Source of the DNA: a virus | Taxonomy: Duplodnaviria; Heunggongvirae; Uroviricota; Caudoviricetes | Length of the DNA stretch: 64,000 nt | Reading direction: 5' to 3' (one strand) | IMG/VR virus record: IMGVR_UViG_3300021387_001267 | Location: 1 to 64,000 of that record | Part shown: positions 1 through 64,000 of the stretch, piece after piece | Layout of the letters: each line of letters starts with the position of its first letter | Numbering within the stretch: the stretch's first letter is position 1 | Program-made: the position numbers and the translations under genes | Notes under the pieces: model-generated | Databases searched by the model: none | What the model was told of the DNA's origin: nothing | The model's input: only the letters and a program-made list of their open reading frames with translations

Positions 1-323
1 GTTTCTGCTGGTTCTCATGCCGCTTCGTGGAGCTCCTCTGCCGTCCGGATAGAACAGCATGCTGAGTCCGGTCTGCATAATGTTGTATCCGAGATCGCGA
101 AGACCGGGCTTGATGACCTCGTTTTTCACGCGTTCAGACACCAGCAGAGGATCATCCGACAGGAATGTATCGAGAATTTTCCGTCCGAATGATGTCTTTT
201 TGCGCTCTGCAGCCTGCTTTCCGGTATCCGAGATTCCCTGTTCACGTTCTTCCTTTTCTCGTTGCTCTCTGCGTCGCTTCAGATCTTCCTGTCGTTCTCT
301 GTTATCTTCCATTTCATACCTCC
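1..323 (-). CDS. hypothetical protein; ORF reads through coordinate 1, so the C-terminus lies outside the window
   Basis: Open minus-strand frame from ATG at 321-323 (MEDNRERQEDLKRRREQ...) with AGGAGG 7 nt upstream; no stop before coordinate 1. The plus-strand ORF 59..340 in the track is its shadow. Confidence 0.5.
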
Positions 324-394
324 TAAATATCAAAGATTAGAAAAAAAAGAGCAGCAGTTGTTTCTGCCGCTCCTTTTGGATGCCCCATAAACCT

Positions 395-853
395 TTATTC
401 GGTTTGCTCTTCTTCGGACTTCTTCTTTTTGGTTTCTTCGGTCTCTTCTTCCTCGCCGCCATTTTCCGGCAGGCAGACTGTCCGATTTTCCTCGGAATCG
501 TCATTTCCGCTGCTCACGTCTACCGTTGCTTCTTCGTCCCGCTTTTTCTTGCGAGAGCCATAAGCTGCAAGGCCGAGTCCGGCTACCGCAACGACCGTAG
601 ATGCGCCCTTGGCAAAATCGCCAATGCGCTCTTTACGCCGCTGCTTCTTAGCCTCCTTTTCGGCCTTTTCAGCATTCAGCTCTTCCTCGCTTTTCTGCGG
701 GATCTCTTCCTTGCACCACGGCAGGCGAAAACGGATACGGAATTTCTTTTTCGTTTCCTTGGTCTTCGTTCCTGCATCCTCCTTCGTACCGATTTCCGGC
801 GCGACAGGATTGGTTTCCTCAGTTCCCTGAACCTGATTCTTGTCCTGATCCAT
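395..853 (-). CDS. hypothetical highly charged protein with one central TM segment
   Basis: ORF track 152 aa; TAGGAGG SD 8 nt upstream; K/E-rich with VVAVAGLGLAAY hydrophobic stretch. Confidence 0.5.
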   Translation of the reverse strand: MDQDKNQVQGTEETNPVAPEIGTKEDAGTKTKETKKKFRIRFRLPWCKEEIPQKSEEELNAEKAEKEAKKQRRKERIGDFAKGASTVVAVAGLGLAAYGSRKKKRDEEATVDVSSGNDDSEENRTVCLPENGGEEEETEETKKKKSEEEQTE

Positions 854-994
854 TTTTAGTACCTCCTAAAAGATTTAATGTTGGAGAATCCATTCTCCAA
901 TATACGAAATGCAGTTTTTGTGATTCGCGTCTCATTAATGCCAGACAGGCCTTCCCCGTGCACTGAGAAGGCCCATCTGAATATCATTTGCGTA

Positions 995-1873
995 TTACCA
1001 GGGATTCCGCTCGATAAAATCATCGCTTGGCGTCAGGAATCGTTCAAAATCAATAAAGCAGATACGCGGTTCTCCGGTCGTCGGATCAATATAATCATGC
1101 CAGTCAAGAATCTGATTCGGATGGATGAGATCATACTTTCCATTCATTCGGAATGCCGCATACTTTCCACACTTTCGGCTTCTTGTGTCAATATCCAGCA
1201 TATCATAGACTTCTGAAAGCTCAACATACTGATCTTCTTGCAGCCTTGTATTGAGTTCGGTAATCGCAGTGTTGACTGCAGTAACCGACGAATGGAATCT
1301 TGCCCCGGACCAGGTTTCAACAAACAGCGTGTTTCCATTCCCGGTCTCATGAATTCGATCGCCTTCGAGTACCGGATTTTTCTCGTAGTCATCGCGATGC
1401 CTTTGTTGCCTTGCCTTTTCGAGATCGCCTTTCTTCAGACTGTCCGATTCCTTATTCGAAACTCTGCCCTGAATTGCCGACAGTTCATTCTTGGCGCTCT
1501 GATACAGTGCTGTCATACCCGCAAGTCTCGACAGGTTGATCTTATTGGCGCCTGCTACAGCCAGCGTAGAAGCCCCTGCAACGGCCGCAGGACGCCACAT
1601 ATGCTCGGTAATGATTTTTCCTTTGTCAAGTCTGTCAAGAGGCTCCAGGCCGTTTTCTGCGCGTCTGGAGGCCTCCTGAGCGATTGCTTCTTCCACTTTC
1701 GGAACTTCCATAGCAGTCATAACACCTGCCGCCCAGAATCCCGTAATTCCGACGATTGTCAGAATCGTAGGAGCGTGCTGTTTCCCGACCTTGGCGATGG
1801 CATTGACCGTTTCAGGAATCGCACGGAAGTTAATATTTTTCAGGAAGTCAAAGCTGATCGAGAACTTACTCAT
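995..1873 (-). CDS. hypothetical membrane-anchored protein (paralog of 2641..3531)
   Basis: ORF track 995..1945; start moved to internal ATG (MSKFSISFD) preceded by GGGGGAAG SD; shares HAPTIL and C-terminal blocks with 2641..3531. Confidence 0.5.
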   Translation of the reverse strand: MSKFSISFDFLKNINFRAIPETVNAIAKVGKQHAPTILTIVGITGFWAAGVMTAMEVPKVEEAIAQEASRRAENGLEPLDRLDKGKIITEHMWRPAAVAGASTLAVAGANKINLSRLAGMTALYQSAKNELSAIQGRVSNKESDSLKKGDLEKARQQRHRDDYEKNPVLEGDRIHETGNGNTLFVETWSGARFHSSVTAVNTAITELNTRLQEDQYVELSEVYDMLDIDTRSRKCGKYAAFRMNGKYDLIHPNQILDWHDYIDPTTGEPRICFIDFERFLTPSDDFIERNPW

Positions 1874-2465
1874 GATCGTCTTCCCCCTTCTCGCGAATAT
1901 CGTTGCCATGGTCTTTGCTGTCTTCGGAGGATTTGTCATCCACAACTTTGGCTTCCTCCCGTCTTAGATCTCCTGCGAGAACACCGAGCTTTCCGATCAG
2001 CTCCGAGCAGTATTCTTTGACGTTGTTGGAATAAGATTTCTTCGCAATGCTTCCGAGCTGGCAGATGGCGCACTCAATTGCCGTCGCATCGCCGTTTGCC
2101 GCAATATCAAAGATCTTTGTAGCGGCATCGGTCTTTACGCTGTTGGAATACGAATTGTTCGCGCTCTCCGTCAGCGAAATGATTGCCACAACTTGCGGAG
2201 TCCGTTCCCAGCTGAGTTCGTCGATGTGCTTCGGTTTCTGCTTCTGCTCAGGTGCTGGAGCTTTCTTCTCTTCCTTCTTGCCGGTCTCCACGTGAATATC
2301 ATTTCCGTCGTAGTCAACCTTGACGCCGAACTGACCGAGCTCGTTGTTGATGGCGTTCAGGATCGCCATAGATCCAATGGCAAGTGCACACTTGGCAACA
2401 ATTTTTCCGACTTTCGTAGCGGCCTTCATAAACTTCTCATACTTCTGCGGATCGATTTTCTTCAT
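1866..2465 (-). CDS. hypothetical protein
   Basis: ORF track 199 aa; AAGGAGAA SD; stop overlaps downstream start. Confidence 0.5.
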   Translation of the reverse strand: MKKIDPQKYEKFMKAATKVGKIVAKCALAIGSMAILNAINNELGQFGVKVDYDGNDIHVETGKKEEKKAPAPEQKQKPKHIDELSWERTPQVVAIISLTESANNSYSNSVKTDAATKIFDIAANGDATAIECAICQLGSIAKKSYSNNVKEYCSELIGKLGVLAGDLRREEAKVVDDKSSEDSKDHGNDIREKGEDDHE

Positions 2466-2605
2466 GCGTTCGTTCTCCTTTTAATAATATAAATGATGAG
2501 GAGTGCCAGCAAAATCAGCACTCCTATGATTTTCAGGATCAGCCCTCCAAGAAATAGCGTGACCCTGAGCGACAATTGGAACAGAGAATATAATGCTGAC
2601 AGCAT
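2462..2605 (-). CDS. small hydrophobic membrane protein (47 aa)
   Basis: Not in track (<60 aa); ATG with AAGGAGAG SD; MLSALYSLFQLSLRVTLFLGGLILKIIGVLILLALLIIYIIKRRTNA; TGA overlaps the ATG of 1866..2465 (ATGA). Confidence 0.4.
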   Translation of the reverse strand: MLSALYSLFQLSLRVTLFLGGLILKIIGVLILLALLIIYIIKRRTNA

Positions 2606-2640
2606 GCCGGGACTCTCCTTTCAAGTTCTCCACTATGGCA

Positions 2641-3531
2641 TTACGTAGTCATCAGCGCAAGAGTACGCGTAACCGGCTCAAAGACGTTTCCTTCTTCGTC
2701 TTCAAATATAATTGCCATGACCTCATCACCCTCATAGAAGACGGATCCGAGCTTTGCCTTGAACGGGTGCAGTGGATTCCACTCTGCCACACCGCCGGCC
2801 GGACAGTCTGGAAGTCCGAGGAACCCTCTCCACTTGTTATAGTTCAGAACATGATTGCGTTTGATATATTCTTCTGCAAGTGCGATGGCGTTTTCAACAT
2901 CGTCAACAGTTCCCCAGAACGGAGATCCAAGATACGTGTCAAAGATCAGAATTTCGTTTTCTCCATCCGATTTCTTGCTGACGTCAAACGGCGTATCACC
3001 GTTCATTTTTTCATCGAGAACTTCTTTTCTGAAATCATTGCGAATCTCTTTGAACTCTTCGCTGCCGACCTTGTCCTTGACCGACTTTGCGAATTTCTTT
3101 AGTTTATCTTCGCTCGCTGCAAGCGCAACCGTGAGACCCGCAATCTTGCTTCCGCTGATGCGATTCGACGCAAAGCTGCACCCGAAGGACAAAAATCCGA
3201 ACAACGCAACATACTTATATGCCAGAGCGTACTGAACATCGCGGTTGATACGTGCTTTTCTTTCGAGATCCTTCATTTCTTCATCATCGATCTTTCCGGC
3301 TGTCCGGTCCTTCTGAATGCTGGCACTCTTTTCTTCGTAACGATTCCGGATCTTTACGACATTCTTTGATGCCTTGAACGCTGAAAAAATGCAGAGTCCG
3401 AGCGCAATACCGGATCCCGCGCACAGAATCGTCGGCGCATGATCATCAATAATTCGCTTAATGTCATTCAGTGTTCCGGGATTTGTAGACTTGACTTTGC
3501 CGAATGTTTTAAATACTTTTCCGAAATTCAT
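2641..3531 (-). CDS. hypothetical membrane-anchored protein (paralog of 995..1873)
   Basis: ORF track 296 aa; N-terminal TM; conserved blocks shared with 995..1873. Confidence 0.5.
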   Translation of the reverse strand: MNFGKVFKTFGKVKSTNPGTLNDIKRIIDDHAPTILCAGSGIALGLCIFSAFKASKNVVKIRNRYEEKSASIQKDRTAGKIDDEEMKDLERKARINRDVQYALAYKYVALFGFLSFGCSFASNRISGSKIAGLTVALAASEDKLKKFAKSVKDKVGSEEFKEIRNDFRKEVLDEKMNGDTPFDVSKKSDGENEILIFDTYLGSPFWGTVDDVENAIALAEEYIKRNHVLNYNKWRGFLGLPDCPAGGVAEWNPLHPFKAKLGSVFYEGDEVMAIIFEDEEGNVFEPVTRTLALMTT

Positions 3532-3561
3532 TCAATTTCCTCCTTTTTCAATTCTGTGTAT

Positions 3562-4026
3562 TCAGACTTCCCAATATGCTTCAAATGGCAGACAAGTTCC
3601 TTCCGGGCCAACTACTGTAACAGACTCGTGGATGTTATAGGTATGCCAGTCACAGCTTCTGTTGAACTCCTCTGGTGTCATACGTGTCATGCTGAATTTT
3701 AAATCGACCTTCCAGTCTTCACTTGGCGAATATCCATACTGATACCCAAAATCGGATAGCGCCATTCCCTGAAGTTCATACCAATCGCTGTAGCTGAGAA
3801 CATTCCCATTTTCGTACTCCTCAATGAACTTTTCATTGCATTCTTTTACCGCTTCATAGCTTGAACGAAACCAACGCCCTCCATAGCTGTCATAGAACAG
3901 CTCGTTGCCTCGTCCGGTCAGCTCAGCGGATGGCTGAAACTGATGCACGCTCTTCGGAACGCCGCATTTCGGCCAGATTCCGTTTTTTGACTTTGGCATT
4001 ACTTTTCTTACTACCGATGCTAACAT
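3562..4026 (-). CDS. hypothetical protein
   Basis: ORF track 3562..4050; start moved to MLASVV with GAAAGGAGGAC SD. Confidence 0.5.
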   Translation of the reverse strand: MLASVVRKVMPKSKNGIWPKCGVPKSVHQFQPSAELTGRGNELFYDSYGGRWFRSSYEAVKECNEKFIEEYENGNVLSYSDWYELQGMALSDFGYQYGYSPSEDWKVDLKFSMTRMTPEEFNRSCDWHTYNIHESVTVVGPEGTCLPFEAYWEV

Positions 4027-4107
4027 ATGTCCTCCTTTCACATGTCGCATTGAATCCTGAAATAAAACGAAGAGCAGCCGTAATTAGCCGCTCTCTACGT
4101 TAGAGAC

Positions 4108-4467
4108 TCATTCGGATTTGTTCTCTTCTGTTTCTTCTTCGGGATTCTGTTCAGGTTCTGCAGTCTCGGTTTCTTCTGCAGGTTCTCCAGCCTCATCTTC
4201 CTCGTATGCAACCTTGTAATTTTTGCAGAGATGCACAAAAGCTTTTCCATTTCCGACCATACGGCTGCCGAGTGCTGTTACGCCAACGATCTTGAATCCG
4301 TTTTTCATGTTGGAATTCAGGATCTGTTTGACACACAACGCATCGACAGCAATCGCACCGACCGACATAGCTCTTGCGGTCTGCAAGGATGCATTCGCGA
4401 TCCAATACTTTGGTGCTGACGAAGTAATGCGTTTTCCGCTGACGTGTAGAATATAATACTTTCCCAT
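4108..4467 (-). CDS. hypothetical protein with acidic C-terminal tail
   Basis: ORF track; start moved to MGKYYIL with AAAGGAGAAT SD. Confidence 0.5.
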   Translation of the reverse strand: MGKYYILHVSGKRITSSAPKYWIANASLQTARAMSVGAIAVDALCVKQILNSNMKNGFKIVGVTALGSRMVGNGKAFVHLCKNYKVAYEEDEAGEPAEETETAEPEQNPEEETEENKSE

Positions 4468-4601
4468 AATAGATTCTCCTTTCAATTTTTCCAAAAGATT
4501 CTTTTACTTACTATAGTCTCCATAATAGACCTTGCAGATTTTGTGAGAGGCCGAATGAAAAGAGAAGGGCCGTCGTAAAACAGCCCTTTGAATTCGATAG
4601 G

Positions 4602-4754
4602 TTAACTTTTTCCTTTTCCGGCTTTTGACATTGCCAATATCAATCCGAATACTGCTCCCATTGGTCCTGCCGCCCAGAAGCCTAATCCGCAAAAGATTGC
4701 AACAGTCAATACCTGTACCAAATATCCCTTATCGAATCCATTATTGTTTTCCAT
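4602..4754 (-). CDS. small membrane protein (50 aa)
   Basis: ORF track 4602..4793; start moved to MENNNG with AGAGGAGG SD; two hydrophobic segments. Confidence 0.45.
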   Translation of the reverse strand: MENNNGFDKGYLVQVLTVAIFCGLGFWAAGPMGAVFGLILAMSKAGKGKS

Positions 4755-4831
4755 AAACAGCCTCCTCTTATAATAGATTGACGTCTCTTTCAACGTCTCT
4801 ATTATAAGAGATGCAGAATCTGTGATCTGCC

Positions 4832-5224
4832 CTATTCGATCTCATTAAAATTCTCTTCTTCCCAGAATTCTCGTTTGAGCGGTTTCATTCTAAGCGCCCA
4901 CATGATTTTTCGCAGCGGAACCGTAAAATATAATTGATCCTCATCTGCACATGTTGCAAATGCTTCGAAATATTCTTTAAAGCGCTCGTTCTCCAGAATA
5001 TCATTTGCGATCCATGGGTCAATCGATCCCCACCAGATCGACTTTGTGGCCTCATTAAAATGCTGCTGGACAACCGCCAATCCGATCTCCTCGCCGTCCT
5101 CATTCCAGCCAGTAAATAACGTGCAGCGATTATACATCGGATGATTGCAGCGATAAACTTTTACGCGGTCTTTTTTCAGGTTCAGATTCTCCAAATCTTC
5201 CGGAGCTTTGTAATAATACTTCAT
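4832..5224 (-). CDS. hypothetical protein
   Basis: ORF track 130 aa; weak GAGGAA SD. Confidence 0.45.
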   Translation of the reverse strand: MKYYYKAPEDLENLNLKKDRVKVYRCNHPMYNRCTLFTGWNEDGEEIGLAVVQQHFNEATKSIWWGSIDPWIANDILENERFKEYFEAFATCADEDQLYFTVPLRKIMWALRMKPLKREFWEEENFNEIE

Positions 5225-5290
5225 GTAATATCAATTCCTCAAAAACGAAAAGCAGAGCAACTGCAACGAGTCACTCTGCTTCCGGGAAGG

Positions 5291-5476
5291 TTATTTTTTA
5301 GAAACCCACTTAATATCCATTCTCTGTTTGGTAACGAGACCATACAGTTCAAAGCATACAACATAGAACCAGAATGTGGCGCCGGACCCAATTAAAAAGC
5401 CTTCAATTCCGGCTTTCGCAAAGAGCTTGATGTCATCCCAATTTGCATTCACCTTGTCCTTAATTTTCTTCAGCAT
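5291..5476 (-). CDS. small membrane protein (61 aa)
   Basis: ORF track 5291..5599; start moved to MLKKIKDKV preceded by GGAGGT SD; one TM (FWFYVVCFELYGLV). Confidence 0.45.
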   Translation of the reverse strand: MLKKIKDKVNANWDDIKLFAKAGIEGFLIGSGATFWFYVVCFELYGLVTKQRMDIKWVSKK

Positions 5477-5595
5477 AGTCAATACCTCCATATAATTAGA
5501 TTTAGAATTCATAGATTCCTTCCCAATATATGGATTGTAATTTTTGTGAGAAAAAGAGAGCAGCTGTATGCCGCTCCCCTTTTGAGATGATTCCT

Positions 5596-6003
5596 TCACC
5601 GTTTTTTCGTCTTCAGATATCCCGATGCCACCTGATAAATTGACTTGATCGCATAGGAGACTTTGTCACCATTATATGCAATCCAGCAGAACGCTCCGGC
5701 TTTTCCCGCATCAATCAGACTGTCAGCAAGCCCCGCACCGATCTTCATCTTCTCAACCTTCAGTCTTTGCTGCTCAACTTCAACTTTCCGGTTCTCGACC
5801 TCAACCTTCATGCGGTTGATGTCATTGACCTCGTTATTGTTGAGTCTCGCATTGTCCTCTTTGATTGCCGCGATTTTCATATCGTGCAGAATCTTTGCGT
5901 TTTCCACGATGTATTTGTAGTCGTCATGTTCCGCTTTGGTCTGCCCAAGTTTGTCCAACAATTCATCCTGTCTCTTTTCAATTTTTTCAATGATGTCGTC
6001 CAT
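5596..6003 (-). CDS. hypothetical coiled-coil protein
   Basis: ORF track 135 aa; AAGGAGGT SD; heptad-rich KVEVE repeats. Confidence 0.5.
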   Translation of the reverse strand: MDDIIEKIEKRQDELLDKLGQTKAEHDDYKYIVENAKILHDMKIAAIKEDNARLNNNEVNDINRMKVEVENRKVEVEQQRLKVEKMKIGAGLADSLIDAGKAGAFCWIAYNGDKVSYAIKSIYQVASGYLKTKKR

Positions 6004-6066
6004 AAATCTGACCTCCTTATAAAAATTCAGGATATCATCCCATTACAGAAGGTGCAGATTATGTGA

Positions 6067-6306
6067 TTACATCTTTTGGCCATTGCGCACCTCAAATATA
6101 ATAAAGTTCTGTTTCGCGATCCAGTCTACATCGCCATCAAGCTTAAACACACAACCGATGCTGCCGTCTTCCCGATTCTCGAAATCAATAAAACCGGCCG
6201 GAGTAGGTTTTACACCAACTCGTTTCCCTGCTCGAAAACCGATCAACACAAATATCACAGCCGTCACGATAATGCACACTACAAACTTCCATACTTCCAT
6301 ACTCAT
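6067..6306 (-). CDS. small membrane-anchored protein
   Basis: ORF track 79 aa; AAGGAG SD; N-terminal TM. Confidence 0.5.
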   Translation of the reverse strand: MSMEVWKFVVCIIVTAVIFVLIGFRAGKRVGVKPTPAGFIDFENREDGSIGCVFKLDGDVDWIAKQNFIIFEVRNGQKM

Positions 6307-6369
6307 AGATTTTTGTTTACTCCTTAAAATATAATTGATGAACTACTTTACATTAAAATTCGAGGATTT

Positions 6370-6615
6370 TCAAGTCGAATACTCTTCCTGAATGAGCCGC
6401 TCTGCCTCATCGTAGCTTTCGGCCTCAAAAAGAATCCTCCCGTTGTTTCGATTGTATACCGTTACATCGTCCTGAAGCATCGTAATACCGACGTTAAAAA
6501 TATCATGTGGGGCGTGCTGCTCCGGCTTCTTTGACTTCTTGCGCTTTGTTTCCAGTTGTGCGTTCATCATCCATGTTCCGTAGTCCCAGAGTTGCTTTCC
6601 GCTTCGTACAGCCAT
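6370..6615 (-). CDS. hypothetical protein
   Basis: ORF track 81 aa; AAAGGAGA SD; followed by hairpin terminator. Confidence 0.5.
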   Translation of the reverse strand: MAVRSGKQLWDYGTWMMNAQLETKRKKSKKPEQHAPHDIFNVGITMLQDDVTVYNRNNGRILFEAESYDEAERLIQEEYST

Positions 6616-6772
6616 CTTTGTCTCCTTTCGAATATAAAAGAAAGGAGCCGCTGTTAAGCTAGCTCCTTTTCGGATAATGTTGCCATAAAAATATACTGAT
6701 TTCCTTTCAGCTCAAAGCTTCCAGATCATAATCAGAATCAGTGCCAGTAGGATAAGCAGAATAAACGTGTTT

Positions 6773-7087
6773 TCAGCCATGATCATTCACTACGGCAGGA
6801 TTGCGTGCAGTTGTGACTACTTTTGTTTGACTCTTATAATCTTTTGTTGAACTGCTGGTAAAATCCGATTTTCCTTGCCGACGATTATCTTTTTCGGTGC
6901 GTTCTTCTCGAACATTAAACACAATAAGCGCTTCTCTGTACCCTGCTCCGCTCAGCAAACTCATAGTTGCGACGCTGAATCCTGGGTGATTCTCCAGGTA
7001 TTCATTAATCTGATCTTCGAGAGGCGTGTTGTTCCAGTCACTGCGCAATACATTGTTTCCAAATACAAAATTTTTAGCTATCTGCAT
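6773..7087 (-). CDS. hypothetical protein
   Basis: ORF track 6773..7186; start moved to MQIAKNF with GCGGAGGT SD. Confidence 0.5.
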   Translation of the reverse strand: MQIAKNFVFGNNVLRSDWNNTPLEDQINEYLENHPGFSVATMSLLSGAGYREALIVFNVREERTEKDNRRQGKSDFTSSSTKDYKSQTKVVTTARNPAVVNDHG

Positions 7088-7088
7088 A

Positions 7089-7295
7089 TCATACCTCCGC
7101 ATTAAGACTATAAATGTAAACAACCAGAGTGTATCTGGTCTCGCTATATTTCCCCGCTGCAACAGAATTCTCAATCTGAAGATCAAAATTCACGGTATTG
7201 TCGACATCACCGTACTCTGCAATCAGTTGATTAACCTTATCCTGAGCTCTCTGTGCGGTCATATTTGAATAGATAAATACTTTTGTAAGGTGCAT
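7089..7295 (-). CDS. hypothetical protein
   Basis: ORF track 68 aa; AAGGAGAAT SD; ATGA coupling to 6773..7087. Confidence 0.5.
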   Translation of the reverse strand: MHLTKVFIYSNMTAQRAQDKVNQLIAEYGDVDNTVNFDLQIENSVAAGKYSETRYTLVVYIYSLNAEV

Positions 7296-7342
7296 GATGA
7301 TTCTCCTTGAGATAAAAGAAGAGAAGCCGTTAAGCTTCTCTA

Positions 7343-7528
7343 TTAAATGATGGTGTTACGCGTGTAGATCTCAAAAATGTGTTCCGTACGCTCAAGTTCC
7401 ATTTCTGCGGCAACAAGATATGCCTTTGTAACAACATCGTCGTCCATAGCCTTAAGCTTCTGTAAGTATACTTTAACTTCGTCGATCTGCGTTCCAATCT
7501 TTTTAATAAGATCTTTCTTCTCTTCCAT
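7343..7528 (-). CDS. hypothetical protein
   Basis: ORF track 61 aa; AAAGGAG SD. Confidence 0.5.
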   Translation of the reverse strand: MEEKKDLIKKIGTQIDEVKVYLQKLKAMDDDVVTKAYLVAAEMELERTEHIFEIYTRNTII

Positions 7529-7533
7529 TTATT

Positions 7534-7803
7534 TTACTCCTTTTTATAAAAGTCAGATTTCTCTGCATTATAGGAGTTGTGAAAATTACGATCTTTACAT
7601 TGCATATTGCACATCTCGTTATCGAGTTTGCAGAATGGAATATGAGCACCCATGTCCTGCTCCCATTCAACGCTTGGACAATTATTCACAAATTCGACAT
7701 CTGCCCTCTTTTGTTCGAGGTCAATGAGACTTATTTCTTTGCCTTGTTCTTGCACAGAACATAATAGAAGTAACATAATCATCCAGGCTTCGTCATTTGA
7801 CAT
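7534..7803 (-). CDS. hypothetical Cys-containing protein
   Basis: ORF track 89 aa; TGGAGGAT SD. Confidence 0.5.
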   Translation of the reverse strand: MSNDEAWMIMLLLLCSVQEQGKEISLIDLEQKRADVEFVNNCPSVEWEQDMGAHIPFCKLDNEMCNMQCKDRNFHNSYNAEKSDFYKKE

Positions 7804-7825
7804 TAAGAATCCTCCATAAAAATAT

Positions 7826-7850
7826 GAGGACCTGTAAGTTACAAGTCCTC
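7826..7850 (-). terminator. member of the near-identical terminator family GAGGACCTGTAAGTTACAAGTCCTC
   Basis: Other copies at ~17247-17271, ~19197-19224, ~19603-19629, ~30226-30247. Confidence 0.55.
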
Positions 7851-7857
7851 ATGCTCT

Positions 7858-8142
7858 TTAATAAGAGTCCCATGTTTTATCGAATTCCTCATCGAAGAAT
7901 TTCCAGTTTTTACTCTTCGGAATCCTAAAGTCTCCAAGAAGCATCGGCTGAGCGTAGAGTGCCGCGATTATCAGCCTCTTAGGATTGAACCGATCTATGA
8001 ACTTTGTATGCTGTAATACAAACTTTACAACATCCATATCATAGACATCATGTCCATCCTGCGCAGTTGCATAACCGCTAGTCCAATCTAATTTACTCGG
8101 CGCACGCATCTTCATGCCTTTAGTATTTTGAGTACCCCACAT
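7858..8142 (-). CDS. hypothetical protein
   Basis: ORF track 94 aa; AAGGAGTGAAG SD; terminator hairpin GAGGACCTGTAAGTTACAAGTCCTC immediately downstream. Confidence 0.5.
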   Translation of the reverse strand: MWGTQNTKGMKMRAPSKLDWTSGYATAQDGHDVYDMDVVKFVLQHTKFIDRFNPKRLIIAALYAQPMLLGDFRIPKSKNWKFFDEEFDKTWDSY

Positions 8143-8219
8143 GATTCTTCACTCCTTTAATAAAAATATAGTACTCCATTAAAGGAACTGTAATTATTGC
8201 GATTCTTCTTTCTTTTTAT

Positions 8220-8783
8220 CTAATCATGAAGATCAACAATACAAGCATAGTAATCTTGACTATTTTTAATTGTACTTTTGATAAGTTCATCAAAATTTTC
8301 ATTTTTTGTAAGATGCTTACCATCCCAATGTTCCCGCGCGTATCCGTTACCGTCTATATCAATAAAACAATAACAGTTAATCAGATCGTCGACATTAATG
8401 ATATCTGAAATCTTTGCGCCATCAACATAAAGAAATCCATCTCTAAAGCCAAGAGATGGAAAAAAGGTTTCTTCTATACCGGCAAAACTATAAAATCCAT
8501 GTTTAACGTCATTTGCTATTAATTCTTCAAGAAGATATGAACGAAACAATCTTCCAGCTCTAGGATTGGCGATATAGTAGCCCCATTCATATTTATCTGA
8601 ATTCTTTTTGGTGGACAGCTTAAGCAGTCCGTTATATCTTCCACCGAGTCCATACCAGTCCCATAAGAATGCAGGATATTTACATGGCCTTGTTTCATCA
8701 TCTTCGCAAAATGGACTTAACATCTTACTTATAACAGCATCAGATGGAAATTCTTTTGAAAAAATAACACAACAATAATGCAT
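8220..8783 (-). CDS. hypothetical protein
   Basis: ORF track 187 aa; 1-nt overlap with upstream gene. Confidence 0.5.
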   Translation of the reverse strand: MHYCCVIFSKEFPSDAVISKMLSPFCEDDETRPCKYPAFLWDWYGLGGRYNGLLKLSTKKNSDKYEWGYYIANPRAGRLFRSYLLEELIANDVKHGFYSFAGIEETFFPSLGFRDGFLYVDGAKISDIINVDDLINCYCFIDIDGNGYAREHWDGKHLTKNENFDELIKSTIKNSQDYYACIVDLHD

Positions 8784-9634
8784 TAACTATTCTCCTTCAA
8801 ATACTTCTTAAATTTATTCTCATCTCCGACCGAAATATCATTCTCGAAATCCAGTCCAAACTCCTCAGCTTTTTCGAGAATAGCCTCTGCCAGCTCCTTC
8901 TCATACTTCGGATCGACATAGTTAAAGAATCTGATAGCAGATTTCACGTGCTTCTTGTCCGGCATAGGAAATTTTTTGATCTCAGGAATGCCGTAGAGGC
9001 CTTCATCGGAGTCTTCTGTGTCAGAATGCTCCAAATTCAGCTGATCCATTTTCTGTTCGACCCAGAACCTGCGATACTGTCCCTCAATCTCTGAAATATC
9101 ACGTCCACGAACTGTTTCCTGCATAATGAGCACGTCCCAGATCTTTTCCAGGACTCGCTCCAGAATCATTCGGCTATTCAGATTAATATACTGCTTATCT
9201 CGGTGCTCGGCATACCAATTAAATATCTCAAAGAGATTTCCAGACTTCCAGCTAAACGACCACCAGTCGGCAATCATTTCGAAAATATAAGGCAGTGGGA
9301 TCATGAGAGTCTTATACGGTAGCCCGGCTTCAGGATCATCTTCCATCAGCACCCAATATTGCCAGTGATGCGGATTCTGATGAATGTGATGCAGCCAGGC
9401 ATAGTTAAAGTCCTGTACTACTTTGTAACTACGATTCCCGCCATAGAAATATCTGTCATATGCATCGTACTCCTCGGTCGAATACTTACTCTCATCATGA
9501 TTAAATGACACCATGGCGGTTTCAATTGCAGACTTTTCTTCCTGACTGAGTGCCAGATTATCCAGCATCCAGTGAAGTCCCTTATTTACATTACCGATAT
9601 GCTCGGCCAGATACTGATCGTATGCATAGCTCAT
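8783..9634 (-). CDS. hypothetical protein (His/Trp-rich WLHHIHQNPHHWQYW block)
   Basis: ORF track 283 aa; SD GAGGAAAAC; overlaps neighbours by 1-4 nt. Confidence 0.5.
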   Translation of the reverse strand: MSYAYDQYLAEHIGNVNKGLHWMLDNLALSQEEKSAIETAMVSFNHDESKYSTEEYDAYDRYFYGGNRSYKVVQDFNYAWLHHIHQNPHHWQYWVLMEDDPEAGLPYKTLMIPLPYIFEMIADWWSFSWKSGNLFEIFNWYAEHRDKQYINLNSRMILERVLEKIWDVLIMQETVRGRDISEIEGQYRRFWVEQKMDQLNLEHSDTEDSDEGLYGIPEIKKFPMPDKKHVKSAIRFFNYVDPKYEKELAEAILEKAEEFGLDFENDISVGDENKFKKYLKENS

Positions 9635-10206
9635 TTGTTTTCCTCCTCTTTCTCTGGATTATAATCAAATGGAATACTGTCAAAGTGTCGTCCCGTTTTC
9701 TTGCATTTAGTACTATTAGCCCAACAAAAATTAAAACCACGTGCAGGTGTTAGTCTATAGGATATCCATACTACATCATTATCATCGTCGACATTCGTAA
9801 TGATTCCGATAATACTGCCATCCGTTATAACCTCGTCACCAACATGAAGCTCCTGCGATTCTTTTCTTTTGGTTATCCACGCAAGAGTCTTGTCCATAAT
9901 CTCCAGATGACTATAGCCAAGTATGATGCCTAATACGGAAGGCGTCCCGAAAGCATCCTTCAATTCAGATATTGACATTCCGCCATCCGATCCATCTGTC
10001 GCAATAAGGCGAATAGCCTCATGCATATCCTGAAGCCCTTTATTATATGCTTCATCGATCTTCGCCTGCAAATCCGCCTGTTGTTCTTCTTTTTCCTGAA
10101 GTTTCTTCAGTCTCGCATCGATTTGCGCGTTCGTACTGTTCATATGGCTAGTAAAATTTCCGATTTTTGATCTGAGTTCTTTCCATTCAGCGCTAATATC
10201 ACTCAT
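9631..10206 (-). CDS. hypothetical coiled-coil protein, tandem paralog A
   Basis: ORF track 191 aa; first ~60 aa nearly identical to 10199..10759 (MSDISAEWKELR...); identical upstream DNA. Confidence 0.55.
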   Translation of the reverse strand: MSDISAEWKELRSKIGNFTSHMNSTNAQIDARLKKLQEKEEQQADLQAKIDEAYNKGLQDMHEAIRLIATDGSDGGMSISELKDAFGTPSVLGIILGYSHLEIMDKTLAWITKRKESQELHVGDEVITDGSIIGIITNVDDDNDVVWISYRLTPARGFNFCWANSTKCKKTGRHFDSIPFDYNPEKEEENK

Positions 10207-10759
10207 CTTTATTCCTCCTTATCTCCTCCGCAAATGGAATGGCATCATAGTGTTTACTGGTCTTACGATAATCAACAAAATTATTTGTAAATTCAGCCTT
10301 CATTTTATCGAGATTAAACATTTTCATATGGTATTCATCTCTACCTAAATAAATAAAAGTTTTATCGTAATCCATACTGCATTCGTTAACACATATAATC
10401 TCATCGCCAATGTGAAAATCCTGTTCTTTGGCCTGCTTTTCTTTTTCGGCCTTTAACTGATTTACTTTTTCTATAATTTCTGCCATTGAATGGTCTTTAA
10501 GTATATTAAAATTGTAATATGATCCAAATATTTCTTTCCAGTTTTCATTATCGTAAAGTTGGAGTACAGCGTTTCGAGCATCTTCAAGACCTTTGTTATA
10601 TGCTTTCTCAATCTGTTCCTGTAAATCTGCTTGCCGCTCTTCTTTTTCCTGAAGTTCTTTCAGTTTTGCATCAATGTGGCAATTTTCGCTATCCATACGA
10701 CTAATTAAATTTCCAATTTTCGGTCTGAGTTCTTTCCATTCAGCGCTAATATCACTCAT
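10199..10759 (-). CDS. hypothetical coiled-coil protein, tandem paralog B
   Basis: ORF track 186 aa; see 9631..10206. Confidence 0.55.
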   Translation of the reverse strand: MSDISAEWKELRPKIGNLISRMDSENCHIDAKLKELQEKEERQADLQEQIEKAYNKGLEDARNAVLQLYDNENWKEIFGSYYNFNILKDHSMAEIIEKVNQLKAEKEKQAKEQDFHIGDEIICVNECSMDYDKTFIYLGRDEYHMKMFNLDKMKAEFTNNFVDYRKTSKHYDAIPFAEEIRRNKDE

Positions 10760-10761
10760 CT

Positions 10762-11391
10762 TTATTCCTCCTTAAATCTCAAATAATAACTTTTTGCAAA
10801 GCTCGCGATTGTCTCAGCGCCGAGCTGGCTCGTTCCGTCGTACAAATATCCAATCCGCCTTCCGATGCGATACGGATCGTCAAGCTCTATGATTTCGTTC
10901 CAAAGTCTTTCGTTTCGCATCATGCTCTCAAATATAAACGCACACTGAACCTCAGCATCGGCAATTGACTCTCCGTTTTCCTGCACATAATCATAGAAAT
11001 GCTCAAGATACTGAATATCTGACCATTGTCCAAGTCCAAATCCACCATAGTTAATATTAACTCTCCTGATAAACTCATCTCTCGTGGATCCATCAGCCAG
11101 TCCGGCATCGATCGATTCGACAAACTCGGAACAAATATCCGTTACACCCTTCGCGTGATTTCTCTGAGGCCATCCGGCTATAGCATCGGATCTCATCTGA
11201 CTTTCCCTAAAGAAATATCCCATCACGCCTGCCGTAATCGCATCACTCGGAGAATACTTACTGAGCTCTTCCCAAATAAGCTCTTCGGACCATTCAGCTT
11301 TATACTCCGTCGCGACACTATGAGCAACACATGGCTCCAGGGCAAATATTACGACTAAGAATGCTGCGAGCATTTCTACTAACTTTTTCAT
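10762..11391 (-). CDS. secreted protein of unknown function (signal peptide)
   Basis: ORF track 209 aa; N-terminal MKKLVEMLAAFLVVIFALEPCVAHS looks like a signal peptide. Confidence 0.5.
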   Translation of the reverse strand: MKKLVEMLAAFLVVIFALEPCVAHSVATEYKAEWSEELIWEELSKYSPSDAITAGVMGYFFRESQMRSDAIAGWPQRNHAKGVTDICSEFVESIDAGLADGSTRDEFIRRVNINYGGFGLGQWSDIQYLEHFYDYVQENGESIADAEVQCAFIFESMMRNERLWNEIIELDDPYRIGRRIGYLYDGTSQLGAETIASFAKSYYLRFKEE

Positions 11392-11462
11392 AAGTTATAC
11401 CTCCAAAAATTAAAAGGATCTGCCCACGGTACTATGAGCAGATCCAGTCCTATTAGTTTACT

Positions 11463-11630
11463 TTACCAAATGAACGGTGTATGATCGGTATATTTCTTCA
11501 CGATTTCTTCCAAATTGGCTTTTGTATCCGACTCGTTGATCGCCGTATATACATCCTGAAGTGCTTTGTGTAAATTCTCTTCAGCCTGTCTAAGCCTGCA
11601 CATCGCTTCATTAAATTTCTCGTAGTTCAT
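11463..11630 (-). CDS. small hypothetical protein (55 aa)
   Basis: Not in track; ATG overlaps TGA of 11627..11908 (ATGA); MNYEKFNEAMCRLRQAEENLHKALQDVYTAINESDTKANLEEIVKKYTDHTPFIW. Confidence 0.4.
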   Translation of the reverse strand: MNYEKFNEAMCRLRQAEENLHKALQDVYTAINESDTKANLEEIVKKYTDHTPFIW

Positions 11631-11908
11631 TTCAAACCTTCTTCTTTCTTCAGTTTACTAAGTTCCTTTTCCAGTTCCAGAATCCGCTCCTGCCTCTGAA
11701 TATCACAGCTGATCATTTCAGTTAAAGCGATATTAAACTTTTCAGAGATCTTAACAGCTCTGTCCAGATCGATCGGAGTCTCTCTTCTAAACATGGTCGC
11801 CAAATATCCACGACGAAAACCAAGTTCTTCTTCAAAATCTTGGATTCTGATTCCTTGTTTTTTACAGAAATATTGAGTATTTGAAATAAGGATCTGAGAT
11901 GGAGTCAT
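11627..11908 (-). CDS. HTH (XRE/Cro-like) DNA-binding protein
   Basis: ORF track 11627..11932 with TTG start; moved to ATG (MTPSQ). The 25-aa stretch LGFRRGYLATMFRRETPIDLDRAVK fits an HTH_3-type helix-turn-helix. Confidence 0.55.
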   Translation of the reverse strand: MTPSQILISNTQYFCKKQGIRIQDFEEELGFRRGYLATMFRRETPIDLDRAVKISEKFNIALTEMISCDIQRQERILELEKELSKLKKEEGLK

Positions 11909-11921
11909 AAATAGTCGATTC

Positions 11922-12374
11922 CTACCTTTCAACAGCCATCAAACGAAGGACCTCTTTCTCCAGTGCACGGTTAGTTAATCTACCCACAACCCAGTCGTTC
12001 ATTACATATTGTATGGCCTGTTCTCTATCAGTAAAAAAGTGAATTCCATTTACACACATGAATGGTTGTTCTTCGAAACAATCCGGATAAACAGTTTCTC
12101 CTGGACGATAGCAAAAATTTGGATCGAAAAGCGAATATGCCGAATCTAAGTATTCTTGAGTTACTTTTACAATCGGTTCTAAAAGGCATCTCATGGTGTA
12201 ATCTATTTTATTAATTTTCAGAACCCTGGCGACATTGGATCGATTCGAGCTCTCAAAACTGTAGCATTTTAATCCAGGATAATCTTCAGGGATCTCAAGT
12301 TCGATTAACGCATAACAAAAGCTGAGATCACCATTGTTGTCAATCTCACCTAATCCAATCTTATAACCTTTCAA
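11922..12374 (-). CDS. hypothetical protein (TTG start coupled by TTGA overlap)
   Basis: ORF track 150 aa; TTG start overlaps TGA of 12371..12649. Confidence 0.45.
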   Translation of the reverse strand: MKGYKIGLGEIDNNGDLSFCYALIELEIPEDYPGLKCYSFESSNRSNVARVLKINKIDYTMRCLLEPIVKVTQEYLDSAYSLFDPNFCYRPGETVYPDCFEEQPFMCVNGIHFFTDREQAIQYVMNDWVVGRLTNRALEKEVLRLMAVER

Positions 12375-12649
12375 AAGTCAATTCCTTTCTTTTCAACAAC
12401 CCAGTTTTCATCCCGAAATATCACATCACTGAATGTTCTCTCCTGCACACCAATTCCATGGTACATATATTTACACTTAATAAAATATCCGGTCTCGGCA
12501 GGAGTTACTTCAGTCACCTCCATGCGATCCGGAACGGTCATATTTCTATGCTTACGATAAATGCGGTCGCCAGGTTTAACCTTGCATCTCGGCTTCATGA
12601 ATTCCTCAACGCTGGTTTCATTTGCAGTAACAGTTTTCATTTCGTCCAT
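12371..12649 (-). CDS. hypothetical protein
   Basis: ORF track 92 aa; AAGGAGATAA SD. Confidence 0.5.
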   Translation of the reverse strand: MDEMKTVTANETSVEEFMKPRCKVKPGDRIYRKHRNMTVPDRMEVTEVTPAETGYFIKCKYMYHGIGVQERTFSDVIFRDENWVVEKKGIDF

Positions 12650-12664
12650 GATTTGTTTATCTCC

Positions 12665-13075
12665 TTACTTGTTGATTTGGAATAGGGTGTCGAATAAAAT
12701 GTTGGCCAAGCCTTGCGGCGTTGACGAAAACAGTCCGTTAAAATATAATTGCTGATAACTTCGTTCACCGTGAAACGATTTCACAACGTTACAAAACCAC
12801 TCGGCGAGATCTCTATTAAAGTCTCTCGACATCAGCCATTTCTTGAATGTCTTACGGGACATTTTCTTATTTGGAAGTCTGATATAACCATATATTGTCA
12901 TATCTAATTCTTTTGCCAGGTCGAATCCTACTGTATAGTATTCGTCTACGTTTTCATCTAGACTATACGTTACATTTTCGATGTTTTCAAATTCGATCGG
13001 ATCGCCATAAGTTCCGTCTGGATTAATCGGTCTTAATGTCAGTTTTGAAATACTGTTTTCTTCAAGCGGTCCCAT
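12665..13075 (-). CDS. hypothetical protein
   Basis: ORF track 136 aa; GGAGGAGAGA SD. Confidence 0.5.
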   Translation of the reverse strand: MGPLEENSISKLTLRPINPDGTYGDPIEFENIENVTYSLDENVDEYYTVGFDLAKELDMTIYGYIRLPNKKMSRKTFKKWLMSRDFNRDLAEWFCNVVKSFHGERSYQQLYFNGLFSSTPQGLANILFDTLFQINK

Positions 13076-13280
13076 TATATCTCTCCTCCATCAAAAGTTT
13101 ACGTCTTCCACCCGGCTCTTTGACCCAGAGTTCTTTACGAAAATATACCGGCCCAAGTTCCAGCTTTTTAAATGCTCTTTCGGCAGCCGTTCGATCTGTC
13201 CAACAGTCTTCCCAGAGATCTGAAATATAACCGGTAGGCTCCCCTGGGCAGACTTTCGTGAGTGTAAGTATATAGATCAT
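13062..13280 (-). CDS. hypothetical protein
   Basis: ORF track 13062..13298; start moved to MIYILT with GGGAGGAAG SD. Confidence 0.45.
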   Translation of the reverse strand: MIYILTLTKVCPGEPTGYISDLWEDCWTDRTAAERAFKKLELGPVYFRKELWVKEPGGRRKLLMEERYNGTA

Positions 13281-13522
13281 TTGACATCTTCCTCCCAATA
13301 ATAACTTGGTACACAGCTGTCAGACCTCTCCTGAAATGTAAATCGCTCAGGATGATTCTCAGGGTCCTCACAGGCTCCATACTTTGCGCATTTCGGATCC
13401 ATTGTGTGATTGCAGACCCAATCGGTAGCGCTAACTGGATCCTCACGATAGATGCATCCGGGATGCAAGAAACACGTCATCCCTTCGCCTTTACAAATAT
13501 AAATAATGTCAGGTTTTGTCAT
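13277..13522 (-). CDS. Cys-rich hypothetical protein
   Basis: ORF track 13277..13528; start MTKPD with GGAGGATG SD; 9 Cys. Confidence 0.5.
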   Translation of the reverse strand: MTKPDIIYICKGEGMTCFLHPGCIYREDPVSATDWVCNHTMDPKCAKYGACEDPENHPERFTFQERSDSCVPSYYWEEDVK

Positions 13523-13709
13523 TTTCATCCTCCACTTCTCCAGGACAATTGTCTGATCGTTTCGTTAGTCCATCCTTCGCCAAAATATCAAGCGTTGGTT
13601 CAATGGTGCATCGAAGCTTAAGAGGCCCGTATCCGGATGAGACACGAACCTCTTTAAACGGACATTCAATACAGTTTTCAGGAGTTGGAATTGAAAAGTG
13701 AAAAGTCAT
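13509..13709 (-). CDS. small hypothetical protein
   Basis: ORF track 13509..13760; start moved to MTFHFSI with AGAGGTG SD. Confidence 0.45.
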   Translation of the reverse strand: MTFHFSIPTPENCIECPFKEVRVSSGYGPLKLRCTIEPTLDILAKDGLTKRSDNCPGEVEDENDKT

Positions 13710-13711
13710 AA

Positions 13712-13909
13712 TTACACCTCTGGAAAATTTCCATCGTACAGCGAATACACCACGTGGCATGCAATTCTGACAACCTCATCAGCCGAAATGCTGGTATGCT
13801 TGTCATTTAGCATGTCGATATTACTCTGTTCTTTAAGTACTTCATCAGCATGCTTTCCGCTTTTCATACCAAATATCACGTTTTCAACAAGATGCTCAGC
13901 GTTACTCAT
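13712..13909 (-). CDS. small hypothetical protein
   Basis: ORF track 13712..13921 (TTG); moved to ATG MSNAEHL. Confidence 0.45.
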   Translation of the reverse strand: MSNAEHLVENVIFGMKSGKHADEVLKEQSNIDMLNDKHTSISADEVVRIACHVVYSLYDGNFPEV

Positions 13910-14088
13910 TTTGCTTCCCAATACTCCGGTTTCTCGGTGCCTTCTCGCATGGCATTTTCAGCGTCAAGACAGGTAGCACACGGCTCCTGAGCCTCAAATG
14001 AAAAAGCCTCTTTCGGAAACTTATGAGCATAGTGTTTACATCTCTCGCACCACTTGTCAAAGCGTACTTCTTTCAGGTCAGCGTCCAT
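13906..14088 (-). CDS. small Cys-containing (zinc-ribbon-like) protein
   Basis: ORF track 60 aa; AAGGAGATAG SD; CERCKHYAH...CATC. Confidence 0.5.
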   Translation of the reverse strand: MDADLKEVRFDKWCERCKHYAHKFPKEAFSFEAQEPCATCLDAENAMREGTEKPEYWEAK

Positions 14089-14183
14089 AGTTTTCTATCT
14101 CCTTACATAATTCTTTGGCTGCATTAATCAGAATCTCATCAAAGCTTAGTTTCGAGGCTTGATAGAGTTGATGCGTGATGACA

Positions 14184-14360
14184 CTATTTGCGGTAACTCC
14201 GGACCTGCTTCTTGGAAGCAAAGTCGTAAATATCTGTATATGACAGATTGTATGCTTCCCTAAACTTAGAGTTCTTGCTTCCACTGATGATTCTCTGTGA
14301 AAGAACATAGTCCATCATCCTGGCATACAGTGCAAGTAGTACCGCAATAATCTTTTTCAT
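14184..14360 (-). CDS. small membrane protein (58 aa); possible 5' part of a frameshifted gene
   Basis: Not in track; ATG with TTAAAGGAGAAT SD; MKKIIAVLLALYARMM...; different frame from track ORF 14078..14308, which lacks its own SD. Confidence 0.35.
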   Translation of the reverse strand: MKKIIAVLLALYARMMDYVLSQRIISGSKNSKFREAYNLSYTDIYDFASKKQVRSYRK

Positions 14361-14521
14361 AGAATTCTCCTTTAATCTAAATCGTTTAATTTATTATATA
14401 AAGCAGCGACTGGGCATTGTTTGGCGTTGCGAAATATACATCCTCCACAGTTGCTGTAATGGCGAGGTGAAAAACAAAACTTATTCAGAATTCTGGAAAT
14501 AAAGTCTTTAATATTATCACC

Positions 14522-14689
14522 TCATTTCTTCAGAATAATCTCGACACCTACGCCATTCATCGTGTAAAAGCATCCATTTTTCTCCAATGTTTTCAGATCC
14601 TGAGTCGGGAAATTCGGATTAATGCATTTCAGGACTGTGTTAATCTGATCCACGGTCCCGATTACGATCATATTTTGTGTTTCTATCAT
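14522..14689 (-). CDS. small hypothetical protein (55 aa)
   Basis: Not in track; ATG with AAGGAGATAC SD; MIETQNMIVIGTVDQINTVLKCINPNF...; overlaps 14640..14852 out of frame by ~50 nt. Confidence 0.4.
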   Translation of the reverse strand: MIETQNMIVIGTVDQINTVLKCINPNFPTQDLKTLEKNGCFYTMNGVGVEIILKK

Positions 14690-14852
14690 TGTTAAGTATC
14701 TCCTTTATATCTTCTAATTCAGCGCAAATTAAGGCGATCCATGCGCAAATCATCGCTCCCGTCATACGACAATCTGGAATAATACCATCAAGGCATAAGA
14801 CAAATATGACAAGCGCTCCGATTCGAAGGATAAAACCCATTATACTATCCAT
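14640..14852 (-). CDS. small 2-TM membrane protein
   Basis: ORF track 14640..14882 (TTG); start moved to MDSIMG with GTGAGGAA SD overlapping the stop of 14861..15031. Confidence 0.35.
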   Translation of the reverse strand: MDSIMGFILRIGALVIFVLCLDGIIPDCRMTGAMICAWIALICAELEDIKEILNNDRNTKYDRNRDRGSD

Positions 14853-14860
14853 ACCATTCC

Positions 14861-15031
14861 TCACTTTAAAAATATCAGCCAAAACGGAACCCAGTAGATT
14901 ACACCGAGAATCAGAAACGTGCCTATACTGAATACCAGATTTACAGAACGTTTATGCTCAGTACTCCATTGAATTCCGGCTTGAAGAAAAAACCAGACTA
15001 CAAGAATGAGTCCGGCGAAAAAGTAGTTCAT
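14861..15031 (-). CDS. small 2-TM membrane protein (56 aa)
   Basis: Not in track; ATG with GGAGAAAAG SD; MNYFFAGLILVVWFFLQAGIQWSTEHKRSVNLVFSIGTFLILGVIYWVPFWLIFLK. Confidence 0.4.
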   Translation of the reverse strand: MNYFFAGLILVVWFFLQAGIQWSTEHKRSVNLVFSIGTFLILGVIYWVPFWLIFLK

Positions 15032-15042
15032 GACTTTTCTCC

Positions 15043-15195
15043 TTAGTCTACCGCATAATCCATCGCGAGAGTCAGAGCAGTCGAGCTATCCATACCGAGT
15101 TTTCTCAGCTCTGCCAGGATTGCATCCCGTTGCTTTTTGTCTTTGTTATGAAGTGCCTTTGCCAGCTTGTAAATATAATTTTCCAGTTCTCCCAT
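15043..15195 (-). CDS. small hypothetical protein (50 aa)
   Basis: ORF track 15043..15249; start moved to MGELENY with AAAGGAGAC SD. Confidence 0.4.
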   Translation of the reverse strand: MGELENYIYKLAKALHNKDKKQRDAILAELRKLGMDSSTALTLAMDYAVD

Positions 15196-15214
15196 AAGGC
15201 AGTCTCCTTTTAAA

Positions 15215-15754
15215 TTAATTAGTTTTCTCCTGCTTTTCTTTTGACTCAATCATCCAGCCAAGATAAACCTGAGCTTTCTTTAGATCTTCGAGTCCATTCT
15301 TTTCTCTGAATCTCCAGACATACTTCATGACGTTCCCTTTGCAATACCCCTGAAATTCCTCAGGAGTCATGCTGGCTTCAATGGCCTTGATACACTCGAT
15401 TCCGCCCTGGCAATAATGAGATGGATGCATAACAGTATCGGATTTGGTCGTTTCTTTCTCATTTTGTTTCTTAAACGTATCCTGTGACATGAAAAAGACA
15501 CACGATTCACCGCCGTTTCGTACACAGGACTTGTCCCAAGCCGAACATAATTTATTAGCGCATTTCCAATTGAACAAATAAAGACAAATGTCATTCGTCA
15601 TCGGATCGTCGAGCTTATTCACATCTGCATGAAATCTACAAAATGTCTGCTCATTCAGCAATAGATTATCCGCCTCAATACATCTTTTATTAAATGTTTC
15701 CGGACTTTTATTATTCATGCAAACAGAGTTATTATCGAAAATGCACCAACTCAT
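15215..15754 (-). CDS. DUF3310-like phage protein with N-terminal Cys-rich region
   Basis: ORF track 179 aa. The C-terminal HYCQGGIECIKAIEASMTPEEFQGYCKGNVMKYVWRF stretch matches the DUF3310 signature (H-Y..G.IE..D.I......F..GN..KY..R) as I recall it. Confidence 0.5.
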   Translation of the reverse strand: MSWCIFDNNSVCMNNKSPETFNKRCIEADNLLLNEQTFCRFHADVNKLDDPMTNDICLYLFNWKCANKLCSAWDKSCVRNGGESCVFFMSQDTFKKQNEKETTKSDTVMHPSHYCQGGIECIKAIEASMTPEEFQGYCKGNVMKYVWRFREKNGLEDLKKAQVYLGWMIESKEKQEKTN

Positions 15755-15781
15755 TTCTCATTCCTCCAGTCACAGAACTTT

Positions 15782-16399
15782 TCAAACCATTCGGAATGAA
15801 TGGTCCCGAGAAATATCAGTACTTTCTTCCACCATGGGAACATCCAGGCGAGCTTCTTCCACTCCAGCCATCTGTTCCAGCGGTGAATCAGTTTCTTCAT
15901 CGTCGCATCCCTCCCTTTTTCGAATTTTTAAAATATAATCACGAAGGTCATAATTGATTTCATCTGGGCAGTGGACAAGCAAACCTGTTTTAAAGCAATG
16001 ATCCAGTTTCTTATCCCAGTCTTCTATCGCGCCTTTAAAAGCGCGAAGATCTTTTTCATTTTCACTGTTTAAATATCGGTTGACGAGTCTTATTGCCCAG
16101 GCTTTTTTCATGTCATACCTTGGACAAAATATAACAATCGGCACGTCTTTATAATGGGTTACTTTAAAACGATCAAAACAATCTATTACTGCCGCATGAG
16201 TAGAGGTCATGACTGTGTAGCCCTGTAATGCCAAATAGTATGCAAGATTGCAGTATTCTCTGACCCAATTATCGTCAGACTTCATGCACGAATCCTCATA
16301 GTGCGAAAACAGGCTACTCTCCAGATCAATGCAGTTATTCCATCCAGCAATTGAACTCTTTCCAATTCCAGGATATCCGCAAACAATAAGCCCTTTCAT
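15782..16399 (-). CDS. P-loop NTPase, probable (deoxy)nucleotide kinase-like
   Basis: ORF track 205 aa; Walker A GYPGIGKSS at residues 8-16; small size fits a kinase-type P-loop protein. Confidence 0.55.
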   Translation of the reverse strand: MKGLIVCGYPGIGKSSIAGWNNCIDLESSLFSHYEDSCMKSDDNWVREYCNLAYYLALQGYTVMTSTHAAVIDCFDRFKVTHYKDVPIVIFCPRYDMKKAWAIRLVNRYLNSENEKDLRAFKGAIEDWDKKLDHCFKTGLLVHCPDEINYDLRDYILKIRKREGCDDEETDSPLEQMAGVEEARLDVPMVEESTDISRDHSFRMV

Positions 16400-16701
16400 T
16401 AAATACCTCCTTGTCTTGATCTCTGCCCTCGATGATATGCCACTTTCACAGGATCTTTCTTGCGATTCTCAACTTTATCGAAGTAATATAAAACACTCAC
16501 ATGACGACCGCATTCCGGACAGTCCACCATTTCCATTCCGTCTTCAGCCAAATGTGTAGTTCGATAGTTGAGTTTGAATGGATATCCACAGAAAAAACAC
16601 TTTATGATATCGTCCTTCTCAAGAGTTTTTGTAAGGTGCTGCCCACCTTCAATAATATCTCGAACGATTGGAAACTTGACATTGACTTTCGGTTCCATCA
16701 C
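16399..16701 (-). CDS. zinc-ribbon protein
   Basis: ORF track 100 aa; CFFCGYP...CPECGRH. Confidence 0.5.
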   Translation of the reverse strand: MMEPKVNVKFPIVRDIIEGGQHLTKTLEKDDIIKCFFCGYPFKLNYRTTHLAEDGMEMVDCPECGRHVSVLYYFDKVENRKKDPVKVAYHRGQRSRQGGI

Positions 16702-16709
16702 GATTCTCC

Positions 16710-16961
16710 TTAAATAAATATTGCTTCTTTTCGACTATCGGTATAAGCATCAAAAACGATCGTTTTTCCAGAAATTTTATGAATATAATCCTCACATGCT
16801 TCTTCAAACGTTTTACCTCTTCCATATTCGCCGACTAGGAACATACCGTCTTTAATCTCGGAATTCTGAAAGCAAACACCGATTCCTTTTTCTACTCCAT
16901 TATTCCATTGAAAAACGTCCAAATGATAACCGGTATTTATCAGTCTTTCAAAAGCTGTCAT
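16710..16961 (-). CDS. hypothetical protein
   Basis: ORF track 83 aa; GGAGGCTAAACG SD region. Confidence 0.45.
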   Translation of the reverse strand: MTAFERLINTGYHLDVFQWNNGVEKGIGVCFQNSEIKDGMFLVGEYGRGKTFEEACEDYIHKISGKTIVFDAYTDSRKEAIFI

Positions 16962-17017
16962 TTAATTCTCCTCTAAGAGACATTCGTTTAGCCTCCTTAA
17001 AAAAAAAGAAGCCGCTG

Positions 17018-17200
17018 TTAAACGACTTCCTTTTTCCATACTTTTATTATTCTATTACGTTCTGTTAACTCATAAAGTTGTGTATGATCATATAAAGATC
17101 TGTCTTTCTCGTTAATTAGACCTCTTTCAATCATATCGTCCAATGGAGAAAGATAGTTTGTTTTATACAACCGTCCTTCAAATTCATAAATTATATACAT
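17018..17200 (-). CDS. small hypothetical protein
   Basis: ORF track 60 aa; ATGGAGGTGAAG SD inside conserved box. Confidence 0.45.
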   Translation of the reverse strand: MYIIYEFEGRLYKTNYLSPLDDMIERGLINEKDRSLYDHTQLYELTERNRIIKVWKKEVV

Positions 17201-17220
17201 AAATCTTCACCTCCATTAAA

Positions 17221-17271
17221 GGAGCTGTAAAACTTGCGAAAAGTAAGAAGACCTGTAAATTACAAGTCCTC
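17221..17271 (-). promoter_or_regulatory. representative copy of the conserved intergenic module (terminator hairpin GAAGACCTGTAAATTACAAGTCCTC, T-run, box TTTTCGCAAGTTTTACAG, SD hairpin CTCCtttaatGGAGGTG)
   Basis: More than 30 copies across 900-46650; see findings. Confidence 0.6.
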
Positions 17272-17273
17272 TT

Positions 17274-17573
17274 TTATTTAATATTTAACTTAAACCACGG
17301 TTTAAATGTCTTTGGAGCCCGTTTCCGTTTTTTATAATGCATACATCTGAGCGAATACTCAATTAATCTTCGCCCGATTCTAAATGCCGTATCTGGCGTA
17401 AATACATATCTGATGTCCGATTCGTTGATTGTTTGCAAATCATCCCCAAATATAATCGCCGGATAAAAAGTATAATCATTATCGGCCGAGTCAACAAAAC
17501 ATACGCCCCAAGCGTCTGGTGCTTTATAATTTTTCTCGGAAACGTCCTCAAAATATACATTTTCTCTTTCCAT
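17274..17573 (-). CDS. hypothetical protein
   Basis: ORF track 17274..17663; start moved to MERENVYF with AGAAAGGAGAAAAC SD; the upstream 90 nt of the track ORF are the conserved intergenic box. Confidence 0.5.
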   Translation of the reverse strand: MERENVYFEDVSEKNYKAPDAWGVCFVDSADNDYTFYPAIIFGDDLQTINESDIRYVFTPDTAFRIGRRLIEYSLRCMHYKKRKRAPKTFKPWFKLNIK

Positions 17574-17625
17574 GTTTTCTCCTTTCTGAAATATCTTCAT
17601 TAGAGAAGCTGTAATTCTTGCGAAA

Positions 17626-17838
17626 TTATGTTGTATGGCTCTCTTCCCAGCGCTTCTTTGCATCCGCTACCATCTGGACATTATCCTCATGAAAATATCC
17701 ACCGGCTTTTTCAATAGCAAAGACGATCTCTTCGATGGCCTCATCGGTACTTCCTTCTCTCAGAAACCGCAGCGCATTATTAAGCAGATCGCATGAAGGA
17801 TATCTTCCGAATAATGCGTTTTTCTTATTTACATTCAT
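17626..17838 (-). CDS. hypothetical protein
   Basis: ORF track 70 aa. Confidence 0.45.
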   Translation of the reverse strand: MNVNKKNALFGRYPSCDLLNNALRFLREGSTDEAIEEIVFAIEKAGGYFHEDNVQMVADAKKRWEESHTT

Positions 17839-18089
17839 TCCGATATACCTTTCAGCGCCTTCAGAAACTGTTCCTCACCAATTCGTTCCTTGATCTTCCA
17901 GCAGTCAGAGCAAATATAAATATTCTTCCATTTCCGAAGAGGAGCTCTGTTTCCGGCGCCGCATGAGATACAAAATACCTTAGCGCCTTTTCGCTTACAA
18001 CGTTTTTCATACAGAATTCGCGCAATTTCTTTGTCCAATAACGATTTTTCTTCCGGTGAAAGCTCAGATCTTATGCCAACGTTCTCCAT
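17835..18089 (-). CDS. zinc-finger protein
   Basis: ORF track 17835..18149; start moved to MENVGIRS; CISCGAG...CSDC. Confidence 0.4.
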   Translation of the reverse strand: MENVGIRSELSPEEKSLLDKEIARILYEKRCKRKGAKVFCISCGAGNRAPLRKWKNIYICSDCWKIKERIGEEQFLKALKGISE

Positions 18090-18453
18090 AGAGCACCGTC
18101 CCTTCCTCATAAGGCAGTTCTTCGATAGATCTGACTCTCGTTTCTTCACCGTAGTGCTTCTTTAGCATATCGACCGCTCGATCTCTGTCATATGCGAATA
18201 TGTACCCGGCCGAAGCATGATACTCGTGATCCTTAAGAACAGCAAACATGGCGAAATATAATTTGAGTCTCTGCGAACCTTCTAATACTCTTACATGTTC
18301 GATCGCGTAACCGTCTCGAAATAGTTCTTCTACTTCATCCGGATAACGCATATACGCGCCGCTAACAATGTCGTCATCAGAAACAATGCGATGAACAAGC
18401 TGTTTTGTTACCTGATCTTCTTCCCGCTTCACGAGTTCAAATTCTACAATCAT
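18064..18453 (-). CDS. hypothetical protein
   Basis: ORF track 129 aa; GGAGGAGAAAAC SD. Confidence 0.5.
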   Translation of the reverse strand: MIVEFELVKREEDQVTKQLVHRIVSDDDIVSGAYMRYPDEVEELFRDGYAIEHVRVLEGSQRLKLYFAMFAVLKDHEYHASAGYIFAYDRDRAVDMLKKHYGEETRVRSIEELPYEEGTVLYGERWHKI

Positions 18454-18848
18454 GTTTTCTCCTCCGCCATGTCATCTTCCAGTAAGTCTCTAAATCGTTC
18501 ACGAACCGTTTTGCTTCGCCGCATGGAATCGGCCAATTGATGAGCCGCTTCTTTGATAATGATCTCTTTGTTTTCATTCAGAAATTCTTTGAAAATATCG
18601 GCAGCCCAATCCTGAAATCTACTTTCCCCGAAATGAGTTGTTCGCTTGAATATTTCACTTTCAACTTGTTTCTTAATTTCCGCAATAGTTTCTTTACCGG
18701 CAGTTTCAGAAATGTTTCGAATCAGACTGTTCGGAATGGCCATTTCAATAGAAATCTTATTACCTTCAGTAGGTTCTTCTGGCTCAGTTTTCTCGTTGCT
18801 TTCAGAACGATAATTGGTTATAGGAGTATTGAATGATGTCCAATGCAT
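18450..18848 (-). CDS. hypothetical protein
   Basis: ORF track 18450..18875; start MHWTSF with AGAGGGTGA SD. Confidence 0.5.
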   Translation of the reverse strand: MHWTSFNTPITNYRSESNEKTEPEEPTEGNKISIEMAIPNSLIRNISETAGKETIAEIKKQVESEIFKRTTHFGESRFQDWAADIFKEFLNENKEIIIKEAAHQLADSMRRSKTVRERFRDLLEDDMAEEKT

Positions 18849-18861
18849 ACTTATCACCCTC

Positions 18862-19086
18862 TTACATCTTCTCATTAATCGTCACTGTAGCAGAAGTCGG
18901 CATCTTCGAGAATTCATCATCCAGGAACTGCTCCAGCTCCATTTTGCACTGATCGCAGAACTTCAAACCTCTGCGATAAATTGTCCCGTTTTCATCCTTG
19001 CAGGGTTTCGAGATCTCATACTTCCCTGCGCCATAGGAATCCTTCTTCACCTGAGTACCACACCGATCACAAAGCCAAATAGTCAT
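18862..19086 (-). CDS. zinc-ribbon protein
   Basis: ORF track 18862..19107; start MTIWLCDRCG with GGAGGAT SD; CDRCG...CDQC. Confidence 0.5.
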   Translation of the reverse strand: MTIWLCDRCGTQVKKDSYGAGKYEISKPCKDENGTIYRRGLKFCDQCKMELEQFLDDEFSKMPTSATVTINEKM

Positions 19087-19231
19087 TTTATTAAATCCTC
19101 CATTCATTTAATTCATTACGGATCACTTTTTAGTACGGCCCTCTTCATTTCATTCAGAGAGACCGCCTTCGATATGCCTTTTCAGATAAAAAATTTTAGA
19201 GGGCATGTAAGTTACAAGTCCTCTTGTCGGA

Positions 19232-19543
19232 TTATTCCTTTTTCCGTCTATGTCCCTCTAAATATTCGCGAGCATAGTGTTCGAGTTCACTCTTTCCGCA
19301 TGCCATAATGTGATAAGTATCTACGGCATTATCCTCGGAAATATAATTAATGCTCCCGTCTTCGTTCTTGAACGGTATATTCATCATCCATTCAACAAAG
19401 CCTTCTTCATCGTTATAATCTCCTCCGCAATTAAGCCAAGATGCCCAATATCTTGACATGCGAATTCCCATAATGAACTCATTGTCCCAACCTAACGCTT
19501 CGCCAGTTAAAATATCATTTGTAGGAACGTTTATAATTTTCAT
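19232..19543 (-). CDS. hypothetical protein
   Basis: ORF track 103 aa; AAAGGAGAATG SD downstream of conserved box. Confidence 0.5.
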   Translation of the reverse strand: MKIINVPTNDILTGEALGWDNEFIMGIRMSRYWASWLNCGGDYNDEEGFVEWMMNIPFKNEDGSINYISEDNAVDTYHIMACGKSELEHYAREYLEGHRRKKE

Positions 19544-19574
19544 TACATTCTCCTTTCTGGAATATCTCCATTAA

Positions 19575-19629
19575 GGAAGCTGTTGAAATTGCGAAAAATT
19601 TTAGAGGACCTGTAAGTTACAGATCCTCT
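19575..19629 (-). promoter_or_regulatory. conserved intergenic module copy (terminator AGAGGACCTGTAAGTTACAGATCCTCT, box TTTTTCGCAATTTCAACAG, CTTCCTTAATGGAG)
   Basis: Same architecture as 17221..17271. Confidence 0.6.
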
Positions 19630-19835
19630 TTATTTGGAGTTGTAAATACTCCAGCCATTCCAGCTTCAAATAGTATTCTCATGCCTTCATTGTTTCGTCT
19701 TTCCTGCTCTTTAAGATCGTCCTTATACATTTTTTCCCATTTTTTAGCTTCTTTAAGTTCGTCCTTTAAACGTCTGTTTTCCAAAACAATATCTGCCATT
19801 GTAAGAATAAATTCTTCAGCCTCGTATGTGTTCAT
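19617..19835 (-). CDS. hypothetical coiled-coil protein
   Basis: ORF track 72 aa; AGGAGGTGAAT SD in hairpin CCTCCTtagtAGGAGG. Confidence 0.5.
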   Translation of the reverse strand: MNTYEAEEFILTMADIVLENRRLKDELKEAKKWEKMYKDDLKEQERRNNEGMRILFEAGMAGVFTTPNKEDL

Positions 19836-19876
19836 TTTTATTCACCTCCTACTAAGGAGGCTGTAATTATTGCGAA

Positions 19877-20191
19877 TTATTCCATCCAGCTGAGATCTTC
19901 GGTCTTCTTTTCTTCTTCAGCAGCCTTCGGAATATCAACCGACTTTTCTTTCTTTGGCTTCTCGTGCTTCTCTGGCTGTTTGGCTCCAGAAACAGACTTA
20001 ACTTCTGGCTTTTTCTCAATTTTTGGAGCTTCTACCTTCTGTTTCGGCGGATCAATTTTATCGACGTCCACGCCGTTGAGTCTGCCAATCAGATGCTTTA
20101 GGCTCATGCCGAGACTTCTCGCAATCTGACTGTCCGATCTTCCCTGCCGTCTTTCTTCATATACGTATGCGTTAAATTCTTTATCTGTCAT
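19877..20191 (-). CDS. HTH protein (paralog of 32128..32292) with Lys/Pro-rich tail
   Basis: ORF track 104 aa; RRQGRSDSQIARSLGMSLKHL resembles a sigma-70 region-4 / small-terminase-type HTH. Confidence 0.45.
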   Translation of the reverse strand: MTDKEFNAYVYEERRQGRSDSQIARSLGMSLKHLIGRLNGVDVDKIDPPKQKVEAPKIEKKPEVKSVSGAKQPEKHEKPKKEKSVDIPKAAEEEKKTEDLSWME

Positions 20192-20218
20192 GATTTTATC
20201 CTCCTACGAATATATTTT

Positions 20219-20776
20219 TCAAGTAGTAAGGGTCGTATAAGCTACCTGTGCTTGTTCATTTACGTCTCGAGTATCTGTGCAGAAGAATACACCATTGTGC
20301 ACTGCAAAAATATCACGAGCAATATACTCAGCGAGTGTTGACTTCATACCATTCAGATCGCCTAGATTATCATTGTAGTACTGAACAACCTTCTTCTGGA
20401 AGACAACGAACACGGCGTCAAAGCCCATCATGTTTTTGATTGTCCTGGTAGAAGAAAACAGTTCGTTTCCATTGAGTGCGTGACAATATTCGATGTTGTA
20501 ATTTTCTTCATTGTTTGCAGTCTTAAAGAACAGCTTGACATCTTTCATTACCTCATTTGCCGGAACAACTGTAATCAGTAGTTTAACCCCGCCAAAATCA
20601 ACCTCGCTGTTTAGCAGATATGTAAGAGCTTCTGCCTTATGCTGGGTGCGGACCAAAACCTTAATATGTTTTTCCTCTGTGTCGTAGAGAACCATCACAT
20701 CCGGATCTTCCGCGAAGAAAGCTACCATCTCATTGTAATATTCGTCCCAAGGGGCCACCAGATTAACTTTTGCCAT
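20219..20776 (-). CDS. hypothetical protein
   Basis: ORF track 185 aa; AAAGGAGAAAAC SD. Confidence 0.5.
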   Translation of the reverse strand: MAKVNLVAPWDEYYNEMVAFFAEDPDVMVLYDTEEKHIKVLVRTQHKAEALTYLLNSEVDFGGVKLLITVVPANEVMKDVKLFFKTANNEENYNIEYCHALNGNELFSSTRTIKNMMGFDAVFVVFQKKVVQYYNDNLGDLNGMKSTLAEYIARDIFAVHNGVFFCTDTRDVNEQAQVAYTTLTT

Positions 20777-20811
20777 TGTTGTTTTCTCCTTTAAAAATAT
20801 ATTTTTTTTAT

Positions 20812-21810
20812 TTAATTTTCGGCTGCGCTGACGCTTCCGAGATCAAGAATATAATCATTCCCATCTCCAAGAACCGTTGTCGGAAGTTTGCCATCCCACT
20901 GTTTAATCCAGTAATAGTCAATAACATTTCCATTAAGAGATTCGCCGATTCGTTTATTCATTTCGGCTTCCTTTTCACCGGCGTAGAGTGCGGCCTCTGC
21001 CTGAACCTTTACAACTTCGAGATCCGCATTTGCCGCAATAACTGCCTTTTCAGCCTCTGCATTTGCCGCAATAATCGCTCGCTTCGCCGTCTGCTCTTCT
21101 TCCATCGTCTTCTGGGCCTGCTCAGTTTCAGCCTTCAGCTTATTCTGAGCTGCCACCTGCTTGGCCTCAACAGCGTTTGTAAATGTATCAGTAAAGTCAA
21201 TATCACGAATGGCAATGGATACAACATTAATTCCATAACGACTCATATCGGCTGCAACACTTTCGGTTACCTTTTGTGAGAGAATATCACGGTTTCCGAT
21301 TAAGCTTTCAGCAGTATACTTCGCAAAAATTGTCTTAATATTATCCTGAATGGGTCCGAACATAACAGTCTCATAGTAGTTTGTTCCGACGGTCTTATAA
21401 ATATCACGGGCCGCTGTCTGATCGATGCTGTAGTTAATTGTGACGGCGTAAGAGGCCTCCTGAAGATCGCTTGAGAACGCAGCCGATTCGAACTCCTGCT
21501 TCTGAATACGATTATCCATTTTCACAACTTCCTGCCAGGGGGCAATAACATTAATACCTGAACTGACAGTACGATCTTCAACTCTTCCAAATGTAGTCAG
21601 AATTCCGGTATACCCCGTAGGCACGACAGCAATACATGCAATAATGAATAAAATAACAGATACAGCGATTGCCACGAGAAGCGGCCAAGCGACAAATTTT
21701 GCGCGCTTCGGCTCACCGTTTTTATATTCGTCATATGTGGAATGCGCGATAGCAACGCCAAGTACAACGCCTGTAATAATAAGAATAATAGAAAATACAA
21801 TTGCGAACAT
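20812..21810 (-). CDS. SPFH/band-7 (stomatin/prohibitin-like) membrane protein
   Basis: ORF track 332 aa; two N-terminal TM helices then a GYTGILTTFGRV...VIAPWQEVVKMDNRIQ SPFH-type core and an Ala/Glu-rich coiled coil. Confidence 0.7.
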   Translation of the reverse strand: MFAIVFSIILIITGVVLGVAIAHSTYDEYKNGEPKRAKFVAWPLLVAIAVSVILFIIACIAVVPTGYTGILTTFGRVEDRTVSSGINVIAPWQEVVKMDNRIQKQEFESAAFSSDLQEASYAVTINYSIDQTAARDIYKTVGTNYYETVMFGPIQDNIKTIFAKYTAESLIGNRDILSQKVTESVAADMSRYGINVVSIAIRDIDFTDTFTNAVEAKQVAAQNKLKAETEQAQKTMEEEQTAKRAIIAANAEAEKAVIAANADLEVVKVQAEAALYAGEKEAEMNKRIGESLNGNVIDYYWIKQWDGKLPTTVLGDGNDYILDLGSVSAAEN

Positions 21811-21838
21811 AAATTAATCTCCTTTTAAAATATAATTT

Positions 21839-22144
21839 TTATTCTTTTACTAAATAGCCAGCACGAATGGTACATGTTTTTCTATTATCGTCTATATCCA
21901 TCCAAAGTAAATAGGCTCCGATAAATAAATCTTTGTAATATAATTCGGCACGTTGAACTATACCGAATGAGGTGCTAGTAGAAGGAAACTCCCATAGTCG
22001 AAAATCATCCGGATGCTCCACAAGATCTTCAATCGAAAGTCCATTTTGTTCGAGGATTTTAACGATGATACCATCTATTATTTTGCCAGACGTTTTCTTA
22101 ATATTGTCTAATATTTGTTTGGTATAATCGATAAGTTCGTTCAT
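21839..22144 (-). CDS. hypothetical protein
   Basis: ORF track 101 aa. Confidence 0.45.
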   Translation of the reverse strand: MNELIDYTKQILDNIKKTSGKIIDGIIVKILEQNGLSIEDLVEHPDDFRLWEFPSTSTSFGIVQRAELYYKDLFIGAYLLWMDIDDNRKTCTIRAGYLVKE

Positions 22145-22156
22145 TTACTTTTCTTC

Positions 22157-22774
22157 TCATATCAGCTCTGCACTATCGTCATCTTCATTCGGATGTGTAT
22201 TTACGGCTTCCAAATAGTCCTCGTCAGTCCATTCGCCATTTTTCATATTCCAAACTGGACAATTTCCAGTAAGGCATTGATCATACGGACAATCAAGGCA
22301 TACCGTATCACAAGCTTCATGAAGCGTCAGGGTGTACTCATCTTCGGTTGAAACATTCGCAAGATCGGTAAGCTTGGAACTGACTTCTTTCAGATTATCC
22401 GAACAATGCTTAAATAGTTCATAGCTTTGAGAATATCTCTCTTCGCAGCCTTTCCAGCATTCGAGAAGCTTTGTGTTCATATCGACAATCGAATCATACT
22501 GCCCTCGCATAAGTTTGTAAGCATCGCAAATATTATCATAGCCGGTATCAATCGAATCACATATTGCATTTTCGTTAGCAAAAAATTTTTTCATAGCGTT
22601 ACTATAATTAGTAATCTGTTCGCTGCAAAGATCGAAAGCACGCTTGGACAACTCTTCCATATCCATAAGCGACTTTGTGGCGGATAGCAGTTCATGAACA
22701 ATCCAGAACATAATAAGTGTTAAACAAAGGTTCAAGAAAAGCAGAGAGATGATAATTACGGTTGTAATAGGCAT
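22157..22774 (-). CDS. membrane protein with Cys-rich C-terminal domain
   Basis: ORF track 22157..22951; start moved to MPITTVIIISLL with AAAGGAGAAAG SD; the track's N-terminal extension is in a different frame from 22803..22964. Confidence 0.5.
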   Translation of the reverse strand: MPITTVIIISLLFLNLCLTLIMFWIVHELLSATKSLMDMEELSKRAFDLCSEQITNYSNAMKKFFANENAICDSIDTGYDNICDAYKLMRGQYDSIVDMNTKLLECWKGCEERYSQSYELFKHCSDNLKEVSSKLTDLANVSTEDEYTLTLHEACDTVCLDCPYDQCLTGNCPVWNMKNGEWTDEDYLEAVNTHPNEDDDSAELI

Positions 22775-22802
22775 AAATCTTTCTCCTTTACAAATTATAG
22801 TG

Positions 22803-22964
22803 TTATTTCCTTGTATCTTCGCCTCTGGCCTTTTTATCAAACCATTTTTCAATATCGACCACTCGAGTTCCCTTCGGCCAGCCAAAGAATTCCTCCTTGA
22901 TTCGTCCGGCAATGTCAGTCGGAACATCTTTAAGAAACTTTCGAACTTCATTGTAGTTTGTCAT
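22803..22964 (-). CDS. small hypothetical protein (53 aa)
   Basis: Not in track; ATG with GAGGAGGAGAAAAC SD; ATGA coupling to 22961..23494. Confidence 0.45.
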   Translation of the reverse strand: MTNYNEVRKFLKDVPTDIAGRIKEEFFGWPKGTRVVDIEKWFDKKARGEDTRK

Positions 22965-23494
22965 TTTGTTTTCTCCTCCTCAAGTCGGTTGACTTCTTCA
23001 CGTAGATACTCAATAACTGCTTGTGCCCGTTCTAAATAGTATCCGAGAGTTTCTAATTGCTTTTTAGACACTGGATATAATCCATCTTTTCCGCATGTAG
23101 ATGCCATCCTGAAGCAACCACCTTTCTCTGCATTAAGAGAATTACATAAATGGCTTTTAGACTCATCCGCATCTCGAATATATAATTTGTTTTTATAATA
23201 CTCTATCGAGTCTATAGAATCAGATCTCTCCATCGGCTCATAATTCTTTTCGAAAACATCTGGATTACAAGGATAAACTCTGCCATCTTCGAAGCCTTTA
23301 ATAATGTAATCTCCAATAGATACATGAGTTTTGCCGGCAGGTGTGTTTATAATCATACTGTAAGTTCCTTCGGAGACCTGGTAAATATCATGAACTGCTG
23401 TTCCCGCAAACGCCAGCATTTCGCTGACATTCTTACCAGTCCATTGAACAGCTTCTACTATAAATGGTTTATTACGATATTTCATGACATTCAT
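22961..23494 (-). CDS. hypothetical protein
   Basis: ORF track 177 aa; ATGA coupling upstream. Confidence 0.5.
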   Translation of the reverse strand: MNVMKYRNKPFIVEAVQWTGKNVSEMLAFAGTAVHDIYQVSEGTYSMIINTPAGKTHVSIGDYIIKGFEDGRVYPCNPDVFEKNYEPMERSDSIDSIEYYKNKLYIRDADESKSHLCNSLNAEKGGCFRMASTCGKDGLYPVSKKQLETLGYYLERAQAVIEYLREEVNRLEEEKTK

Positions 23495-23616
23495 TCTTCT
23501 TCAAGATCGATAGCACGTTTCCACCAGTCTTCAACATATCCGTCACCGTCAACGTCTGGACGGTTTCTGCTGTAACGACATCTCTCATTATTTTGTGTAT
23601 AAGTTCCGATTCCCAT
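23491..23616 (-). CDS. tiny hypothetical protein (41 aa)
   Basis: ORF track 23491..23736; start moved to MGIGTY with AAAGGAGAAT SD. Confidence 0.35.
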   Translation of the reverse strand: MGIGTYTQNNERCRYSRNRPDVDGDGYVEDWWKRAIDLEEE

Positions 23617-23653
23617 TATGACAATTCTCCTTTCCAGGCTCATTTGAGGATTC

Positions 23654-23899
23654 CTATTCATTAGCAAAATCTTCAAGGAGCTTTTTCTTATTTTGCCGTA
23701 AATATTTGATCGACAAATTAGTTCTTTCGAAATCACTCATGTCATAACGCACATTGCCATCTTTAGAACGATATACTTTTGAAATCATTCTTCTTGACAT
23801 ATTGTGCTTTTCCGTAAACCATAGACGTGGATCAATAACCGTATATGACCAAACCGCATTATCTAAATATGGGTTTCTAACTATTCTTAAATATTTCAT
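23654..23899 (-). CDS. hypothetical protein
   Basis: ORF track 81 aa. Confidence 0.45.
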   Translation of the reverse strand: MKYLRIVRNPYLDNAVWSYTVIDPRLWFTEKHNMSRRMISKVYRSKDGNVRYDMSDFERTNLSIKYLRQNKKKLLEDFANE

Positions 23900-24141
23900 T
23901 ATTCGTCCTCAAGTCCCATCAGTTTCACAACTCCATCGGGATATTTCTCATCAAACCAATGCCAAATATCCTCGCGATTAGTTCCTTTCGGCCACCAGAG
24001 AAATGACTCCTGAATGATCCCATCATCGTCCACCGGAATATCACCAAGCTCATTCCAGAATGTTTCAAGAGACTCCGGCGATACGAGTATGGCTCCGTCA
24101 GGTTTAATTACTTTCATTTCTGATTGTACAAATTCCGCCAT
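23899..24141 (-). CDS. hypothetical acidic protein
   Basis: ORF track 80 aa. Confidence 0.45.
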   Translation of the reverse strand: MAEFVQSEMKVIKPDGAILVSPESLETFWNELGDIPVDDDGIIQESFLWWPKGTNREDIWHWFDEKYPDGVVKLMGLEDE

Positions 24142-24446
24142 TAAGTTTCCTCCATTTCAAGAATCTTATAGTTATCAGGAGTTCCGGAAACACGCACTGA
24201 GCTTATGTCAACGAACCCGACTAGTTCTATATCTTTTTGACCTTCCCACCAGTCAGACTCAAAGACCCAGTGAGGATCGGTCCAGTCTGGATCACCAGTT
24301 TCGTAGATCAAGTATTCAACGCAAAGCTCTCCGTTTATTCGCAAGGTAACTAAAAAATTGCTATAGTAATGTTCCTGGCACCATTCTTCAATTTCATCTG
24401 CAATAATATCATATGGTGTTTTAGATATTGATCCGAAATTAGCCAT
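24141..24446 (-). CDS. hypothetical protein (ends ...KILEMEET)
   Basis: ORF track 101 aa; GGAGGAAACTTA-ATG junction repeated at 24446. Confidence 0.5.
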   Translation of the reverse strand: MANFGSISKTPYDIIADEIEEWCQEHYYSNFLVTLRINGELCVEYLIYETGDPDWTDPHWVFESDWWEGQKDIELVGFVDISSVRVSGTPDNYKILEMEET

Positions 24447-24823
24447 TAAGTTTCCTCCATCGTAATAAATTCATATTGTGGAGCCTCGCCATCGAGCAAA
24501 TATAACGCATATCGAAGGCCATTACGAAAACCGACCATATACTCATCTGTTCCATTTGATGATTCGATCGCGAACTCAATTTTTGAATATAAACTGATCG
24601 GGTCGACAATTGATTCGGCAGTCTTTTCATCAGTAATTTCCAATTTGATGCCAAGAGCTTTGAGTATTTTCAGCGCTGCTTTTGTAGATCCTTTGCGCTT
24701 TCCGGTCTCAAGACGGCACACGGTAGCTGCCGAAGTATCTGACAGTTCGGCAAGCTCTCTACATGAAAGTCCTTTACGAATTCGTTCTGTGTGAATAACG
24801 CTTCCGATTTCTTCTACTGTCAT
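24446..24823 (-). CDS. XRE-family HTH transcriptional regulator with C-terminal domain
   Basis: ORF track 125 aa; N-terminal 40 aa (KGLSCRELAELSDTSAATVCRLETGK) fit an HTH_3 motif; ends ...EFITMEET. Confidence 0.6.
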   Translation of the reverse strand: MTVEEIGSVIHTERIRKGLSCRELAELSDTSAATVCRLETGKRKGSTKAALKILKALGIKLEITDEKTAESIVDPISLYSKIEFAIESSNGTDEYMVGFRNGLRYALYLLDGEAPQYEFITMEET

Positions 24824-24872
24824 GTTTCCTCCGATCTCATCAATTTCGCTACTCTACCCGGATACTGCTCAT

Positions 24873-25202
24873 TTACTTTTCTAATTCTTTAAGATGGTCA
24901 CAGAACTTTTGAAATTCTGCCTTGCGCTCGGATAGCGTTTGAAAATTCCATGTCGCTGGATAATCTATTCCTCCATCTTCTCCTTCTAAAAAATACCAGT
25001 CAGGTTCTCCTCGAAAATAATTATCAGCAATTTCGATTCGACCTTCATATGTATGACCTATGGCAAAATACTCAGAAAGGAGCTTAAACTCATTTTCATT
25101 ATGAATATAAGCTCCTTCGACTTGAAACTCTGACCCATATACAATCAGATTTTTCTTGACAAGATTGTCTAATTTTAGAAAATAATCAAAATGTGTCATC
25201 AA
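24873..25202 (-). CDS. hypothetical protein
   Basis: ORF track 109 aa; GGAGAAGGAGGAC SD. Confidence 0.5.
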   Translation of the reverse strand: MMTHFDYFLKLDNLVKKNLIVYGSEFQVEGAYIHNENEFKLLSEYFAIGHTYEGRIEIADNYFRGEPDWYFLEGEDGGIDYPATWNFQTLSERKAEFQKFCDHLKELEK

Positions 25203-25274
25203 TTGTCCTCCTTCTCCTGTTTTTTTTAATCAGGCAATTTGTATTGTACAAATTCCGCCATTAAGTTTCCTTCT

Positions 25275-25802
25275 TTAAACCTTACTCCATACCAGCCCAG
25301 GCGAAGAATTTTGTTCTCGGATCATGCTTTTATGATCTTCACATTCACGAATCGCTTCTTTACTTCGTTGCTCAAGCTTCTCTTTTAATTCTTCAGTGAC
25401 ATTTTCTCTCTTTGTAGCTAAATATACGTCACAAAGCTTTTTGTCACCCCAATAATAATGTTTATAAGTTAGAACCTCGATTCCGAGATCGTCCAATAAG
25501 CTTAAATCCATTAAATCTTCTGTATACGGATGCCATTGAACACTGCGTACACCGCGTTCACAAAATTCAATAAGACTAATAATCTCAGAAGGAGTCAGTT
25601 CTTTACGCTTTATCAAGCACCGACGCCGTTCTTTATTTGGTTCTACAAATTCAATTTCTTCAAACTCAGTTTTTCGTCCTTTTACCATTCTTTTTCCAAT
25701 GATTTTAGTAATATTGCATTGCCCAATAATGGCCTCATGAGTAATGATGTAATTTCCACGATCGTCAACTTTAAACAGGTAGCCTTTCGTAGATTTTTTC
25801 AT
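25275..25802 (-). CDS. hypothetical protein
   Basis: ORF track 175 aa; AGGAGGAAAG SD. Confidence 0.5.
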   Translation of the reverse strand: MKKSTKGYLFKVDDRGNYIITHEAIIGQCNITKIIGKRMVKGRKTEFEEIEFVEPNKERRRCLIKRKELTPSEIISLIEFCERGVRSVQWHPYTEDLMDLSLLDDLGIEVLTYKHYYWGDKKLCDVYLATKRENVTEELKEKLEQRSKEAIRECEDHKSMIREQNSSPGLVWSKV

Positions 25803-26115
25803 TTACTTTCCTCCTGTTCAGCATATGAATGTCATGTTCATATTTAAAATGGTCCATTAGTTGTTCTTTACTCAAACCATATTGCTCAAATATCCAAAGA
25901 ATACTTTTTAATTGCTGCTTTGCGTGCTCTTTTTCGAGTTCATCGGAAGAAACCAGCGCTAATCGATCTTTATATTGTTTCCAGTTTTCGAGAAGAAATT
26001 TTACGTCGAGGATATGCATACAATTCAAAGGCCTAAGGCATGGCGAATTTCTGAGCCATAAAGCATAGTCCGGCATATTCGCAGGACATAGATCGCATTT
26101 GGTTATTTGATACAT
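25771..26115 (-). CDS. hypothetical Cys-containing protein
   Basis: ORF track 114 aa; overlaps downstream gene by 32 nt. Confidence 0.45.
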   Translation of the reverse strand: MYQITKCDLCPANMPDYALWLRNSPCLRPLNCMHILDVKFLLENWKQYKDRLALVSSDELEKEHAKQQLKSILWIFEQYGLSKEQLMDHFKYEHDIHMLNRRKVNEKIYERLPV

Positions 26116-26817
26116 TTACTCCTCCATCGTAATAAACTCCGAATAGGGCAAGCTACGGATCCAGTCACAATACTGATGCCACTCATCGAGCTTGTGGTTT
26201 TTCCTCTGCCGATATTGCGCCGCCAGAACTTCATAGTTCAGATCGATGGTCCTCTTCTGGTTATAGGAACTCGGAAGCAGCTGGATCATCTGGTACCAGT
26301 AGACTTTGTCTCTGGTTTTCAGAAAAGCTTCTCTTGCAGCGTTCATCATTTCAATCTGAATTTTCAGACTGTCATACGGTCTTAGTTTTCCATCTTCAAA
26401 ATCCTTCGAACTAATCCAAAGTTCGTGCGGCATATCTACTGCCGGAATCAAATGTTCACACGAAAAATCATCCAGCGTAAATTCCTTCGCCTGAATCTTA
26501 TGCATTGTGGAGCAGCTGTTCGAGACCGTTGCAATTTTGTAAGTTTCAAACTCTTTCCACCAATAAAGAGGCGCCGTCACATCCATTTGGACATGAACCA
26601 TGCGCCTCCATTTTGCTTCCTCGGTTCCTCCCTTGCAGAGATTCATGAGGAGTTTATGATCATTAGGGCCGATGTATGCCGATCCTCTGTGGCAAGACAT
26701 TCCTTCGTCATCGCACCAAAAATCAGTATCAGACTTTTCTCGACTGTTCATTGGATTTCTGCAGCCAAGTATAGCCATTCTCCATCCGAAAACTTCAGTA
26801 TTCTCGATTTTAATCAT
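26116..26817 (-). CDS. divergent ThyX-like (thymidylate synthase complementing protein fold) protein without canonical RHR motif
   Basis: ORF track 233 aa. Blocks VHVQMDVTAPLYWW and KIATVSNS resemble, from memory, the Thermotoga ThyX segments FHVKAPIFVARQW and RIASYNELS. The RHR-x7-S catalytic motif itself is absent. Confidence 0.35.
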   Translation of the reverse strand: MIKIENTEVFGWRMAILGCRNPMNSREKSDTDFWCDDEGMSCHRGSAYIGPNDHKLLMNLCKGGTEEAKWRRMVHVQMDVTAPLYWWKEFETYKIATVSNSCSTMHKIQAKEFTLDDFSCEHLIPAVDMPHELWISSKDFEDGKLRPYDSLKIQIEMMNAAREAFLKTRDKVYWYQMIQLLPSSYNQKRTIDLNYEVLAAQYRQRKNHKLDEWHQYCDWIRSLPYSEFITMEE

Positions 26818-27499
26818 CTATATGCCTCCAATTAATATTTTGAGCAGCGTCGCTTATCGTCGTTCTGTTAACACCAAATTTTCGAGCTAAAGCAGCGAAA
26901 CCAAATTCACGATCGTTCTTTTTATATACTTGACGAATATAATGGACATCGTTTTCAGTTAATTTATGAATTGGGTTGTTTTCGCCATGCATCGGAGATT
27001 CTAGCCCATAAGCAAATGCATGTTTTAAATTATCAGAACGTGTACACCACTCTAGGTTTTCAACACGATTATCGGTCTTGACTCCATTTATATGATTAAC
27101 TTGTTCGAGATTATTTTCATTCGGGATAAAACATTCTGCGATTATTCTATGAATATCTCGATTCTTTTTGTTGATAATGGTATGCCGGTATCCATCTCTG
27201 CCTATAGCGCCCTCCATCATATGCCCATGAAGGTTATAAATATTTCCAGATGGAAACGCGGCATAGTGATCTTCAACAATTTTTCCGTCCTCAAGATTGT
27301 CGCCATTAAGCTCGATGACATGCTTAAATCTATTTATTCGGTAATCATTTACTGCATTTTTAGCATCATCTTCACATTTATACGTGCCAAGATTTATACT
27401 TTTAGATTTCTCACTAACAAATGTTTCATATTTTTGATTTTCAGTTTGCCGATAGCTTTTTGCAGGAAGATTCTTTATTGCATCTTCAATTTCAGTCAT
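26810..27499 (-). CDS. HNH homing endonuclease (HNH + NUMOD-like C-terminal DNA-binding helix)
   Basis: ORF track 26810..27565; start moved to MTEIEDAI with AGGAGGAGGG SD; HNH-type stretch NLHGH...HINGVKTDNRVENLEWCTRSDN and C-terminal FGFAALARKFGVNRTTISD. Confidence 0.7.
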   Translation of the reverse strand: MTEIEDAIKNLPAKSYRQTENQKYETFVSEKSKSINLGTYKCEDDAKNAVNDYRINRFKHVIELNGDNLEDGKIVEDHYAAFPSGNIYNLHGHMMEGAIGRDGYRHTIINKKNRDIHRIIAECFIPNENNLEQVNHINGVKTDNRVENLEWCTRSDNLKHAFAYGLESPMHGENNPIHKLTENDVHYIRQVYKKNDREFGFAALARKFGVNRTTISDAAQNINWRHIDD

Positions 27500-27522
27500 T
27501 TCTGTCCCTCCTCCTAGCTTGC

Positions 27523-27705
27523 CTAGATGCCAGTTTCTCCTTTCTGAATTCGCGACAGGTAACAATCTTTACAAATCTCAGTCGTCCCTTGCAAATGAAT
27601 AATGTCCGCGACGTTGATTTCCGGGCGCGAACATTCAACGGTTAATACCACCTTGAACCAAACGCCCATTTCCTTTCCGCAAATATCGCACTTATGAATT
27701 ATCAT
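27523..27705 (-). CDS. zinc-ribbon protein
   Basis: ORF track 60 aa; CDICG...CKDC. Confidence 0.45.
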   Translation of the reverse strand: MIIHKCDICGKEMGVWFKVVLTVECSRPEINVADIIHLQGTTEICKDCYLSRIQKGETGI

Positions 27706-27866
27706 TCAGTTACCTCTTTCATCACACAAATATAACGAACCATTACTTCATCACGAAAAATACATTTATAGCATTCATTTGTGCAGGTACTGTTCGGATT
27801 TCTGCACTTAACCTTCGCCTGAGGTAATCCATAAACGCAATCTCGACAATTATTCGTGCAAGTCAA
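27702..27866 (-). CDS. Cys-rich mini-protein (TTG start), paralog of 28602..28784
   Basis: Not in track; TTG start with GGAGGGAGAG SD and TTGA overlap with upstream stop; LTCTNNCRDCVYGLPQAKVKCRNPNSTCTNECYKC aligns with MTCSNNCQHCAHGIPQSSFICLNRNSTCNGHCDKC. Confidence 0.4.
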   Translation of the reverse strand: MTCTNNCRDCVYGLPQAKVKCRNPNSTCTNECYKCIFRDEVMVRYICVMKEVTE

Positions 27867-28123
27867 TAGTACTCTCCCTCCGCCCTGAGAAGTTCAGCAT
27901 CTAGTTCCATCTCAGGATTTCTGACATACATTCTTTCATCCGGCGCCATTTCTCTGGCTTTCATCAGAAGTTCTTTACCGATAAAACCTTCCATTGTTTT
28001 ATCATTAATGGTATACAAGGTTACAGGAGGAGTGCATACATTATCATAAACAATAAACTCCTTCTTGGCCCAACTCATTTCGTCGTGATCATACTCATCT
28101 TCAGTAATTACAAATGGTTTCAT
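27863..28123 (-). CDS. hypothetical acidic protein
   Basis: ORF track 86 aa. Confidence 0.5.
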   Translation of the reverse strand: MKPFVITEDEYDHDEMSWAKKEFIVYDNVCTPPVTLYTINDKTMEGFIGKELLMKAREMAPDERMYVRNPEMELDAELLRAEGEYY

Positions 28124-28137
28124 TTAGTTTCTCCTTT

Positions 28138-28335
28138 TCAAATATAATCCTTACAGATTCGGCAATCTACACCAATTGCATCTACTATTGCCACCATACT
28201 CTCTGGAAAAGTTCTTCCATCTCGAAAATCATTCCATGAGATAACGTCCATATAATAACCGGTAACGAGGTCGCATGGATAGGATTTAATGAAATCGACA
28301 AATTCATCTCGACTTACTTTCTGCCAGTTTTTCAT
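28138..28335 (-). CDS. hypothetical protein
   Basis: ORF track 28138..28425; start moved to MKNWQKV with GGAAGGGAGA SD. Confidence 0.45.
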   Translation of the reverse strand: MKNWQKVSRDEFVDFIKSYPCDLVTGYYMDVISWNDFRDGRTFPESMVAIVDAIGVDCRICKDYI

Positions 28336-28336
28336 A

Positions 28337-28609
28337 TTAATCTCCCTTCCAAAGCATAGGACTTCCGTCAGGATTGAGCAGTACAGTAAAATTACCAGTG
28401 TTATATGTTCCACAAGATACAGCATACATGACTTTAGTATCTCGATGATATACGATTCGATATGAGTCCATACCGCTTCCTTCGACGATAATAAACATCG
28501 ATACTGGCTTTTGTGGCTTTTCGTCTACTCGCTCAATTGGCGTACCGCAGCCAATTAGAAAGAACGCAAATATCACGCAGAGTAATGCACAAATGATTCG
28601 TTTAATCAA
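28337..28609 (-). CDS. lipoprotein (signal peptide plus lipobox LIGC)
   Basis: ORF track 90 aa; MIKRIICALLCVIFAFFLIGCGTP is a Sec/SPII-type signal with a lipobox; candidate superinfection-exclusion protein. Confidence 0.55.
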   Translation of the reverse strand: MIKRIICALLCVIFAFFLIGCGTPIERVDEKPQKPVSMFIIVEGSGMDSYRIVYHRDTKVMYAVSCGTYNTGNFTVLLNPDGSPMLWKGD

Positions 28610-28784
28610 TTGGTTCTCCTTTCCTATTTACCCAATCCAATGAACAAATATAACGAATCGACTCTACAGCACTATATGAACATTTATCACAATGCCCATT
28701 GCATGTAGAATTTCGATTTAGACATATAAACGACGATTGAGGTATCCCGTGTGCACAATGTTGACAGTTGTTCGAACAGGTCAT
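28602..28784 (-). CDS. Cys-rich mini-protein, paralog of 27702..27866
   Basis: ORF track 60 aa. Confidence 0.45.
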   Translation of the reverse strand: MTCSNNCQHCAHGIPQSSFICLNRNSTCNGHCDKCSYSAVESIRYICSLDWVNRKGEPID

Positions 28785-28824
28785 TCAATTTTCCTTTCAA
28801 AAATATAAATAGGCCGCTGATTAT

Positions 28825-29055
28825 TCAACGACCTCTTTCCTCGACATTAAAACGATAATGATCATATAGATCTTCGTACGGTTTTGCATTAGCTCTGAGA
28901 TGTTCATTCAAACGGTCTGCGAATATGTTAGCATCGCTTCGATTGCGAAATACTTTAACAATTTCACAAAGATTGCTGTGCCAGCCAATATCCTGTCCGT
29001 TGCTGTCCTCATCTCGATACCAATGCTTTTTGACTACTACGTATGCTTTCATCAT
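28825..29055 (-). CDS. hypothetical protein
   Basis: ORF track 76 aa; GGAGGCGAAAATG SD. Confidence 0.5.
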   Translation of the reverse strand: MMKAYVVVKKHWYRDEDSNGQDIGWHSNLCEIVKVFRNRSDANIFADRLNEHLRANAKPYEDLYDHYRFNVEERGR

Positions 29056-29096
29056 TTTCGCCTCCTTCTATTAAGAAGGCTGTAATTATTGCGATC

Positions 29097-29495
29097 TTAC
29101 TTCTGCTTCGGTCCAAGAATGACAAGGCCAGGACTATCCATTTCCTTAACAAGAGACTCGGCTTCTTCTAGAGTGTCAAAACCAGCGATCATGGCTCCTT
29201 TGCAAACATCGCCGTGCGGACTACGATAATTTTCATCAATAACCAGATAGTCTTTGTTCCATTCGTCAACGCCTGTTTCCTTATACTTGTCTTCCAGCTC
29301 AGCAATCACATAGTCCTCATATGACTTCTTCCAGTCGACATCTACGTCCTTATTCGATCGAACGACATCGGCAGACCACAAAATAGCCCGCTCCAGCTCC
29401 TCTGTTGTAGCTCCGTTAACCGCCATATTGGTAATCAGATCAACCGCCCTCTTCATTGCACTTTTTCTTTCATCGACCACATAGTTTTTGCTCAT
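29097..29495 (-). CDS. hypothetical protein
   Basis: ORF track 132 aa; AAGGAGAATAAAGC SD. Confidence 0.5.
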   Translation of the reverse strand: MSKNYVVDERKSAMKRAVDLITNMAVNGATTEELERAILWSADVVRSNKDVDVDWKKSYEDYVIAELEDKYKETGVDEWNKDYLVIDENYRSPHGDVCKGAMIAGFDTLEEAESLVKEMDSPGLVILGPKQK

Positions 29496-29521
29496 GCTTT
29501 ATTCTCCTTTCGAAAATATAA

Positions 29522-29860
29522 TCACATACCCTCGCTGGCTCTATAGTAATCATACGATAATATTAAATCGGTAAGACCTGAGCGTAAACTATAATTTCGT
29601 TCGATAGCTTTTTGAAGTGATTCCCATGCTTCTGGAGCATTTCCTGGAATTAATTCAAGAGCTCTTTTAGACCCAATCGATTTGCCCAAAGCGAGTCCAG
29701 TTTGAAAAGCCTTATCTGTATTTACGCTTTTCTTTCCATTAGTAAATCCGAATTGATAGCAGATAAAACAGCCACCAGCAAATCCAAGCAAGCCTAATAT
29801 AAGCATGACGACCTGACTTTTTGTAATCTTTTTCTTTTCTTTTTTCTTATCGTCGCTCAT
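29522..29860 (-). CDS. membrane protein
   Basis: ORF track 112 aa; one TM (VVMLILGLLGFAGGCFICYQFGF). Confidence 0.5.
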   Translation of the reverse strand: MSDDKKKEKKKITKSQVVMLILGLLGFAGGCFICYQFGFTNGKKSVNTDKAFQTGLALGKSIGSKRALELIPGNAPEAWESLQKAIERNYSLRSGLTDLILSYDYYRASEGM

Positions 29861-29890
29861 AATTTGTTCTCCTTTTTAGATAATTTATAA

Positions 29891-30199
29891 CTATTCTGCA
29901 ACATAACACTGCTGAACAGTTATATCAGTCATAGATGTGATTTGGATATCGTTTTCTTCATCAGCATGAAAATGAAATGGACTATAGCATTGCTCGACTT
30001 CAGGATAATGTTGTTTAATATATTTGACTATGGAATCATAATCTTTAAATGCCATAGGAATAAAATTGCATTCACTTCGTATTACACGATACTCATGATC
30101 TGGATTGAAAACCGGCAATTGTTCATATTCGTGTTTCGAAACGTATGCTACGAAAACCCATCCGGGCATGTTTTTAGGTTTATAATATGGACGATCCAT
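29891..30199 (-). CDS. hypothetical protein
   Basis: ORF track 29891..30214; start MDRPYY with AAAGGAGAAT SD. Confidence 0.5.
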   Translation of the reverse strand: MDRPYYKPKNMPGWVFVAYVSKHEYEQLPVFNPDHEYRVIRSECNFIPMAFKDYDSIVKYIKQHYPEVEQCYSPFHFHADEENDIQITSMTDITVQQCYVAE

Positions 30200-30254
30200 A
30201 TATTCTCCTTTCAAAAAATATAAAAGAGCCTGCGAATTACAAGCTCCTTTATGC

Positions 30255-30554
30255 TTAGTTTTCGAAGATAGTAAACATCACCGAAGTTTCCATTGCCTCT
30301 GAATCGTCTTCACATTTGAAATAATGCGTTTCAGTATACGATACTTTTCCGTTGCTTTCTGTGCCAAAATCCTTAATTGGGATGCCGTCCTCAGACCAAG
30401 CTCCGGCTACTTCTTCATATACGACTTTCTTGTAGTCGCATCTGTCGATAAGCCGGAAAGCCTGTGACCAGCAATCCGCAATTCCAAGGAGATTCACCAT
30501 AAAACCACCGGAAAGCGCATACGATGCAATAACAACATACTTCCGTTCGTTCAT
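30255..30554 (-). CDS. hypothetical protein
   Basis: ORF track 30255..30569; start MNERKYVV with TGGAGGTAA SD. Confidence 0.5.
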   Translation of the reverse strand: MNERKYVVIASYALSGGFMVNLLGIADCWSQAFRLIDRCDYKKVVYEEVAGAWSEDGIPIKDFGTESNGKVSYTETHYFKCEDDSEAMETSVMFTIFEN

Positions 30555-30598
30555 AAACATTACCTCCATAATTTAATAATCTTCTATTATGGAAGTTG

Positions 30599-30955
30599 TT
30601 AATTTTGCGATCCTAATTCTTCTTCTGTTTCCTGCTGTGCCAACATATTATTATCACTGACATCGCAGTTTTCCAAAATACTCCAGAGTTCCGGTGCGAG
30701 CTTTGACTTCTTATTATTCTGCACAAGCTCGTTGATCTGCCCTCTTAGCATCAGATACTTTGTTTTCCAATAGCTCTTAGCGCTGTCTGTTCGGATATGA
30801 GGCATCGTGAGATCAAATATCATACGATACTCTTCTTCCGAAAGACCGAATCGGCGCTTGATTATACCAACAGTTTTTGATGGATTCTTCAGAATATAAT
30901 CCATGACAGCATTTATAGTTTTAATTTCATCAGGATCGAGAAGTGTCAGATTCAT
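30599..30955 (-). CDS. hypothetical protein
   Basis: ORF track 118 aa. Confidence 0.5.
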   Translation of the reverse strand: MNLTLLDPDEIKTINAVMDYILKNPSKTVGIIKRRFGLSEEEYRMIFDLTMPHIRTDSAKSYWKTKYLMLRGQINELVQNNKKSKLAPELWSILENCDVSDNNMLAQQETEEELGSQN

Positions 30956-30966
30956 GTTACGTCTCC

Positions 30967-32082
30967 TTAAATCGTCCGAATGGTGATACAGACTTCCACC
31001 AGCTTATCCTTGCACATGATCTTCATACCTTCCAGCTCGTCAGAATCAAGACCAATAGATCTGTAATTGGAAGTAAAGACCATCGTATGGTGGTTTGTTT
31101 CCTCAAGTTTCGGAGCCTCGGGTTCTTCAGGAATAAGATCAATGAAACCATCCTCAACAGGAATATAAAAGTCAGAAATATTGCTCTCCGGAAGTTCACC
31201 GCTCTTAGGCTTCTCCTCGGGTATTTTGGCCTCGATGCTTTTAGCGGATGGAGTCTCTTCTGCAGGATTCTCCTCCCCGATAATAGCTTTAGGTTCTTCC
31301 TTGGGTTGCTCTAGTACAGTTTCTTCCAAAGTAGATTCTCCTCTCCAATTTTTAAGAGCATCACAAAAATCTTTGTTCGCCTTCGCGGCATTGAACCCGC
31401 TCTTTCCACGCTTGATCTGCTTAAGAACTCCTGCCGCATCCAGTTTGCGTCTGAGATTGGTGGCGGGAAGCTCAAAGAGTTCTCTTTCGATAGCGGCAAA
31501 AGATACTCCATACTTATCGATGAGCGAATTCAGATAGAGAACCTTCTCATCTGTCGTGAAATTGGAGAATTCTTCGAAACTAATAAACTCAGCATCATCA
31601 ATAATATTACGCTTTCGCTGAGCTTCGGAGAGATCAATAATCTTAGCAGTCTTTTCTCGTTCGCGCCAAATCTCGATTAAATCGTGAAAGTCCTTAATGT
31701 CATCGTCGGTCACATCTAAGGCGTTAATTTTTACGATTTTCTTGTCAACGCCCTTGATCTTGAGCCGGGCCATTAGATCACGTTCGCCAAGCTCAAAGAG
31801 ATACTTACTCACCTGCTCGTGCCGGACGTGATACTTTTTGCAAAGATTATTCACATATTCGGCTTCGAGATCGGGATCCATCTTCTTGAATGTCTCATAA
31901 TCCATGAATCCACCAAGATCATATTCCTTGCACTCGCCATGCTTACGGTTGATCTCCTGCCAACTCATCGGCTTATTCCCAAGTTTCGAAACAGCCGATC
32001 CACCCTTTTTGTGATGCACACCATAGCCGGCTACCTTTCTCTCGCGATTGGTTTGTTTGAGCACCTGAGCAGCTTCGTTCAT
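30967..32082 (-). CDS. hypothetical protein with internally duplicated ~55-aa domain and acidic/Pro-rich C-terminal half
   Basis: ORF track 371 aa; two repeats (F..F....D.E..Y.N.L..KY.V.....LFEL....L...L...GV) at roughly aa 60-115 and 165-220. Confidence 0.5.
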   Translation of the reverse strand: MNEAAQVLKQTNRERKVAGYGVHHKKGGSAVSKLGNKPMSWQEINRKHGECKEYDLGGFMDYETFKKMDPDLEAEYVNNLCKKYHVRHEQVSKYLFELGERDLMARLKIKGVDKKIVKINALDVTDDDIKDFHDLIEIWREREKTAKIIDLSEAQRKRNIIDDAEFISFEEFSNFTTDEKVLYLNSLIDKYGVSFAAIERELFELPATNLRRKLDAAGVLKQIKRGKSGFNAAKANKDFCDALKNWRGESTLEETVLEQPKEEPKAIIGEENPAEETPSAKSIEAKIPEEKPKSGELPESNISDFYIPVEDGFIDLIPEEPEAPKLEETNHHTMVFTSNYRSIGLDSDELEGMKIMCKDKLVEVCITIRTI

Positions 32083-32127
32083 TAATTCCGTTCTCCTTTT
32101 ATTAAATTTTTAAAAATCAGTCGTCTA

Positions 32128-32292
32128 TTACTTGTCTTTCTTATCTTTGGTATCGGTATCCGTCTCATCGTCTCGACTCATGAGATAATATAATCTCTCA
32201 AGAGTCAGGCCGAGAGAACCGGCAATTGCCTGATCGCTCATTCCTCTCAGATGCTGCTGATTTACAAATGCGTTCAAGTCTGTTGTTTTCAT
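32128..32292 (-). CDS. small HTH protein (paralog of 19877..20191)
   Basis: ORF track 32128..32334; start MKTTDL with TAGGAGGAAAC SD; RGMSDQAIAGSLGLTLERL HTH. Confidence 0.45.
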   Translation of the reverse strand: MKTTDLNAFVNQQHLRGMSDQAIAGSLGLTLERLYYLMSRDDETDTDTKDKKDK

Positions 32293-32340
32293 TTTTTGTT
32301 TCCTCCTAAATATAGTTTGTATATTGCTGTGCACCGTACG

Positions 32341-32526
32341 TTAGAACTCCTTTGCATCAAAGTGCGAAATATAATCGGAAATCAATGTCCGTACAGTCTG
32401 CGAGATGGACAGCCCAGTAACTTCGCTGATTGATTTCAGCTTGGTATAGTCATCTTCGCTGAGCCGAAGTCGAAATGCCGACTCAAATTTTCCAGTACCT
32501 TTAGGTCTTCCGCGTTTATTTTTCAT
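32341..32526 (-). CDS. ribbon-helix-helix (Arc/CopG-like) DNA-binding protein
   Basis: ORF track 32341..32535 (TTG); moved to ATG MKNKRGRPKG. Basic N-arm followed by RLSEDDYTKLKSISEVTGLSISQTVRTLI fits a beta-strand-helix-helix fold. Divergent from the plus-strand gene. Confidence 0.55.
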   Translation of the reverse strand: MKNKRGRPKGTGKFESAFRLRLSEDDYTKLKSISEVTGLSISQTVRTLISDYISHFDAKEF

Positions 32527-32563
32527 ATATACCAACCTTCTTTTTAAATTTATTTTGAATTAA

Positions 32564-32592
32564 TTGCACAGATGAAAGATTTCTGTTAGAAT
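32564..32592 (+). promoter_or_regulatory. sigma-70-type promoter: -35 TTGCAC, 17-bp spacer, -10 TAGAAT
   Basis: Read directly from sequence; lies 15 bp upstream of the SD/ATG of the only plus-strand gene. Confidence 0.6.
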
Positions 32593-32607
32593 AGAAAATG
32601 CGAGGTG

Positions 32608-32832
32608 ATGAGAGTGTTCTACAGTGTTTTTGCTTTTCCGGATGATGCGCAGGACACGAATATGGACTTTGATGGCGATAGCTACATAGCAACCTGGACT
32701 GGTTCCGATGGTAAGCACCATTGCGAAATCCTGGATCCGGAAGAAGTAGAGACCGTCGAATGGCAAAATGCGCAATTGCCCGACGATGCTCTACAGTACT
32801 ATTCCGATGACGGCTGTTATTATCACGACTGA
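32608..32832 (+). CDS. acidic hypothetical protein, the only plus-strand gene in the window (start may be the GTG at 32614)
   Basis: ORF track 32605..32832; GAGGTGA SD; canonical promoter upstream; hairpin plus T-run terminator at ~32836-32883 downstream. Confidence 0.55.
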   Translation: MRVFYSVFAFPDDAQDTNMDFDGDSYIATWTGSDGKHHCEILDPEEVETVEWQNAQLPDDALQYYSDDGCYYHD

Positions 32833-32835
32833 AAA

Positions 32836-32883
32836 ACAAAAGAGAGACTGCTCGTAATTGAGTCAGTCCCTCTTTTTATTGTT
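32836..32883. terminator. bidirectional hairpin terminator (AGAGAGACTG...CAGTCCCTCT plus TTTTT), shared by the convergent 32608..32832 (+) and 32892..33152 (-) genes
   Basis: Inverted repeat with flanking A/T runs; near-identical copy at ~33631-33672. Confidence 0.55.
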
Positions 32884-32891
32884 GAAGAAGA

Positions 32892-33152
32892 TTACAACGC
32901 GCTCCAATTCATTGGCATCTGTCCTGTAATCTCCAGCGGGTTCAGGCCGAAATGGTCGGCGATCTTACGGACAAGATTCGCAGACGGGAGTCTCTTGCCC
33001 AGTTCATATGCACTCATGGTCGGCTGGTCAATACCAACCTTCTTCCCAAAAGCCTCCTGGGAGTATCCCATCTGTACTCTCATTCCGTACAGATTCCGAC
33101 CGGTTTTCCGATCAATAACCAGAACCTCGTTGTTGTACTTTGACATAGACAT
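32892..33152 (-). CDS. XRE/Cro-CI family HTH transcriptional regulator
   Basis: ORF track 86 aa; LYGMRVQMGYSQEAFGKKVGIDQPTMSAYELGKRLPSANLVRKIADHFGLNPLEI is a classic HTH_3 pattern. Confidence 0.65.
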   Translation of the reverse strand: MSMSKYNNEVLVIDRKTGRNLYGMRVQMGYSQEAFGKKVGIDQPTMSAYELGKRLPSANLVRKIADHFGLNPLEITGQMPMNWSAL

Positions 33153-33242
33153 AATAAATACCTCCTATAATGAATTAATAAAGTTCTTTCTTCTTCACTA
33201 TAGGAGGTGCAATTTTTGTGATTCTGTTATTTAATCAAGCAA

Positions 33243-33560
33243 TTATAGTCCGGCAAAATATACGTACAAAAACAGCAGTATAAATCCGATAGCGCATCCG
33301 ATTAGGATTCTGGAACGAACTTTATCCATACGGGCGTTCTCTTTTTGCCGGTGTTCCAGGCGCATTCTTTCAAGCTCGACGGATGCCTGCGCTTTAGCAA
33401 TTTCAGCCTCGTTGACATATCGGTTCGTAATCTCTTTTCGTTCAATGCCGTCATCCAAAAGAATTTTGGTACCGCAATAGGAACAGAAAATCTGTTCGCG
33501 TCCATCGTTGACATCGAGTGCAGCACCACATTCCGGGCATTTGACTTCGTAAGCTTTCAT
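33243..33560 (-). CDS. zinc-ribbon protein with C-terminal TM anchor
   Basis: ORF track 105 aa; CPECG...CSYCG then coiled coil then ILIGCAIGFILLFLYVYFAGL. Confidence 0.5.
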   Translation of the reverse strand: MKAYEVKCPECGAALDVNDGREQIFCSYCGTKILLDDGIERKEITNRYVNEAEIAKAQASVELERMRLEHRQKENARMDKVRSRILIGCAIGFILLFLYVYFAGL

Positions 33561-33681
33561 TTTGATTCGTTCTGCCTCCTTTCTTTAAGCTCAATTTTAA
33601 CATGACTTTTTCGTATCTGCAACATCAATGATAAAACAAAAGAGAAACTGCTCGTAATTTGAACAGTTTCTCAATGTGGTT

Positions 33682-33864
33682 TCATGTCGTAGATTCTTCG
33701 TGTCCTCGTGCCGCCCGGATAATGGCAATTACGATCAGCGAAACCGTCGTGCTGATCAGGTGGGTCAGAACAGCCCGAACAACGGACCGCCCAATCACCC
33801 GAGGCATCGGCTTCAGATAATGATCATATGTGCTTTTTCCAATAATAGCAAGAGTATTTTTCAT
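33682..33864 (-). CDS. small membrane protein (60 aa)
   Basis: ORF track 33682..33924; start MKNTLAIIG with AAGGAGGAT SD. Confidence 0.45.
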   Translation of the reverse strand: MKNTLAIIGKSTYDHYLKPMPRVIGRSVVRAVLTHLISTTVSLIVIAIIRAARGHEESTT

Positions 33865-33974
33865 GATAGAATCCTCCTTAATAATATTATTCCCATTATA
33901 TGAAATGCAGTTTTTGTGATTCATTTAATACAGGAATAACAGAAGCAGACTGTAATAGCCTGCTTCCATTGTAC

Positions 33975-34343
33975 TTACTTGAGAAGCCCCATGTCTGCGA
34001 GTACTTCGCCGCGGGATTCACCGTTCTTTACTCGGTGTTCAATCTCCAGAAGTTCCCTGCTGGTGAGCTCTCTGCGAAGCTTCCACCAGTGTCCCTCTAC
34101 AGGATCCCACATCTCGGTCTTCCGGTGATTATCGTCAGCCCGTCTTGCGCGTCTCTTGCTGGCCATCTTTACAACTTCGACGGCCGCAGGGACCGCAACA
34201 GATCCAACCGCGATAACAGTTTCCTTGTTTTCCTTAATGATCTCCCATTTTTCGGAACACCAGGCTTTCGCATCTGCCCAGGTCTCCTTCAGAGTTCTCT
34301 TTCTGGGATTTCCATTCTCATCCACATAAACAACGTTACCCAT
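33975..34343 (-). CDS. hypothetical protein
   Basis: ORF track 122 aa; AAAGGAGAC SD. Confidence 0.5.
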   Translation of the reverse strand: MGNVVYVDENGNPRKRTLKETWADAKAWCSEKWEIIKENKETVIAVGSVAVPAAVEVVKMASKRRARRADDNHRKTEMWDPVEGHWWKLRRELTSRELLEIEHRVKNGESRGEVLADMGLLK

Positions 34344-34455
34344 TTTTAAAGTCTCCTTTCAGATATAAATATTTGATTTCCCATTAAATGCATTGCAGTT
34401 TTTGTGAAAAAAAGAAAGCGACTGTAGAAGCCGCCTTCTTCGAGGAGTAGAGGGA

Positions 34456-34746
34456 TTAATTATCGTTATTCTTTTCTTTCCTATACTCGCGGAGTCCAAA
34501 CTGTATGGTATCAATAAGTATTGCCAGGCCAACTCCGCAGCACCCAACGCTGAGCATCGTGCGCCATTCGGATCCGTACCACCATTGTAGATACTCGGAA
34601 TAGGAAAATCCGAAATGACCCCAAATTTTGTCATACCATTCGGATAATCCAAATCCGTAATAAATTCCAAGAAATACGGCTTCGATCGCAATAATTACAG
34701 CAGTAATCTGCAGTTTTTCCTTTACGTTCTTCATGATGTTTTCCAT
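34456..34746 (-). CDS. membrane protein (3 predicted TM)
   Basis: ORF track 96 aa; AAAGGAGATAAT SD. Confidence 0.5.
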   Translation of the reverse strand: MENIMKNVKEKLQITAVIIAIEAVFLGIYYGFGLSEWYDKIWGHFGFSYSEYLQWWYGSEWRTMLSVGCCGVGLAILIDTIQFGLREYRKEKNNDN

Positions 34747-34875
34747 TGTATTATCTCCTTTTCTAGTAAGTTTTAGATCTTATTTTGATCCATTCTCCTC
34801 ACTATAAAAGGTGTAATTTTTGTGAGACAAAAAAAATAATAGCTGTTAAAATAGAGAAAATGTACTATTTTTCAT

Positions 34876-35007
34876 TTACTCTTCGTCCGGGCTGTGTAGC
34901 TCTCGACAATCATCATTCCCTGCAGTGGCCTTAACCCCCGTCGAAATATCTGATTTCGGAGTCCTAGCTCCGTTCCGGCTACGAATTTCTATTATTTCAT
35001 AATTCAT
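34876..35007 (-). CDS. tiny hypothetical protein (43 aa)
   Basis: ORF track 34876..35067; start MNYEIIEI. Confidence 0.25.
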   Translation of the reverse strand: MNYEIIEIRSRNGARTPKSDISTGVKATAGNDDCRELHSPDEE

Positions 35008-35063
35008 TCTCTCTCCAATATATAAATTGCAGATTCTGTGAAAAAAGAAAGCCCGTGTAAATA

Positions 35064-35279
35064 TCACGAGCTTTTGCAGATATCTTCTGGCGGTTTTATT
35101 CCGTATTTTGCGTATACAAGTTCCAAAAGAGATGTCATATCATCCGGTGTATAGCCTTGCGTCTTTATGCCAATTGCCGAAAGCCTGATCAACATATCAG
35201 GTGCTTTAACTGCCATATCGTTCATCCACTCGCAAAACTCATCTGCCAGGGCGTTCATTTTGGTTTTTGTAATTGCCAT
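35064..35279 (-). CDS. hypothetical protein
   Basis: ORF track 71 aa; AAAGGAGGTTTTAAAT SD. Confidence 0.5.
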   Translation of the reverse strand: MAITKTKMNALADEFCEWMNDMAVKAPDMLIRLSAIGIKTQGYTPDDMTSLLELVYAKYGIKPPEDICKSS

Positions 35280-35350
35280 ATTTAAAACCTCCTTTTTGTT
35301 TCTATTATAAAGAATGCAAAAATTGCGAAAAAAAAAAGAAAGACCGGTTA

Positions 35351-35623
35351 TTAAGCCGGCCCTCTTTCAATTCCGTATGTGTATATATAACCGTTTTTAT
35401 CTTCTTTGCTCGGCGTGTACCACTCGAAAATATTATTAGTATAATAAACTGGAGGAAATGGCGTCTCAACTCTATAAACGTTTTTAATAAATGTAATTGC
35501 CATCTTTATAGAGTCAAAGGATCCACAATATTCGCTATCAGAAAATAATAGTATTCCGGTAGTTTCGCCTTCTTCAAAGTATACTTTATAGCGTAATCTT
35601 TTTACAATATACACATATATCAT
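35351..35623 (-). CDS. hypothetical protein (start may be the GTG at 35614)
   Basis: ORF track 35351..35641 (GTG); ATG abuts the AAGGAG SD, whereas the GTG 9 nt further on has ideal spacing. Confidence 0.45.
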   Translation of the reverse strand: MIYVYIVKRLRYKVYFEEGETTGILLFSDSEYCGSFDSIKMAITFIKNVYRVETPFPPVYYTNNIFEWYTPSKEDKNGYIYTYGIERGPA

Positions 35624-35704
35624 CTCCTTTCCATTAAGCACCTTGTAAAATCGGTGAAAAAAGAAGCGACTGTAAAAGCCGCCTTCTTCTGATCCGTAAG
35701 TGGA

Positions 35705-36067
35705 TCACGCTTTCTTCAGGAAAAACTCCACCGTGGTTCCATTGTTGAGTTCTGCCGAGAAATTGTACTCAGGTCCGATAAAGAACCGTTTAATCGGCGT
35801 CATAAGCGGCCGGTTCTTCTTCCAGCGATCATTGATACGATCGATATACGGCTGAGTGAGGGCCCGAATATAAGTAACGTACTCGCCGTTCATGTCGTCC
35901 CCATCATCTGGGCCATCATAATTGGCATTCCATTTCTCATAATTCGGATTCACAGCATCGCAGTACTCGTTGTATACCCGCATGAAATCTCTTTCGGTCG
36001 CTGACTTGAACAGCGGATTCGGTTCCTTTCCATTGTACCTGAATTCAACATAATAGGTATCGCTCAT
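35705..36067 (-). CDS. hypothetical protein
   Basis: ORF track 120 aa; AAGGAGGTAAC SD. Confidence 0.5.
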   Translation of the reverse strand: MSDTYYVEFRYNGKEPNPLFKSATERDFMRVYNEYCDAVNPNYEKWNANYDGPDDGDDMNGEYVTYIRALTQPYIDRINDRWKKNRPLMTPIKRFFIGPEYNFSAELNNGTTVEFFLKKA

Positions 36068-36135
36068 TTTTGTTACCTCCTTAAAAATATAGTTTTTCCA
36101 CTAAATGCAGTGTAAATTTTGTGATTCTAATAAAA

Positions 36136-36156
36136 AGAGACCCATTGCAGGTCTCT
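36136..36156 (-). terminator. terminator hairpin AGAGACCCATTGCAGGTCTCT (identical copy at ~36503-36523)
   Basis: Perfect 8-bp stem with A-run / T-run flanks. Confidence 0.55.
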
Positions 36157-36441
36157 TTATAGATACGCTGGAATAAGTATTGGTATGTCATCCATCATAT
36201 CGCACTTTCCAAACACAGTCCATCCTTCAATGAAATCTCGTGCGTCGGCCTCCGGTATGTCGAACTCATATGCAACAAATTCCGAGGGATATGTTTCTCC
36301 GGTTTTTAGATTTACAGCAGTCGTATGCATATACGTCTTTACCGATTTTTGTCCCGTCGGAAGCATAAGGTCGTTCGAGCCATATAGCTTCACAAAATGC
36401 TCATGGTAGGCTGTGCGATGATGCAGAATTCTGAATATCAT
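36157..36441 (-). CDS. hypothetical protein
   Basis: ORF track 36157..36447; start MIFRIL with AAGGAGGAT SD; terminator AGAGACCCATTGCAGGTCTCT directly downstream. Confidence 0.5.
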   Translation of the reverse strand: MIFRILHHRTAYHEHFVKLYGSNDLMLPTGQKSVKTYMHTTAVNLKTGETYPSEFVAYEFDIPEADARDFIEGWTVFGKCDMMDDIPILIPAYL

Positions 36442-36543
36442 TACCATATCCTCCTTATAGTTTCTTCACTATACGAAGTGCAATTCATGCGATTGCGTAA
36501 AAAGAGACCCATTGCAGGTCTCTAAAGCGCTTACTTTATCGAA

Positions 36544-36747
36544 TTACGCAGTTTTGTTATCTGAGTTCTTTCCGGTGCCGATGAACGCGTCATATAGTCT
36601 GTCTCCAATATTTAGTTTATCAGCAAGTTCCTTCACCAGCTCAGTGGTAAAGATCCCTGCTCCAAACAAACGGATCAACAGATTCTGCATCCAGAACGGC
36701 AGTTTGTAAAAACGGTTTGAATTCAGAAGCTTTTCAAATGCTTTCAT
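36544..36747 (-). CDS. hypothetical protein
   Basis: ORF track 67 aa; identical terminator copy downstream. Confidence 0.5.
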   Translation of the reverse strand: MKAFEKLLNSNRFYKLPFWMQNLLIRLFGAGIFTTELVKELADKLNIGDRLYDAFIGTGKNSDNKTA

Positions 36748-36853
36748 TTTGATTTTCCTTTCGATTGATGTAAGCTTTACGCTCCATTATATAAACTGCA
36801 ATTTCGGTGAAAGAGATAGTCCGTGCAATTCACACAGACTATCTGAAAGAATT

Positions 36854-37069
36854 TTAACTGAGCTCTTGAGTCTGATACCATTTTTTAAACAATTCTTCTG
36901 GGTCCATGCCGCCGACAAGACGAACGATCCGGTGCCATTTCTTTGGCAGATAAAACTTGAAATTTACCAAGTTTTCACCATCTTTACCAACAACGTCGGA
37001 TTTTTCGTATGTTTCACCCTCAGCATGCTTGGCCATAATTTTCATTGCTTCAATTTCTCTGAATGTCAT
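36854..37069 (-). CDS. hypothetical protein
   Basis: ORF track 71 aa; AAAGGAGGCAATAAAT SD. Confidence 0.5.
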   Translation of the reverse strand: MTFREIEAMKIMAKHAEGETYEKSDVVGKDGENLVNFKFYLPKKWHRIVRLVGGMDPEELFKKWYQTQELS

Positions 37070-37168
37070 ATTTATTGCCTCCTTTAATTATAATAATCCT
37101 TTCCATTAAAACAGATGTAATTTTTGTGAAGTTAAAAAGAAAATAGTTGTAAAAGAAGAGAGCCGCTG

Positions 37169-37354
37169 TCAGCAGCGCTCCTTCCTGAAGAATCCAAGCA
37201 TGTATACGATTGTCACTATGATGGCAATGCAAATCATGTTGTATCCCATTTTGCCGATAATATCTACAATCACCGGGCGGTACATTTCTGCGTAGTGTCC
37301 GATAACGCCCTGGATCATGATAATTACCATTTTAATAAATCCATTATTCAACAT
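37169..37354 (-). CDS. small 2-TM membrane protein (61 aa)
   Basis: ORF track 37169..37474; start MLNNGF with TGGAGGAAAAAG SD; the track's N-terminal extension covers the conserved box. Confidence 0.45.
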   Translation of the reverse strand: MLNNGFIKMVIIMIQGVIGHYAEMYRPVIVDIIGKMGYNMICIAIIVTIVYMLGFFRKERC

Positions 37355-37470
37355 TTCTTTTTCCTCCATATAGTAAAGTTTAATTTGCTTATTATCTTCA
37401 CTATAGGAGCTGTATTTTCTGTGATCACAAATAAAAAAGGAAGACTCTGCAGAAATCTTCCTTATGCGAC

Positions 37471-37683
37471 TCACTCTTCGTAATAGTCGTAATCATCGTC
37501 ATATTCTGCAGGATCCTCCGGAAAGGCAATATCCCATCCAATAAAGCCCATCAATACGGCTGCTGCCATACTTGCAAGATCAAAGCCGACGAAATAAGTA
37601 ATCGCCACAAAGCCAAAAATGGCTATAACAAGCATTGCTATTCCGCTAAAAAGTCTGATCTTTTCAATATCGCGTTTTGTCAT
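37471..37683 (-). CDS. small 2-TM membrane protein with acidic tail
   Basis: ORF track 70 aa; CAGGAGGTTTAATC SD. Confidence 0.5.
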   Translation of the reverse strand: MTKRDIEKIRLFSGIAMLVIAIFGFVAITYFVGFDLASMAAAVLMGFIGWDIAFPEDPAEYDDDYDYYEE

Positions 37684-37776
37684 TTTGATTAAACCTCCTG
37701 TGTTTTTAATTCCTTTCCAATATATAAGTTGTAAAATTGATGAAAAAAGAGAGCCGTTGTAGACTCTCTTTTCGAA

Positions 37777-38286
37777 TTAATCTCCGACATAGTTCCAAAG
37801 ATTACCAAAATATTCGCGAGCTTCTTGATAGGTTTCTTCATCTATCAATTTGTCGCTTAACGCATGCCGAAATGCGTCATATGCGGCCATCTGAATTGGG
37901 TAAGTATTATACTTCTCCTCAAACTCAGCGTACATCTTACTGTAATCTTTTGTAGGATCAATCGGAACTTTAATCCTCAACTTCTTATCAATATCAATTC
38001 CACCTGTTAAGAAATAAATGTTTTGAGTTACATTTTGGACAACGAGGCCGGTTTGTTTTAAAACTGCCTGAAGAACATAAGGCTTGGTCTTATACAATAA
38101 GCCTGTAGTACGGTCATCTTTGCTTTTCGGAACCAATAGTTTCGGATAGCCGAAAAACTCGAAATTATAGCTAAAATAGTCAGTTATTGCATTAATCCAA
38201 GTAGTTTGTTCTTCGTTTGTCTTATGCGTTACCAAACACCACCATACGCGTCCATCTTCTTGTAATTTAAAATTAGCTTCATTCAT
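37777..38286 (-). CDS. hypothetical protein
   Basis: ORF track 169 aa; AAAGGAGAATAAAC SD after conserved box. Confidence 0.5.
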   Translation of the reverse strand: MNEANFKLQEDGRVWWCLVTHKTNEEQTTWINAITDYFSYNFEFFGYPKLLVPKSKDDRTTGLLYKTKPYVLQAVLKQTGLVVQNVTQNIYFLTGGIDIDKKLRIKVPIDPTKDYSKMYAEFEEKYNTYPIQMAAYDAFRHALSDKLIDEETYQEAREYFGNLWNYVGD

Positions 38287-38300
38287 TGTTTATTCTCCTT

Positions 38301-38365
38301 TCTGGAATATCTCCATTAAAGAAACTGCAGAATACGTGAAAAAAAAGAAGACGCAGTTTTTACGT
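38301..38365 (-). promoter_or_regulatory. conserved intergenic module copy (terminator AAGAAGACGTAAAAACTGCGTCTTCTT, T8, CACGTATTCTGCAG, TTTCTTTAATGGAGATATTCCAGAAAGGAG)
   Basis: Same architecture. Confidence 0.6.
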
Positions 38366-38369
38366 CTTC

Positions 38370-38621
38370 TTAAAGGCCCCTCTTAATATAACGCCGTATG
38401 TCATCTGCAACACAAATCGGCCATAAGCACCATAGTATAATGGCAATCACGCATATGATAAGAACGAAAGGCGACCACAGATTTTCGTTGAGTCCTTTGT
38501 CATTGAACTCTTTTCTTATATCTTTTGTGATTGTGTCCGTGAACTCATGATATGATTGCACCGCATATACTATTGCCCCGATAGCGTACAGAATAATAGA
38601 CATTAAAGTATTAGTATTCAT
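38370..38621 (-). CDS. small 2-TM membrane protein
   Basis: ORF track 83 aa; GGAGGTG SD within hairpin CCTCtatagtGGAGG. Confidence 0.5.
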   Translation of the reverse strand: MNTNTLMSIILYAIGAIVYAVQSYHEFTDTITKDIRKEFNDKGLNENLWSPFVLIICVIAIILWCLWPICVADDIRRYIKRGL

Positions 38622-38674
38622 TTCAACACCTCCACTATAGAGGATGCAATTTTTGTGAAAAAGAGACTAGCTGT

Positions 38675-38995
38675 TTAAACTAGCTCTTTATAGAGTATAA
38701 TTGGCTCTGGCTCTTCAAACCAAGGATCTCCAGCATTTAGTCTGATCTTGATGATCTGAAATGCTGCATACTGAATCGGCTTCCCTCGACGATCCGTACA
38801 GCTATTTGTGCAATACACATACCTGGAATGACGTTCAATCTCATCCTCATGCCAGCATTCAAACAATTGCTGCTTGAGAACATTGATTGCTTTCCGATGG
38901 TCTGTGTATACACCAAGCGTCCGTACATTGTCTTTTGGTCCGAACCCATGCGCATCAGACATCTGATACAAATATGTGTACTTGGCTTTTGCCAT
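38675..38995 (-). CDS. hypothetical protein
   Basis: ORF track 106 aa. Confidence 0.5.
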   Translation of the reverse strand: MAKAKYTYLYQMSDAHGFGPKDNVRTLGVYTDHRKAINVLKQQLFECWHEDEIERHSRYVYCTNSCTDRRGKPIQYAAFQIIKIRLNAGDPWFEEPEPIILYKELV

Positions 38996-39053
38996 TGTTC
39001 ATCACCTCATTAATTAGGTTGCAAAAATCGTGAAAAAAGAAGCTCGCTGTATT

Positions 39054-39383
39054 TCAAGCGAGTTCTTCTTTATCTATGGCTTTTGCTATGGGGTCTGCCG
39101 TAAATCCAAAGCATATCCAATCTCCAAATACGTCAATTACATACAGATAAGCATAGCCATACTCGTGCCTGACGATTACATTACCCCGTGAAGCAGTTGT
39201 GACATCGGAGAACCATGGGTCCCATGCCTTAACAGCATCCCCATAAGTTCTTGCTTGTCTAAGGCGAGATCTCCATCCATCAATATCTCCAACATAGTGC
39301 CACGGTCTGACATAAACATCGCCGGTAACCATTCTGGCCCCTGCCTTTGCAAAGACGCTCGAATTAAGATTTACACTACTCAT
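39054..39383 (-). CDS. hypothetical protein
   Basis: ORF track 109 aa; TGGAGGTAAATC SD. Confidence 0.5.
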   Translation of the reverse strand: MSSVNLNSSVFAKAGARMVTGDVYVRPWHYVGDIDGWRSRLRQARTYGDAVKAWDPWFSDVTTASRGNVIVRHEYGYAYLYVIDVFGDWICFGFTADPIAKAIDKEELA

Positions 39384-39451
39384 AGATTTACCTCCATAGT
39401 TTTATTTCTATCACAGAGGTTGTAATTTTTATGAAAAAAAGAAACTAGCTG

Positions 39452-39823
39452 TTAAGCTAGTCCTTTTTCTCTTGTGTATTGGTTTAGACTATTGAGGAGC
39501 ATTTGAAATGCTTTTGCAGCACTGACGCCGCCATAGACCTTATTTTTATGTCCATAAAGTCCAAAAACTTCAAGAAGATCCATTACTGCACCTTCCGAAT
39601 AGCAGTTCTCACGCGCTTTTCCTATGTGCTTCCCATTACTGTGCTTAAATATAATAGTAATGCCGCCATCTTCGTAATACGCATGATACGGAATCTCATA
39701 GCATTTAAGGGTGTCTTCAAGTTTCCGGATTTCATAAAAGCCTTCGTATGCTTTGCCTTTTTTCTTGCTGCGTACAAATTCCCACATTTCATCGCTCCGT
39801 CTAAATATCAATTCTTTGGTCAT
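39452..39823 (-). CDS. hypothetical protein
   Basis: ORF track 123 aa; TAGGAGGTGTATTTTA SD. Confidence 0.5.
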   Translation of the reverse strand: MTKELIFRRSDEMWEFVRSKKKGKAYEGFYEIRKLEDTLKCYEIPYHAYYEDGGITIIFKHSNGKHIGKARENCYSEGAVMDLLEVFGLYGHKNKVYGGVSAAKAFQMLLNSLNQYTREKGLA

Positions 39824-39871
39824 TAAAATACACCTCCTATAATATAAGGTGTATTTTTTGCGAAAGCATGG

Positions 39872-40189
39872 TTACCCTCTCATCTGGCTCAGCTTCCAGA
39901 AGAATATCCGGTGCTGATACCAAAGTTCAGGAGGTATACTACTCCCCTCAACTGTGACAAACCGAAGAAGATTCCGGTCTATCGAATTCGCGCATTCCTC
40001 AATCATAGTAATATTTCGAATCAGGTCTGCTCTGCGAATACCATCTCGTGAGGTTACATCTCCTCTTCCATCCCAGCCGTCAGACTTTTCATACTGAGAT
40101 TTCCAGGTCTCGTACTGATAACAAAACTGTTGCAGTTCACGGAAGCGATGTATACCCAGGTCATATTGAGTTTTTCGTTTAGTCGCCAT
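39872..40189 (-). CDS. hypothetical protein
   Basis: ORF track 105 aa; overlaps the upstream HTH gene by ~11 nt. Confidence 0.45.
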   Translation of the reverse strand: MATKRKTQYDLGIHRFRELQQFCYQYETWKSQYEKSDGWDGRGDVTSRDGIRRADLIRNITMIEECANSIDRNLLRFVTVEGSSIPPELWYQHRIFFWKLSQMRG

Positions 40190-40451
40190 CGTGTTGCCCC
40201 GTCGGAAGACCTAAAATATAACGAAGGTCCTGATTCGAAACATTTGCCATACGTAGGCAATTGGCAATAATTGAGAGTGGTGCCCGTCTAAAATATTCCA
40301 CCTTTCTGCGATAACGCCAAAGACTCGAAGGATTACACCCGGCTTTTTCAGCCAAGTACTCCATAGATTTCCGATTCGATCTGAGGTATTCATGGAGTAC
40401 GGCATCGAACCGATCCATGCGTTTCTCTTCGTCTGAAAATACATTTTTCAT
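40179..40451 (-). CDS. HTH DNA-binding protein
   Basis: ORF track 40179..40505; start MKNVFSDEE with AAAGGAGAT SD; SMEYLAEKAGCNPSSLWRYRRK fits a helix-turn-helix. Confidence 0.5.
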   Translation of the reverse strand: MKNVFSDEEKRMDRFDAVLHEYLRSNRKSMEYLAEKAGCNPSSLWRYRRKVEYFRRAPLSIIANCLRMANVSNQDLRYILGLPTGQHDGD

Positions 40452-40653
40452 TGCTGCAATCTCCTTTTTACAGTTGATTGCTGGCCAGCAGATACAGTAT
40501 ATCACGAGAAAGCTGAAAGTAAATCACGATTGTTACCATTTGTTTCCAGCTTGCAATAAATCATTCAGTCCTGCACGACGAAAAAAGATTGCAATTGTGA
40601 AATATAATTGTGCAGTTAGAATAATCCAACTAAATAAAAAAAAGAAAGGCAGC

Positions 40654-40926
40654 TTATTCGGCTGCCAGTCTTTCCAGGATTTCCATTAATTGGTGCTTAT
40701 TCACATAATGGCAAAGTCCGTTGTCTCGAACATAAATCTTTCCACCAGCATAGAAACTGACCCGACAATAAGGCAGATACAGATCTTTGTATTTGTTCGG
40801 ATGCTCTTTTTTCTTCTTATAGGCATTTCGAGCGCAAACATAAATCTGCTCTTTGTCTTCGAATCCGGTCACCTCATATGGAAGATCCAGTTCTTTCAGT
40901 TTTTCCAACAGCATTTCTTTGTTCAT
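40654..40926 (-). CDS. hypothetical protein (alternative longer form with N-terminal TM starting at 41061)
   Basis: ORF track 40654..41061; internal ATG (MNKEMLLEKL) has TGGAGGTTTTC SD inside a conserved box. Confidence 0.45.
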   Translation of the reverse strand: MNKEMLLEKLKELDLPYEVTGFEDKEQIYVCARNAYKKKKEHPNKYKDLYLPYCRVSFYAGGKIYVRDNGLCHYVNKHQLMEILERLAAE

Positions 40927-41122
40927 ATGAAAACCTCCAATATAAATTTTAGTTCCTATAATAAGAACTGTAATTCCGGTGAAAAACAAAATAATCGTAA
41001 ATATCATGAAAAAGTTACCGACTGGAGCGATTCTGTGAGATTTAAATGAACATTTCATCATTCAATGATCTCCCATTGGCTCCAGCCGGCATGTTTTTAT
41101 GCTATTTTACTTCCGTTTTAAT

Positions 41123-41542
41123 TTATGTAAACAGATCACCTCTTTTCTCTCGTAGACTTACATAGTCATATGGAGTTAAGATAAAGTGATCCAATACTTT
41201 GATTCCGAGCACTTGCCCGGCTCGAACTAGTAACTCGGTCGCTTCGATATCTTCGTGCGATTCCTGTAGAGTTCCGCCAGGATGATTATGCGCAACGAGT
41301 ATTGAAACAGCGTTCTGCAGCAATGCCGTTTTAAATACACTGCTTACAGTAAAAGGTACAGAACAAGTTGAGCCGATTCCTGCGATGTGGTAGCTGATTG
41401 GTCGTCCTTGGGCGTCCATGTTAACCGAAATGAAATACTCCCGATCGGCGTCAGCAAATTGTTCTTGCAATATTCTTCCTGCATCCCAGGTATTTCGTAT
41501 GGGCGAGGCTGATGCGATGGCCCGTACTTCTTGAAGGTACAT
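41123..41542 (-). CDS. RadC-like JAB/MPN domain protein
   Basis: ORF track 139 aa; LVAHNHPGGTLQESHEDIEATELLVRAGQVLGIKVLDHFIL matches the RadC/UPF0758 JAMM-like core (HNHPSG...S..D...T..L....LGI.LLDH). Confidence 0.75.
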   Translation of the reverse strand: MYLQEVRAIASASPIRNTWDAGRILQEQFADADREYFISVNMDAQGRPISYHIAGIGSTCSVPFTVSSVFKTALLQNAVSILVAHNHPGGTLQESHEDIEATELLVRAGQVLGIKVLDHFILTPYDYVSLREKRGDLFT

Positions 41543-41576
41543 TCGAGTTTGTACCTCCGGAATTCTATAGTCGCCT

Positions 41577-41888
41577 TTAGTCCACCGTCCTTAGAAAATA
41601 CTGCAGCTCTTCACCAATTAAATTATCCAGTGCATACTGATCTGCTTTCTTCCAGAGTTCATTATAAAGCTCTGTCAGCTCTTCTGCTTTCTTCGTTCCG
41701 GCGCCGTCCCAGTACCAGATGTTCCAGTTCAAAACCATAACAAGCTCAGTAAGATAAATATAATTCTTTTTCCAGGCTTTCATGGCTCTATTAAAGGTAT
41801 CATGAACGGCGTCTGCTCCAAATTTTTCTGCGATCATAAAATCATCCCAGAAAGTGGTCTGAGGCTTGTACCCGGTCATTTCACACAT
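41577..41888 (-). CDS. hypothetical Trp-rich protein
   Basis: ORF track 103 aa; start uncertain (weak SD). Confidence 0.4.
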   Translation of the reverse strand: MCEMTGYKPQTTFWDDFMIAEKFGADAVHDTFNRAMKAWKKNYIYLTELVMVLNWNIWYWDGAGTKKAEELTELYNELWKKADQYALDNLIGEELQYFLRTVD

Positions 41889-42039
41889 TTGCTCGAAAAA
41901 TGCTATTAAACATCATCCTTTCATAAATTATTTTAGTCCATAGAAATCATCTCCACTCACCTTCCATATATTAATAAAGCCCTCCCGCGGTCGACTTCAC
42001 GAGAGAGCTTTAGCTACACCTGACGATTTATAACGTCAT

Positions 42040-42477
42040 TCATTTGGCATCGCCACGCTTTCCAAGAGAGCGAATCTCATCGAATGCTTTTTCAAGCTCA
42101 GCATCAAATTCTTCTGCTGGTACTTCCGTATATTCTTGTTTAATGCATTCGACTGGATCTTCCGCATCCGAAGCACGTGTAAATACATCACGAATAATTA
42201 GTCTTCCAACATCCGCTCGAATAGTCGGATCATTGCAGCAGAATAGAATCGGAAGTCGGTACTCGTTGAATGCTGTGTATGATTTATTATATTGAACTGG
42301 CGGAATGTCTATAATTCGAAAATAATTATCGTCTTCGTCTTTAAATGACATCCCAACCAATTTTTCGAGTTTATTCTGTAGTTCTTTGATACGATTGCCA
42401 CGTAACTTCTCATATTCAATTTTGAGATCTGTTATTTTATTGCTAATTTCTTTTATTTTGATTTCCGTATCGCTCAT
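42040..42477 (-). CDS. hypothetical coiled-coil protein
   Basis: ORF track 145 aa; AAAGGAGAATAAAT SD. Confidence 0.5.
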   Translation of the reverse strand: MSDTEIKIKEISNKITDLKIEYEKLRGNRIKELQNKLEKLVGMSFKDEDDNYFRIIDIPPVQYNKSYTAFNEYRLPILFCCNDPTIRADVGRLIIRDVFTRASDAEDPVECIKQEYTEVPAEEFDAELEKAFDEIRSLGKRGDAK

Positions 42478-42527
42478 TATTTATTCTCCTTTTACTTTCA
42501 TACTTTAAATCGTTCGAGAAACTTCAC

Positions 42528-42546
42528 ACAAAATATCCCGTGTGCA
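42528..42546. repeat. 19-bp direct repeat CCGTGTGCATTTTCGTGTG, copy 1 (candidate integrase arm-type site)
   Basis: Exact copy at ~42760-42778; the two flank the tRNA-fragment core beside the integrase gene. Confidence 0.5.
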
Positions 42547-42684
42547 TTTTCGTGTGCAGAAATTTCACTCAGAAATGCAAAATAGCTCCCAGATCTGAAA
42601 GCGACGTCTCAGACCTGAGAGCTCAAAATGACAGTAAAATAAAGGAAAATCCCAGAACCTCAACGAGGCCTGGGACTCTCAATC

Positions 42685-42725
42685 TGGAGCGGATGATGGG
42701 AGTCGAACCCGTCATATGAGCCCAT
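42685..42725 (-). other. 3' fragment of a tRNA gene (T-arm and acceptor 3' strand, GGGTTCGACTCCCATCATCCGCTCCA on the minus strand): candidate attP core
   Basis: T-loop TTCGACT flanked by GGG/CCC, then a 7-nt acceptor strand, discriminator and CCA. No complementary 5' acceptor strand or D-arm upstream, so it is a fragment, as is typical of a phage attachment core. Confidence 0.55.
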
Positions 42726-42759
42726 CACCCACCCAGTAATTACTGACGCTCTTCAATCG

Positions 42760-42778
42760 CCGTGTGCATTTTCGTGTG
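42760..42778. repeat. 19-bp direct repeat CCGTGTGCATTTTCGTGTG, copy 2
   Basis: See 42528..42546. Confidence 0.5.
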
Positions 42779-42909
42779 AAGAAGAATTAAGATGATGCTC
42801 AATTATACCAATTGCACACGATAGGCCTTCGTTCCATCCATAATCAAATTGGTATTCTGGACGCTCTTCTCGCTGCTCTAGTATTTCCTTAATTATCTCA
42901 TTCAATATC

Positions 42910-43962
42910 TCATCCATTATACAGTTTCTCCATTTTTTCGTCAATAATCTGCCCGAATTCGTCCTCCTTGTCTCTTAATGTATGCTGATAGACGTTCTGT
43001 AACATATTTTCGGTCTTATGCCCCATGCGCTTCATAGAGTACTTATTTGGAACTCCAAGTGCATGAGCTTCAGATGCAGCAAAATGTCGAAGATCATGGA
43101 ACCTGCATGGCTCAACTCCGGCTTTCTTACAGATGCTGACGAAATTCTTGTAGATCGTAATGTCAGCATATGGGCAAATATAATTTTTCGCGATTTCTTC
43201 TTTGGTCTTTCCAGTATCTTCTAGTTTCAGCCTCTCGACGATAATCAAATGTTGAATTGTTCCAGGACACTTAATCCAGCGATCGCCAGAAACTGTTTTC
43301 GTCCCCTTTTCAATGCTCTTCCCTTCCGAATCACGAACAACGGCCGTATGAATGTGGAGTTTACCTTCTTTCAGATCCTCAAACTTCAATCCACGAACCT
43401 CGCTCATTCTAAGACCCATCCAGGATCCGAGCAGAATCGAAAGCTCATATTTAGTACCCTTCACAGCGTTCCAGACTTTCTGCATTTCTTCTTCGGTAAA
43501 TATGCGCATTTCAGTCTGCTGCTTTTCTGGCAAATGAGTATGCGTAGAGAAGTTCGGTCTAAATTCTTCAAGAACAGCATTCAATAATCCATGAGCATTT
43601 CGAATTGTCTTCGGCGACTTTCCATTCAGTGCTTCGTTCGATACGGAAAGCTGAATATCACCCTGGGTCAGATCCGAAATATTAATGTCCATAAGATCCT
43701 GAAGATAGTTCTTTCGGACGGACTTATACCCACGAATTGTACTCGAAGACAGAACACCGGACTTTTCAGTTATATACTGATCCATAGCACGGCCCACGGT
43801 CATCGGAAGTCGTTTTTCCATTTCTGCCCCTGCGAAAATTTGCTTAGCCTTTTCCTGAGCTTCCTTCTTTGTAGCTCCGGTACAGGAATATCTGTGTCCA
43901 TCTATCTGGATTTGAATTCGCCAATTGCCAGATTTAAGTTTCGTAGCTTTAGGCAATTTCAT
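42910..43962 (-). CDS. int: tyrosine-type site-specific integrase
   Basis: ORF track 42910..44019; start moved to MKLPKATKL (AAAGGAGG SD; the first ATG abuts the SD). C-terminal catalytic stretch FHDLRHFAASEAHALGVPNKYSMKRMGHKTENMLQNVY carries the R..H..R...Y signature; N-terminal SAM-like core-binding domain. Confidence 0.85.
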   Translation of the reverse strand: MKLPKATKLKSGNWRIQIQIDGHRYSCTGATKKEAQEKAKQIFAGAEMEKRLPMTVGRAMDQYITEKSGVLSSSTIRGYKSVRKNYLQDLMDINISDLTQGDIQLSVSNEALNGKSPKTIRNAHGLLNAVLEEFRPNFSTHTHLPEKQQTEMRIFTEEEMQKVWNAVKGTKYELSILLGSWMGLRMSEVRGLKFEDLKEGKLHIHTAVVRDSEGKSIEKGTKTVSGDRWIKCPGTIQHLIIVERLKLEDTGKTKEEIAKNYICPYADITIYKNFVSICKKAGVEPCRFHDLRHFAASEAHALGVPNKYSMKRMGHKTENMLQNVYQHTLRDKEDEFGQIIDEKMEKLYNG

Positions 43963-44398
43963 TGCCATCCTCCTTTGTAACACGAATATTTGGATGAAAG
44001 TCGGGTCTATACTCGGCAAGAACTTTCAGAATAAAGGTTTTATAACCTTTCAGAGTTTTTACGCTAAGGCCTTTTGCGATTTCCGCATCGAAAGCCTGCT
44101 GAAGAAGCTCTTCAGTAAGTTTATCGAGCCAAATAAGCCACAGACAACTAAGATGATGGTCGATAATGTTCTCATAACCTTTAATTGTCGAAGTCTTGAG
44201 TTCCCCTCGTTTAGAGTCAATATACTTTACGGCTGCCTCCATAAAGCAAAGACGCTCCGGTTCTTCCATTTTGATTTCTTCTGATTGACCTTTAACAAGA
44301 TCTTTTGCCATTTCAAGTCGGTCGATCACTTCATATTTTCTCTTTTCAATCATAATCGTGACATGGTACTTGCAAATATTAAAGTTGCAGATTTTCAT
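43949..44398 (-). pseudogene. truncated paralog of the integrase N-terminal (core-binding) domain; integrase remnant or small accessory protein
   Basis: ORF track 149 aa; YIDSKRGELKTSTIKGYENIIDHHL...KGLSVKTLKGYKTFILKVLAEYRPDFHPN aligns with the integrase N-terminus YITEKSGVLSSSTIRGYKSVRKNYL...NGKSPKTIRNAHGLLNAVLEEFRPNFS; no catalytic domain. Confidence 0.5.
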
Positions 44399-44434
44399 TT
44401 TTTATAAGTTCCTTCCTTATTATAATATAGTATT

Positions 44435-44632
44435 TTAATCGAAATAAATGTTATCGACGCCCAGAAGAGTAATCATGTCAAATGGTGTAAATAGACCTCT
44501 TTCGTGCATCGCTTCTTGAAAAGCCCTATAAGCCATAGCCTCACGTTCTCTTTTTGATGGAGGCTTTGGCTTTGGCGGAATTTCTCCATTTTTTGCAGCA
44601 ATCGCTTTTGGATTATACTTATGTTGGCCCAT
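44435..44632 (-). CDS. hypothetical protein
   Basis: ORF track 44435..44674 (TTG); start moved to MGQHKYNPK with AGGAGGTTCACGG SD to resolve overlap with the Lar-like gene. Confidence 0.4.
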   Translation of the reverse strand: MGQHKYNPKAIAAKNGEIPPKPKPPSKREREAMAYRAFQEAMHERGLFTPFDMITLLGVDNIYFD

Positions 44633-44810
44633 CCGTGAACCTCCTATTCCAATTTTTGATGTCATCTTCGTCAACTACCACATTTTGAACTAAGTTTGCT
44701 AACGGGCACCATTTTTCGTGTTCTCCGGAATACAAAAAATCATCATCGTCTTTACTGTATTCACAGCCGCAAAACGGGCAAGGCTTTATTACATTCGTAC
44801 TGTACCTCAC
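44619..44810 (-). CDS. Lar-family restriction-alleviation-like zinc-finger protein
   Basis: ORF track 44619..44825; GTG start coupled by GTGA overlap to 44807..45568 with GGTGGAG SD. The KPCPFCG...EHEKWCPLANL...IKNWNRR stretch matches the Lar-family N-terminal KPCPFCGG and C-terminal WNrR pattern. Confidence 0.55.
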   Translation of the reverse strand: MRYSTNVIKPCPFCGCEYSKDDDDFLYSGEHEKWCPLANLVQNVVVDEDDIKNWNRRFTDGPT

Positions 44811-45568
44811 TCCGAGTATCTCCACCAGGTATAAGCCGGCGCATTCGGATCATTTGCAAGATAGATTCCGTGCTGCGTATAAATCGTATAGACATAATCA
44901 GATCCAACCGGCTCAGGCAGGCCTTGCACCTCGCGATCATTCTTAAGCCGTTCTGACTTCATCGCAAGATTAAAGTAATAGTCCTGTACCGGATTCGTAT
45001 CATATGATGCAATAAACTGTCCTTCTTTGAATGCAATCTCATCAATCGTCATGCCAAGATACATTTTATTCTTCAGCCGATTATCAACGCACTGATACAA
45101 TGTCATAAAATCAGCGTCGCTGTAATTGTACTTTTCGATGAAATTGCGACTGCCATAACCGAGCTTTGCCTTTACTTGAGCATTCGCCTTCATCTGATTC
45201 TCAAGCGACTGCTCTGCCGCCTTACGATCTGCTTCCTGCTGCGCCAGAAACGCCTGATGCTCTGCGTCTTTCTGTTCGGCGACTGCTTCGGCATATGCAA
45301 CTGCGGTCTTCTCGGTATGGATGTTCACACCCCAGATACAGAATGATGCGAACAAGCCGAGAATCAATACCACAATCAACCAGTTATACATGATCGGAAA
45401 CCACGGATACTTCTTTCCAAGCTCTCGCGTCTCTTTGGCCTGCCCCTCGAGAACGCTCTTCCAGACTTTCCAATCCGTGATATACTCCCAGACCATCTTC
45501 CATTTTGATTCTTTAACTGCGCTAATTTCACTATGTTTCGGCCGATAAATTCTAATCGCTTCGTCCAT
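44807..45568 (-). CDS. membrane protein with Ala/Gln-rich coiled coil
   Basis: ORF track 253 aa; TM (FPIMYNWLIVVLILGLFASFCIWGV). Confidence 0.5.
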   Translation of the reverse strand: MDEAIRIYRPKHSEISAVKESKWKMVWEYITDWKVWKSVLEGQAKETRELGKKYPWFPIMYNWLIVVLILGLFASFCIWGVNIHTEKTAVAYAEAVAEQKDAEHQAFLAQQEADRKAAEQSLENQMKANAQVKAKLGYGSRNFIEKYNYSDADFMTLYQCVDNRLKNKMYLGMTIDEIAFKEGQFIASYDTNPVQDYYFNLAMKSERLKNDREVQGLPEPVGSDYVYTIYTQHGIYLANDPNAPAYTWWRYSE

Positions 45569-45570
45569 GA

Positions 45571-46173
45571 TTACAATTCTCCTTTTTCAAGCTTTTTAAA
45601 TAGTTCGTCGATTCTCTGGCGCTCTCTTTGTCTGGCCCTCTTCTGAGCCTGTTTATAGTATTTCTTCTGCTTCGGCGTTGACTTCGGCAGTTTCTTCCAA
45701 TCGTTTTCGATAATTTTCTTCGCTTTATCATGATCGGAGATATACTGCATGATTCGTCCAATGTTCGTTGTTTCCTTAACATCCGACTGCCTGTGGAACT
45801 CCCTGCGCATCAGAATCTTATCGGGAAGCTCTGTATCGAAATGTCCTCGGTTAAGATGCCAGAGCTTATAGGTTTCAACCGGTCCTCGAATAATTACCTT
45901 CCAAAAGCCATATGACGTACGAAAACAAATTCCGCGATCGACCCGGTCATATGAGATCAGCAGTCCATCCTTACTCCTGCTGCAATACGCTGGATCGTCA
46001 CGTAGCTTCAGATACAGCCCATGAATCCCACCGCAGTATGAACACGCATGGTATCCTCGCTCTTTTGCGTTTTTCTCGGAAATATAGCGACGATATTTTT
46101 TGACCATGCGCTTTGCATACGGACAGGATTCTTCGTGATAGATCATGTCTTTCGACTTTTTACTGATGACCAC
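45571..46173 (-). CDS. zinc-finger protein with basic C-terminal tail
   Basis: ORF track 200 aa; CPYAKR...CSYCGG motifs. Confidence 0.5.
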   Translation of the reverse strand: MVISKKSKDMIYHEESCPYAKRMVKKYRRYISEKNAKERGYHACSYCGGIHGLYLKLRDDPAYCSRSKDGLLISYDRVDRGICFRTSYGFWKVIIRGPVETYKLWHLNRGHFDTELPDKILMRREFHRQSDVKETTNIGRIMQYISDHDKAKKIIENDWKKLPKSTPKQKKYYKQAQKRARQRERQRIDELFKKLEKGEL

Positions 46174-46289
46174 ATTGAATTCACCTCTTCAATTTTGATT
46201 TTGAAAAACGTCAACCGTGGAAATTTTTAAAAAAGAAAGAGAGCCGCTGTGCATGTGCTATTAACAGCGACCCTCCGTCTCCTTTCAAC

Positions 46290-46424
46290 TTACTTTATGT
46301 CTATGTATCCGCCTCCTCCTGATAAAATATAGTTGTTTGCGCCAATCACTCCTTTCGCCAGTGAATCAATAAATTCACTATGATTCTCAATCAATTGCCT
46401 CAAACCAACGATTATTTTCTTCAT
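46290..46424 (-). CDS. tiny hypothetical protein (44 aa)
   Basis: Not in track; ATG with AAAGGAGTTTTCTGA SD; MKKIIVGLRQLIENHSEFIDSLAKGVIGANNYILSGGGGYIDIK. Confidence 0.3.
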   Translation of the reverse strand: MKKIIVGLRQLIENHSEFIDSLAKGVIGANNYILSGGGGYIDIK

Positions 46425-46496
46425 TCAGAAAACTCCTTTTCATAAGTTTTAGTTGCTCTTCTATTAAGACAATTGCAAATTTTGCGAATACAAAAA

Positions 46497-46530
46497 AAAT
46501 AACGGGCATCGAACCCGCATCTCCGTTTCC
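46497..46530 (-). terminator. rho-independent terminator whose hairpin mimics a tRNA T-arm (GCGGGTTCGATGCCCG plus T8)
   Basis: Hairpin plus an 8-T run on the minus strand; a tRNA-like D-arm string lies upstream but no cloverleaf closes. Confidence 0.45.
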
Positions 46531-46660
46531 GTTTCCGGTGTGCTACCAAATTGCACCATATCTCTCTATTATAATAATTGCAAATTTTGCGATTATCGTG
46601 ACCTTGCGAAAAAAAATAAGGGCTGTAAATCATACGATCCGCAGCCCTTGCCTTTAAATA

Positions 46661-46999
46661 TTACGCTTCATGTTTTCCTTCGTAGACTTCAACTTTGACT
46701 TTTGCTGTCTTCGCATTCAGAAGATCCTCGGCATTGGTCTCATCGAAATTGAAGTTAGCCGTTTCATTCTCGGTATCAATTGCAAGCGTGCCAAGAACAT
46801 CCCGGCCCTGCGCATAGTACTTATCCGAACTGAGCTTCAGAAGAGCGCCCAGGAATGCATCAATTGCGGCAATCGTCCCAACGACGGCTTCTGCGTAAGG
46901 AAGCTTCCAAAGCGGAGCAAGAGCCGCGTACAGAGCGCCAAGAGCCGGAAGCACGATCTGAGCAATGTACTTCAGAATATCATAGGTTTTGTTTTTCAT
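46661..46999 (-). CDS. 2-TM membrane protein, holin-like
   Basis: ORF track 112 aa; two TM helices followed by a charged C-terminal tail; AAGGAGAAG SD. Confidence 0.4.
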   Translation of the reverse strand: MKNKTYDILKYIAQIVLPALGALYAALAPLWKLPYAEAVVGTIAAIDAFLGALLKLSSDKYYAQGRDVLGTLAIDTENETANFNFDETNAEDLLNAKTAKVKVEVYEGKHEA

Positions 47000-47526
47000 A
47001 GTTCCACTTCTCCTTCTTTCAAGAAACTGTTTTCATGCCTGCATTTTTCATAGAGCCGCCTGATTTCTTTGATTGCAGTTTCGATAACACCATTTTTCGT
47101 GTCCGTTTTCTCGATATAGGCTTCGTAATCATCGCATTGCTTGATCACAAAATCGAACTGCTCCATGGTGTGCTTACGTCCATTCATACACGCGTTTGCG
47201 AATTCGAGAATATCACGCCTTGTGTCCTGTAATGATTTTATTTCAGACTCTTCGATATGATCGGTAAGATCGCTCTGGACCTTACCGACCTCGGTCTTAA
47301 GATTATCAACTTTTTCATCAAGGGCCTTAATTTCTTCCCGAACAGCCTTGAGATTATTATCGATTTGTTTGTTGAATCTTGAGCCAATCCATTTAAACAG
47401 GGCGGTCCATGGATTCCACTTAATTTCCGGCCGCCACTCGATAAACAACGACGACAGGAATACCAATCCGGTCCAGAAAGCTTTCTGACTGATGCCGATT
47501 GATTCCAGAATTTCCCAAAAGTCCAT
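46996..47526 (-). CDS. membrane-anchored coiled-coil protein
   Basis: ORF track 176 aa; N-terminal TM (FWTGLVFLSSLFIEW). Confidence 0.5.
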   Translation of the reverse strand: MDFWEILESIGISQKAFWTGLVFLSSLFIEWRPEIKWNPWTALFKWIGSRFNKQIDNNLKAVREEIKALDEKVDNLKTEVGKVQSDLTDHIEESEIKSLQDTRRDILEFANACMNGRKHTMEQFDFVIKQCDDYEAYIEKTDTKNGVIETAIKEIRRLYEKCRHENSFLKEGEVEL

Positions 47527-47560
47527 AGGAAATTACCTCCGGGAGCTTAAAAATATATAA

Positions 47561-48022
47561 TTACGGCAGCATACACTTATACTTAAACGCGGCAATGTAA
47601 ACTTCCGTTGCGTCACTTGTAGCGCAGCACGCACATAAAATATCAGTCGCCGACCTTGGATAAACACCAACCCCGTCGCAGGTAAAGCAGGTATTGAAAC
47701 GCTTTGCCCGCAGAACTCGGTTGCAGACGTACTGCTCAGTCTTGTCCGGCAGCACGAGAAACCCAAGCATATCCGGCAAAACGTTTCTGATCTGCCACTT
47801 ACCGTTTCCGGCCTTGCTATATGCGTGGTCCTCGATAATTCTTCCGCATCCCCAGGGTCTGATTGATGCGCTATTTTCTAGGTCGACGATCTTTTGTGCA
47901 TTTGCTTTGCCGGAGCTTTTGTAAAGCGGAATTACAATGTCAAGATCCGGAATCTGCCAAACGCCGTACGCGCCATCCGGAATCTCACATTTTCGTGGAA
48001 TTGCAAACTGAGTCACTGTCAT
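47561..48022 (-). CDS. Cys-rich hypothetical protein
   Basis: ORF track 153 aa. Confidence 0.5.
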   Translation of the reverse strand: MTVTQFAIPRKCEIPDGAYGVWQIPDLDIVIPLYKSSGKANAQKIVDLENSASIRPWGCGRIIEDHAYSKAGNGKWQIRNVLPDMLGFLVLPDKTEQYVCNRVLRAKRFNTCFTCDGVGVYPRSATDILCACCATSDATEVYIAAFKYKCMLP

Positions 48023-49971
48023 GGCGTATCACCGGCTTCAATCATAGACCGCAGCTGATCGAATTTTCCGTCAATATACGACTTAATATCAACCGCGTAT
48101 TCCATTGCAATACTTCCGGCATCGCACCAGAATTTATTGTGATTCAAAGCAGTTCGAATCGTAATTTCAGGCTGCTGGAACGGAACAGGCTCAGCCATTT
48201 CATAGACAATTTCGATCTGCGTCGTATCGTCAATTGCCTGATAAAGCTCCTCGGAGATTCTCATAACCGGTACATTATTAACCAGATTCAGGTAAATAAC
48301 CGCGAGATAGTCGCCATAGCTTGTATCGGTATCAGGGTTCGCAATAACGGCGATGTTGCAGACCTGAGAACTTCTTGCCGCTGTGGAATCCGTTCCCGAA
48401 GACGGCACAGGCAATGTGCCAAACGATACTTCCCGATACGAATGGCCTGTTCCGGAGACATTGACGCTTCCGAAATCAGCTTTAACAGCCGAAGCCTTTG
48501 CATAGGTAGATTCCGCGACGCCGGTAATCACGTCGACCGATCCGCCATAAATCGGTGAAACAGCTTCTAGATCACACTCGACATTAAATGGATCCTCTCC
48601 GCGAATGCCATTAATGGTCAGCTTGGTATAGCCCGAAATATCACAGCGGTTTTCATATGGCAGGAAACTGAGATCATCCTCACCGACCGGAATCAGCATT
48701 GGCTGAAGTACCTGATCGGACAATATCAGTCCGTTTGCGATGCGGCAAACAAGTCGCATGCCATCGCCGTGATCTTCAAGAGCGTCTCCATTGGCAAGCT
48801 CCTGAACGGCATCGTTGCTTGAAGCACCAGCAATCCGCCAGCTGATCCCGGTCACCGTATTTACACAGAATATCATTCCGGCAAGAGCAGTGGTGTCGAG
48901 AGCATCATTCACGACATAATAGCAAATGCTGTCTGACGTGCCGCTTACTTTGATTTCTCCGCCGTCAGGCACACGAATCGTAAGCCCGGATGCAATTTCA
49001 TCAGAACCTGTAATCTTCAGTTGATTCTTTTTCACTCCGCCTGGCCACGGCGTTTCATAGCCGTGCAGATCCGGTTCCGGCAGAATATCAATCCGCATTG
49101 ACCGAATTGGGGCGAAGTCTGCTCCGTCCTGAACCTCCACAACAGCTCCGCTAGCATCGTTATAGAACAATCCGATTTTTGTGGACAGAGCATTCTTTGT
49201 CTCGGTCATGTAATACTTGGCATTGTTATGATAAGCCGCGTCCGTAATGTCAACAAGACTTCCGTTTTTCGTTCCGGAAGACCAGGCTTCGGCTTTCAGC
49301 ACCGATTCATCAGCGGATTCCTTGTCATCACGAATGGACAACGCGTAGTATTTCGCATTGTTCTCAAAAGTAATATCGTCTTCTTCGACTTCAGCCCCGC
49401 CCCTTGTTCCAAGAGCATAAGCTTCGGCATCAGAAACAAACTCATCAATTTTATGTGACCGCTGAATGTTCTTCGCAAACTGGGTAATTAAATCATAGTT
49501 GGCGAGAAGAATTCCTTCGTCAGGTTCAATGCCTTCGACAACAGGCAGCGAATGAATTCTAGTGTTGTATTTCTTTAAAATATAACCTTCCTGATCCGTT
49601 AAAACCGCCTGCACAATAAACTGTACCTTACCGCTGTAAAGACAGGCATGCCGCCCGACTTCCCATGTAAACTGAAGCTCGCCATCGACAACGTTAACTT
49701 CCGGGGCAACGTAAATATCACTCTCGCCTCTGGCATTCAGATAAACAATGCGAATAGAAAACGTACTGAGATCAGATCCCTCATAAAACTGAGGTCCTTT
49801 GAAATTCAGATAATTGATTCGCTCATCACTCGTAACACCGAGAAGCTTCTTGTTTGCCGGAATATCAATCGTTCTGAAATCGTGATCGATAACAAGCCAT
49901 GACTTCTCGAAATTCGAATCGCCGACAACTGAAGCTGCCTGAAATAAGTTGTTTAGATCCGGCATTCTCAA
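48019..49971 (-). CDS. tail fibre / receptor-binding protein (N-terminal domain shared with 58991..62335)
   Basis: ORF track 650 aa; the first ~170 aa align residue-by-residue with the 1114-aa fibre (ASVVG..LGVTSDE..QRHACLY..IHSLPVV); beta-rich C-terminal domain. Confidence 0.7.
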   Translation of the reverse strand: MRMPDLNNLFQAASVVGDSNFEKSWLVIDHDFRTIDIPANKKLLGVTSDERINYLNFKGPQFYEGSDLSTFSIRIVYLNARGESDIYVAPEVNVVDGELQFTWEVGRHACLYSGKVQFIVQAVLTDQEGYILKKYNTRIHSLPVVEGIEPDEGILLANYDLITQFAKNIQRSHKIDEFVSDAEAYALGTRGGAEVEEDDITFENNAKYYALSIRDDKESADESVLKAEAWSSGTKNGSLVDITDAAYHNNAKYYMTETKNALSTKIGLFYNDASGAVVEVQDGADFAPIRSMRIDILPEPDLHGYETPWPGGVKKNQLKITGSDEIASGLTIRVPDGGEIKVSGTSDSICYYVVNDALDTTALAGMIFCVNTVTGISWRIAGASSNDAVQELANGDALEDHGDGMRLVCRIANGLILSDQVLQPMLIPVGEDDLSFLPYENRCDISGYTKLTINGIRGEDPFNVECDLEAVSPIYGGSVDVITGVAESTYAKASAVKADFGSVNVSGTGHSYREVSFGTLPVPSSGTDSTAARSSQVCNIAVIANPDTDTSYGDYLAVIYLNLVNNVPVMRISEELYQAIDDTTQIEIVYEMAEPVPFQQPEITIRTALNHNKFWCDAGSIAMEYAVDIKSYIDGKFDQLRSMIEAGDTP

Positions 49972-50324
49972 ATCCCTCCGATCTGAACAACCTTATTGGT
50001 CGTCGTTGTCAACATGGATACTCCGTTTTTACCGATAACGGAAACGGAGAAATTCTTGTTCTTCAGAACAGACTCCGGGATCATTGCCCGCCCCGATTTA
50101 ATCGGAACAAATTCGGTACCATCTTCCGTTTCAAATTTGGCAAGGCAGTTGTATCCTGTCCATGCCGAATCCATGTCAAATGCGGCAACATAATAGTTCG
50201 AAGTTCCCGCCACCATCTTCGAAAAAGGAGAGTTCGGGTCCTTCTTAATCATTTGCCCTTTTACAATAAATCGCAATTCCTGCATGCAGCTGCCTCCCAA
50301 ACTGAAAAAATTAAATCGGTCCAT
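49968..50324 (-). CDS. hypothetical protein (possible fibre assembly or tail accessory protein)
   Basis: ORF track 118 aa. Confidence 0.45.
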   Translation of the reverse strand: MDRFNFFSLGGSCMQELRFIVKGQMIKKDPNSPFSKMVAGTSNYYVAAFDMDSAWTGYNCLAKFETEDGTEFVPIKSGRAMIPESVLKNKNFSVSVIGKNGVSMLTTTTNKVVQIGGI

Positions 50325-50381
50325 TACTGCGAAACCACGAAATAATCACCGTTACAGCAATAGCCCATAAGAAAAGCCACT

Positions 50382-52004
50382 TCATACTCGAAGCAACTCC
50401 TTCCAGGTACTCGGACCGATTTCACCATCAGGATCCAGACACTTTGCCTTCTGAAAATGCCGGATCTTCTCGTCCATTTCCTTCCCGAAAATCCCCGTCA
50501 CGACGATCGTATAGCCCCAGCACTGCAAAGCTGCCTGAGCGAGTTTAACATCGGGACCATCGTCTTCCATTTTGATTGTTCGAACCTGAAGATTCTTTCG
50601 TGGAATTGACGTATCCGGTTTAGCAGGTTCTGGTTCCGGTGTCGAGGTTGGTACTTCTTCTTTCGGAAGCTCCGTTGGCTCAGATTTCCAAAGAATCTCG
50701 TTCAGAACTTTTCTGGTGTCATCCCCGACTTCTCCGTCAACTGGCTCAAGTTTATGTTCTTGCTGGAACTTCATAACGGCTTTTTTCGTGTTATCGCCGT
50801 AATCTCCGTCGGCTTTGTCAGGTCCGACATCATAGCCCATTCGAATGAGATCTTCCTGAAGTTTCTTTACGTCGTCACCTTTGCAGCCGAGTTTTAGAAT
50901 TCGCTCGGAGCTCTCAGACGGACCAAAGGAAATATCACTCGGACTTGTATCTGCTGCGAGCTCCCATCTGGGTCTTCCGTATCCGGCAATTGTGGAACTT
51001 CCAACTGCATAGGACCGCCTTCCGACTGACTCGGATGTATTCCCCTCGATCGTGGTTACAACTCCGCCCGATACGGATTCGACAAGACCCGTATGGCTGT
51101 ACTCACCAGGAGCGTAACTGAAGAAAATCTGGTCGCCAGGTTCTGGATTGCCTGTAATCCATCGGCCATGTTGCTTATAGTACTGAACGGAAAACATGCA
51201 TCCAGCTCCGGCGCTGTTCAGAGGCTGACAGAGCATCTGACGCCCGAGTTCCGCTCCAAAGCATTTCACGAACAGCCAGTCGTAAAACACGTCGCACCAC
51301 ATGTAGCCATTCTTGGCTGTGTTATAAAAGTTTCTGAGTTTGTCGAGATCTCTGGCGTACTTTGTCCAGTTTCCGACTCCGGCATTCGCTGTTTTATCAT
51401 CAAGCTGCGAATTAGATGCCTTTTCGCGATAGCCGACTTCCGATCTCGCCAAGTTCAGGACGAGATCAATTGCTTCCTGTTTTGTCATACTGCTCGTCCT
51501 TTCAATATCGAGATTATGAAATCGTTCATAAAATTCTTCGGCGGATTTCAAACGGCGCGGTTTCTGCTTGTCCTTGTCTTGCGGATTTTCCCATTTGTCC
51601 AGAAGCTGCCAGCTGCACTCGGCCAGATCATGACTGCTCGTAACGAGTCTCCACTGGATCGAGAAATCATGCTGCATTTCCCAGATGAGGAAATCAATCT
51701 GTGTATCTGAGTCTCCGATCGACTTGCCTCTTGCCCTATGGAAATCGTACATAAGTCCTTTACGGTCAGGAAAAGTCCACTGGGCATAACCGTAGCCGAC
51801 TCCGTCATACATAAACTGGTGCTTTGAAATAATTCCGTTGTCAACCTGCCTCGTATAAATGGCATCGACAATCTTTTTGGAATCTTCCGCATTGGTAGAT
51901 TGAAAGACGCCCTCGTGCTGAATCTGACCGAGAACAGCACAGGCGCCTTCAACCGTCATACCGGCTTTCCGAAATCGCCGGTACATATGTTCCTGGATGG
52001 TCAT
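50382..52004 (-). CDS. multidomain peptidoglycan hydrolase (lysin): tail-lysozyme-like N-domain + CHAP + 2x PG_binding_1
   Basis: ORF track 540 aa. N-terminal GMTVEGACAVLGQIQHEGVF...YGYAQWTFPDRK. CHAP Cys/His pair at WCDVFYDW and SHTGLVESV. Two GDYGDNTKKAV-type PG-binding repeats at the C-terminus. Confidence 0.8.
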   Translation of the reverse strand: MTIQEHMYRRFRKAGMTVEGACAVLGQIQHEGVFQSTNAEDSKKIVDAIYTRQVDNGIISKHQFMYDGVGYGYAQWTFPDRKGLMYDFHRARGKSIGDSDTQIDFLIWEMQHDFSIQWRLVTSSHDLAECSWQLLDKWENPQDKDKQKPRRLKSAEEFYERFHNLDIERTSSMTKQEAIDLVLNLARSEVGYREKASNSQLDDKTANAGVGNWTKYARDLDKLRNFYNTAKNGYMWCDVFYDWLFVKCFGAELGRQMLCQPLNSAGAGCMFSVQYYKQHGRWITGNPEPGDQIFFSYAPGEYSHTGLVESVSGGVVTTIEGNTSESVGRRSYAVGSSTIAGYGRPRWELAADTSPSDISFGPSESSERILKLGCKGDDVKKLQEDLIRMGYDVGPDKADGDYGDNTKKAVMKFQQEHKLEPVDGEVGDDTRKVLNEILWKSEPTELPKEEVPTSTPEPEPAKPDTSIPRKNLQVRTIKMEDDGPDVKLAQAALQCWGYTIVVTGIFGKEMDEKIRHFQKAKCLDPDGEIGPSTWKELLRV

Positions 52005-52037
52005 AAGAAATCACCTCCAGACTTCTATTTTGAATTT

Positions 52038-52250
52038 TTACGAATGTAAAAGCTCGATCGAATTAATGACTGCAACGGCAAGTACGATCCCAAAATAGAC
52101 CAAAGATGCGAACTTGCAGATCTTTCTTACCGATTCCGGAAGCAGATCATTATTCGTTCCGATATACGCTAAATAAAAGGCGGTGAGCAGCCTTGCAATC
52201 TGAGAGATCGTAGTGTACTGCCCACCAAATATAAAAGCATGTACTAGCAT
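52038..52250 (-). CDS. 2-TM membrane protein immediately upstream of the lysin: holin candidate
   Basis: ORF track 70 aa; two hydrophobic helices; position. Confidence 0.5.
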   Translation of the reverse strand: MLVHAFIFGGQYTTISQIARLLTAFYLAYIGTNNDLLPESVRKICKFASLVYFGIVLAVAVINSIELLHS

Positions 52251-52643
52251 TTACGCAGGATCCCATCCATACACGCCGGGTTCCCAAACGTTGTTGTCAA
52301 TAGTGCAAACCCAGGTGCTGCCATTATGGGTTACCTTATCGCCCTTCATGTACGGATTCGTGCTGTCAGGCTGCTTCCATTCGGGAATTACATCGGGGTC
52401 AGGAATCAGCACTTCGGCAAACAGACTCGGTGCTGCACCGGGCTCCCAGCCTTCCTGAGAGGTGTGATCCTGAAGCACTTTCCAGACAATACCGCCATAC
52501 TGAATCTTCTTGCCGGTCTTATAAGCAACACCGGCTTTCCATTCGGGCAGGAGCTGAGGGGTCTCAAGAACAACGGAATCATCTTCCTTGCTCATGGCCT
52601 CTTCAATAATCGCCCGAAGTTCCATGGCTCTTGCAAGCTTCAT
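52251..52643 (-). CDS. carbohydrate-binding (CBM5/12-like, two repeats) protein
   Basis: ORF track 130 aa; YKTGKKIQYGGIVWKVLQDH...WEPG and YMKGDKVTHNGSTWVCT...WEPGVYGW repeats. Confidence 0.6.
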   Translation of the reverse strand: MKLARAMELRAIIEEAMSKEDDSVVLETPQLLPEWKAGVAYKTGKKIQYGGIVWKVLQDHTSQEGWEPGAAPSLFAEVLIPDPDVIPEWKQPDSTNPYMKGDKVTHNGSTWVCTIDNNVWEPGVYGWDPA

Positions 52644-52927
52644 TCGGTTTCTCCTCCTAAAATAACGTGGAGGGCCTCCTCGGATGACATGAGAAGGTCC
52701 CCATCGCTCTCTTCATAATTCTGCCAGGTATTTTCTCCGGAAATAATCGAAAGCGCTTCATCGGACGCAATCTCGATTTCTTCTTCGGTCTCTTCATAAG
52801 TCCGATGGGTCCAGTCCGGATCAATAGCCTCGTAATATACTTCGCCGTCGGGATTCTTGATATAAAGCCCTTTGTCGGAATAGGCCCGAACCAGTCCCGG
52901 ACGATAGGTTTCATAAACTACTGCCAT
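52640..52927 (-). CDS. hypothetical acidic protein
   Basis: ORF track 95 aa. Confidence 0.5.
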   Translation of the reverse strand: MAVVYETYRPGLVRAYSDKGLYIKNPDGEVYYEAIDPDWTHRTYEETEEEIEIASDEALSIISGENTWQNYEESDGDLLMSSEEALHVILGGETE

Positions 52928-53075
52928 TTTGAATTTCTCCTTTAATTAAGGTTGCTTTCTTACTGGCTTTGTATTTCTTATAAAAAGATTCATTTAAGTC
53001 TCTCAGCCATTTCGGCTGAACGATCTTCATTTTATAGTTTTTAATCGGATAAACCGAGCTAATAGTGCACATAGA

Positions 53076-54317
53076 TTATCCATCGTACTCCGTAATATCT
53101 CTCGCAAGGAATCTTACTGCGTAAGGCCTCAGGTCATCGAATACGGCCGTATAGGTTGTGTCTTTGGTCATAGGACCAAGCGGAGGATCCCATCTGATAA
53201 ATGGAAATACTTCAGCGGTTCCTTTGCTTGTGGTCGGAATCGCTGCTGTATAATTCGGAGTCGTGTTATACGGAACAGCGTTAATCGTCTGCAGAGTTCC
53301 GCCGCCATCAGCACTGGCCTTCACGAACATCGCCTTATGAGTCTCTACGACTTCAGTGTAGGTTGCCGTATAAGTCGTAAATCCAGTCAGAGGTACAATC
53401 TGCTTGTCCCAGCCCGCGAAAGTGTAGGTATACCCCGGAACAGCAGGTCTTGTCGGAGTTTCGCCATTGTAAGTCGGAGTGGTTCCGATCGGGACATCAC
53501 GGTCTAATTCCAGCAGACTTCCATCCCAGTTCAGCCATGTAACGTTTGCCTCAGTCAGAACCTCGTGAACATCGGTATACTCTTCGATAGTTCTCGCAAG
53601 GAACTGAACAGTATAAGGTCTGTTATCCTTGAATACCGCAGTATAGGTCGTATTCTTCGTAATCGGTCCGAGCGCAGGTTCCCATCCTTCAAAGGTAATC
53701 TCAGGAGGAACGCCCTTCGTGGACGTAGGATCAGCAGAACCGAAATCCGGAGTTTCGCCGTAGTTTACCATTACGGTCTTAATTGTACCGCCGCCGTCAG
53801 AGGAATCCTTGATGAATGTTGCTGTAACCGTATTTGGAACTTCCTGGAACTGAGCTGTGTAGACTGCGTCTTCGTAAATAACAGTCGGCGAAGGACTCCA
53901 GCCGGTGAAGTTATAGCAATACTGCGTGGTCGAGGGTTTCGTCGGTGTAGTTCCGCTGTACGTAGATTTCGTACCGGCCTGAACTTCTTCCATTTTGATT
54001 ACACTGGAATCATAGTTCAGCCACTGAACCTGAACCATAATCGGAACTTCAGTGAAGGTCGCGGTATAAGTGGTGTCCCCTGTAACCGCCACAACCGAAG
54101 GAGTCCATCCGGCGAATTCGTAACGAACCGTCTGAGTTGCGGGCTTCGTCGGAGTAGGTCCTGCATATCCGGGAATCCCACCTTCCGCTGCTTTGGTATC
54201 TACGTAAAGATCAGATCCATCCCAGTTTTTCCACGTAACTGTGTACTTTGGGATAGTCTTATTCTCATCGAGGTATAGTAAAACTTTTCGTCGATTATCA
54301 AGCAATGACAATCTCAT
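53076..54317 (-). CDS. tail-associated protein with five Listeria-Bacteroides (Flg_new) repeats
   Basis: ORF track 413 aa; repeats ending Y.F.GW.P....TG.TTYTA.F; C-terminal RFLARDITEYDG matches the C-terminus of 56842..58974. Confidence 0.65.
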   Translation of the reverse strand: MRLSLLDNRRKVLLYLDENKTIPKYTVTWKNWDGSDLYVDTKAAEGGIPGYAGPTPTKPATQTVRYEFAGWTPSVVAVTGDTTYTATFTEVPIMVQVQWLNYDSSVIKMEEVQAGTKSTYSGTTPTKPSTTQYCYNFTGWSPSPTVIYEDAVYTAQFQEVPNTVTATFIKDSSDGGGTIKTVMVNYGETPDFGSADPTSTKGVPPEITFEGWEPALGPITKNTTYTAVFKDNRPYTVQFLARTIEEYTDVHEVLTEANVTWLNWDGSLLELDRDVPIGTTPTYNGETPTRPAVPGYTYTFAGWDKQIVPLTGFTTYTATYTEVVETHKAMFVKASADGGGTLQTINAVPYNTTPNYTAAIPTTSKGTAEVFPFIRWDPPLGPMTKDTTYTAVFDDLRPYAVRFLARDITEYDG

Positions 54318-54324
54318 TAGATCA

Positions 54325-54543
54325 TCACTCCTTTAATTCGCGCCATTTACTCCAGGTTTGTGTCTTTTCATTAAAGAAATACCAGTCTCCGGTATCTGTG
54401 TCGATCAGATTGCTGCCGTTTGCTACATTCTTAACAGGCTTTTCATCTGATGTATTGCAGTAACCTTCAAGGTATTCGATGTAGGTCGTCTTATTGCCGT
54501 CTTTAATCTCGCCGACAGTCTGACGTTTGGTATAACGAATCAT
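54325..54543 (-). CDS. small hypothetical protein
   Basis: ORF track 72 aa. Confidence 0.45.
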   Translation of the reverse strand: MIRYTKRQTVGEIKDGNKTTYIEYLEGYCNTSDEKPVKNVANGSNLIDTDTGDWYFFNEKTQTWSKWRELKE

Positions 54544-54555
54544 GGAGATAGTACC

Positions 54556-54600
54556 CCTTTCGTTTCAAATAAAAAGTGGGACCCGTGGCGAATGAGTGAC
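54556..54600 (-). terminator. 11-bp-stem hairpin (GGGACCCGTGG...CCACGAGTCCC) with flanking T/A runs
   Basis: Inverted repeat read from sequence, downstream of 54682..55791. Confidence 0.5.
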
Positions 54601-54681
54601 AAAACCACGAGTCCCGTATTCAATTAACCGGCGGTTGTAAAATAATAACTGACCCGCCGAGCAGTTTCATTATGAAAGGAA

Positions 54682-55791
54682 TTAGTCAGTACAAAAGCCG
54701 AAGACGACGCCAAGCGCGCTATTCGCGGCGGCGCTTTTATTATTACCACTTATGTCCACGTCGTTGAAATCACGTGAACCGTAAGCAGACCTAAGCCACC
54801 AGAGGAGCACGGTGCCCGAAGCGCCGTATTTTACTCGTGACCCCTGATTCGTGAAAAGATTGGAATATACAACCCCATCAGACTCAACATAAGATGCATT
54901 TGTAAATCCAACTTCTTTATAAGATGGAATCCAGATTTCATCGTTGGACGTTAAAGTCTCATTATTCGGAGATTTAGATTGATAAGACTTCTTTACAGAC
55001 ACAATATGAGATTTAATCTCGGTTGGAATCTTGGATAGAATATCACTGATAAGATAGCTTCTCATTTCAGAACCAGCCCATCCGCCTGAAGTGGTTTGAG
55101 ACTCGTTCATTTTATGCAAATAAGGAATTCCATGGCAGATCCATGTCATTTTAGCTGTACCACTGTTATCAGATTTAACATCTGTATTAAGGGCCGCTAA
55201 ATCCATTTTGATTTTGGTGCCATCTGTAAGTTCTAAAGTTTTAGTGTCTTTGACGATGTAGTCTGTTGCATAATTGCTATTTGCAAAAATATCAGTCCAA
55301 GAGTCCTCAATTGTATCGAAACTACTCAGAGGATACTTCTGAAGCTTTGTGATAAAGTAGTTCTTCCACACTGAGTCTGCTTTATATGTCGGTACAAGAT
55401 TCTCCGGCACATAAACAGCGCCTTCACCTTTTTCTATCAATGTTCCGGTTAGCGCAGAAGTTGCTACAAGTGTTGCCATACTCGGTCTGTCTATAACTAA
55501 ATGCTTTAGCTTCGAGCAGGCATTAAAAGCAAGTGGCGCAATTCTAAGCGAATTGGAAGATCCTTCTCCGCCTAACTTAACAACTTCAAGATTACGGCAT
55601 TCATGGAATGCGTAGTCCTTAATCTGTGAAACACCGGTAAGCTCTATAGACTGTAGACCAGTATTTTTATAGCACGCGTAAGTCTCTACAATTCCAATCC
55701 CATCTTCCTTCAGCTCTGTTAAACTGTGCTCGACCAATCCGTCAACCGTTGCCTGATCTCCGATGGTATCTCTTGTGTTTACAAAAGCCAT
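54682..55791 (-). CDS. BspA-type leucine-rich-repeat protein, putative receptor-binding protein (tandem paralog 1)
   Basis: ORF track 369 aa; BspA-type LRR N-domain (YAFHECRNLEVVKLG...LAFNACSKLKHL); shares long blocks with 55815..56831. Confidence 0.6.
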   Translation of the reverse strand: MAFVNTRDTIGDQATVDGLVEHSLTELKEDGIGIVETYACYKNTGLQSIELTGVSQIKDYAFHECRNLEVVKLGGEGSSNSLRIAPLAFNACSKLKHLVIDRPSMATLVATSALTGTLIEKGEGAVYVPENLVPTYKADSVWKNYFITKLQKYPLSSFDTIEDSWTDIFANSNYATDYIVKDTKTLELTDGTKIKMDLAALNTDVKSDNSGTAKMTWICHGIPYLHKMNESQTTSGGWAGSEMRSYLISDILSKIPTEIKSHIVSVKKSYQSKSPNNETLTSNDEIWIPSYKEVGFTNASYVESDGVVYSNLFTNQGSRVKYGASGTVLLWWLRSAYGSRDFNDVDISGNNKSAAANSALGVVFGFCTD

Positions 55792-55814
55792 TTAAAATCT
55801 CACCTCATTTCGGA

Positions 55815-56831
55815 TTAATCAGTGCAGAAGCCAAAGACGACACCGCAAACGCTATTTGCGAAGGCGGTGCCAGAGCCACCGGTGTTTTGTACGCATCTAA
55901 AATAACTAGCATCGCCGGCAGACCGAAGACACCAGAGGCTCGCTGAACCAGAACTATTGTATTTAGTACGAGTCGCATTGGAATTAAAAAGTCCAGAATA
56001 TACAACACCGTCGGATTCAGCAGGAGATGTATTCGCAAATCCGACTTCTTTATAAGACAGAATCCAGATCTCATCATCAGACCATAAAGTTTCATCATTC
56101 GGTAATTTGGTTCGATAATACTTCTTGACTGATACAATATGAGATTTAATCTCGGTTGGAATCTTGGATAGAATATCACTGATAAGATAGCTTCTCATCT
56201 CTGAATCGGCCCATCCACCAGCCGTTGTACTGGTCGCATTCATACGATGCGTCATAGGAATTCCATGACAGATCCATGTCATTTTAGCTGTACCGCTGTT
56301 ATCCGATTTAACGTCCGTATCAAGAGCTGCTAAATCCATTTTAATTTTTGTGCCATCGGTAAGCTCTAATGTTTTAGTATCCTTAACGGCATAAGCTGTG
56401 GCGTAATCCGGATTGGTAAGGATCATTGGCCATGTATCAGGAATACTATCAAAGTTTGCTCTCGGGTATTCGCCAAGAGGGTAAATATTCGCCGCAATTT
56501 CGCTCCAGTTGGTCGCCGACTTATAGGAATCAAGAAGATCTGCCGGAACATAAATGCCGCCATCGCCTAACTTGATGCTTGTGCCATTAAATGCTGAAGT
56601 CGAGGATAATGAACTTCTTGTGGTGCTTCTTACAACAAGATGCTTCATCGCCGTACATTGGTTAAATGCATATTCTGCAATGCTCACTGCTGCTTCTGAA
56701 GTCAAGTCCACAGCTTCCAGTTTCTTTGCACCACTAAAAGCATTCGCCTCAATCACAGGCGCAGACACCACGGCTCTCTCAAGATTCGGGTGATTATAGA
56801 ACGCATAGGTTCCAACTTTCGATATGCTCAT
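55815..56831 (-). CDS. BspA-type leucine-rich-repeat protein, putative receptor-binding protein (tandem paralog 2)
   Basis: ORF track 338 aa; ~85% nucleotide identity to paralog 1 across the DYATAYAVKDTKTLELTDGTKIKMDLAALDTDVKSDNSGTAKMTWICHGIP region. Confidence 0.6.
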   Translation of the reverse strand: MSISKVGTYAFYNHPNLERAVVSAPVIEANAFSGAKKLEAVDLTSEAAVSIAEYAFNQCTAMKHLVVRSTTRSSLSSTSAFNGTSIKLGDGGIYVPADLLDSYKSATNWSEIAANIYPLGEYPRANFDSIPDTWPMILTNPDYATAYAVKDTKTLELTDGTKIKMDLAALDTDVKSDNSGTAKMTWICHGIPMTHRMNATSTTAGGWADSEMRSYLISDILSKIPTEIKSHIVSVKKYYRTKLPNDETLWSDDEIWILSYKEVGFANTSPAESDGVVYSGLFNSNATRTKYNSSGSASLWCLRSAGDASYFRCVQNTGGSGTAFANSVCGVVFGFCTD

Positions 56832-56841
56832 AAGGTTTGTT

Positions 56842-58974
56842 TCACCCCTCGTATTCTCTTAATGTCCGCGCCAGGAACTGGATAACAATATTCCGATTAT
56901 CCTGGAATTTCGCGGTATAGGTTGTATTTGCGGAAATAGGTCCAAGTGCAGGCTCCCAACCGATAAACTCGAACTCCGTACTATCGCCCTGGGTTGTGGT
57001 GGGTGTAGATCCGCCGTAGACAGGGGTCGTATTCTCGGCAAAGCGTCCGGACCACAGAGTTTGTCCGCCATCGTCAGCGGATGTGACGAATGTTGCAGTA
57101 TAATGCGGAATGTATGTTGCGATATAGACCGTATTGCCAGTAATCGGGCCAACTTCCGGAGTCCAGCCTGTAGAAGCTACACCATCCTGTGTCGGAGTTG
57201 CTCCATTGTAAGTCGGAGTCGTACCGTAAGGAACATTTGTGTCGGTCTCGAGAACCGCGCCATTGGCATTCTTCCATGTAACTGTGTACTTATTCACGAC
57301 GCTTGTATACGCCGCATAGACACTTCGGTTCGCAGTAACTGCATTCCGTGCGCTGCTATCAGCGCTTCCATTTTGAATGGTGCTCCAGCCTGCAAATGTA
57401 TAAGTATACTGAGCATTAGCAGCTCTTGCCGGTTCTCCGTTCCATGTGCCGTTACCGCCATCAACAATCGTCTCGGTATGCAGAATCTCACTGCCGTCAT
57501 AGTTATAATACGTAAGCAGTGTCGTCGTATGATCGGCCGTCGGATTAATATATGGATACCTTGCCTTCAGCTCGGCAATCTCATCACCGCTCAGCCGATC
57601 AACATGCACTTCCCCACTGATTACAGGTTTCGCCAGAGACGGGTCCGAAGTTTTGTCGTGATAAATCCATTCACCAGTGGACGGATTTCTTTCTCTGGTA
57701 AAGCCTTCCATCGTATCCAACAAATCGTAGAAATCGTCGATCGCTGCCTTATCGGTAAGCGCCAGATACAGACCTTGAATATTAACCTGCGAATGCGCAG
57801 GAATGCCTTCAAGAATGTCAACCAGCGGCACAACCGTGGTGTTAATATTCGAGAGCATCAAGCTCTGTATATTCGTGTAATTCGGCAGCACAAACTCATT
57901 CAGCTTCGTAAGATTCAGAAGTGTCAAAGTCGTAATCGTACTAGGCAGATGCAATTTCTCTATCACGCAGCCATCCGCCAGCTCAACTCCGGTTATAGCA
58001 GTACCGTCAAAATACGCCTCAACCAGTCTCGGTGAATTTTCAAGATTCACAGGGATCGCAAGCCTCGGGCAATTCCTTACATCCAGATACTCCAGCAGCG
58101 GACTGTTCTGCACGTTAATGGTTGTGAGGTTTGCATTGGAATAACTCGCAGCTTCGTCACCGATCTTCAGTCTTCGAAGCAGTGTCGCTTTTGAGAAGTC
58201 GCATTCGTTCGGATAAAATACGCTCAGATCTGAAATATCGGTAACCAGATTCCCGGAATGAATCCAGGTCTCCATTTCTGTAACGCCGGTCGGGACAATG
58301 TAAGGAAATGAAGCCTCTTCTCCGGCATCCACTCGTACCATGGCCGGAGTTGTACCGCCGCCAAAGCTAACTGCGGCATACCCCGGAATTGCCATTTTGA
58401 ATTTCAGAACACCGGCGTTAAACAAACGAAGGTTGATAATATTCGCTGAGGCATTGCCGGTATCGTATTTGCTGTCCAGATACCGGAAGCGATTATAGAT
58501 CCACCATTTGCGCTGCTCTTCCTTACTCCCCTGCAGCATCGTGAGATACCGGTCGGTCTTAATCAGTCTTCCTGTCTCCTCGTCAACTGTTACAGGATCA
58601 ACCAGCGGCGTAATGTACTTAACATAGGCATCCTCATTGAAAATCGCTTCCGGCCAGTAGGCCTGATGATCTTCAAAACGCTTTTCAATGGCGTCATAAG
58701 TCCAGGCGCCGGTACGAAGATCGCGATACATCTGAGTCAATTCGCCTCTAAATGCGTCGCGGAGATTGTTCCAGAAGACCGAGTCCTGAGCGTTGAACAC
58801 AGGAGCATTCGATCCTCCGGAGTCGCTTCCGCTGATCACGCTATCAACGGTATCAGTATCCTCCAGATAAGGAGAAAACATCAGAACGCCGGAGTTGTTG
58901 GTACCCGCTGCAGTGTCCATATCGTAAGGCTCGAATACTGCTTTGCGGTCCATTTTACGGTCTGAATCCGCCAT
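56842..58974 (-). CDS. large tail protein with LRR-like central region and C-terminal Flg_new repeats
   Basis: ORF track 56842..59019; start moved to MADSDRK with AAGGAGGAAATC SD; C-terminal ~200 aa paralogous to 53076..54317. Confidence 0.6.
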   Translation of the reverse strand: MADSDRKMDRKAVFEPYDMDTAAGTNNSGVLMFSPYLEDTDTVDSVISGSDSGGSNAPVFNAQDSVFWNNLRDAFRGELTQMYRDLRTGAWTYDAIEKRFEDHQAYWPEAIFNEDAYVKYITPLVDPVTVDEETGRLIKTDRYLTMLQGSKEEQRKWWIYNRFRYLDSKYDTGNASANIINLRLFNAGVLKFKMAIPGYAAVSFGGGTTPAMVRVDAGEEASFPYIVPTGVTEMETWIHSGNLVTDISDLSVFYPNECDFSKATLLRRLKIGDEAASYSNANLTTINVQNSPLLEYLDVRNCPRLAIPVNLENSPRLVEAYFDGTAITGVELADGCVIEKLHLPSTITTLTLLNLTKLNEFVLPNYTNIQSLMLSNINTTVVPLVDILEGIPAHSQVNIQGLYLALTDKAAIDDFYDLLDTMEGFTRERNPSTGEWIYHDKTSDPSLAKPVISGEVHVDRLSGDEIAELKARYPYINPTADHTTTLLTYYNYDGSEILHTETIVDGGNGTWNGEPARAANAQYTYTFAGWSTIQNGSADSSARNAVTANRSVYAAYTSVVNKYTVTWKNANGAVLETDTNVPYGTTPTYNGATPTQDGVASTGWTPEVGPITGNTVYIATYIPHYTATFVTSADDGGQTLWSGRFAENTTPVYGGSTPTTTQGDSTEFEFIGWEPALGPISANTTYTAKFQDNRNIVIQFLARTLREYEG

Positions 58975-58990
58975 TTTGATTTCCTCCTTA

Positions 58991-61900
58991 TCAGATTTCG
59001 CTGCCGTCAAAACCGACAAACATGTTCTTCGCTCGGCTGTCGATCATCAGGAACAGCTCGGTGAACAGATAATAAAAGACTGCGCTGTCGATCTCCACAT
59101 AATCGCTCAGTTCTGCTCTGAACTTGGAGAGTCGATACGCAGCCGTATCTTTTGTAAATGTTACGATTTTTCGCCCGGTGTTTACGCCTTCGATAATCTC
59201 ATCCGCAACCGTAAAACTGCTGTCTGTCGCGCTGTACGGACTGATCGTGGCATCCGACGGGAGCGTATAGGTAACTGATGCAGGAAGGTTTTCATTCGTC
59301 GCAGTATCGCGCCAGGTGGATTTTACCCAGCTGAGAAATTCCTTGAGTTTCGAATAGTCACGCCATTCATCACTCGGGAATCTTGCCTCAAAGTCGTCAT
59401 ACCAGGTCGGATAGCTTGTCTGGGTCAGAGCGTCGTAGGACATGGAAGTAAAGTCGTCGTCCTGAAACTTCACGTTTGCCGAGTTGTTTCGTTCCCACTC
59501 CCAGCTTTCCATATTGCCGGAATATCCATAAGGCGCCGGTGCACGTTTCGGCAGGTTGAAATTGTACTTGCCAAGAAACGTCGTGCTTCGATCGCTTGGA
59601 TTATACCAGAAGACCACAACCGGATAGCCCTCGATGCCATATCGAACCTTGTCGTTTTCCCGCATTGCCGGGGTTCTGTACGGGCAGGTGTCGTTGTAGA
59701 ACATCGTGAGTTCTGTATTGTTTGCGCCTTCGCTCGAGGCCACATCAGCCTTCAGAACAAAACGGTTAAACGGGATTGAATCATCCCGAAGCTTATAGTT
59801 CGAAACAACACCGCTCTGCATGGTAAAGCCACCCTTAAACTGCAGGTCATAGTTCTTTCGATAGTAAATCGCCGAGCTGGTACCCTGAACATTGATCTGA
59901 CAGCCTTCGAATGTAAACGATCTCGCGTTACTCGTCGGATCTACATAAGACCCGGAAATTGTCTTCTTATCTCCCTTGTACTGCGGAAGCTCTTTCGCGT
60001 TCAGCACGAAATACGGAAGATTCGAAGGCAAATTCGCGGCCACGATTTGAGACGCGTCATTGTAGACCTGATTATGCTGGTATCGCTCTACCATCAAATC
60101 ACCGACCTGGGTATCGGCAATCCAGTTATCCAATACCTGTCTCCTGTTAAGGCTGTTGTCATAGACTCGAATAGCATAAATATCAATTCCGCAGTCATTC
60201 GATCCAATACTGATGCTGACCGGGTTTCGCTGGCTGAATCGTTCGCCAGACGCGTACTGAATTGCTCTTGACATAATTCCGTTGATATACATCAGAATCA
60301 GTCTGTTCTCGGTCTGCTTCTCGACAACAATCGTCAGTCTGACATGCTCATTGTCCTTATAGAGCGTACTGAGGGAGCTCTGGGCGCCTCTGAATTCAAC
60401 ACTCTGAGGAGTGATTTTCAGACCGACGTTATCGGACATGCAGTTCAGAATCGTGGCGTTATAGTCGGCTACCTGCCGTGTCGCGAACTCAATCTCGATC
60501 GTCTTTCCGGTCGACTTGAAGTCAGACTCGAAGATTTGATAAGGAATTGTAATCCGTGCATCATCGGAAAGACGCATGACCACAATTCCATCGTCATCCG
60601 TCTGCCAGCCGTTCAGAGCCCAGTTAAAGTTCTGAAGCTGAGCAGTAATCATCTCATGCGTTGCCGGATTTTCATAACGCCAGATATCACGGGTCTCCTC
60701 ATTATTGGATCGGCCCTGTGTATTTAAATATAGCACAAGGTCTTCCGTTTCAGCCTGCACGTTGACATTTACTTCATTTACGTGGAAGCTGATCACCTTC
60801 GGAGTTGTGCCTTCACCGGCCGAAATCTTGAATACCACATCCCCGGCTTCAAGAGCACGGTAAGAATAGCTTGCTTCAGAACGGTCAACTTCCGGAGAAG
60901 AAACCAGCTCGTCATTTACATACAGATAAACTCTGCGCTTATCATTCTGCGGATCATAAACTCGGTAAGGAATTGTAACGGTCGAATACTGCTGCACCTG
61001 TGTAAGTCCGAACGAACTTGTGATGATGACCGTATTGTTTCCCTCTTCAATTGAGATAAACTCAAAATATAACTCGTTGCTTCGTACCGGCTCGCCGTTA
61101 ATCTCGCAGTCAAAGTAAACCCGGAGCGAATGACCTCCATGAGCCTGCGCCGGGATCTGATACGTAACCTGATTGTTCGTAACGGAAGTTTCCTGCGTTC
61201 CGATCTCCGTTCCGTCCAGTATAAAATGAACGGTCTTCGGGAGAGATCCAATAGGTGTATACGGGAAAGGAATTTTGCCGGTATACGGAACGCTGGTATC
61301 GAAGGACGAGGAAAGTGAAATGGACGTTACCATAATCGAGAAGGCAAACGTCTTTTTGTTGGAATAAATATCAGTCAGGGTCAGAATGCAGGAGTTCAGT
61401 CCGGTATTGCAGTATTTCGCAAGATCAACTCGTACAATGCCCTGATCTACCTGCAGGACTGCCGGAGCCGCACCATTCACGGCAATTGCAAGGCGCCCCG
61501 GACCTGTCGGAATTTCATCCTCAATCGAGCTCCAGGTAATCGATGCGATGCATTCGGAATCAGACGCGATCGTCTTGGACATCCATCCACTGGAGTTTGT
61601 CGCTGTAAATTTGGCGTTGGTAGTGCTTCCGCCGCCACCTCCGCCTCCTCCCCCGCCGCCAGAGAACGGACCGAGAGGACCGACGACATCTTCGCTGTTT
61701 GATGTCAAATATAAAAAACCATCTTCGGTGACATACGCGCCGTCAACCTTTCGAATCGTTGCAAGTTCAAGGTCTGTAACCCGAACCTTCAGATCCTGAA
61801 CATCAGCGGATAGTGCAAAGATTCCCTGCGCATTGCGAAGGAACTCTTCCACGATATCTGTATTCGCTTCAATATCCTCGCGTATCGCGTAATTGGTTTC

Positions 61901-62335
61901 AAGACCCTGAACCACAGGGAGCGAGTGAATGGCCGTATTGTATTCACGGAGAATATCACCGCTCTCGGCATCAAAAAGCTTTGCGCAGACAATAAAACGC
62001 ACATTGCCAACATAAAGACAGGCATGTCTCTGAACGGTCCAGGAGAAGGTAATATCATTCTCGCCGACTTCTTTGTCGATCACGAGGTAGACATCGCCTT
62101 CTCCTGCCGCGTTCATATAATTTACTCGGAAATCAAAGTCGCCGAGGTCAATGGTATTGCAGTACCGCGGGCAGCGAAAGTGAAGTATGTTGACATTTTC
62201 ATCGCTGGTAACGCCCAACAGTTGCTTCTTGGACGGAATTGTGATCCGTCTGAAATCGTGGTCGATAGTCAGCCACTCAGTTGTATCTTCGCTGTTTTCG
62301 CCGACGACAGAGGCCGACTGAAATAGCTCATCCAT
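58991..62335 (-). CDS. large tail fibre protein (1114 aa) with Gly13 linker
   Basis: ORF track; N-terminal domain shared with 48019..49971; GGGGGGGGGGGGG hinge at ~aa 225. Confidence 0.7.
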   Translation of the reverse strand: MDELFQSASVVGENSEDTTEWLTIDHDFRRITIPSKKQLLGVTSDENVNILHFRCPRYCNTIDLGDFDFRVNYMNAAGEGDVYLVIDKEVGENDITFSWTVQRHACLYVGNVRFIVCAKLFDAESGDILREYNTAIHSLPVVQGLETNYAIREDIEANTDIVEEFLRNAQGIFALSADVQDLKVRVTDLELATIRKVDGAYVTEDGFLYLTSNSEDVVGPLGPFSGGGGGGGGGGGSTTNAKFTATNSSGWMSKTIASDSECIASITWSSIEDEIPTGPGRLAIAVNGAAPAVLQVDQGIVRVDLAKYCNTGLNSCILTLTDIYSNKKTFAFSIMVTSISLSSSFDTSVPYTGKIPFPYTPIGSLPKTVHFILDGTEIGTQETSVTNNQVTYQIPAQAHGGHSLRVYFDCEINGEPVRSNELYFEFISIEEGNNTVIITSSFGLTQVQQYSTVTIPYRVYDPQNDKRRVYLYVNDELVSSPEVDRSEASYSYRALEAGDVVFKISAGEGTTPKVISFHVNEVNVNVQAETEDLVLYLNTQGRSNNEETRDIWRYENPATHEMITAQLQNFNWALNGWQTDDDGIVVMRLSDDARITIPYQIFESDFKSTGKTIEIEFATRQVADYNATILNCMSDNVGLKITPQSVEFRGAQSSLSTLYKDNEHVRLTIVVEKQTENRLILMYINGIMSRAIQYASGERFSQRNPVSISIGSNDCGIDIYAIRVYDNSLNRRQVLDNWIADTQVGDLMVERYQHNQVYNDASQIVAANLPSNLPYFVLNAKELPQYKGDKKTISGSYVDPTSNARSFTFEGCQINVQGTSSAIYYRKNYDLQFKGGFTMQSGVVSNYKLRDDSIPFNRFVLKADVASSEGANNTELTMFYNDTCPYRTPAMRENDKVRYGIEGYPVVVFWYNPSDRSTTFLGKYNFNLPKRAPAPYGYSGNMESWEWERNNSANVKFQDDDFTSMSYDALTQTSYPTWYDDFEARFPSDEWRDYSKLKEFLSWVKSTWRDTATNENLPASVTYTLPSDATISPYSATDSSFTVADEIIEGVNTGRKIVTFTKDTAAYRLSKFRAELSDYVEIDSAVFYYLFTELFLMIDSRAKNMFVGFDGSEI

Positions 62336-62365
62336 TCTTTTCTTCCTCCTGCCCAGGGTTTGTTA

Positions 62366-63430
62366 TTAAAGCATGTCCTTGATCAGGTCATACGTATCAT
62401 TGGTAAGAATCTGCTTGGCCTTCAAAATATCCAGAAGAGCCACAATCGCCGACGGATTCGGAACGTCGAGATTCTCGATCGTATCCTTGTCTGTATCGGT
62501 GAAGTCATTGCTCGAAAGGCCCTTCGAAGGATCGTTGAGCCTTGCTACGACAGCTTTATCCGCATCGGTGTAGTCATTTGTTGAGAGCGATTTATCTGGG
62601 TCGTTGAGTCTTGTGACGGTCGCTTTATCCGCATTGGTATAGTCGTTTGTTGAAAGCGATTTGTCAGGATCGTTGAGTCTCGTAACTGTCGCTCTATCCG
62701 CGTCGGTGTAATCGTTTGTCGAGAGACCTTTTCCTTGAACTGCGTCGACAAGACCGTAATATGCTCCATTGTGATCACCAGTCATTGTCGTTCCATTGAT
62801 TGACGGAAGAGCCGACTCTACGGCATTATCAACCATCGTCTGAATATCACTTCGGACATTCTCAACTGCATCAGAAGCAGCATTAGCGGCAGCCGTTGAA
62901 GCAGCAGACACGGTATTGTCGTAGATTGTCTGAATATCGCTCTTCAGTGTCTCGATCTGCGTCTGGATGGCTTGAATATCCGTAAGGGTTGACTCGACAC
63001 GACTCGCCGCCGCCAAAAGATCATCGGTTTTGTCGATGACGTTTACAAGCTCACGGATTTTAGACTGTGATACTATCGTGTCTTTATCGAGAGCTGCGCG
63101 TTCAACGCGGAGAATAAAATTGGCGGATGAGAGTTCTTTGTCATCTTTGGTCAGTACGATCTCGAATATGTTATCGCCAGGAACCGCAGTCATCTGTTGA
63201 TCACCAATTACTGTAACAACATTCTCAGAAATTGTAGCACCGGCAGAATATCCATTTCCATCAATTTTTGTTCCACGAATGGAAGCAACGATCGTTCCAT
63301 CCAAATAAAACGTAGCCCCAACGGCATATAACTCAAATTCTAGAGTAAAGTCACTGTCATACTGATTTAGCTTTATAATTGTTTGTGGTTCGCCAGGCAG
63401 CACGCTTAACAATTTATGATAAGTTATCAT
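62366..63430 (-). CDS. tail fibre protein with ~20-aa tandem repeats (KSLSTNDYTDADKATVTRLNDPD x3.5)
   Basis: ORF track 62366..63466; start MITYHKLL with TGGGGGATTATT SD; the nucleotide sequence has a 60-bp tandem repeat. Confidence 0.65.
   Translation of the reverse strand: MITYHKLLSVLPGEPQTIIKLNQYDSDFTLEFELYAVGATFYLDGTIVASIRGTKIDGNGYSAGATISENVVTVIGDQQMTAVPGDNIFEIVLTKDDKELSSANFILRVERAALDKDTIVSQSKIRELVNVIDKTDDLLAAASRVESTLTDIQAIQTQIETLKSDIQTIYDNTVSAASTAAANAASDAVENVRSDIQTMVDNAVESALPSINGTTMTGDHNGAYYGLVDAVQGKGLSTNDYTDADRATVTRLNDPDKSLSTNDYTNADKATVTRLNDPDKSLSTNDYTDADKAVVARLNDPSKGLSSNDFTDTDKDTIENLDVPNPSAIVALLDILKAKQILTNDTYDLIKDML
62488..62730. repeat. 60-bp tandem repeat, about 4 copies, inside the tail fibre gene
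   Basis: Successive ~60-nt units with >85% identity read directly from the sequence. Confidence 0.6.
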
Positions 63431-63443
63431 AATAATCCCCCAT

Positions 63444-64000
63444 TTATGGAGCCGGTTCGATATCAATATAAAAAGGCATCGAATACAACTCAGAATATGG
63501 CGTATATACTGTTATTTTTTTGTCAACATAGTAAACGGCACTGCCATAAAAGAAATAAATCCGGCATGTGGTTCTTCCAATTATATCCGTAAAATCATTC
63601 GTTAAATTAAACGCTATCGAATAATTTGTTTTATTGGTTGCTGAATAAAACGAATCCGTTGAACTCGATAACGTCCCAACAAGCGAAACAAATTGCTTAT
63701 CCGGTCGCATGCCTTCTAAAAAATATCGATAACCGGTACTAACATGTGTTTTAATTACACCATTTTCTATATGCGTTGTTGGTTTAAAACTGGCATCTCC
63801 AAAATCCATGTCTACAATCAACTGCACATTTGTATCATGTTGACTAATGCGCACAATTGGAGGAACGCGTTTGTTATGCAAGCCCAAAACGATTCGCTTT
63901 TTTAATAATGGTATTCCAGATGCAGATACAATTGTAACATCAAATCTTCCACTACATATTAACTCGTTCTCGGCCGTGTAAAATTGAATTAAATATTCTG
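63444..64000 (-). CDS. tail/baseplate-associated protein; ORF reads through coordinate 64000, so the N-terminus lies outside the window
   Basis: The track's TTG start at 63887 is an artefact; the frame stays open to the window edge. Confidence 0.5.
   Translation of the reverse strand, partial: EYLIQFYTAENELICSGRFDVTIVSASGIPLLKKRIVLGLHNKRVPPIVRISQHDTNVQLIVDMDFGDASFKPTTHIENGVIKTHVSTGYRYFLEGMRPDKQFVSLVGTLSSSTDSFYSATNKTNYSIAFNLTNDFTDIIGRTTCRIYFFYGSAVYYVDKKITVYTPYSELYSMPFYIDIEPAP

Follow-up and report, generated by a model that had tools for sequence, protein, structure and literature searches.

The closest described systems are phages that encode their own RNA polymerases. In Thermus phage P23-45, conserved motifs precede the (pre-)early genes, a separate one for each of two two-barrel RNA polymerases (10.1101/2022.12.01.518664). 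YonO, a rifampicin-independent enzyme encoded by the Bacillus prophage SPbeta, is a single-chain RNA polymerase that belongs to the same broad class, and the sequence of its promoter, P_YonO, was undefined in 2017 (PMC5467207). Repeated intergenic motifs of another kind are the stoperators of Cluster A (and CA) actinobacteriophages, asymmetric sites of 13-14 bp that occur in one orientation and in tens of copies in or near intergenic gaps (PMC13313380). Here we analysed a window of 64,000 nucleotides, the whole stretch examined of a Caudoviricetes genome from IMG/VR, in which a first-pass annotation had noted a box repeated more than 30 times upstream of small genes. No published description of this element was found in the literature.

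Results

Anatomy of the element

An iterated PWM defined, on the gene (minus) strand, an element spanning 25 bases that consists of the box TCRCAAAAWTTRCA, a five-nucleotide spacer and the hexamer TWTAWT, and that is followed by RRRR. The window contains 34 copies, all on the gene strand, with no match on the plus strand and none in 20 shuffles; a looser core pattern gave 27 matches against 1.46 expected. The repetition noted by the first-pass annotation is real, and its 32 coordinates all lie within 21 nt of a PWM site, to which two sites (4546 and 7591) are added; the literal consensus that it gave, YTGYAAWWTTTNGTGARAAAAAG, has no match even with three mismatches; a variable terminator T-run had wrongly been built into it. 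The TNTAWT that it placed just downstream of the box was recovered at a spacing fixed at 5 nt, the sequence of the spacer being variable and pyrimidine-rich. Within the hexamer, T3 and T6 are present in 100% of the window sites, while position 2 is the least conserved (A in 56%); the base directly 3' of the hexamer, position +1, is a purine at 34 of 34 sites and the bases that follow are purine-rich. A -35 element is lacking and the conservation of the hexamer is unlike that of sigma-70, in agreement with the earlier remark that sigma-70 spacing does not fit. TATAAT with GGAG or GGGA behind it is also similar to a sigma-A -10 that has a strong discriminator, a combination that can be functional without a -35. 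The copies and two related features are as follows (box, spacer, hexamer, PWM score).

899..923, minus strand, element TCACAAAAACTGCA tttcg TATATT, PWM 26.6
4522..4546, minus strand, element TCACAAAATCTGCA aggtc TATTAT, PWM 34.4; absent from the first-pass list
4801..4825, minus strand, element TCACAGATTCTGCA tctct TATAAT, PWM 30.4
5525..5549, minus strand, element TCACAAAAATTACA atcca TATATT, PWM 42.7
6042..6066, minus strand, element TCACATAATCTGCA ccttc TGTAAT, PWM 30.3
7567..7591, minus strand, element TCGTAATTTTCACA actcc TATAAT, PWM 28.2; overlaps the 3' end of the preceding ORF; absent from the first-pass list
8178..8202, minus strand, element TCGCAATAATTACA gttcc TTTAAT, PWM 29.4
17215..17239, minus strand, element TCGCAAGTTTTACA gctcc TTTAAT, PWM 42.2; SD GGAGG adjoins hexamer
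17599..17623, minus strand, element TCGCAAGAATTACA gcttc TCTAAT, PWM 35.7
19570..19594, minus strand, element TCGCAATTTCAACA gcttc CTTAAT, PWM 35.6
19851..19875, minus strand, element TCGCAATAATTACA gcctc CTTAGT, PWM 32.3; SD adjoins hexamer
29070..29094, minus strand, element TCGCAATAATTACA gcctt CTTAAT, PWM 29.8
30586..30610, minus strand, element TCGCAAAATTAACA acttc CATAAT, PWM 32.9
33197..33221, minus strand, element TCACAAAAATTGCA cctcc TATAGT, PWM 36.9
33895..33919, minus strand, element TCACAAAAACTGCA tttca TATAAT, PWM 42.6
34383..34407, minus strand, element TCACAAAAACTGCA atgca TTTAAT, PWM 44.5; 3' of terminator
34801..34825, minus strand, element TCACAAAAATTACA ccttt TATAGT, PWM 39.8
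35017..35041, minus strand, element TCACAGAATCTGCA attta TATATT, PWM 44.4; 3' of terminator 35074-35048
35304..35328, minus strand, element TCGCAATTTTTGCA ttctt TATAAT, PWM 41.5; 3' of terminator 35364-35339
35633..35657, minus strand, element TCACCGATTTTACA aggtg CTTAAT, PWM 33.8; 3' of terminator 35684-35664
36100..36124, minus strand, element TCACAAAATTTACA ctgca TTTAGT, PWM 40.5
36468..36492, minus strand, element TCGCATGAATTGCA cttcg TATAGT, PWM 30.2
36786..36810, minus strand, element TCACCGAAATTGCA gttta TATAAT, PWM 37.8
37105..37129, minus strand, element TCACAAAAATTACA tctgt TTTAAT, PWM 41.1
37400..37424, minus strand, element TCACAGAAAATACA gctcc TATAGT, PWM 37.0; 3' of terminator 37463-37437
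37719..37743, minus strand, element TCATCAATTTTACA actta TATATT, PWM 40.2
38315..38339, minus strand, element TCACGTATTCTGCA gtttc TTTAAT, PWM 41.1; 3' of terminator 38371-38345
38634..38658, minus strand, element TCACAAAAATTGCA tcctc TATAGT, PWM 41.2; ATG 12 nt past hexamer, SD adjoins hexamer
39009..39033, minus strand, element TCACGATTTTTGCA accta ATTAAT, PWM 28.3; 3' of terminator 39062-39043
39410..39434, minus strand, element TCATAAAAATTACA acctc TGTGAT, PWM 37.5; 3' of terminator 39463-39442
39839..39863, minus strand, element TCGCAAAAAATACA cctta TATTAT, PWM 33.2
40496..40523, minus strand, for contrast, a sigma-A-like promoter of the conventional extended -10 type (TTTACT-16-TGaTATACT) in a gap that has no box
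40958..40982, minus strand, element TCACCGGAATTACA gttct TATTAT, PWM 37.5
46463..46487, minus strand, element TCGCAAAATTTGCA attgt CTTAAT, PWM 40.2; directly 3' of the T-arm/U-run of the tRNA-like gene
46494..46565, minus strand, tRNA-like gene, begins 2 nt past the hexamer of box 46592; Rfam RF00005, 39.6 bits (gathering 29), E 3.4e-7
46568..46592, minus strand, element TCGCAAAATTTGCA attat TATAAT, PWM 31.2; upstream of the tRNA-like gene, its presumed driver

Placement relative to genes and terminators

All copies except site 7591 are intergenic (33/34), and in 31 of 34 the next start codon lies 9-54 nt past the end of the hexamer. A hairpin with a T-run precedes 17 of the 34 sites, compared with 5% of background positions, so that the earlier statement that the box always follows a terminator holds for half of the copies; the others have no terminator and lie 0-20 nt downstream of a stop codon. 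The genes served are small, as had been reported; box 46592 is followed by a tRNA-like gene rather than an ORF. The sigma-A-like promoter at 40496..40523 precedes a gene pair, HTH-like (40179-40451) and phrog_11237 (39872-40189).

The tRNA-like genes constrain where transcription starts. At 15 loci of the family, the 5' end of a gene for a tRNA or tRNA-like RNA lies 0-7 nt (median 2) past the hexamer, and transcription must therefore begin right at the hexamer end, as a start 7 nt downstream would be inside the acceptor stem; for box 46592 the position of the tRNA-like gene places the start at or before hexamer+2. In about seven window sites the SD adjoins the hexamer, and a transcript begun 7 nt downstream would lack it. 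From these positions, the start is probably the purine directly after the hexamer, rather than 5-10 nt beyond it as previously supposed.

Distribution in phages and bacteria

The search of related phages suggested by the first-pass annotation found the box in cultured phages with hosts in two phyla, Bacillota and Actinomycetota: Faecalibacterium phage FP_oengus (hexamer CTTTAT), Rhodococcus phage ReqiPoco6 (13 sites), Arthrobacter phage Mudcat (6 sites) and Lactococcus phage P118 (3' half of the box and hexamer only). The element also occurs in at least 119 stretches of metagenomic viral contigs in IMG/VR; among the matches listed, 77 loci carry three or more sites, and 582 pooled sites give tTCGCAaaAatTACA-N5-TATAATG. 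Most lineages have TATAAT as their hexamer consensus, and the RNAP-operon copy of relatives has TTTTAT. Bacterial genomes are nearly devoid of the element, with 12 matches in the genomes of 185,579 species, mostly on ~44-62 kb contigs of Clostridia MAGs. The window and Oengus have few genes in common, and the tail module of the window derives from a different phage group.

A candidate polymerase

FP_oengus, ReqiPoco6, Mudcat and P118 all encode a protein of ~900 aa in which the motif SGADFDGD is invariant. The protein has HTH domains at both termini, of which the C-terminal one passes Pfam thresholds; weak sigma70 r4/r3-like matches and a weak RdRP match were also obtained. The best structural matches of its AlphaFold model (pLDDT 80.5) are QDE-1 (E 7e-8), the P23-45/P74-26 nvRNAPs (E ~2e-5) and RDR2, the P23-45 polymerase structures 8f72/8f5m being among them, with Rpb1 and beta' ranked lower. 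The protein is thus predicted to be a two-barrel RNA polymerase in fold and activity, an assignment with which a published HHpred analysis agrees (10.1101/842583). In Lactococcus phage 1706 and ReqiPoco6 its database annotation is that of a structural protein.

Element and polymerase gene are associated one-to-one, in the sense that same-strand boxes occur in 71 of 80 RNAP loci (173 same-strand versus 11 opposite-strand boxes). A box lies upstream of the RNAP gene in all 67 loci with at least 1.5 kb of upstream sequence (median 903 bp), and the gene is present in 11 loci that had been selected by box. It is absent from the 64-kb window, and the phage of the window presumably encodes it beyond coordinate 1.

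Discussion

We propose that the element is probably the promoter of a phage-encoded single-chain two-barrel (QDE-1/YonO-class) DNA-dependent RNA polymerase with its own terminal HTH domains. The evidence favours the phage-specific promoter, with a reader encoded outside the window, among the options offered by the first-pass annotation, and this polymerase is the likelier reader than the sigma or transcription factor suggested there. The phage polymerase, rather than host RNAP, would read the element, its terminal HTH domains probably contacting the 14-bp upstream box at about -25 to -12 (family consensus nCGCRAAAWWWACA), and the AT-rich hexamer at -6 to -1 would be the melting region. Transcription would begin with G/A at +1, followed by purines up to +4. 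In the 45-kb accessory/early region, small genes and short operons appear each to have a box copy of their own, often directly 3' of the intrinsic terminator of the previous unit, so the region would be transcribed as many short, separately initiated units. The polymerase may enter with the virion, as its structural annotation in databases would suggest; its own operon always lies behind a box. Points against the proposal are the absence of the polymerase gene from the window, the small number of genes shared with Oengus together with a tail module from a different phage group, and the similarity of TATAAT plus GGAG or GGGA to a sigma-A -10 with its discriminator. In addition, if the polymerase operon depends on the promoter that the enzyme itself reads, either the virion must deliver the polymerase or the host must provide some basal initiation.

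The hexamer, earlier called -10-like, could instead be the -10 of a sigma-A host RNAP promoter lacking a -35, with GGAG as discriminator and the box as a phage activator or sigma-appropriation site. TATAAT and the GG(A/G) that follows it, which resembles the GGGA discriminator, are in keeping with this, as GGGA supports -35-independent promoters; the first half of the box would lie near -30, the position of the T4 MotA box, and host RNAP serves early genes in most phages. Nevertheless, we consider this reading unlikely. Hexamer position 2 would be A(-11), key for sigma-70, yet it is the least conserved and is T in Oengus and in the RNAP-operon copies, and the CTTTAT and TTTTAT of relatives likewise depart from the sigma-70 pattern. 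A start 7 nt downstream of the hexamer conflicts with the tRNA-like genes, identical box, spacing and hexamer are found in phages of Actinomycetota and Bacillota, whose host promoters and factors differ, the motif is almost absent from bacterial genomes, and the scan of window proteins turned up none resembling MotA, AsiA or a sigma factor.

An operator-type site, through which a phage DNA-binding regulator silences or modulates transcription without initiating it, is improbable. The gross features of stoperators are matched by dozens of asymmetric, intergenic 14-bp boxes in one orientation relative to transcription (PMC13313380), and genes for an integrase and an HTH-like protein are present in the window; however, the box is locked 5 nt from a hexamer with invariant T3/T6 and a purine start, often lies 3' of terminators, where re-initiation is needed, and stands directly upstream of tRNA genes. 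Family members for which neither an integrase nor a repressor is annotated (Mudcat, P118) also carry the element, which tracks the polymerase gene rather than a repressor gene. Least credible is a signal acting in longer transcripts (for processing, for stabilising 5' ends or, through anti-SD/SD pairing, for translation), or the related N4-type DNA hairpin promoter. In many copies a small hairpin can be sketched whose loop is the hexamer, since the spacer is pyrimidine-rich and the bases past the hexamer purine-rich, but the pairing is no higher than column composition gives (30 consecutive Watson-Crick pairs versus a null of 22.4 +/- 5.2; 198 of 2000 shuffles reach the observed value). The RNA processing put forward earlier is unlikely because the box precedes mature tRNA 5' ends, and so lies outside the mature RNA, and in half of the copies directly follows a terminator.

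Comparison with known systems

Like stoperators, the element has an asymmetric box of similar length (14 versus 13-14 bp) with many intergenic copies in one orientation; stoperators, however, are repressor sites without a fixed partner hexamer, whereas the box of this element keeps a rigid distance to its hexamer and to the start purine, and a polymerase gene accompanies it. T4 middle promoters similarly combine a conserved box in place of the -35, a TAnnnT-like hexamer and many copies before small early/middle genes. Unlike them, the element has a probable start at the hexamer end, non-sigma-70-like conservation and a distribution across phyla, and the window proteins scanned include no MotA/AsiA homologue. 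With T7/T3/SP6-type promoters it shares phage specificity, a length of roughly 25-30 bp, repetition before many units, absence from the host, and an AT-rich, TATA-like end that directly adjoins a purine at +1 and an initial sequence rich in purines. The T7 promoter ends in ...TATAGGGAGA, compared with TATAAT GGAG here. The element is, however, bipartite, with a variable 5-nt spacer across a stretch where T7-type promoters are specific, and the right-hand fold of T7-type polymerases is unrelated to the two-barrel fold predicted here.

YonO drives one late operon, whereas the proposed promoters here number in the dozens and lie in an early or accessory region, and the SPbeta yonK-yonN gap has no box above background (best score 4.5, chance matches near 7). 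The P23-45 enzymes (virion gp96, non-virion gp64) differ from the polymerase described here, which carries terminal HTH domains and has no fusion to the tape measure protein, and their promoters were mapped by cappable-seq and ChIP, whereas our element is deduced from sequence. They are likewise phage-encoded and of the two-barrel class, each with a conserved motif of its own immediately before many (pre-)early start sites and dedicated terminators between units.

The repeated element in the window

An iterated position weight matrix yielded 34 sites in the window, all of them on the minus strand, to which the analysis was oriented because the window's genes lie there; the matrix found no site on the plus strand of the window and none across 20 shuffles. 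The repeat is clear in the sequence, and all 32 coordinates that the first-pass annotation had given for its intergenic box map to matrix sites, with two more (4546 and 7591) lying beyond its list. The consensus that it had written out has no match in the window, even when three mismatches are allowed. A looser plus-strand core, TGYA-N7-YGA, occurs 27 times against 1.46 expected, with 24 of the 27 on the plus strand.

In gene orientation the element consists of a 14-bp box, TCRCAAAAWTTRCA, followed by a spacer that is always 5 nt long but varies in sequence, then by the hexamer TWTAWT and four purines. Box positions 1, 2, 13 and 14 and hexamer positions T3 and T6 are conserved in 100% of the window sites, and hexamer position 2 is A in just 56% of them (0.61 bit). 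The base directly 3' of the hexamer is G (71%) or A (29%), and the four post-hexamer positions are purines in essentially every site. As these positions were included in the scoring matrix, the pooled purine frequencies are somewhat circular; a box-only pattern search in the window recovers sites with the same post-hexamer purines.

The sites span positions 899 to 46592, and none was found in the tail and lysis genes (47-64 kb) or in the upstream extension (locus L134). Judged against the called genes of the overlapping ENA contig, all are intergenic except 7591, which overlaps the final codons of the preceding ORF, and the distance from the hexamer to the next start codon is 9-54 nt at 31 of the 34 sites. 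A hairpin and T-run lie directly before 17 of the 34 sites, versus 5% of background positions, and the sites lacking them are located 0-20 nt downstream of a stop codon. The earlier statement that the box always follows a terminator T-run is thus right for half of the sites and too strong for the rest. Two box subtypes are spatially clustered: TCAC…TGCA is found chiefly at 0.9-6 kb and 33-41 kb, and TCGC…TACA, which is also the consensus of the box family, at 8-31 kb. This clustering could reflect promoter classes or local duplication. The structural genes and left end (48000-64000 and 1-4000) have 47-49% GC, the box-rich array of small genes (6000-46000) 38-42%.

The phage genome around the element

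The window belongs to a tailed phage of metagenomic origin (ENA ERZ28612940, run SRR873601). Its gene order comprises tail and tail-fibre genes, endolysin, holin, tyrosine integrase, approximately 100 small genes of unknown function and three DUF6353 paralogues.

Features of the window referred to in the text
995-4026, minus strand: three tandem DUF6353 paralogues
29097-29495, minus strand: 132-aa ORF resembling part of a phage polymerase
39872-40523, minus strand: gene pair, HTH-like (90 aa) and phrog_11237 (105 aa, 39872-40189)
42584-42780, minus strand: tRNA 3'-end-like fragment just 3' of the integrase
42910-43962: tyrosine integrase
46494-46565, minus strand: tRNA-like gene
46661-46999: holin
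50382-52004: endolysin
53076-62335, minus strand: tail module

No capsid, terminase, replication, sigma or RNA polymerase genes are present in the window, which indicates that the genome extends well past it, and searches with Pfam and PHROGs found no sigma factor, RNA polymerase or activator among the window proteins scanned. ENA and Logan contigs with window proteins on them terminate inside the window, and the window's contig, sought in IMG/VR and JGI metagenomes in order to reach the polymerase gene, had no match; GenBank phages, compared by megablast with 20 kb of the window, gave none either. The tail module, together with locus L136, shows 29-48% identity to the Ca. Heliusvirales phage NatCom_3357. 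This nearest tail-protein relative has neither boxes nor the polymerase layout; therefore, tail homology does not track the element, and the similarity suggests module exchange between phage groups. The tRNA 3'-end-like fragment beside the integrase (…gggttcgactccc…) could be an attP core; a hairpin with a 17-bp stem follows it at 42584-42623, and the tRNA model had no match at 42584-42780.

The element in other phages

A scan of IMG/VR for box plus hexamer matched at least 119 stretches, and at least 77 loci carry three or more matrix-scored sites. Many have 6-15 sites within approximately 10 kb, nearly always on one strand, at a GC content of 33-57%. The pooled consensus of 582 sites among the matches listed is tTCGCAaaAatTACA-N5-TATAATG. 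In bacterial and archaeal genomes, one from each of 185,579 species, only 12 matches were found, most of them on 44-62 kb contigs in Oscillospiraceae, Lachnospiraceae, Ruminococcus or Clostridia MAGs, indicating that the motif belongs to phages and is not a host promoter class.

Clustering of the box-bearing loci gave DUF6353, phrog_4079, a holin family and phrog_11237 as recurrent ORF families. DUF6353, annotated as a membrane protein in actinophages, is the most recurrent family of box-rich regions (43 of the 77 loci, among the matches listed). Compared with GenBank phages, these families led to Faecalibacterium phage FP_oengus (Oengus) and to many Arthrobacter, Gordonia, Streptomyces, Rhodococcus and Lactococcus phages. 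Oengus has the layout of the window, i.e. integrase, small HTH and phrog_11237 genes, gapped small genes and three DUF6353 genes, and then replication genes; the two have just a few genes in common. Sought in these related genomes, the same box is present in Oengus, ReqiPoco6 and Mudcat, and its 3' half and hexamer are present in P118.

The element in cultured phages
FP_oengus, Bacillota: RCGCGAAAAATRCA-N5-CTTTAT-GGAAG
ReqiPoco6 (53% GC), Actinomycetota: TCGCAnAAAwwACA-N5-TATAAT-GAGACCCCTAYGAAAGGA, found 13 times and only on the gene strand
Mudcat (45% GC), Actinomycetota: TCGCGwAAATTACA-cgggc-TATAAT, in six copies
P118 (33% GC), Bacillota: TTTTACA-yaccc-TATAAT-GA kept, upstream half different

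Ten of the sites in ReqiPoco6, at 40923-50271 (locus L140), have near-identical leaders with GAGACCCCTAYGAAAGGA between hexamer and ATG; this 5' UTR cassette is common to them and moves together with the promoter. This phage group is the 'supercluster' of Actinobacteria and Firmicutes phages described previously, in which promoters were not mentioned (10.1101/842583).

A predicted phage-encoded polymerase accompanies the box

All these phages encode a protein of approximately 900 aa, labelled 'RNA-dependent RNA polymerase' or 'HTH DNA-binding protein' at NCBI, in which the motif SGADFDGD is invariant in two alignments of the family. Pfam returned a C-terminal HTH above threshold, weak matches resembling sigma-70 regions 4 and 3 at both ends, and a sub-threshold RdRP match over the DFDGD region. 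As comparison of its profile with PDB sequences gave only faint beta' matches, a fold search was needed. With an AlphaFold model built on 95 homologues (pLDDT 80.5, pTM 0.66), the top matches were all two-barrel polymerases, namely QDE-1 (E 7e-8), the non-virion RNAPs of P23-45 and P74-26 (E about 2e-5) and plant RDR2, with Rpb1 and bacterial beta' ranking next. This agrees with the HHpred result of the study that predicted the family from sequence (10.1101/842583). The polymerase occurs in 250 GenBank phage records, which nearly coincide with those containing phrog_4079, and in at least 582 IMG/VR stretches; two protein-database searches each returned at least 8,000 proteins at E <= 1e-20. 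Every relative examined encodes its own predicted polymerase, and the phage of the window would encode its copy beyond coordinate 1. The 132-aa ORF at 29097-29495, which has no Pfam match, is similar to the Oengus polymerase at residues ~579-648 (tblastn E 5e-6, 37% identity across 71 aa); judged from this similarity, it may represent a polymerase sub-domain that exists as a separate copy.

The motif and the polymerase are found together in genome after genome. The polymerase gene is present in 11 loci that had been picked for the box alone, and 71 of 80 loci picked for the polymerase alone carry same-strand boxes (173 same-strand versus 11 opposite-strand boxes in these loci). In the nine loci without one, the sequence available upstream of the polymerase gene is always shorter than 1 kb. 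Wherever at least 1.5 kb of upstream sequence is available, a box lies upstream of the polymerase gene (67 of 67 loci), at a median distance of 903 bp (interquartile range 899-924), and fronts an endonuclease-exonuclease-polymerase operon. Cultured phages likewise have a box ahead of this operon (Oengus 27683, ReqiPoco6 73858, Mudcat 55496).

Probable transcription start and comparison with sigma-70 promoters

The box-bearing loci contain 31 same-strand tRNA or tRNA-like genes, 17 of which have a box within 80 nt upstream, and in 15 of these 17 the tRNA 5' end lies 0-7 nt (median 2) past the hexamer. The tRNA-like gene of the window, 46565-46494 (RF00005, 39.6 bits, gathering threshold 29), begins 2 nt past the hexamer of box 46592; it is detected only under permissive filters, a whole-window Rfam scan at the gathering threshold returning no hit of any family and ARAGORN no tRNA. 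The SD directly adjoins the hexamer at approximately seven window sites, whose start codons lie 12-18 nt past it, and a start 7 nt downstream would lose such an SD, which places the start nearer the hexamer. The post-hexamer purines are what an initiating and early transcribed stretch would be expected to show. Together, the tRNA 5' ends, the SD position and these purines suggest that transcription would start at the purine right after the hexamer and not 7 nt downstream.

The tRNA-like gene of the window has a shortened anticodon region and a U-run as its 3' acceptor strand, so that T-arm and U-run resemble an intrinsic terminator just before box 46487. Genes that ARAGORN calls 'tRNA-???', with odd anticodon loops (2- or 4-nt 'anticodons'), are fused to boxes in ten further loci (L006, L009, L011, L053, L055, L056, L064, L086, L106 and L107) and in Oengus (2935-3006). 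Rather than decoding tRNAs, these could constitute a phage family of tRNA-like RNAs.

Sigma-70 promoters start transcription about 7 nt downstream of the -10 element. Judged indirectly, from tRNA and tRNA-like 5' ends, the element would differ from them in this offset, and its near absence from bacterial genomes differs from host-wide use of a sigma-70 motif. The -10 pattern, with A2 and T6 dominant, is not reproduced either, given the weak position 2, CTTTAT in Oengus and TTTTAT at the copy before the polymerase operon. We also agree with the first-pass annotation that the spacing is not canonical: there is no -35, the best fit (TTCACA) leaving a 14-bp spacer versus 16-18 and positions upstream of the box holding 0.1-0.4 bit each, and a promoter consensus scan of the window did not pick the element sites as good promoters. 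Its downstream TNTAWT is confirmed as an element at a fixed 5-nt spacing, with a conservation pattern unlike that of a -10. The probable start at the hexamer end, the weak position 2 and the CTTTAT and TTTTAT variants instead indicate that the hexamer behaves as the AT-rich melting segment (-6 to -1) of a promoter for a single-subunit polymerase.

Discussion

We regard it as probable that the element serves as promoter for a predicted two-barrel RNA polymerase with HTH domains that the phage itself encodes. One gene-oriented motif stands at many transcription units and is virtually absent from bacterial genomes, and the same box, spacing and hexamer recur in phages of two phyla, with host GC from ~35% to >60%, which argues that the reader is phage-encoded and conserved. 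The HTH-bearing polymerase is the sole candidate with a matching distribution. The idea of a phage-specific promoter with a phage-encoded reader is thus retained from the first-pass annotation, with an RNA polymerase proposed in place of a sigma or transcription factor. In the proposed mechanism, the box would lie at about -25 to -12 and be contacted by the HTH domains of the polymerase; across the spacer of fixed length, melting would begin in TWTAWT at -6 to -1, and transcription would start at the G or A. A protein confined to the Oengus-like branch, phrog_11237 (39872-40189), was rejected as a general reader of the box.

The polymerase operon itself is always behind a box. The homologue in Lactococcus phage 1706 is described as structural in a GenBank note on ReqiPoco6, and the ReqiPoco6 protein itself carries the UniRef name 'Structural protein', suggesting that the polymerase may enter with the virion. 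Going by annotation alone, it would be delivered in this way and transcribe the box-driven genes early, as virion-delivered polymerases do in N4, crAss-like phages and P23-45 (10.1101/2022.12.01.518664). No box occurs in the integrase block (46173-41123) or before the HTH/phrog_11237 pair, and the strongest sigma-70-like matches of the window lie there, among them an extended -10 promoter at 40523-40496. That promoter is of conventional form and lies in a 200-bp box-free gap before the pair, whose genes are the counterparts of Oengus gp02 and gp03 beside the integrase and are candidate lysogeny/lysis regulators expressed by host RNAP. This arrangement suggests a division of labour in which the accessory or early array would fall to phage RNAP, and lysogeny and regulatory genes to host RNAP.

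The main rival is a host sigma-A promoter aided by a phage factor in the manner of MotA, which we consider unlikely. TATAAT followed by a GGAG discriminator-like sequence would suit it, but the element is phage-borne and nearly absent from bacterial genomes, the box tracks the polymerase gene, and the start appears to lie at the hexamer end. No MotA- or AsiA-like protein was found among ~45 proteins of the window and clusters scanned with Pfam and PHROGs, a set covering a minority of the small window ORFs. The gross repeat pattern is also that of stoperators, operators for a phage repressor; this explanation is improbable, as it leaves unexplained the location after terminators and before tRNAs and the rigid 5-nt link to hexamer and start purine, which is not a stoperator property, and the element occurs in phages without annotated integrase or repressor. 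An RNA-level signal or N4-like hairpin is very improbable, since the bases flanking the hexamer pair no better than column shuffles would predict (p about 0.1) and base composition explains the apparent stem. Anti-SD pairing around the hexamer was likewise not above shuffle expectation, and a sigma-54-like or CRP-like box was rejected by inspection, the half-site spacing being wrong and the box non-palindromic.

Taken as the promoter of the phage polymerase, the element offers a precise, testable recognition sequence for a predicted enzyme, on which experiments in in-vitro transcription and start-site mapping can be based at once. The polymerase spans hundreds of cultured phages (of Arthrobacter, Gordonia, Streptomyces, Rhodococcus, Lactococcus and Faecalibacterium) as well as thousands of metagenomic sequences from gut and rumen, in which the element would be a simple sequence marker of early and accessory transcription units; it would also account for the low-GC, host-unlike regulatory regions that persist in phages of high-GC hosts. 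If the enzyme is self-sufficient, the two could form an orthogonal polymerase/promoter pair that is compact and already functions in both Gram-positive phyla. Tentatively, we put forward a fuller and more doubtful reading: that the element gives a large cross-phylum family of two-barrel RNAPs its first promoter consensus, in a sigma-free system in which sigma-region-4-like HTHs would read the 14-bp box and the core would melt TWTAWT and start at the next purine, the enzyme arriving with the virion and the whole 45-kb accessory region being independent of host RNAP.

Promoters specific to a phage polymerase are a well-known kind, as in T7, N4, phiKZ/AR9 and P23-45. In the literature searched, the element and the promoters of this polymerase family are undescribed, though the 2008 phage 1706 and 2011 ReqiPepy6/Poco6 papers might mention intergenic repeats; searches on the promoters of 1706-, Pepy6- and Mudcat-type phages and on the motif string returned nothing, nor did that literature contain data on polymerase-dependent initiation at the motif, whether in vitro or rifampicin-resistant in vivo. 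SPbeta YonO belongs to the same broad polymerase class; its promoter was undefined in 2017 (PMC5467207), and the SPbeta P_YonO region has no box. Among characterised systems, P23-45 comes closest: its non-virion polymerase ranks with the best structural matches to the polymerase studied here, yet its promoter motifs are unrelated in sequence to the element (10.1101/2022.12.01.518664). What would be new in comparison with these systems is a promoter tied to the present polymerase family, itself predicted from sequence (10.1101/842583).

Follow-up and report, generated by a model that had tools for sequence, protein, structure and literature searches.

The cassette region and its boundaries

The window, by which we mean the entire 64-kb stretch of DNA under analysis, originates from an Oengusvirus-like siphophage of the temperate type from the sheep rumen, the hosts of which are rumen Clostridia, and synteny comparison revealed that its gene order is that of Faecalibacterium phage FP_oengus. 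ORF and gene calls place every gene of the window on the minus strand, as are all features whose coordinates are given below. A hyperplastic cassette region of 38 kb (3532–42600), defined by ORF and gene calls, Pfam analysis and mosaicism relative to related phages, separates the integrase/attP from the DUF6353/replication genes and encompasses approximately 100 small, mostly ORFan genes; Pfam matches are nearly absent among the called genes of L018, L021 and L103, contigs that are identical to the window. The upstream end of this region is formed by a tyrosine integrase (42910–43962), which adjoins a tRNA-3′-like attP candidate, and the downstream end by DUF6353 genes (995–3531) that are syntenic with gp15, gp18 and gp22 of FP_oengus. 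A Cro/CI-type HTH gene is located at 32892–33152, while no RNA polymerase gene was found within the 64-kb window. Approximately 50 intergenic signals were identified in the 38-kb region, comprising some 39 coding-strand terminators, each a hairpin with a T-run, and 34 copies of a short box.

Boxes, terminators and composite units

The first-pass annotation described identical terminator-plus-box units, and such units are indeed present, although what they chiefly have in common is the promoter-like box and not the terminator. The dominant repeat of the region is a 29-nt box, TCRCAAnAATTRCAnnnnnTATAATGGAG, which is asymmetric, one-directional and mostly intergenic, and which contains three conserved blocks. 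It forms a larger family than the terminators: the coding strand holds all 34 copies, the opposite strand has none, and shuffled sequences yield an expectation of 0.1. The copies are confined to positions 895 to 46592 and are absent from the 47–64 kb part of the window, which holds the structural and lysis genes. The usual place of the box is directly downstream of a terminator and 5–50 nt upstream of a start codon, and it is predicted to be a promoter-like element providing the start signal of each cassette. In 21 cases box and terminator are joined in a composite unit of 60–140 nt, in the order terminator, T-run and box.

Following the coding direction, units with a hairpin of apex ATTTACAG (46564–46649) and with a hairpin resembling a tRNA T-arm (46459–46518), each with T-run and box, precede a terminator hairpin with T-run (46228–46285), two strong terminator hairpins downstream of the integrase/attP (42584–42680), a terminator with a stop codon in its loop (40648–40666) and a box that has no clear terminator (39835–39863). 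Further units of terminator and box are found at 39406–39463 (ACTAGCTTAACAGCTAGT, with a TAA stop in the loop), 38311–38371, 37715–37773 (apex CTACAAC), 37396–37465, 36782–36844, 35300–35368, 34797–34860 (a weak AT-rich hairpin with T-run), 33891–33972 (apex ATTACAG), 5521–5583 (apex CATACAG) and 4518–4588. Boxes also occur in front of the HTH gene (33193–33221), at 29066–29094, 19847–19875, 17595–17623, 8174–8202, 6038–6066 and 4797–4825, and among the DUF6353 genes (895–923), and terminators at 17000–17037 (GTCGTTTAACAGCGGC, TAA stop in the loop), 11416–11445, 7320–7341 (GAAGCTTAACGGCTTC), 6641–6669 (GGAGCTAGCTTAACAGCGGCTCC), 5246–5285, 4067–4098 and 344–377.

The terminator motifs of the first-pass annotation were genuine, albeit taken from the non-coding strand, the genes being confined to the minus strand, and placed at coordinates 0–8 nt off. 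Read on the coding strand, they form a hairpin followed by a T-run, at or directly after stop codons, and from this arrangement they are predicted to function as terminators. Between 24 and 44 kb, 30 terminator-like sites, mostly on the minus strand, were counted against 13.2 ± 3.7 in shuffles. The proposed near-identical families were likewise recovered. The family A core CTGTAAGTTACAAGTCCTC, for which shuffled sequence gave no match, is present at 7832 (0 mismatches; terminator 7824–7852), 17253 (1 mismatch; unit with box, 17211–17273), 19205 (1 mismatch; terminator with imperfect stem, 19197–19225) and 19610 (2 mismatches; unit with box and a stop codon in the loop, 19566–19629). A fifth site had been assigned to this core, but only a diverged copy lies there (30220–30252), with more than 3 mismatches to the 19-mer and 68% identity over 37 nt (family D12). 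In the family A hairpin 86% of cells are paired and 5 pairs are changed on both sides, a result that beats every slid control, and the identical core recurs in unrelated contexts in five further loci (L001, L002, L003, L016 and L017). The reported identical pair of family B, AGAGACCCATTGCAGGTCTCT, is an exact duplication at 36136 and 36503, and family C, AAAACAAAAGAGARACTGCTCGTAATT, was found at 32833 and 33633, corresponding to terminators at 32838–32876, which is bidirectional and lies between convergent genes, and 33642–33672.

The recurrent loops that had been noticed, GCTGTTAAGC and CTGTAAAAG, become GCTTAACAGC and CTTTTACAG when reverse-complemented and reflect a real bias at the apex: of the 341 hairpins that precede boxes, 79 carry ACA on the 3′ side of the loop and 7 at the mirror position, and among control terminators it is found in 2 of 152. 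The conserved apex T-[WAC]-A recurs in phages of Streptomyces, Lactococcus and Faecalibacterium. The likeness of the terminators is partly that of a conserved apex common to very distant phages, and extends beyond what recent recombination alone would produce.

Cassette turnover in close relatives

The window stands in a mosaic relation to its relatives, and cassettes are missing or replaced in the close relatives L014 and L015. At nucleotide level, the breakpoints with respect to these two loci fall in the terminator (including its loop), in the T-run, or at the 5′ or 3′ edge of the box. One case is the cassette at 36157–36492, which contains a 96-aa ORF (36157–36447) and is bounded upstream by a unit of family B terminator AGAGACCTGCAATGGGTCTCT, T-run and box (36464–36523) and downstream by a unit with a second, identical family B terminator and box (36096–36156). 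It is flanked by two identical 26-nt copies of AGAGACCTGCAATGGGTCTCTTTTTA, a perfect direct repeat, while L014 and L015 both lack the cassette and keep a single copy each. A second cassette (36813–37150), downstream of the unit with terminator GCGCTGCTGACAGCGGC and box at 37101–37186, is also missing in both relatives. In L014, the ORF downstream of a unit consisting of a long hairpin, a T-rich stretch and a box (40954–41091) is replaced exactly after the box, homology resumes in the terminator loop of the unit at 39005–39065, and a breakpoint separates T-run and box in the unit with terminator GCTAGTTTAAACAGCTAG (38630–38689). The unit with the family D terminator GAAGGCGGCTTTTACAGTCGCTTC (35629–35689) carries L014/L015 breakpoints in its T-run and in the 5′ half of its box, and in the unit with the second family D terminator (34379–34441) L015 has a 707-nt cassette inserted in the 5′ part of the box. 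In L015, moreover, the ORF downstream of the unit at 35013–35074 is replaced directly after the box, a breakpoint lies inside a box (30582–30610) that overlaps the upstream gene's stop codon, and homology resumes just upstream of the terminator at 28807–28838. Segments of relatives that replace window cassettes bring their own units, as exemplified by the L014 boxes at 4931 and 5266, and at several junctions the flanking homologies overlap by 12–70 nt within unit sequence.

All 12 gene-adjacency breaks relative to L014 occur at junctions with a terminator and/or box; 12 of 23 unit-bearing junctions are broken compared with none of 9 plain ones (Fisher p = 0.012), while the enrichment is weak for L015 alone (p = 0.25) and not significant per junction when more distant relatives are pooled (35/39 versus 46/61, p = 0.12), all of these p-values being indicative only, since the compared loci are related to one another. 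In the pooled distant relatives, synteny is broken at 52% of unit-free junctions. A 4.4-kb deletion in L015, the left breakpoint of which lies at a terminator hairpin (41975–42012), employed a 10-nt microhomology rather than two units and has one end inside a gene. In some events the ORF alone is exchanged while the box before it and the T-run after it stay conserved, a pattern equally compatible with purifying selection on the signals and with recombination within them. As had been claimed, the flanking ORFs are unrelated: no paralogy was found among the ORFs beside terminators of the same family. Because neighbours are unrelated and window cassettes are missing or replaced in L014 and L015 with breakpoints at units, the proposal of gain, loss and shuffling of cassettes through recombination is supported, and indels bounded by the repeats do occur in these relatives.

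Function and origin of the units

We consider it probable that the units both punctuate transcription into short cassettes and serve as sites of cassette exchange. Each cassette would be equipped with a start signal, a ribosome-binding site, an ORF and a stop signal of its own and, as the same short conserved sequences stand at many gene borders, the units would act as homology patches and as harmless break sites for the insertion, deletion or replacement of whole cassettes. Recombination would be homology-driven, possibly with the aid of a phage single-strand annealing protein such as those annotated in FP_oengus and Lactococcus phage 1706, and the units would be likely to cause it rather than merely mark tolerated breakpoints. 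The near-identical terminators would in part be footprints of recent events in which a unit travelled with, or was duplicated by, a cassette, with the remaining resemblance arising from functional constraint on the hairpin apex, while the boxes would be read by a phage-encoded enzyme instead of host sigma-A.

Breakpoints could also accumulate at intergenic signals without the repeats being recombination substrates, if the units were transcription signals only and illegitimate recombination occurred anywhere, with survivors preserving genes and signals. The microhomology-mediated deletion in L015, the ORF-only replacements, which break exactly at the box 3′ edge and the T-run, and the frequent disruption of plain junctions in distant relatives are in keeping with this explanation, yet we regard it as unlikely in view of the direct repeat reduced to one copy in both close relatives, the homology overlaps inside units and the intact plain junctions in the L014 comparison. 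A far more improbable origin, to which we accord almost no credence, is an integron-like system in which promoterless cassettes would be integrated at attC-like hairpins by the tyrosine recombinase next to the array. The array resembles integron cassettes in that a tyrosine recombinase heads one-directional small ORFs, each followed by a hairpin, but the defining features of an integron failed when tested: with the integron-integrase model TIGR02249, which has a cut-off of 265, the integrase reaches 26.7 bits, and it neighbours the attP candidate, and the hairpins measure 20–40 nt and carry T-runs, unlike attC sites, which span approximately 57–141 nt. Moreover, the breakpoint position varies between loop, T-run and either box edge, most cassettes carry their own box, and L015 retains the cassette architecture although it lacks an integrase.

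As regards the box itself, it might be an ordinary sigma-A early promoter transcribed by the host RNA polymerase, which would render the units PeSLs (promoter-early stem-loops) in the strict sense. In most copies TATAAT occupies box positions 20–25, a T-run in front of the box places TTTTCA 16 nt further upstream, and the genes behind the boxes are presumed to be early, at a stage when a phage enzyme that is itself an early gene product could not yet exist. We nonetheless judge this doubtful, while giving it real weight: the box alignment contains no conserved −35 element, the TCRYA and TRCA blocks stand at a non-sigma-70 spacing, the −11 position is A in just 59% of copies, the corresponding FP_oengus block is CTTTATGG, and the region shows no enrichment of sigma-70-type matches. 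The ribosome-binding site begins at box positions 26–33 in 30% of 362 boxes and a tRNA-like gene of FP_oengus begins at box position 27, so that the start site would be too near TATAAT for the latter to be a −10 element. A near-identical 29-nt motif, moreover, is shared by phages of Streptomyces (60% GC), Lactococcus and Faecalibacterium. We deem it very unlikely that the boxes are operators or 'stoperators' silencing the prophage, like those bound by the repressor of mycobacteriophage L5, even though an integrase and a Cro/CI-type HTH gene are present and the sites, asymmetric and for the most part intergenic, all point one way. With its length of 29 nt and its three conserved blocks, the box has a fixed position just after terminators and just before ribosome-binding sites or tRNA-like genes, and it is also present in Lactococcus phage 1706 and Streptomyces phage HotFries, neither of which has an annotated integrase in the genome parts examined. 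Phage 1706 is said to be virulent by its describers, whose paper is cited by Koert et al. (10.1101/842583).

Clusters of small, presumed early genes, each with a predicted promoter and terminator, are reminiscent of the host-takeover module of Bacillus phage SPO1, reportedly described by Stewart et al. in 1998 as having many small early genes with their own strong promoters and terminators. The SPO1 promoters are canonical sigma-A promoters, and we know of no report of cassette exchange at their promoter/terminator units. The principle of the units described here is already known from the PeSLs of T4-like phages (Arbiol et al. 2010, PMC2839356; Comeau et al. 2014, PMC4122927). PeSLs are likewise composite terminator/promoter motifs of roughly 100 nt, concentrated in hyperplastic regions and mostly before ORFans; between close genomes, motif-flanked ORFs are inserted, deleted or replaced, and one motif is left where a cassette is missing. 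In contrast to these elements of T4-like myophages, which display five variable arrangements and promoters matching the sigma-70 consensus, the present predicted units belong to a siphophage of a Gram-positive host, keep a fixed order of hairpin, T-run and box, carry a box that does not match that consensus, and have a box and apex that stay conserved even between phages whose hosts belong to different bacterial phyla.

Towards its 3′ end the box contains CTATA(A/G)TGAGA, which is similar to the TATA and initiation region of T7-type promoters. As in T7-like phages with their promoter arrays and in Thermus phage P23-45, the motifs are long, strongly conserved and one-directional, and stand ahead of early genes in phages with a polymerase of their own. 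The two-barrel RNA polymerase of P23-45 has specific promoter and terminator motifs, among them a conserved-sequence terminator class (PMC10770324). The putative polymerase of the box-bearing phages differs in that it is of another family, approximately 920 aa in length with HTH domains at both ends; no polymerase gene is visible in the window, and the start sites here are deduced. An 'HTH protein / putative RNA polymerase' is the signature gene uniting an actinophage supercluster with the Lactococcus 1706/FP_oengus group (Koert et al., bioRxiv 10.1101/842583), members of which carry the box, and one of which, FP_oengus, has the gene order of the window. That paper contains no occurrence of the words promoter, terminator or intergenic motif, and the link between the signature-gene group and the conserved signals is new here. 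What looks new in the Oengusvirus-like siphophage is the box, which is not sigma-70-like, together with a conserved hairpin apex, both recurring in distant phages. The phages of Streptomyces, Lactococcus and Faecalibacterium that bear these two signals share the putative two-barrel RNA polymerase, and it is this enzyme that may read them.

Terminator families beside unrelated small genes

The repeated motifs which a first-pass annotation had described as terminators proved genuine, but they had been read off the strand opposite to the coding one: judging by GC skew and ORFs, virtually every gene belongs to the minus strand. Read in that direction, each motif becomes a hairpin containing G+C with a coding-strand T-run behind it, at or just after a stop codon, a layout which is that of an intrinsic terminator and at which transcription would be predicted to end. 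Terminator-like sites are enriched between 24 and 44 kb (30 as against 13.2 ± 3.7 in shuffled sequences) and are mostly on the coding strand. Rfam returned no matches across the window at gathering thresholds.

Small families take in roughly 16 of the approximately 39 terminators. The core previously reported in five copies was recovered in four of them, as the 19-mer CTGTAAGTTACAAGTCCTC at 7832, 17253, 19205 and 19610 with 0–2 mismatches and with no matches in 100 shuffles of the sequence, but the fifth copy, near 30226, has diverged from the others and aligns at 68% identity across 37 nt. The corresponding minus-strand hairpins, termed family A, are located at 7852, 17273, 19225, 19629 and 30252. 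The reported identical pair was confirmed, AGAGACCCATTGCAGGTCTCT being exactly duplicated at 36136 and 36503 (family B hairpins at 36156 and 36523), as were the two sites of the third named motif, at 32833 and 33633 (family C hairpins at 32876 and 33672). Further minus-strand hairpins form family D (34441 and 35689) and the types ACTAGCTTAACAGCTAGT (38689 and 39463) and TTAACAGCGGCT (6669, 17037 and 37186). The family A hairpin is 86% paired over a small sample of ten copies, all of them related, which exceeds all slid controls, and in the same ten related sequences 5 of the 13 stem pairs carry changes on both sides. The family A core is also found, unchanged, in unrelated contexts in the relatives L001, L002, L003, L016 and L017. 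That same-family terminators flank unrelated ORFs was upheld, since no paralogues were detected among the ORFs beside them, and gene duplication was rejected as the source of these terminators on the same grounds.

In about 10 of roughly 38 terminators the stop codon lies within the hairpin loop (GCT-TAA-CAGC, for example), the 5′ arm thus being coding; instances are found at 39452-39454, 38675-38677, 17018-17020, 37169-37171 and 19617-19619. A ribosome ending at such a codon would cover the 3′ arm, by which translation might be coupled to termination. One family C terminator is bidirectional and separates two convergent genes, the plus-strand ORF 32605-32832, a called gene in L018, a contig identical to the window, and the minus-strand Cro/CI-type HTH gene 32892-33152; this pair may constitute a regulatory switch. 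Elsewhere, a hairpin resembling a tRNA T-arm (GCGGGTTCGATGCCCGT, 46502-46518) and a T-run precede the box at 46459-46487.

A promoter-like box delimits cassettes together with the terminators

An all-vs-all repeat search, akin to the intergenic alignment proposed in the first-pass annotation, did uncover a repeat at these borders, although the largest family was not the terminator but an approximately 30-nt motif adjoining it. In coding orientation this box reads TCRCAAnAATTRCAnnnnnTATAATGGAG. Its weight matrix identified 34 boxes, every one of them on the coding strand (0.1 in shuffles); all fall within 895-46592, and the tail/structural and lysis genes, which occupy 47-64 kb, contain none. 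The box lies upstream of a start codon at a distance of 5–50 nt, and in 21 cases it stands directly downstream of a terminator T-run, forming a composite of hairpin, T-run and box. Since boxes and terminators occupy gene borders, the region consists of short cassettes of box, ribosome-binding site, one or more ORFs and terminator, which are most closely packed at 33-41 kb, and the genes neighbouring the boxes mostly have no Pfam match. Some boxes were flagged inside genes because start codons were wrongly called in the simple gene calls made for this analysis. The units are therefore conserved, one-directional and intergenic, and they delimit cassettes. A stem-loop within the box (positions 16-19 with 26-29) was rejected, as pairing was at shuffle expectation and covariation was absent.

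A pattern scan of IMG/VR detected the box in many contigs of 33-52% GC, in one orientation per locus among the matches listed, and 460 distinct copies were obtained over all sequences gathered. Among cultured phages, coding-strand boxes with none on the other strand were found in FP_oengus (ten; RCGCGAAAAATRCAGnnTCCTTTATGGAA), Lactococcus phage 1706 (nine; yCACAwGTTTTACAnnnnCTATAGTAGAA) and Streptomyces phage HotFries, of 60% GC (six; TCGCAnGTTTTnCnnnnnTATARTGAGAcccctac), while Arthrobacter phage GantcherGoblin had none on either strand at the thresholds used; the counts in distant phages are underestimates, because the weight matrix was trained on the window. The hairpins of these phages share an apex made up of a T-A closing pair and a (T)WAC loop, exemplified by GCTTAACAGC in the window and CCCTTAACAAGGG in HotFries. 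Among 341 hairpins preceding a box, 79 had ACA on the 3′ side of their loop, compared with 7 of 341 at the mirror position and 2 of 152 control terminators.

Two tRNA-like units, in FP_oengus (L313, 2909-3006) and in the contig L097 (224-340), have their first base at box position 26/27 and run up to a T-run that stands immediately before the following box; ARAGORN reported the former as ‘tRNA-???’ and left the latter uncalled. Judged by this arrangement, they are cassettes carrying a putative structured RNA in place of an ORF.

Whole-cassette differences between related phages

Contigs identical to the window derive from sheep-rumen assemblies. Near-identical cultured phages were not found by megablast, the best protein-level match being 47.6%, and when genome contigs were scanned with a 332-aa protein, the homologues recovered were all distant ones from high-GC Oscillospiraceae MAGs; as these lack the box, they were used as controls only. 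Scanning with a DUF6353 protein likewise retrieved only distant phages, yet boxes are present in these. The window runs from tape measure, tail, endolysin, holin, integrase and a candidate attP through small ORFs to three DUF6353 genes. This order is shared by FP_oengus, in which it is followed by DNA polymerase, single-strand annealing protein, helicase, exonuclease, putative RNA polymerase and structural genes, and its small-ORF region occupies approximately 4.5 kb as against approximately 38 kb in the window. The cassette region (4000-47000) has a GC content of 38-42%, lower than the 47-49% of the structural genes and of the left end. Tandem paralogous segments of about 80% identity occur at 54854-55153 and 55987-56286, in LRR_5/DUF6273 genes of the tail region, and at 10027-10221 and 10580-10774, in genes 9631-10206 and 10199-10759. 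A minus-strand sequence that immediately follows the integrase, at 42685-42734, resembles a tRNA 3′ end (GGGTTCGACTCC followed by CCGCTCCA) and is a candidate attP core, while ARAGORN detected no complete tRNA in the window.

Mosaic relatives from IMG/VR cover approximately 8-31 kb (L001-L004 and L012) and 29-48 kb (L014-L017) of the window, with L014 and L015 being close to it (86-98% nucleotide identity). The expectation that gene content would differ exactly at the units held for L014, in which all 12 adjacency breaks fall at terminator and/or box junctions, but this location is not exclusive once other loci are included. Broken junctions numbered 12 of 23 with a unit and none of nine plain ones in L014 (p = 0.012), 12 of 17 and 5 of 11, respectively, in L015 (p = 0.25), and 24 of 40 and 5 of 20 for the two combined (p = 0.014). 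Pooling nine loci, which are not independent, 82% of unit and 52% of plain junctions were broken, and when each junction was scored once for a break in any locus the figures were 35 of 39 and 46 of 61 (p = 0.12), the compared loci being phylogenetically related. From these counts, units are preferred, yet not the sole, sites of change.

Several of these events could be followed to the nucleotide. The cassette 36157-36492, composed of a box, a 96-aa ORF and a terminator, has the identical 26-nt AGAGACCTGCAATGGGTCTCTTTTTA on both flanks; L014 and L015 lack the cassette and retain a single AGAGACCTGCAATGGGTCTCTTTTTA copy. Other breakpoints fall in the gap between T-run and box, in the 5′ half of the box, at its exact 3′ edge or in the terminator loop, and flanking homologies overlap by 12–24 nt inside the 5′ half of the box. 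At the box found at 34407, L015 carries a 707-nt cassette inserted into the 5′ portion of that box, and, as an exception, one replacement sits within a gene. Relatives thus differ by whole cassettes, with junctions in or at the edges of units. Two larger absences were also noted in L015. It lacks 4.4 kb (window 37549-41973), a further exception, with a 10-nt microhomology, GGGCTTTATT, at the junction (L015 4693-4702), a sequence common to a terminator tail and a site within gene 37471-37683. At approximately 4102 it lacks exactly the integrase, a 54-aa ORF and the attP-like sequence (window 42555-43949), with nothing substituted, and it may be an integrase-less, possibly lytic, derivative of the same phage type.

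Mechanistically, we propose that the hairpin and T-run would halt transcription, which the box would then restart, and that the 25-70 nt common to units would suffice for homologous or annealing-type recombination, so that cassettes bearing their own signals could be excised, inserted or exchanged leaving their neighbours undamaged. Identical terminators such as the 36136/36503 pair, which the first-pass annotation had read as marks of cassette shuffling, would be recent traces of such events, while the wider likeness of hairpin apices would reflect functional constraint.

Shuffling at portable terminator-promoter units is documented for T4-like phages of Gram-negative hosts (PMC2839356, PMC4122927), and the promoter-early stem-loops (PeSLs) of those phages are the closest known system, alike in logic and resting on evidence of a similar kind. 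Like PeSLs, the 21 composite units appear to combine a stem-loop terminator with a promoter-like box, are concentrated in a hyperplastic region upstream of ORFans, and bound the indels and replacements between close relatives. PeSL promoters match the host sigma-70 consensus (-35, -10 and AT-rich upstream elements), whereas the box does not, and the units therefore fall outside a strict PeSL definition in promoter type as well as in phage type. An integron was rejected: with the TIGR02249 model, whose cut-off is 265 bits, the integrase reaches 26.7 bits, and, in contrast to attC sites with a fixed crossover, the hairpins are short and followed by T-runs, with breakpoints at several positions. 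L5-type stoperators, which are temperate-only sites matching the immunity operator, were judged very unlikely, the box being present also in Lactococcus 1706 and Streptomyces HotFries; integrase annotations were absent from the examined parts of both genomes.

Candidate readers of the box and hairpin signals

The box-bearing contigs L081 and L085 encode a 919-925-aa protein with a GADFDGD motif. It weakly matches the two-barrel RdRP family, and each of its ends bears an HTH domain like that of sigma region 4. Koert et al. (10.1101/842583) named this gene a ‘putative RNA polymerase’, a signature gene of an actinophage supercluster together with the Lactococcus 1706/FP_oengus group. The gene was found in 250 cultured phages, and its profile had no sequence matches to solved structures. 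The box is on the strand of the gene in 62 of 178 polymerase-bearing loci and on the opposite strand in one, while none of 65 control loci has a coding-strand box (p = 2e-10, the loci not being independent). That the box and the T-[WAC]-A apex hairpin are the promoter and terminator signals of this putative two-barrel polymerase of about 920 aa is the reading that we favour, tentatively and at somewhat less than an even chance. No polymerase homologue was detected by tblastn or DxDGD motif scans of the 64-kb window and of those parts of close relatives that were retrieved; by synteny with FP_oengus, the gene would be expected approximately 15-25 kb past the window’s left end. Walking from that end yielded no contig reaching further, and relatives of the window were not among the matches listed in viral-collection scans for the polymerase. 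L085 joins the polymerase to homologues of three window genes (66%, 52% and 47% identity).

Reading of the box by host sigma-A is an alternative that we consider unlikely. Across 129 distinct copies the conserved positions are T1 C2 R3 Y4 A5, T11 R12 C13 A14 and T20 w T22 A23 A24 T25 R26 G27; a -35 element is absent, the TCRYA and TRCA blocks are at the wrong spacing for sigma-70, no more than 59% of copies have A at the ‘-11’ position, and sigma-70-type matches are not enriched in the cassette region. In sequence terms, the box does not look like a sigma-70 promoter. Of 362 boxes, 30% have a ribosome-binding site whose first base falls at box positions 26-33, and the tRNA-like gene of FP_oengus starts at box position 27. 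Indirect indications of this kind suggest a start site at about G26/G27; a -10 hexamer would predict one some 7 nt past T25. The phage polymerase is preferred to sigma-A as the user of these signals, although it falls short of being probable, and such likelihood as these two leave goes to another phage-encoded factor.

Should the polymerase reading be true, G26/G27, immediately past ‘TATAAT’, would be the site of initiation, and the enzyme would use its two HTH domains and its catalytic core to contact TCRYA, TRCA and TATAATG, which are spaced by about one helical turn. The putative polymerase gene is the last before the late genes while boxes precede early genes, and the enzyme might therefore arrive with the virion; the cassette region of the window would then represent a 38-kb expansion of the polymerase’s early regulon.

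Two further observations concern window ORFs with a connection to this gene. Homologues of ORF 26116-26817 (233 aa) lie 3.5-5.5 kb upstream of the polymerase gene, with 43-57% identity, in the five loci L215, L245, L254, L268 and L279; the homologue in L085 has 47% identity. Homologues of the 132-aa ORF 29097-29495 in the mosaic relatives L002 (1278-1562) and L003 (2028-2249) resemble polymerase residues ~568-642, just past the catalytic motif (E ~5e-6), and may be a free-standing fragment or a decoy.

No description of the box or terminator apex of this phage group was found in the literature searchable here, and relative to that literature a promoter-like box and terminator apex conserved across phyla, and associated with a putative polymerase family, are new. 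Extending from Streptomyces phages to phages of rumen Clostridia, they are the first concrete signal candidates for this widespread putative polymerase, whose activity and specificity thereby become open to study in a simple assay of the purified enzyme on a short DNA template. In practice, these signals could improve the annotation of early regions in gut viromes, and an orthogonal transcription system for Gram-positive bacteria is a possible further use. With breakpoints resolved to the nucleotide in a gut/rumen siphophage of Clostridia, the present findings suggest that shuffling at such units is a general phage route, one which may allow phages to build and turn over large accessory gene sets.
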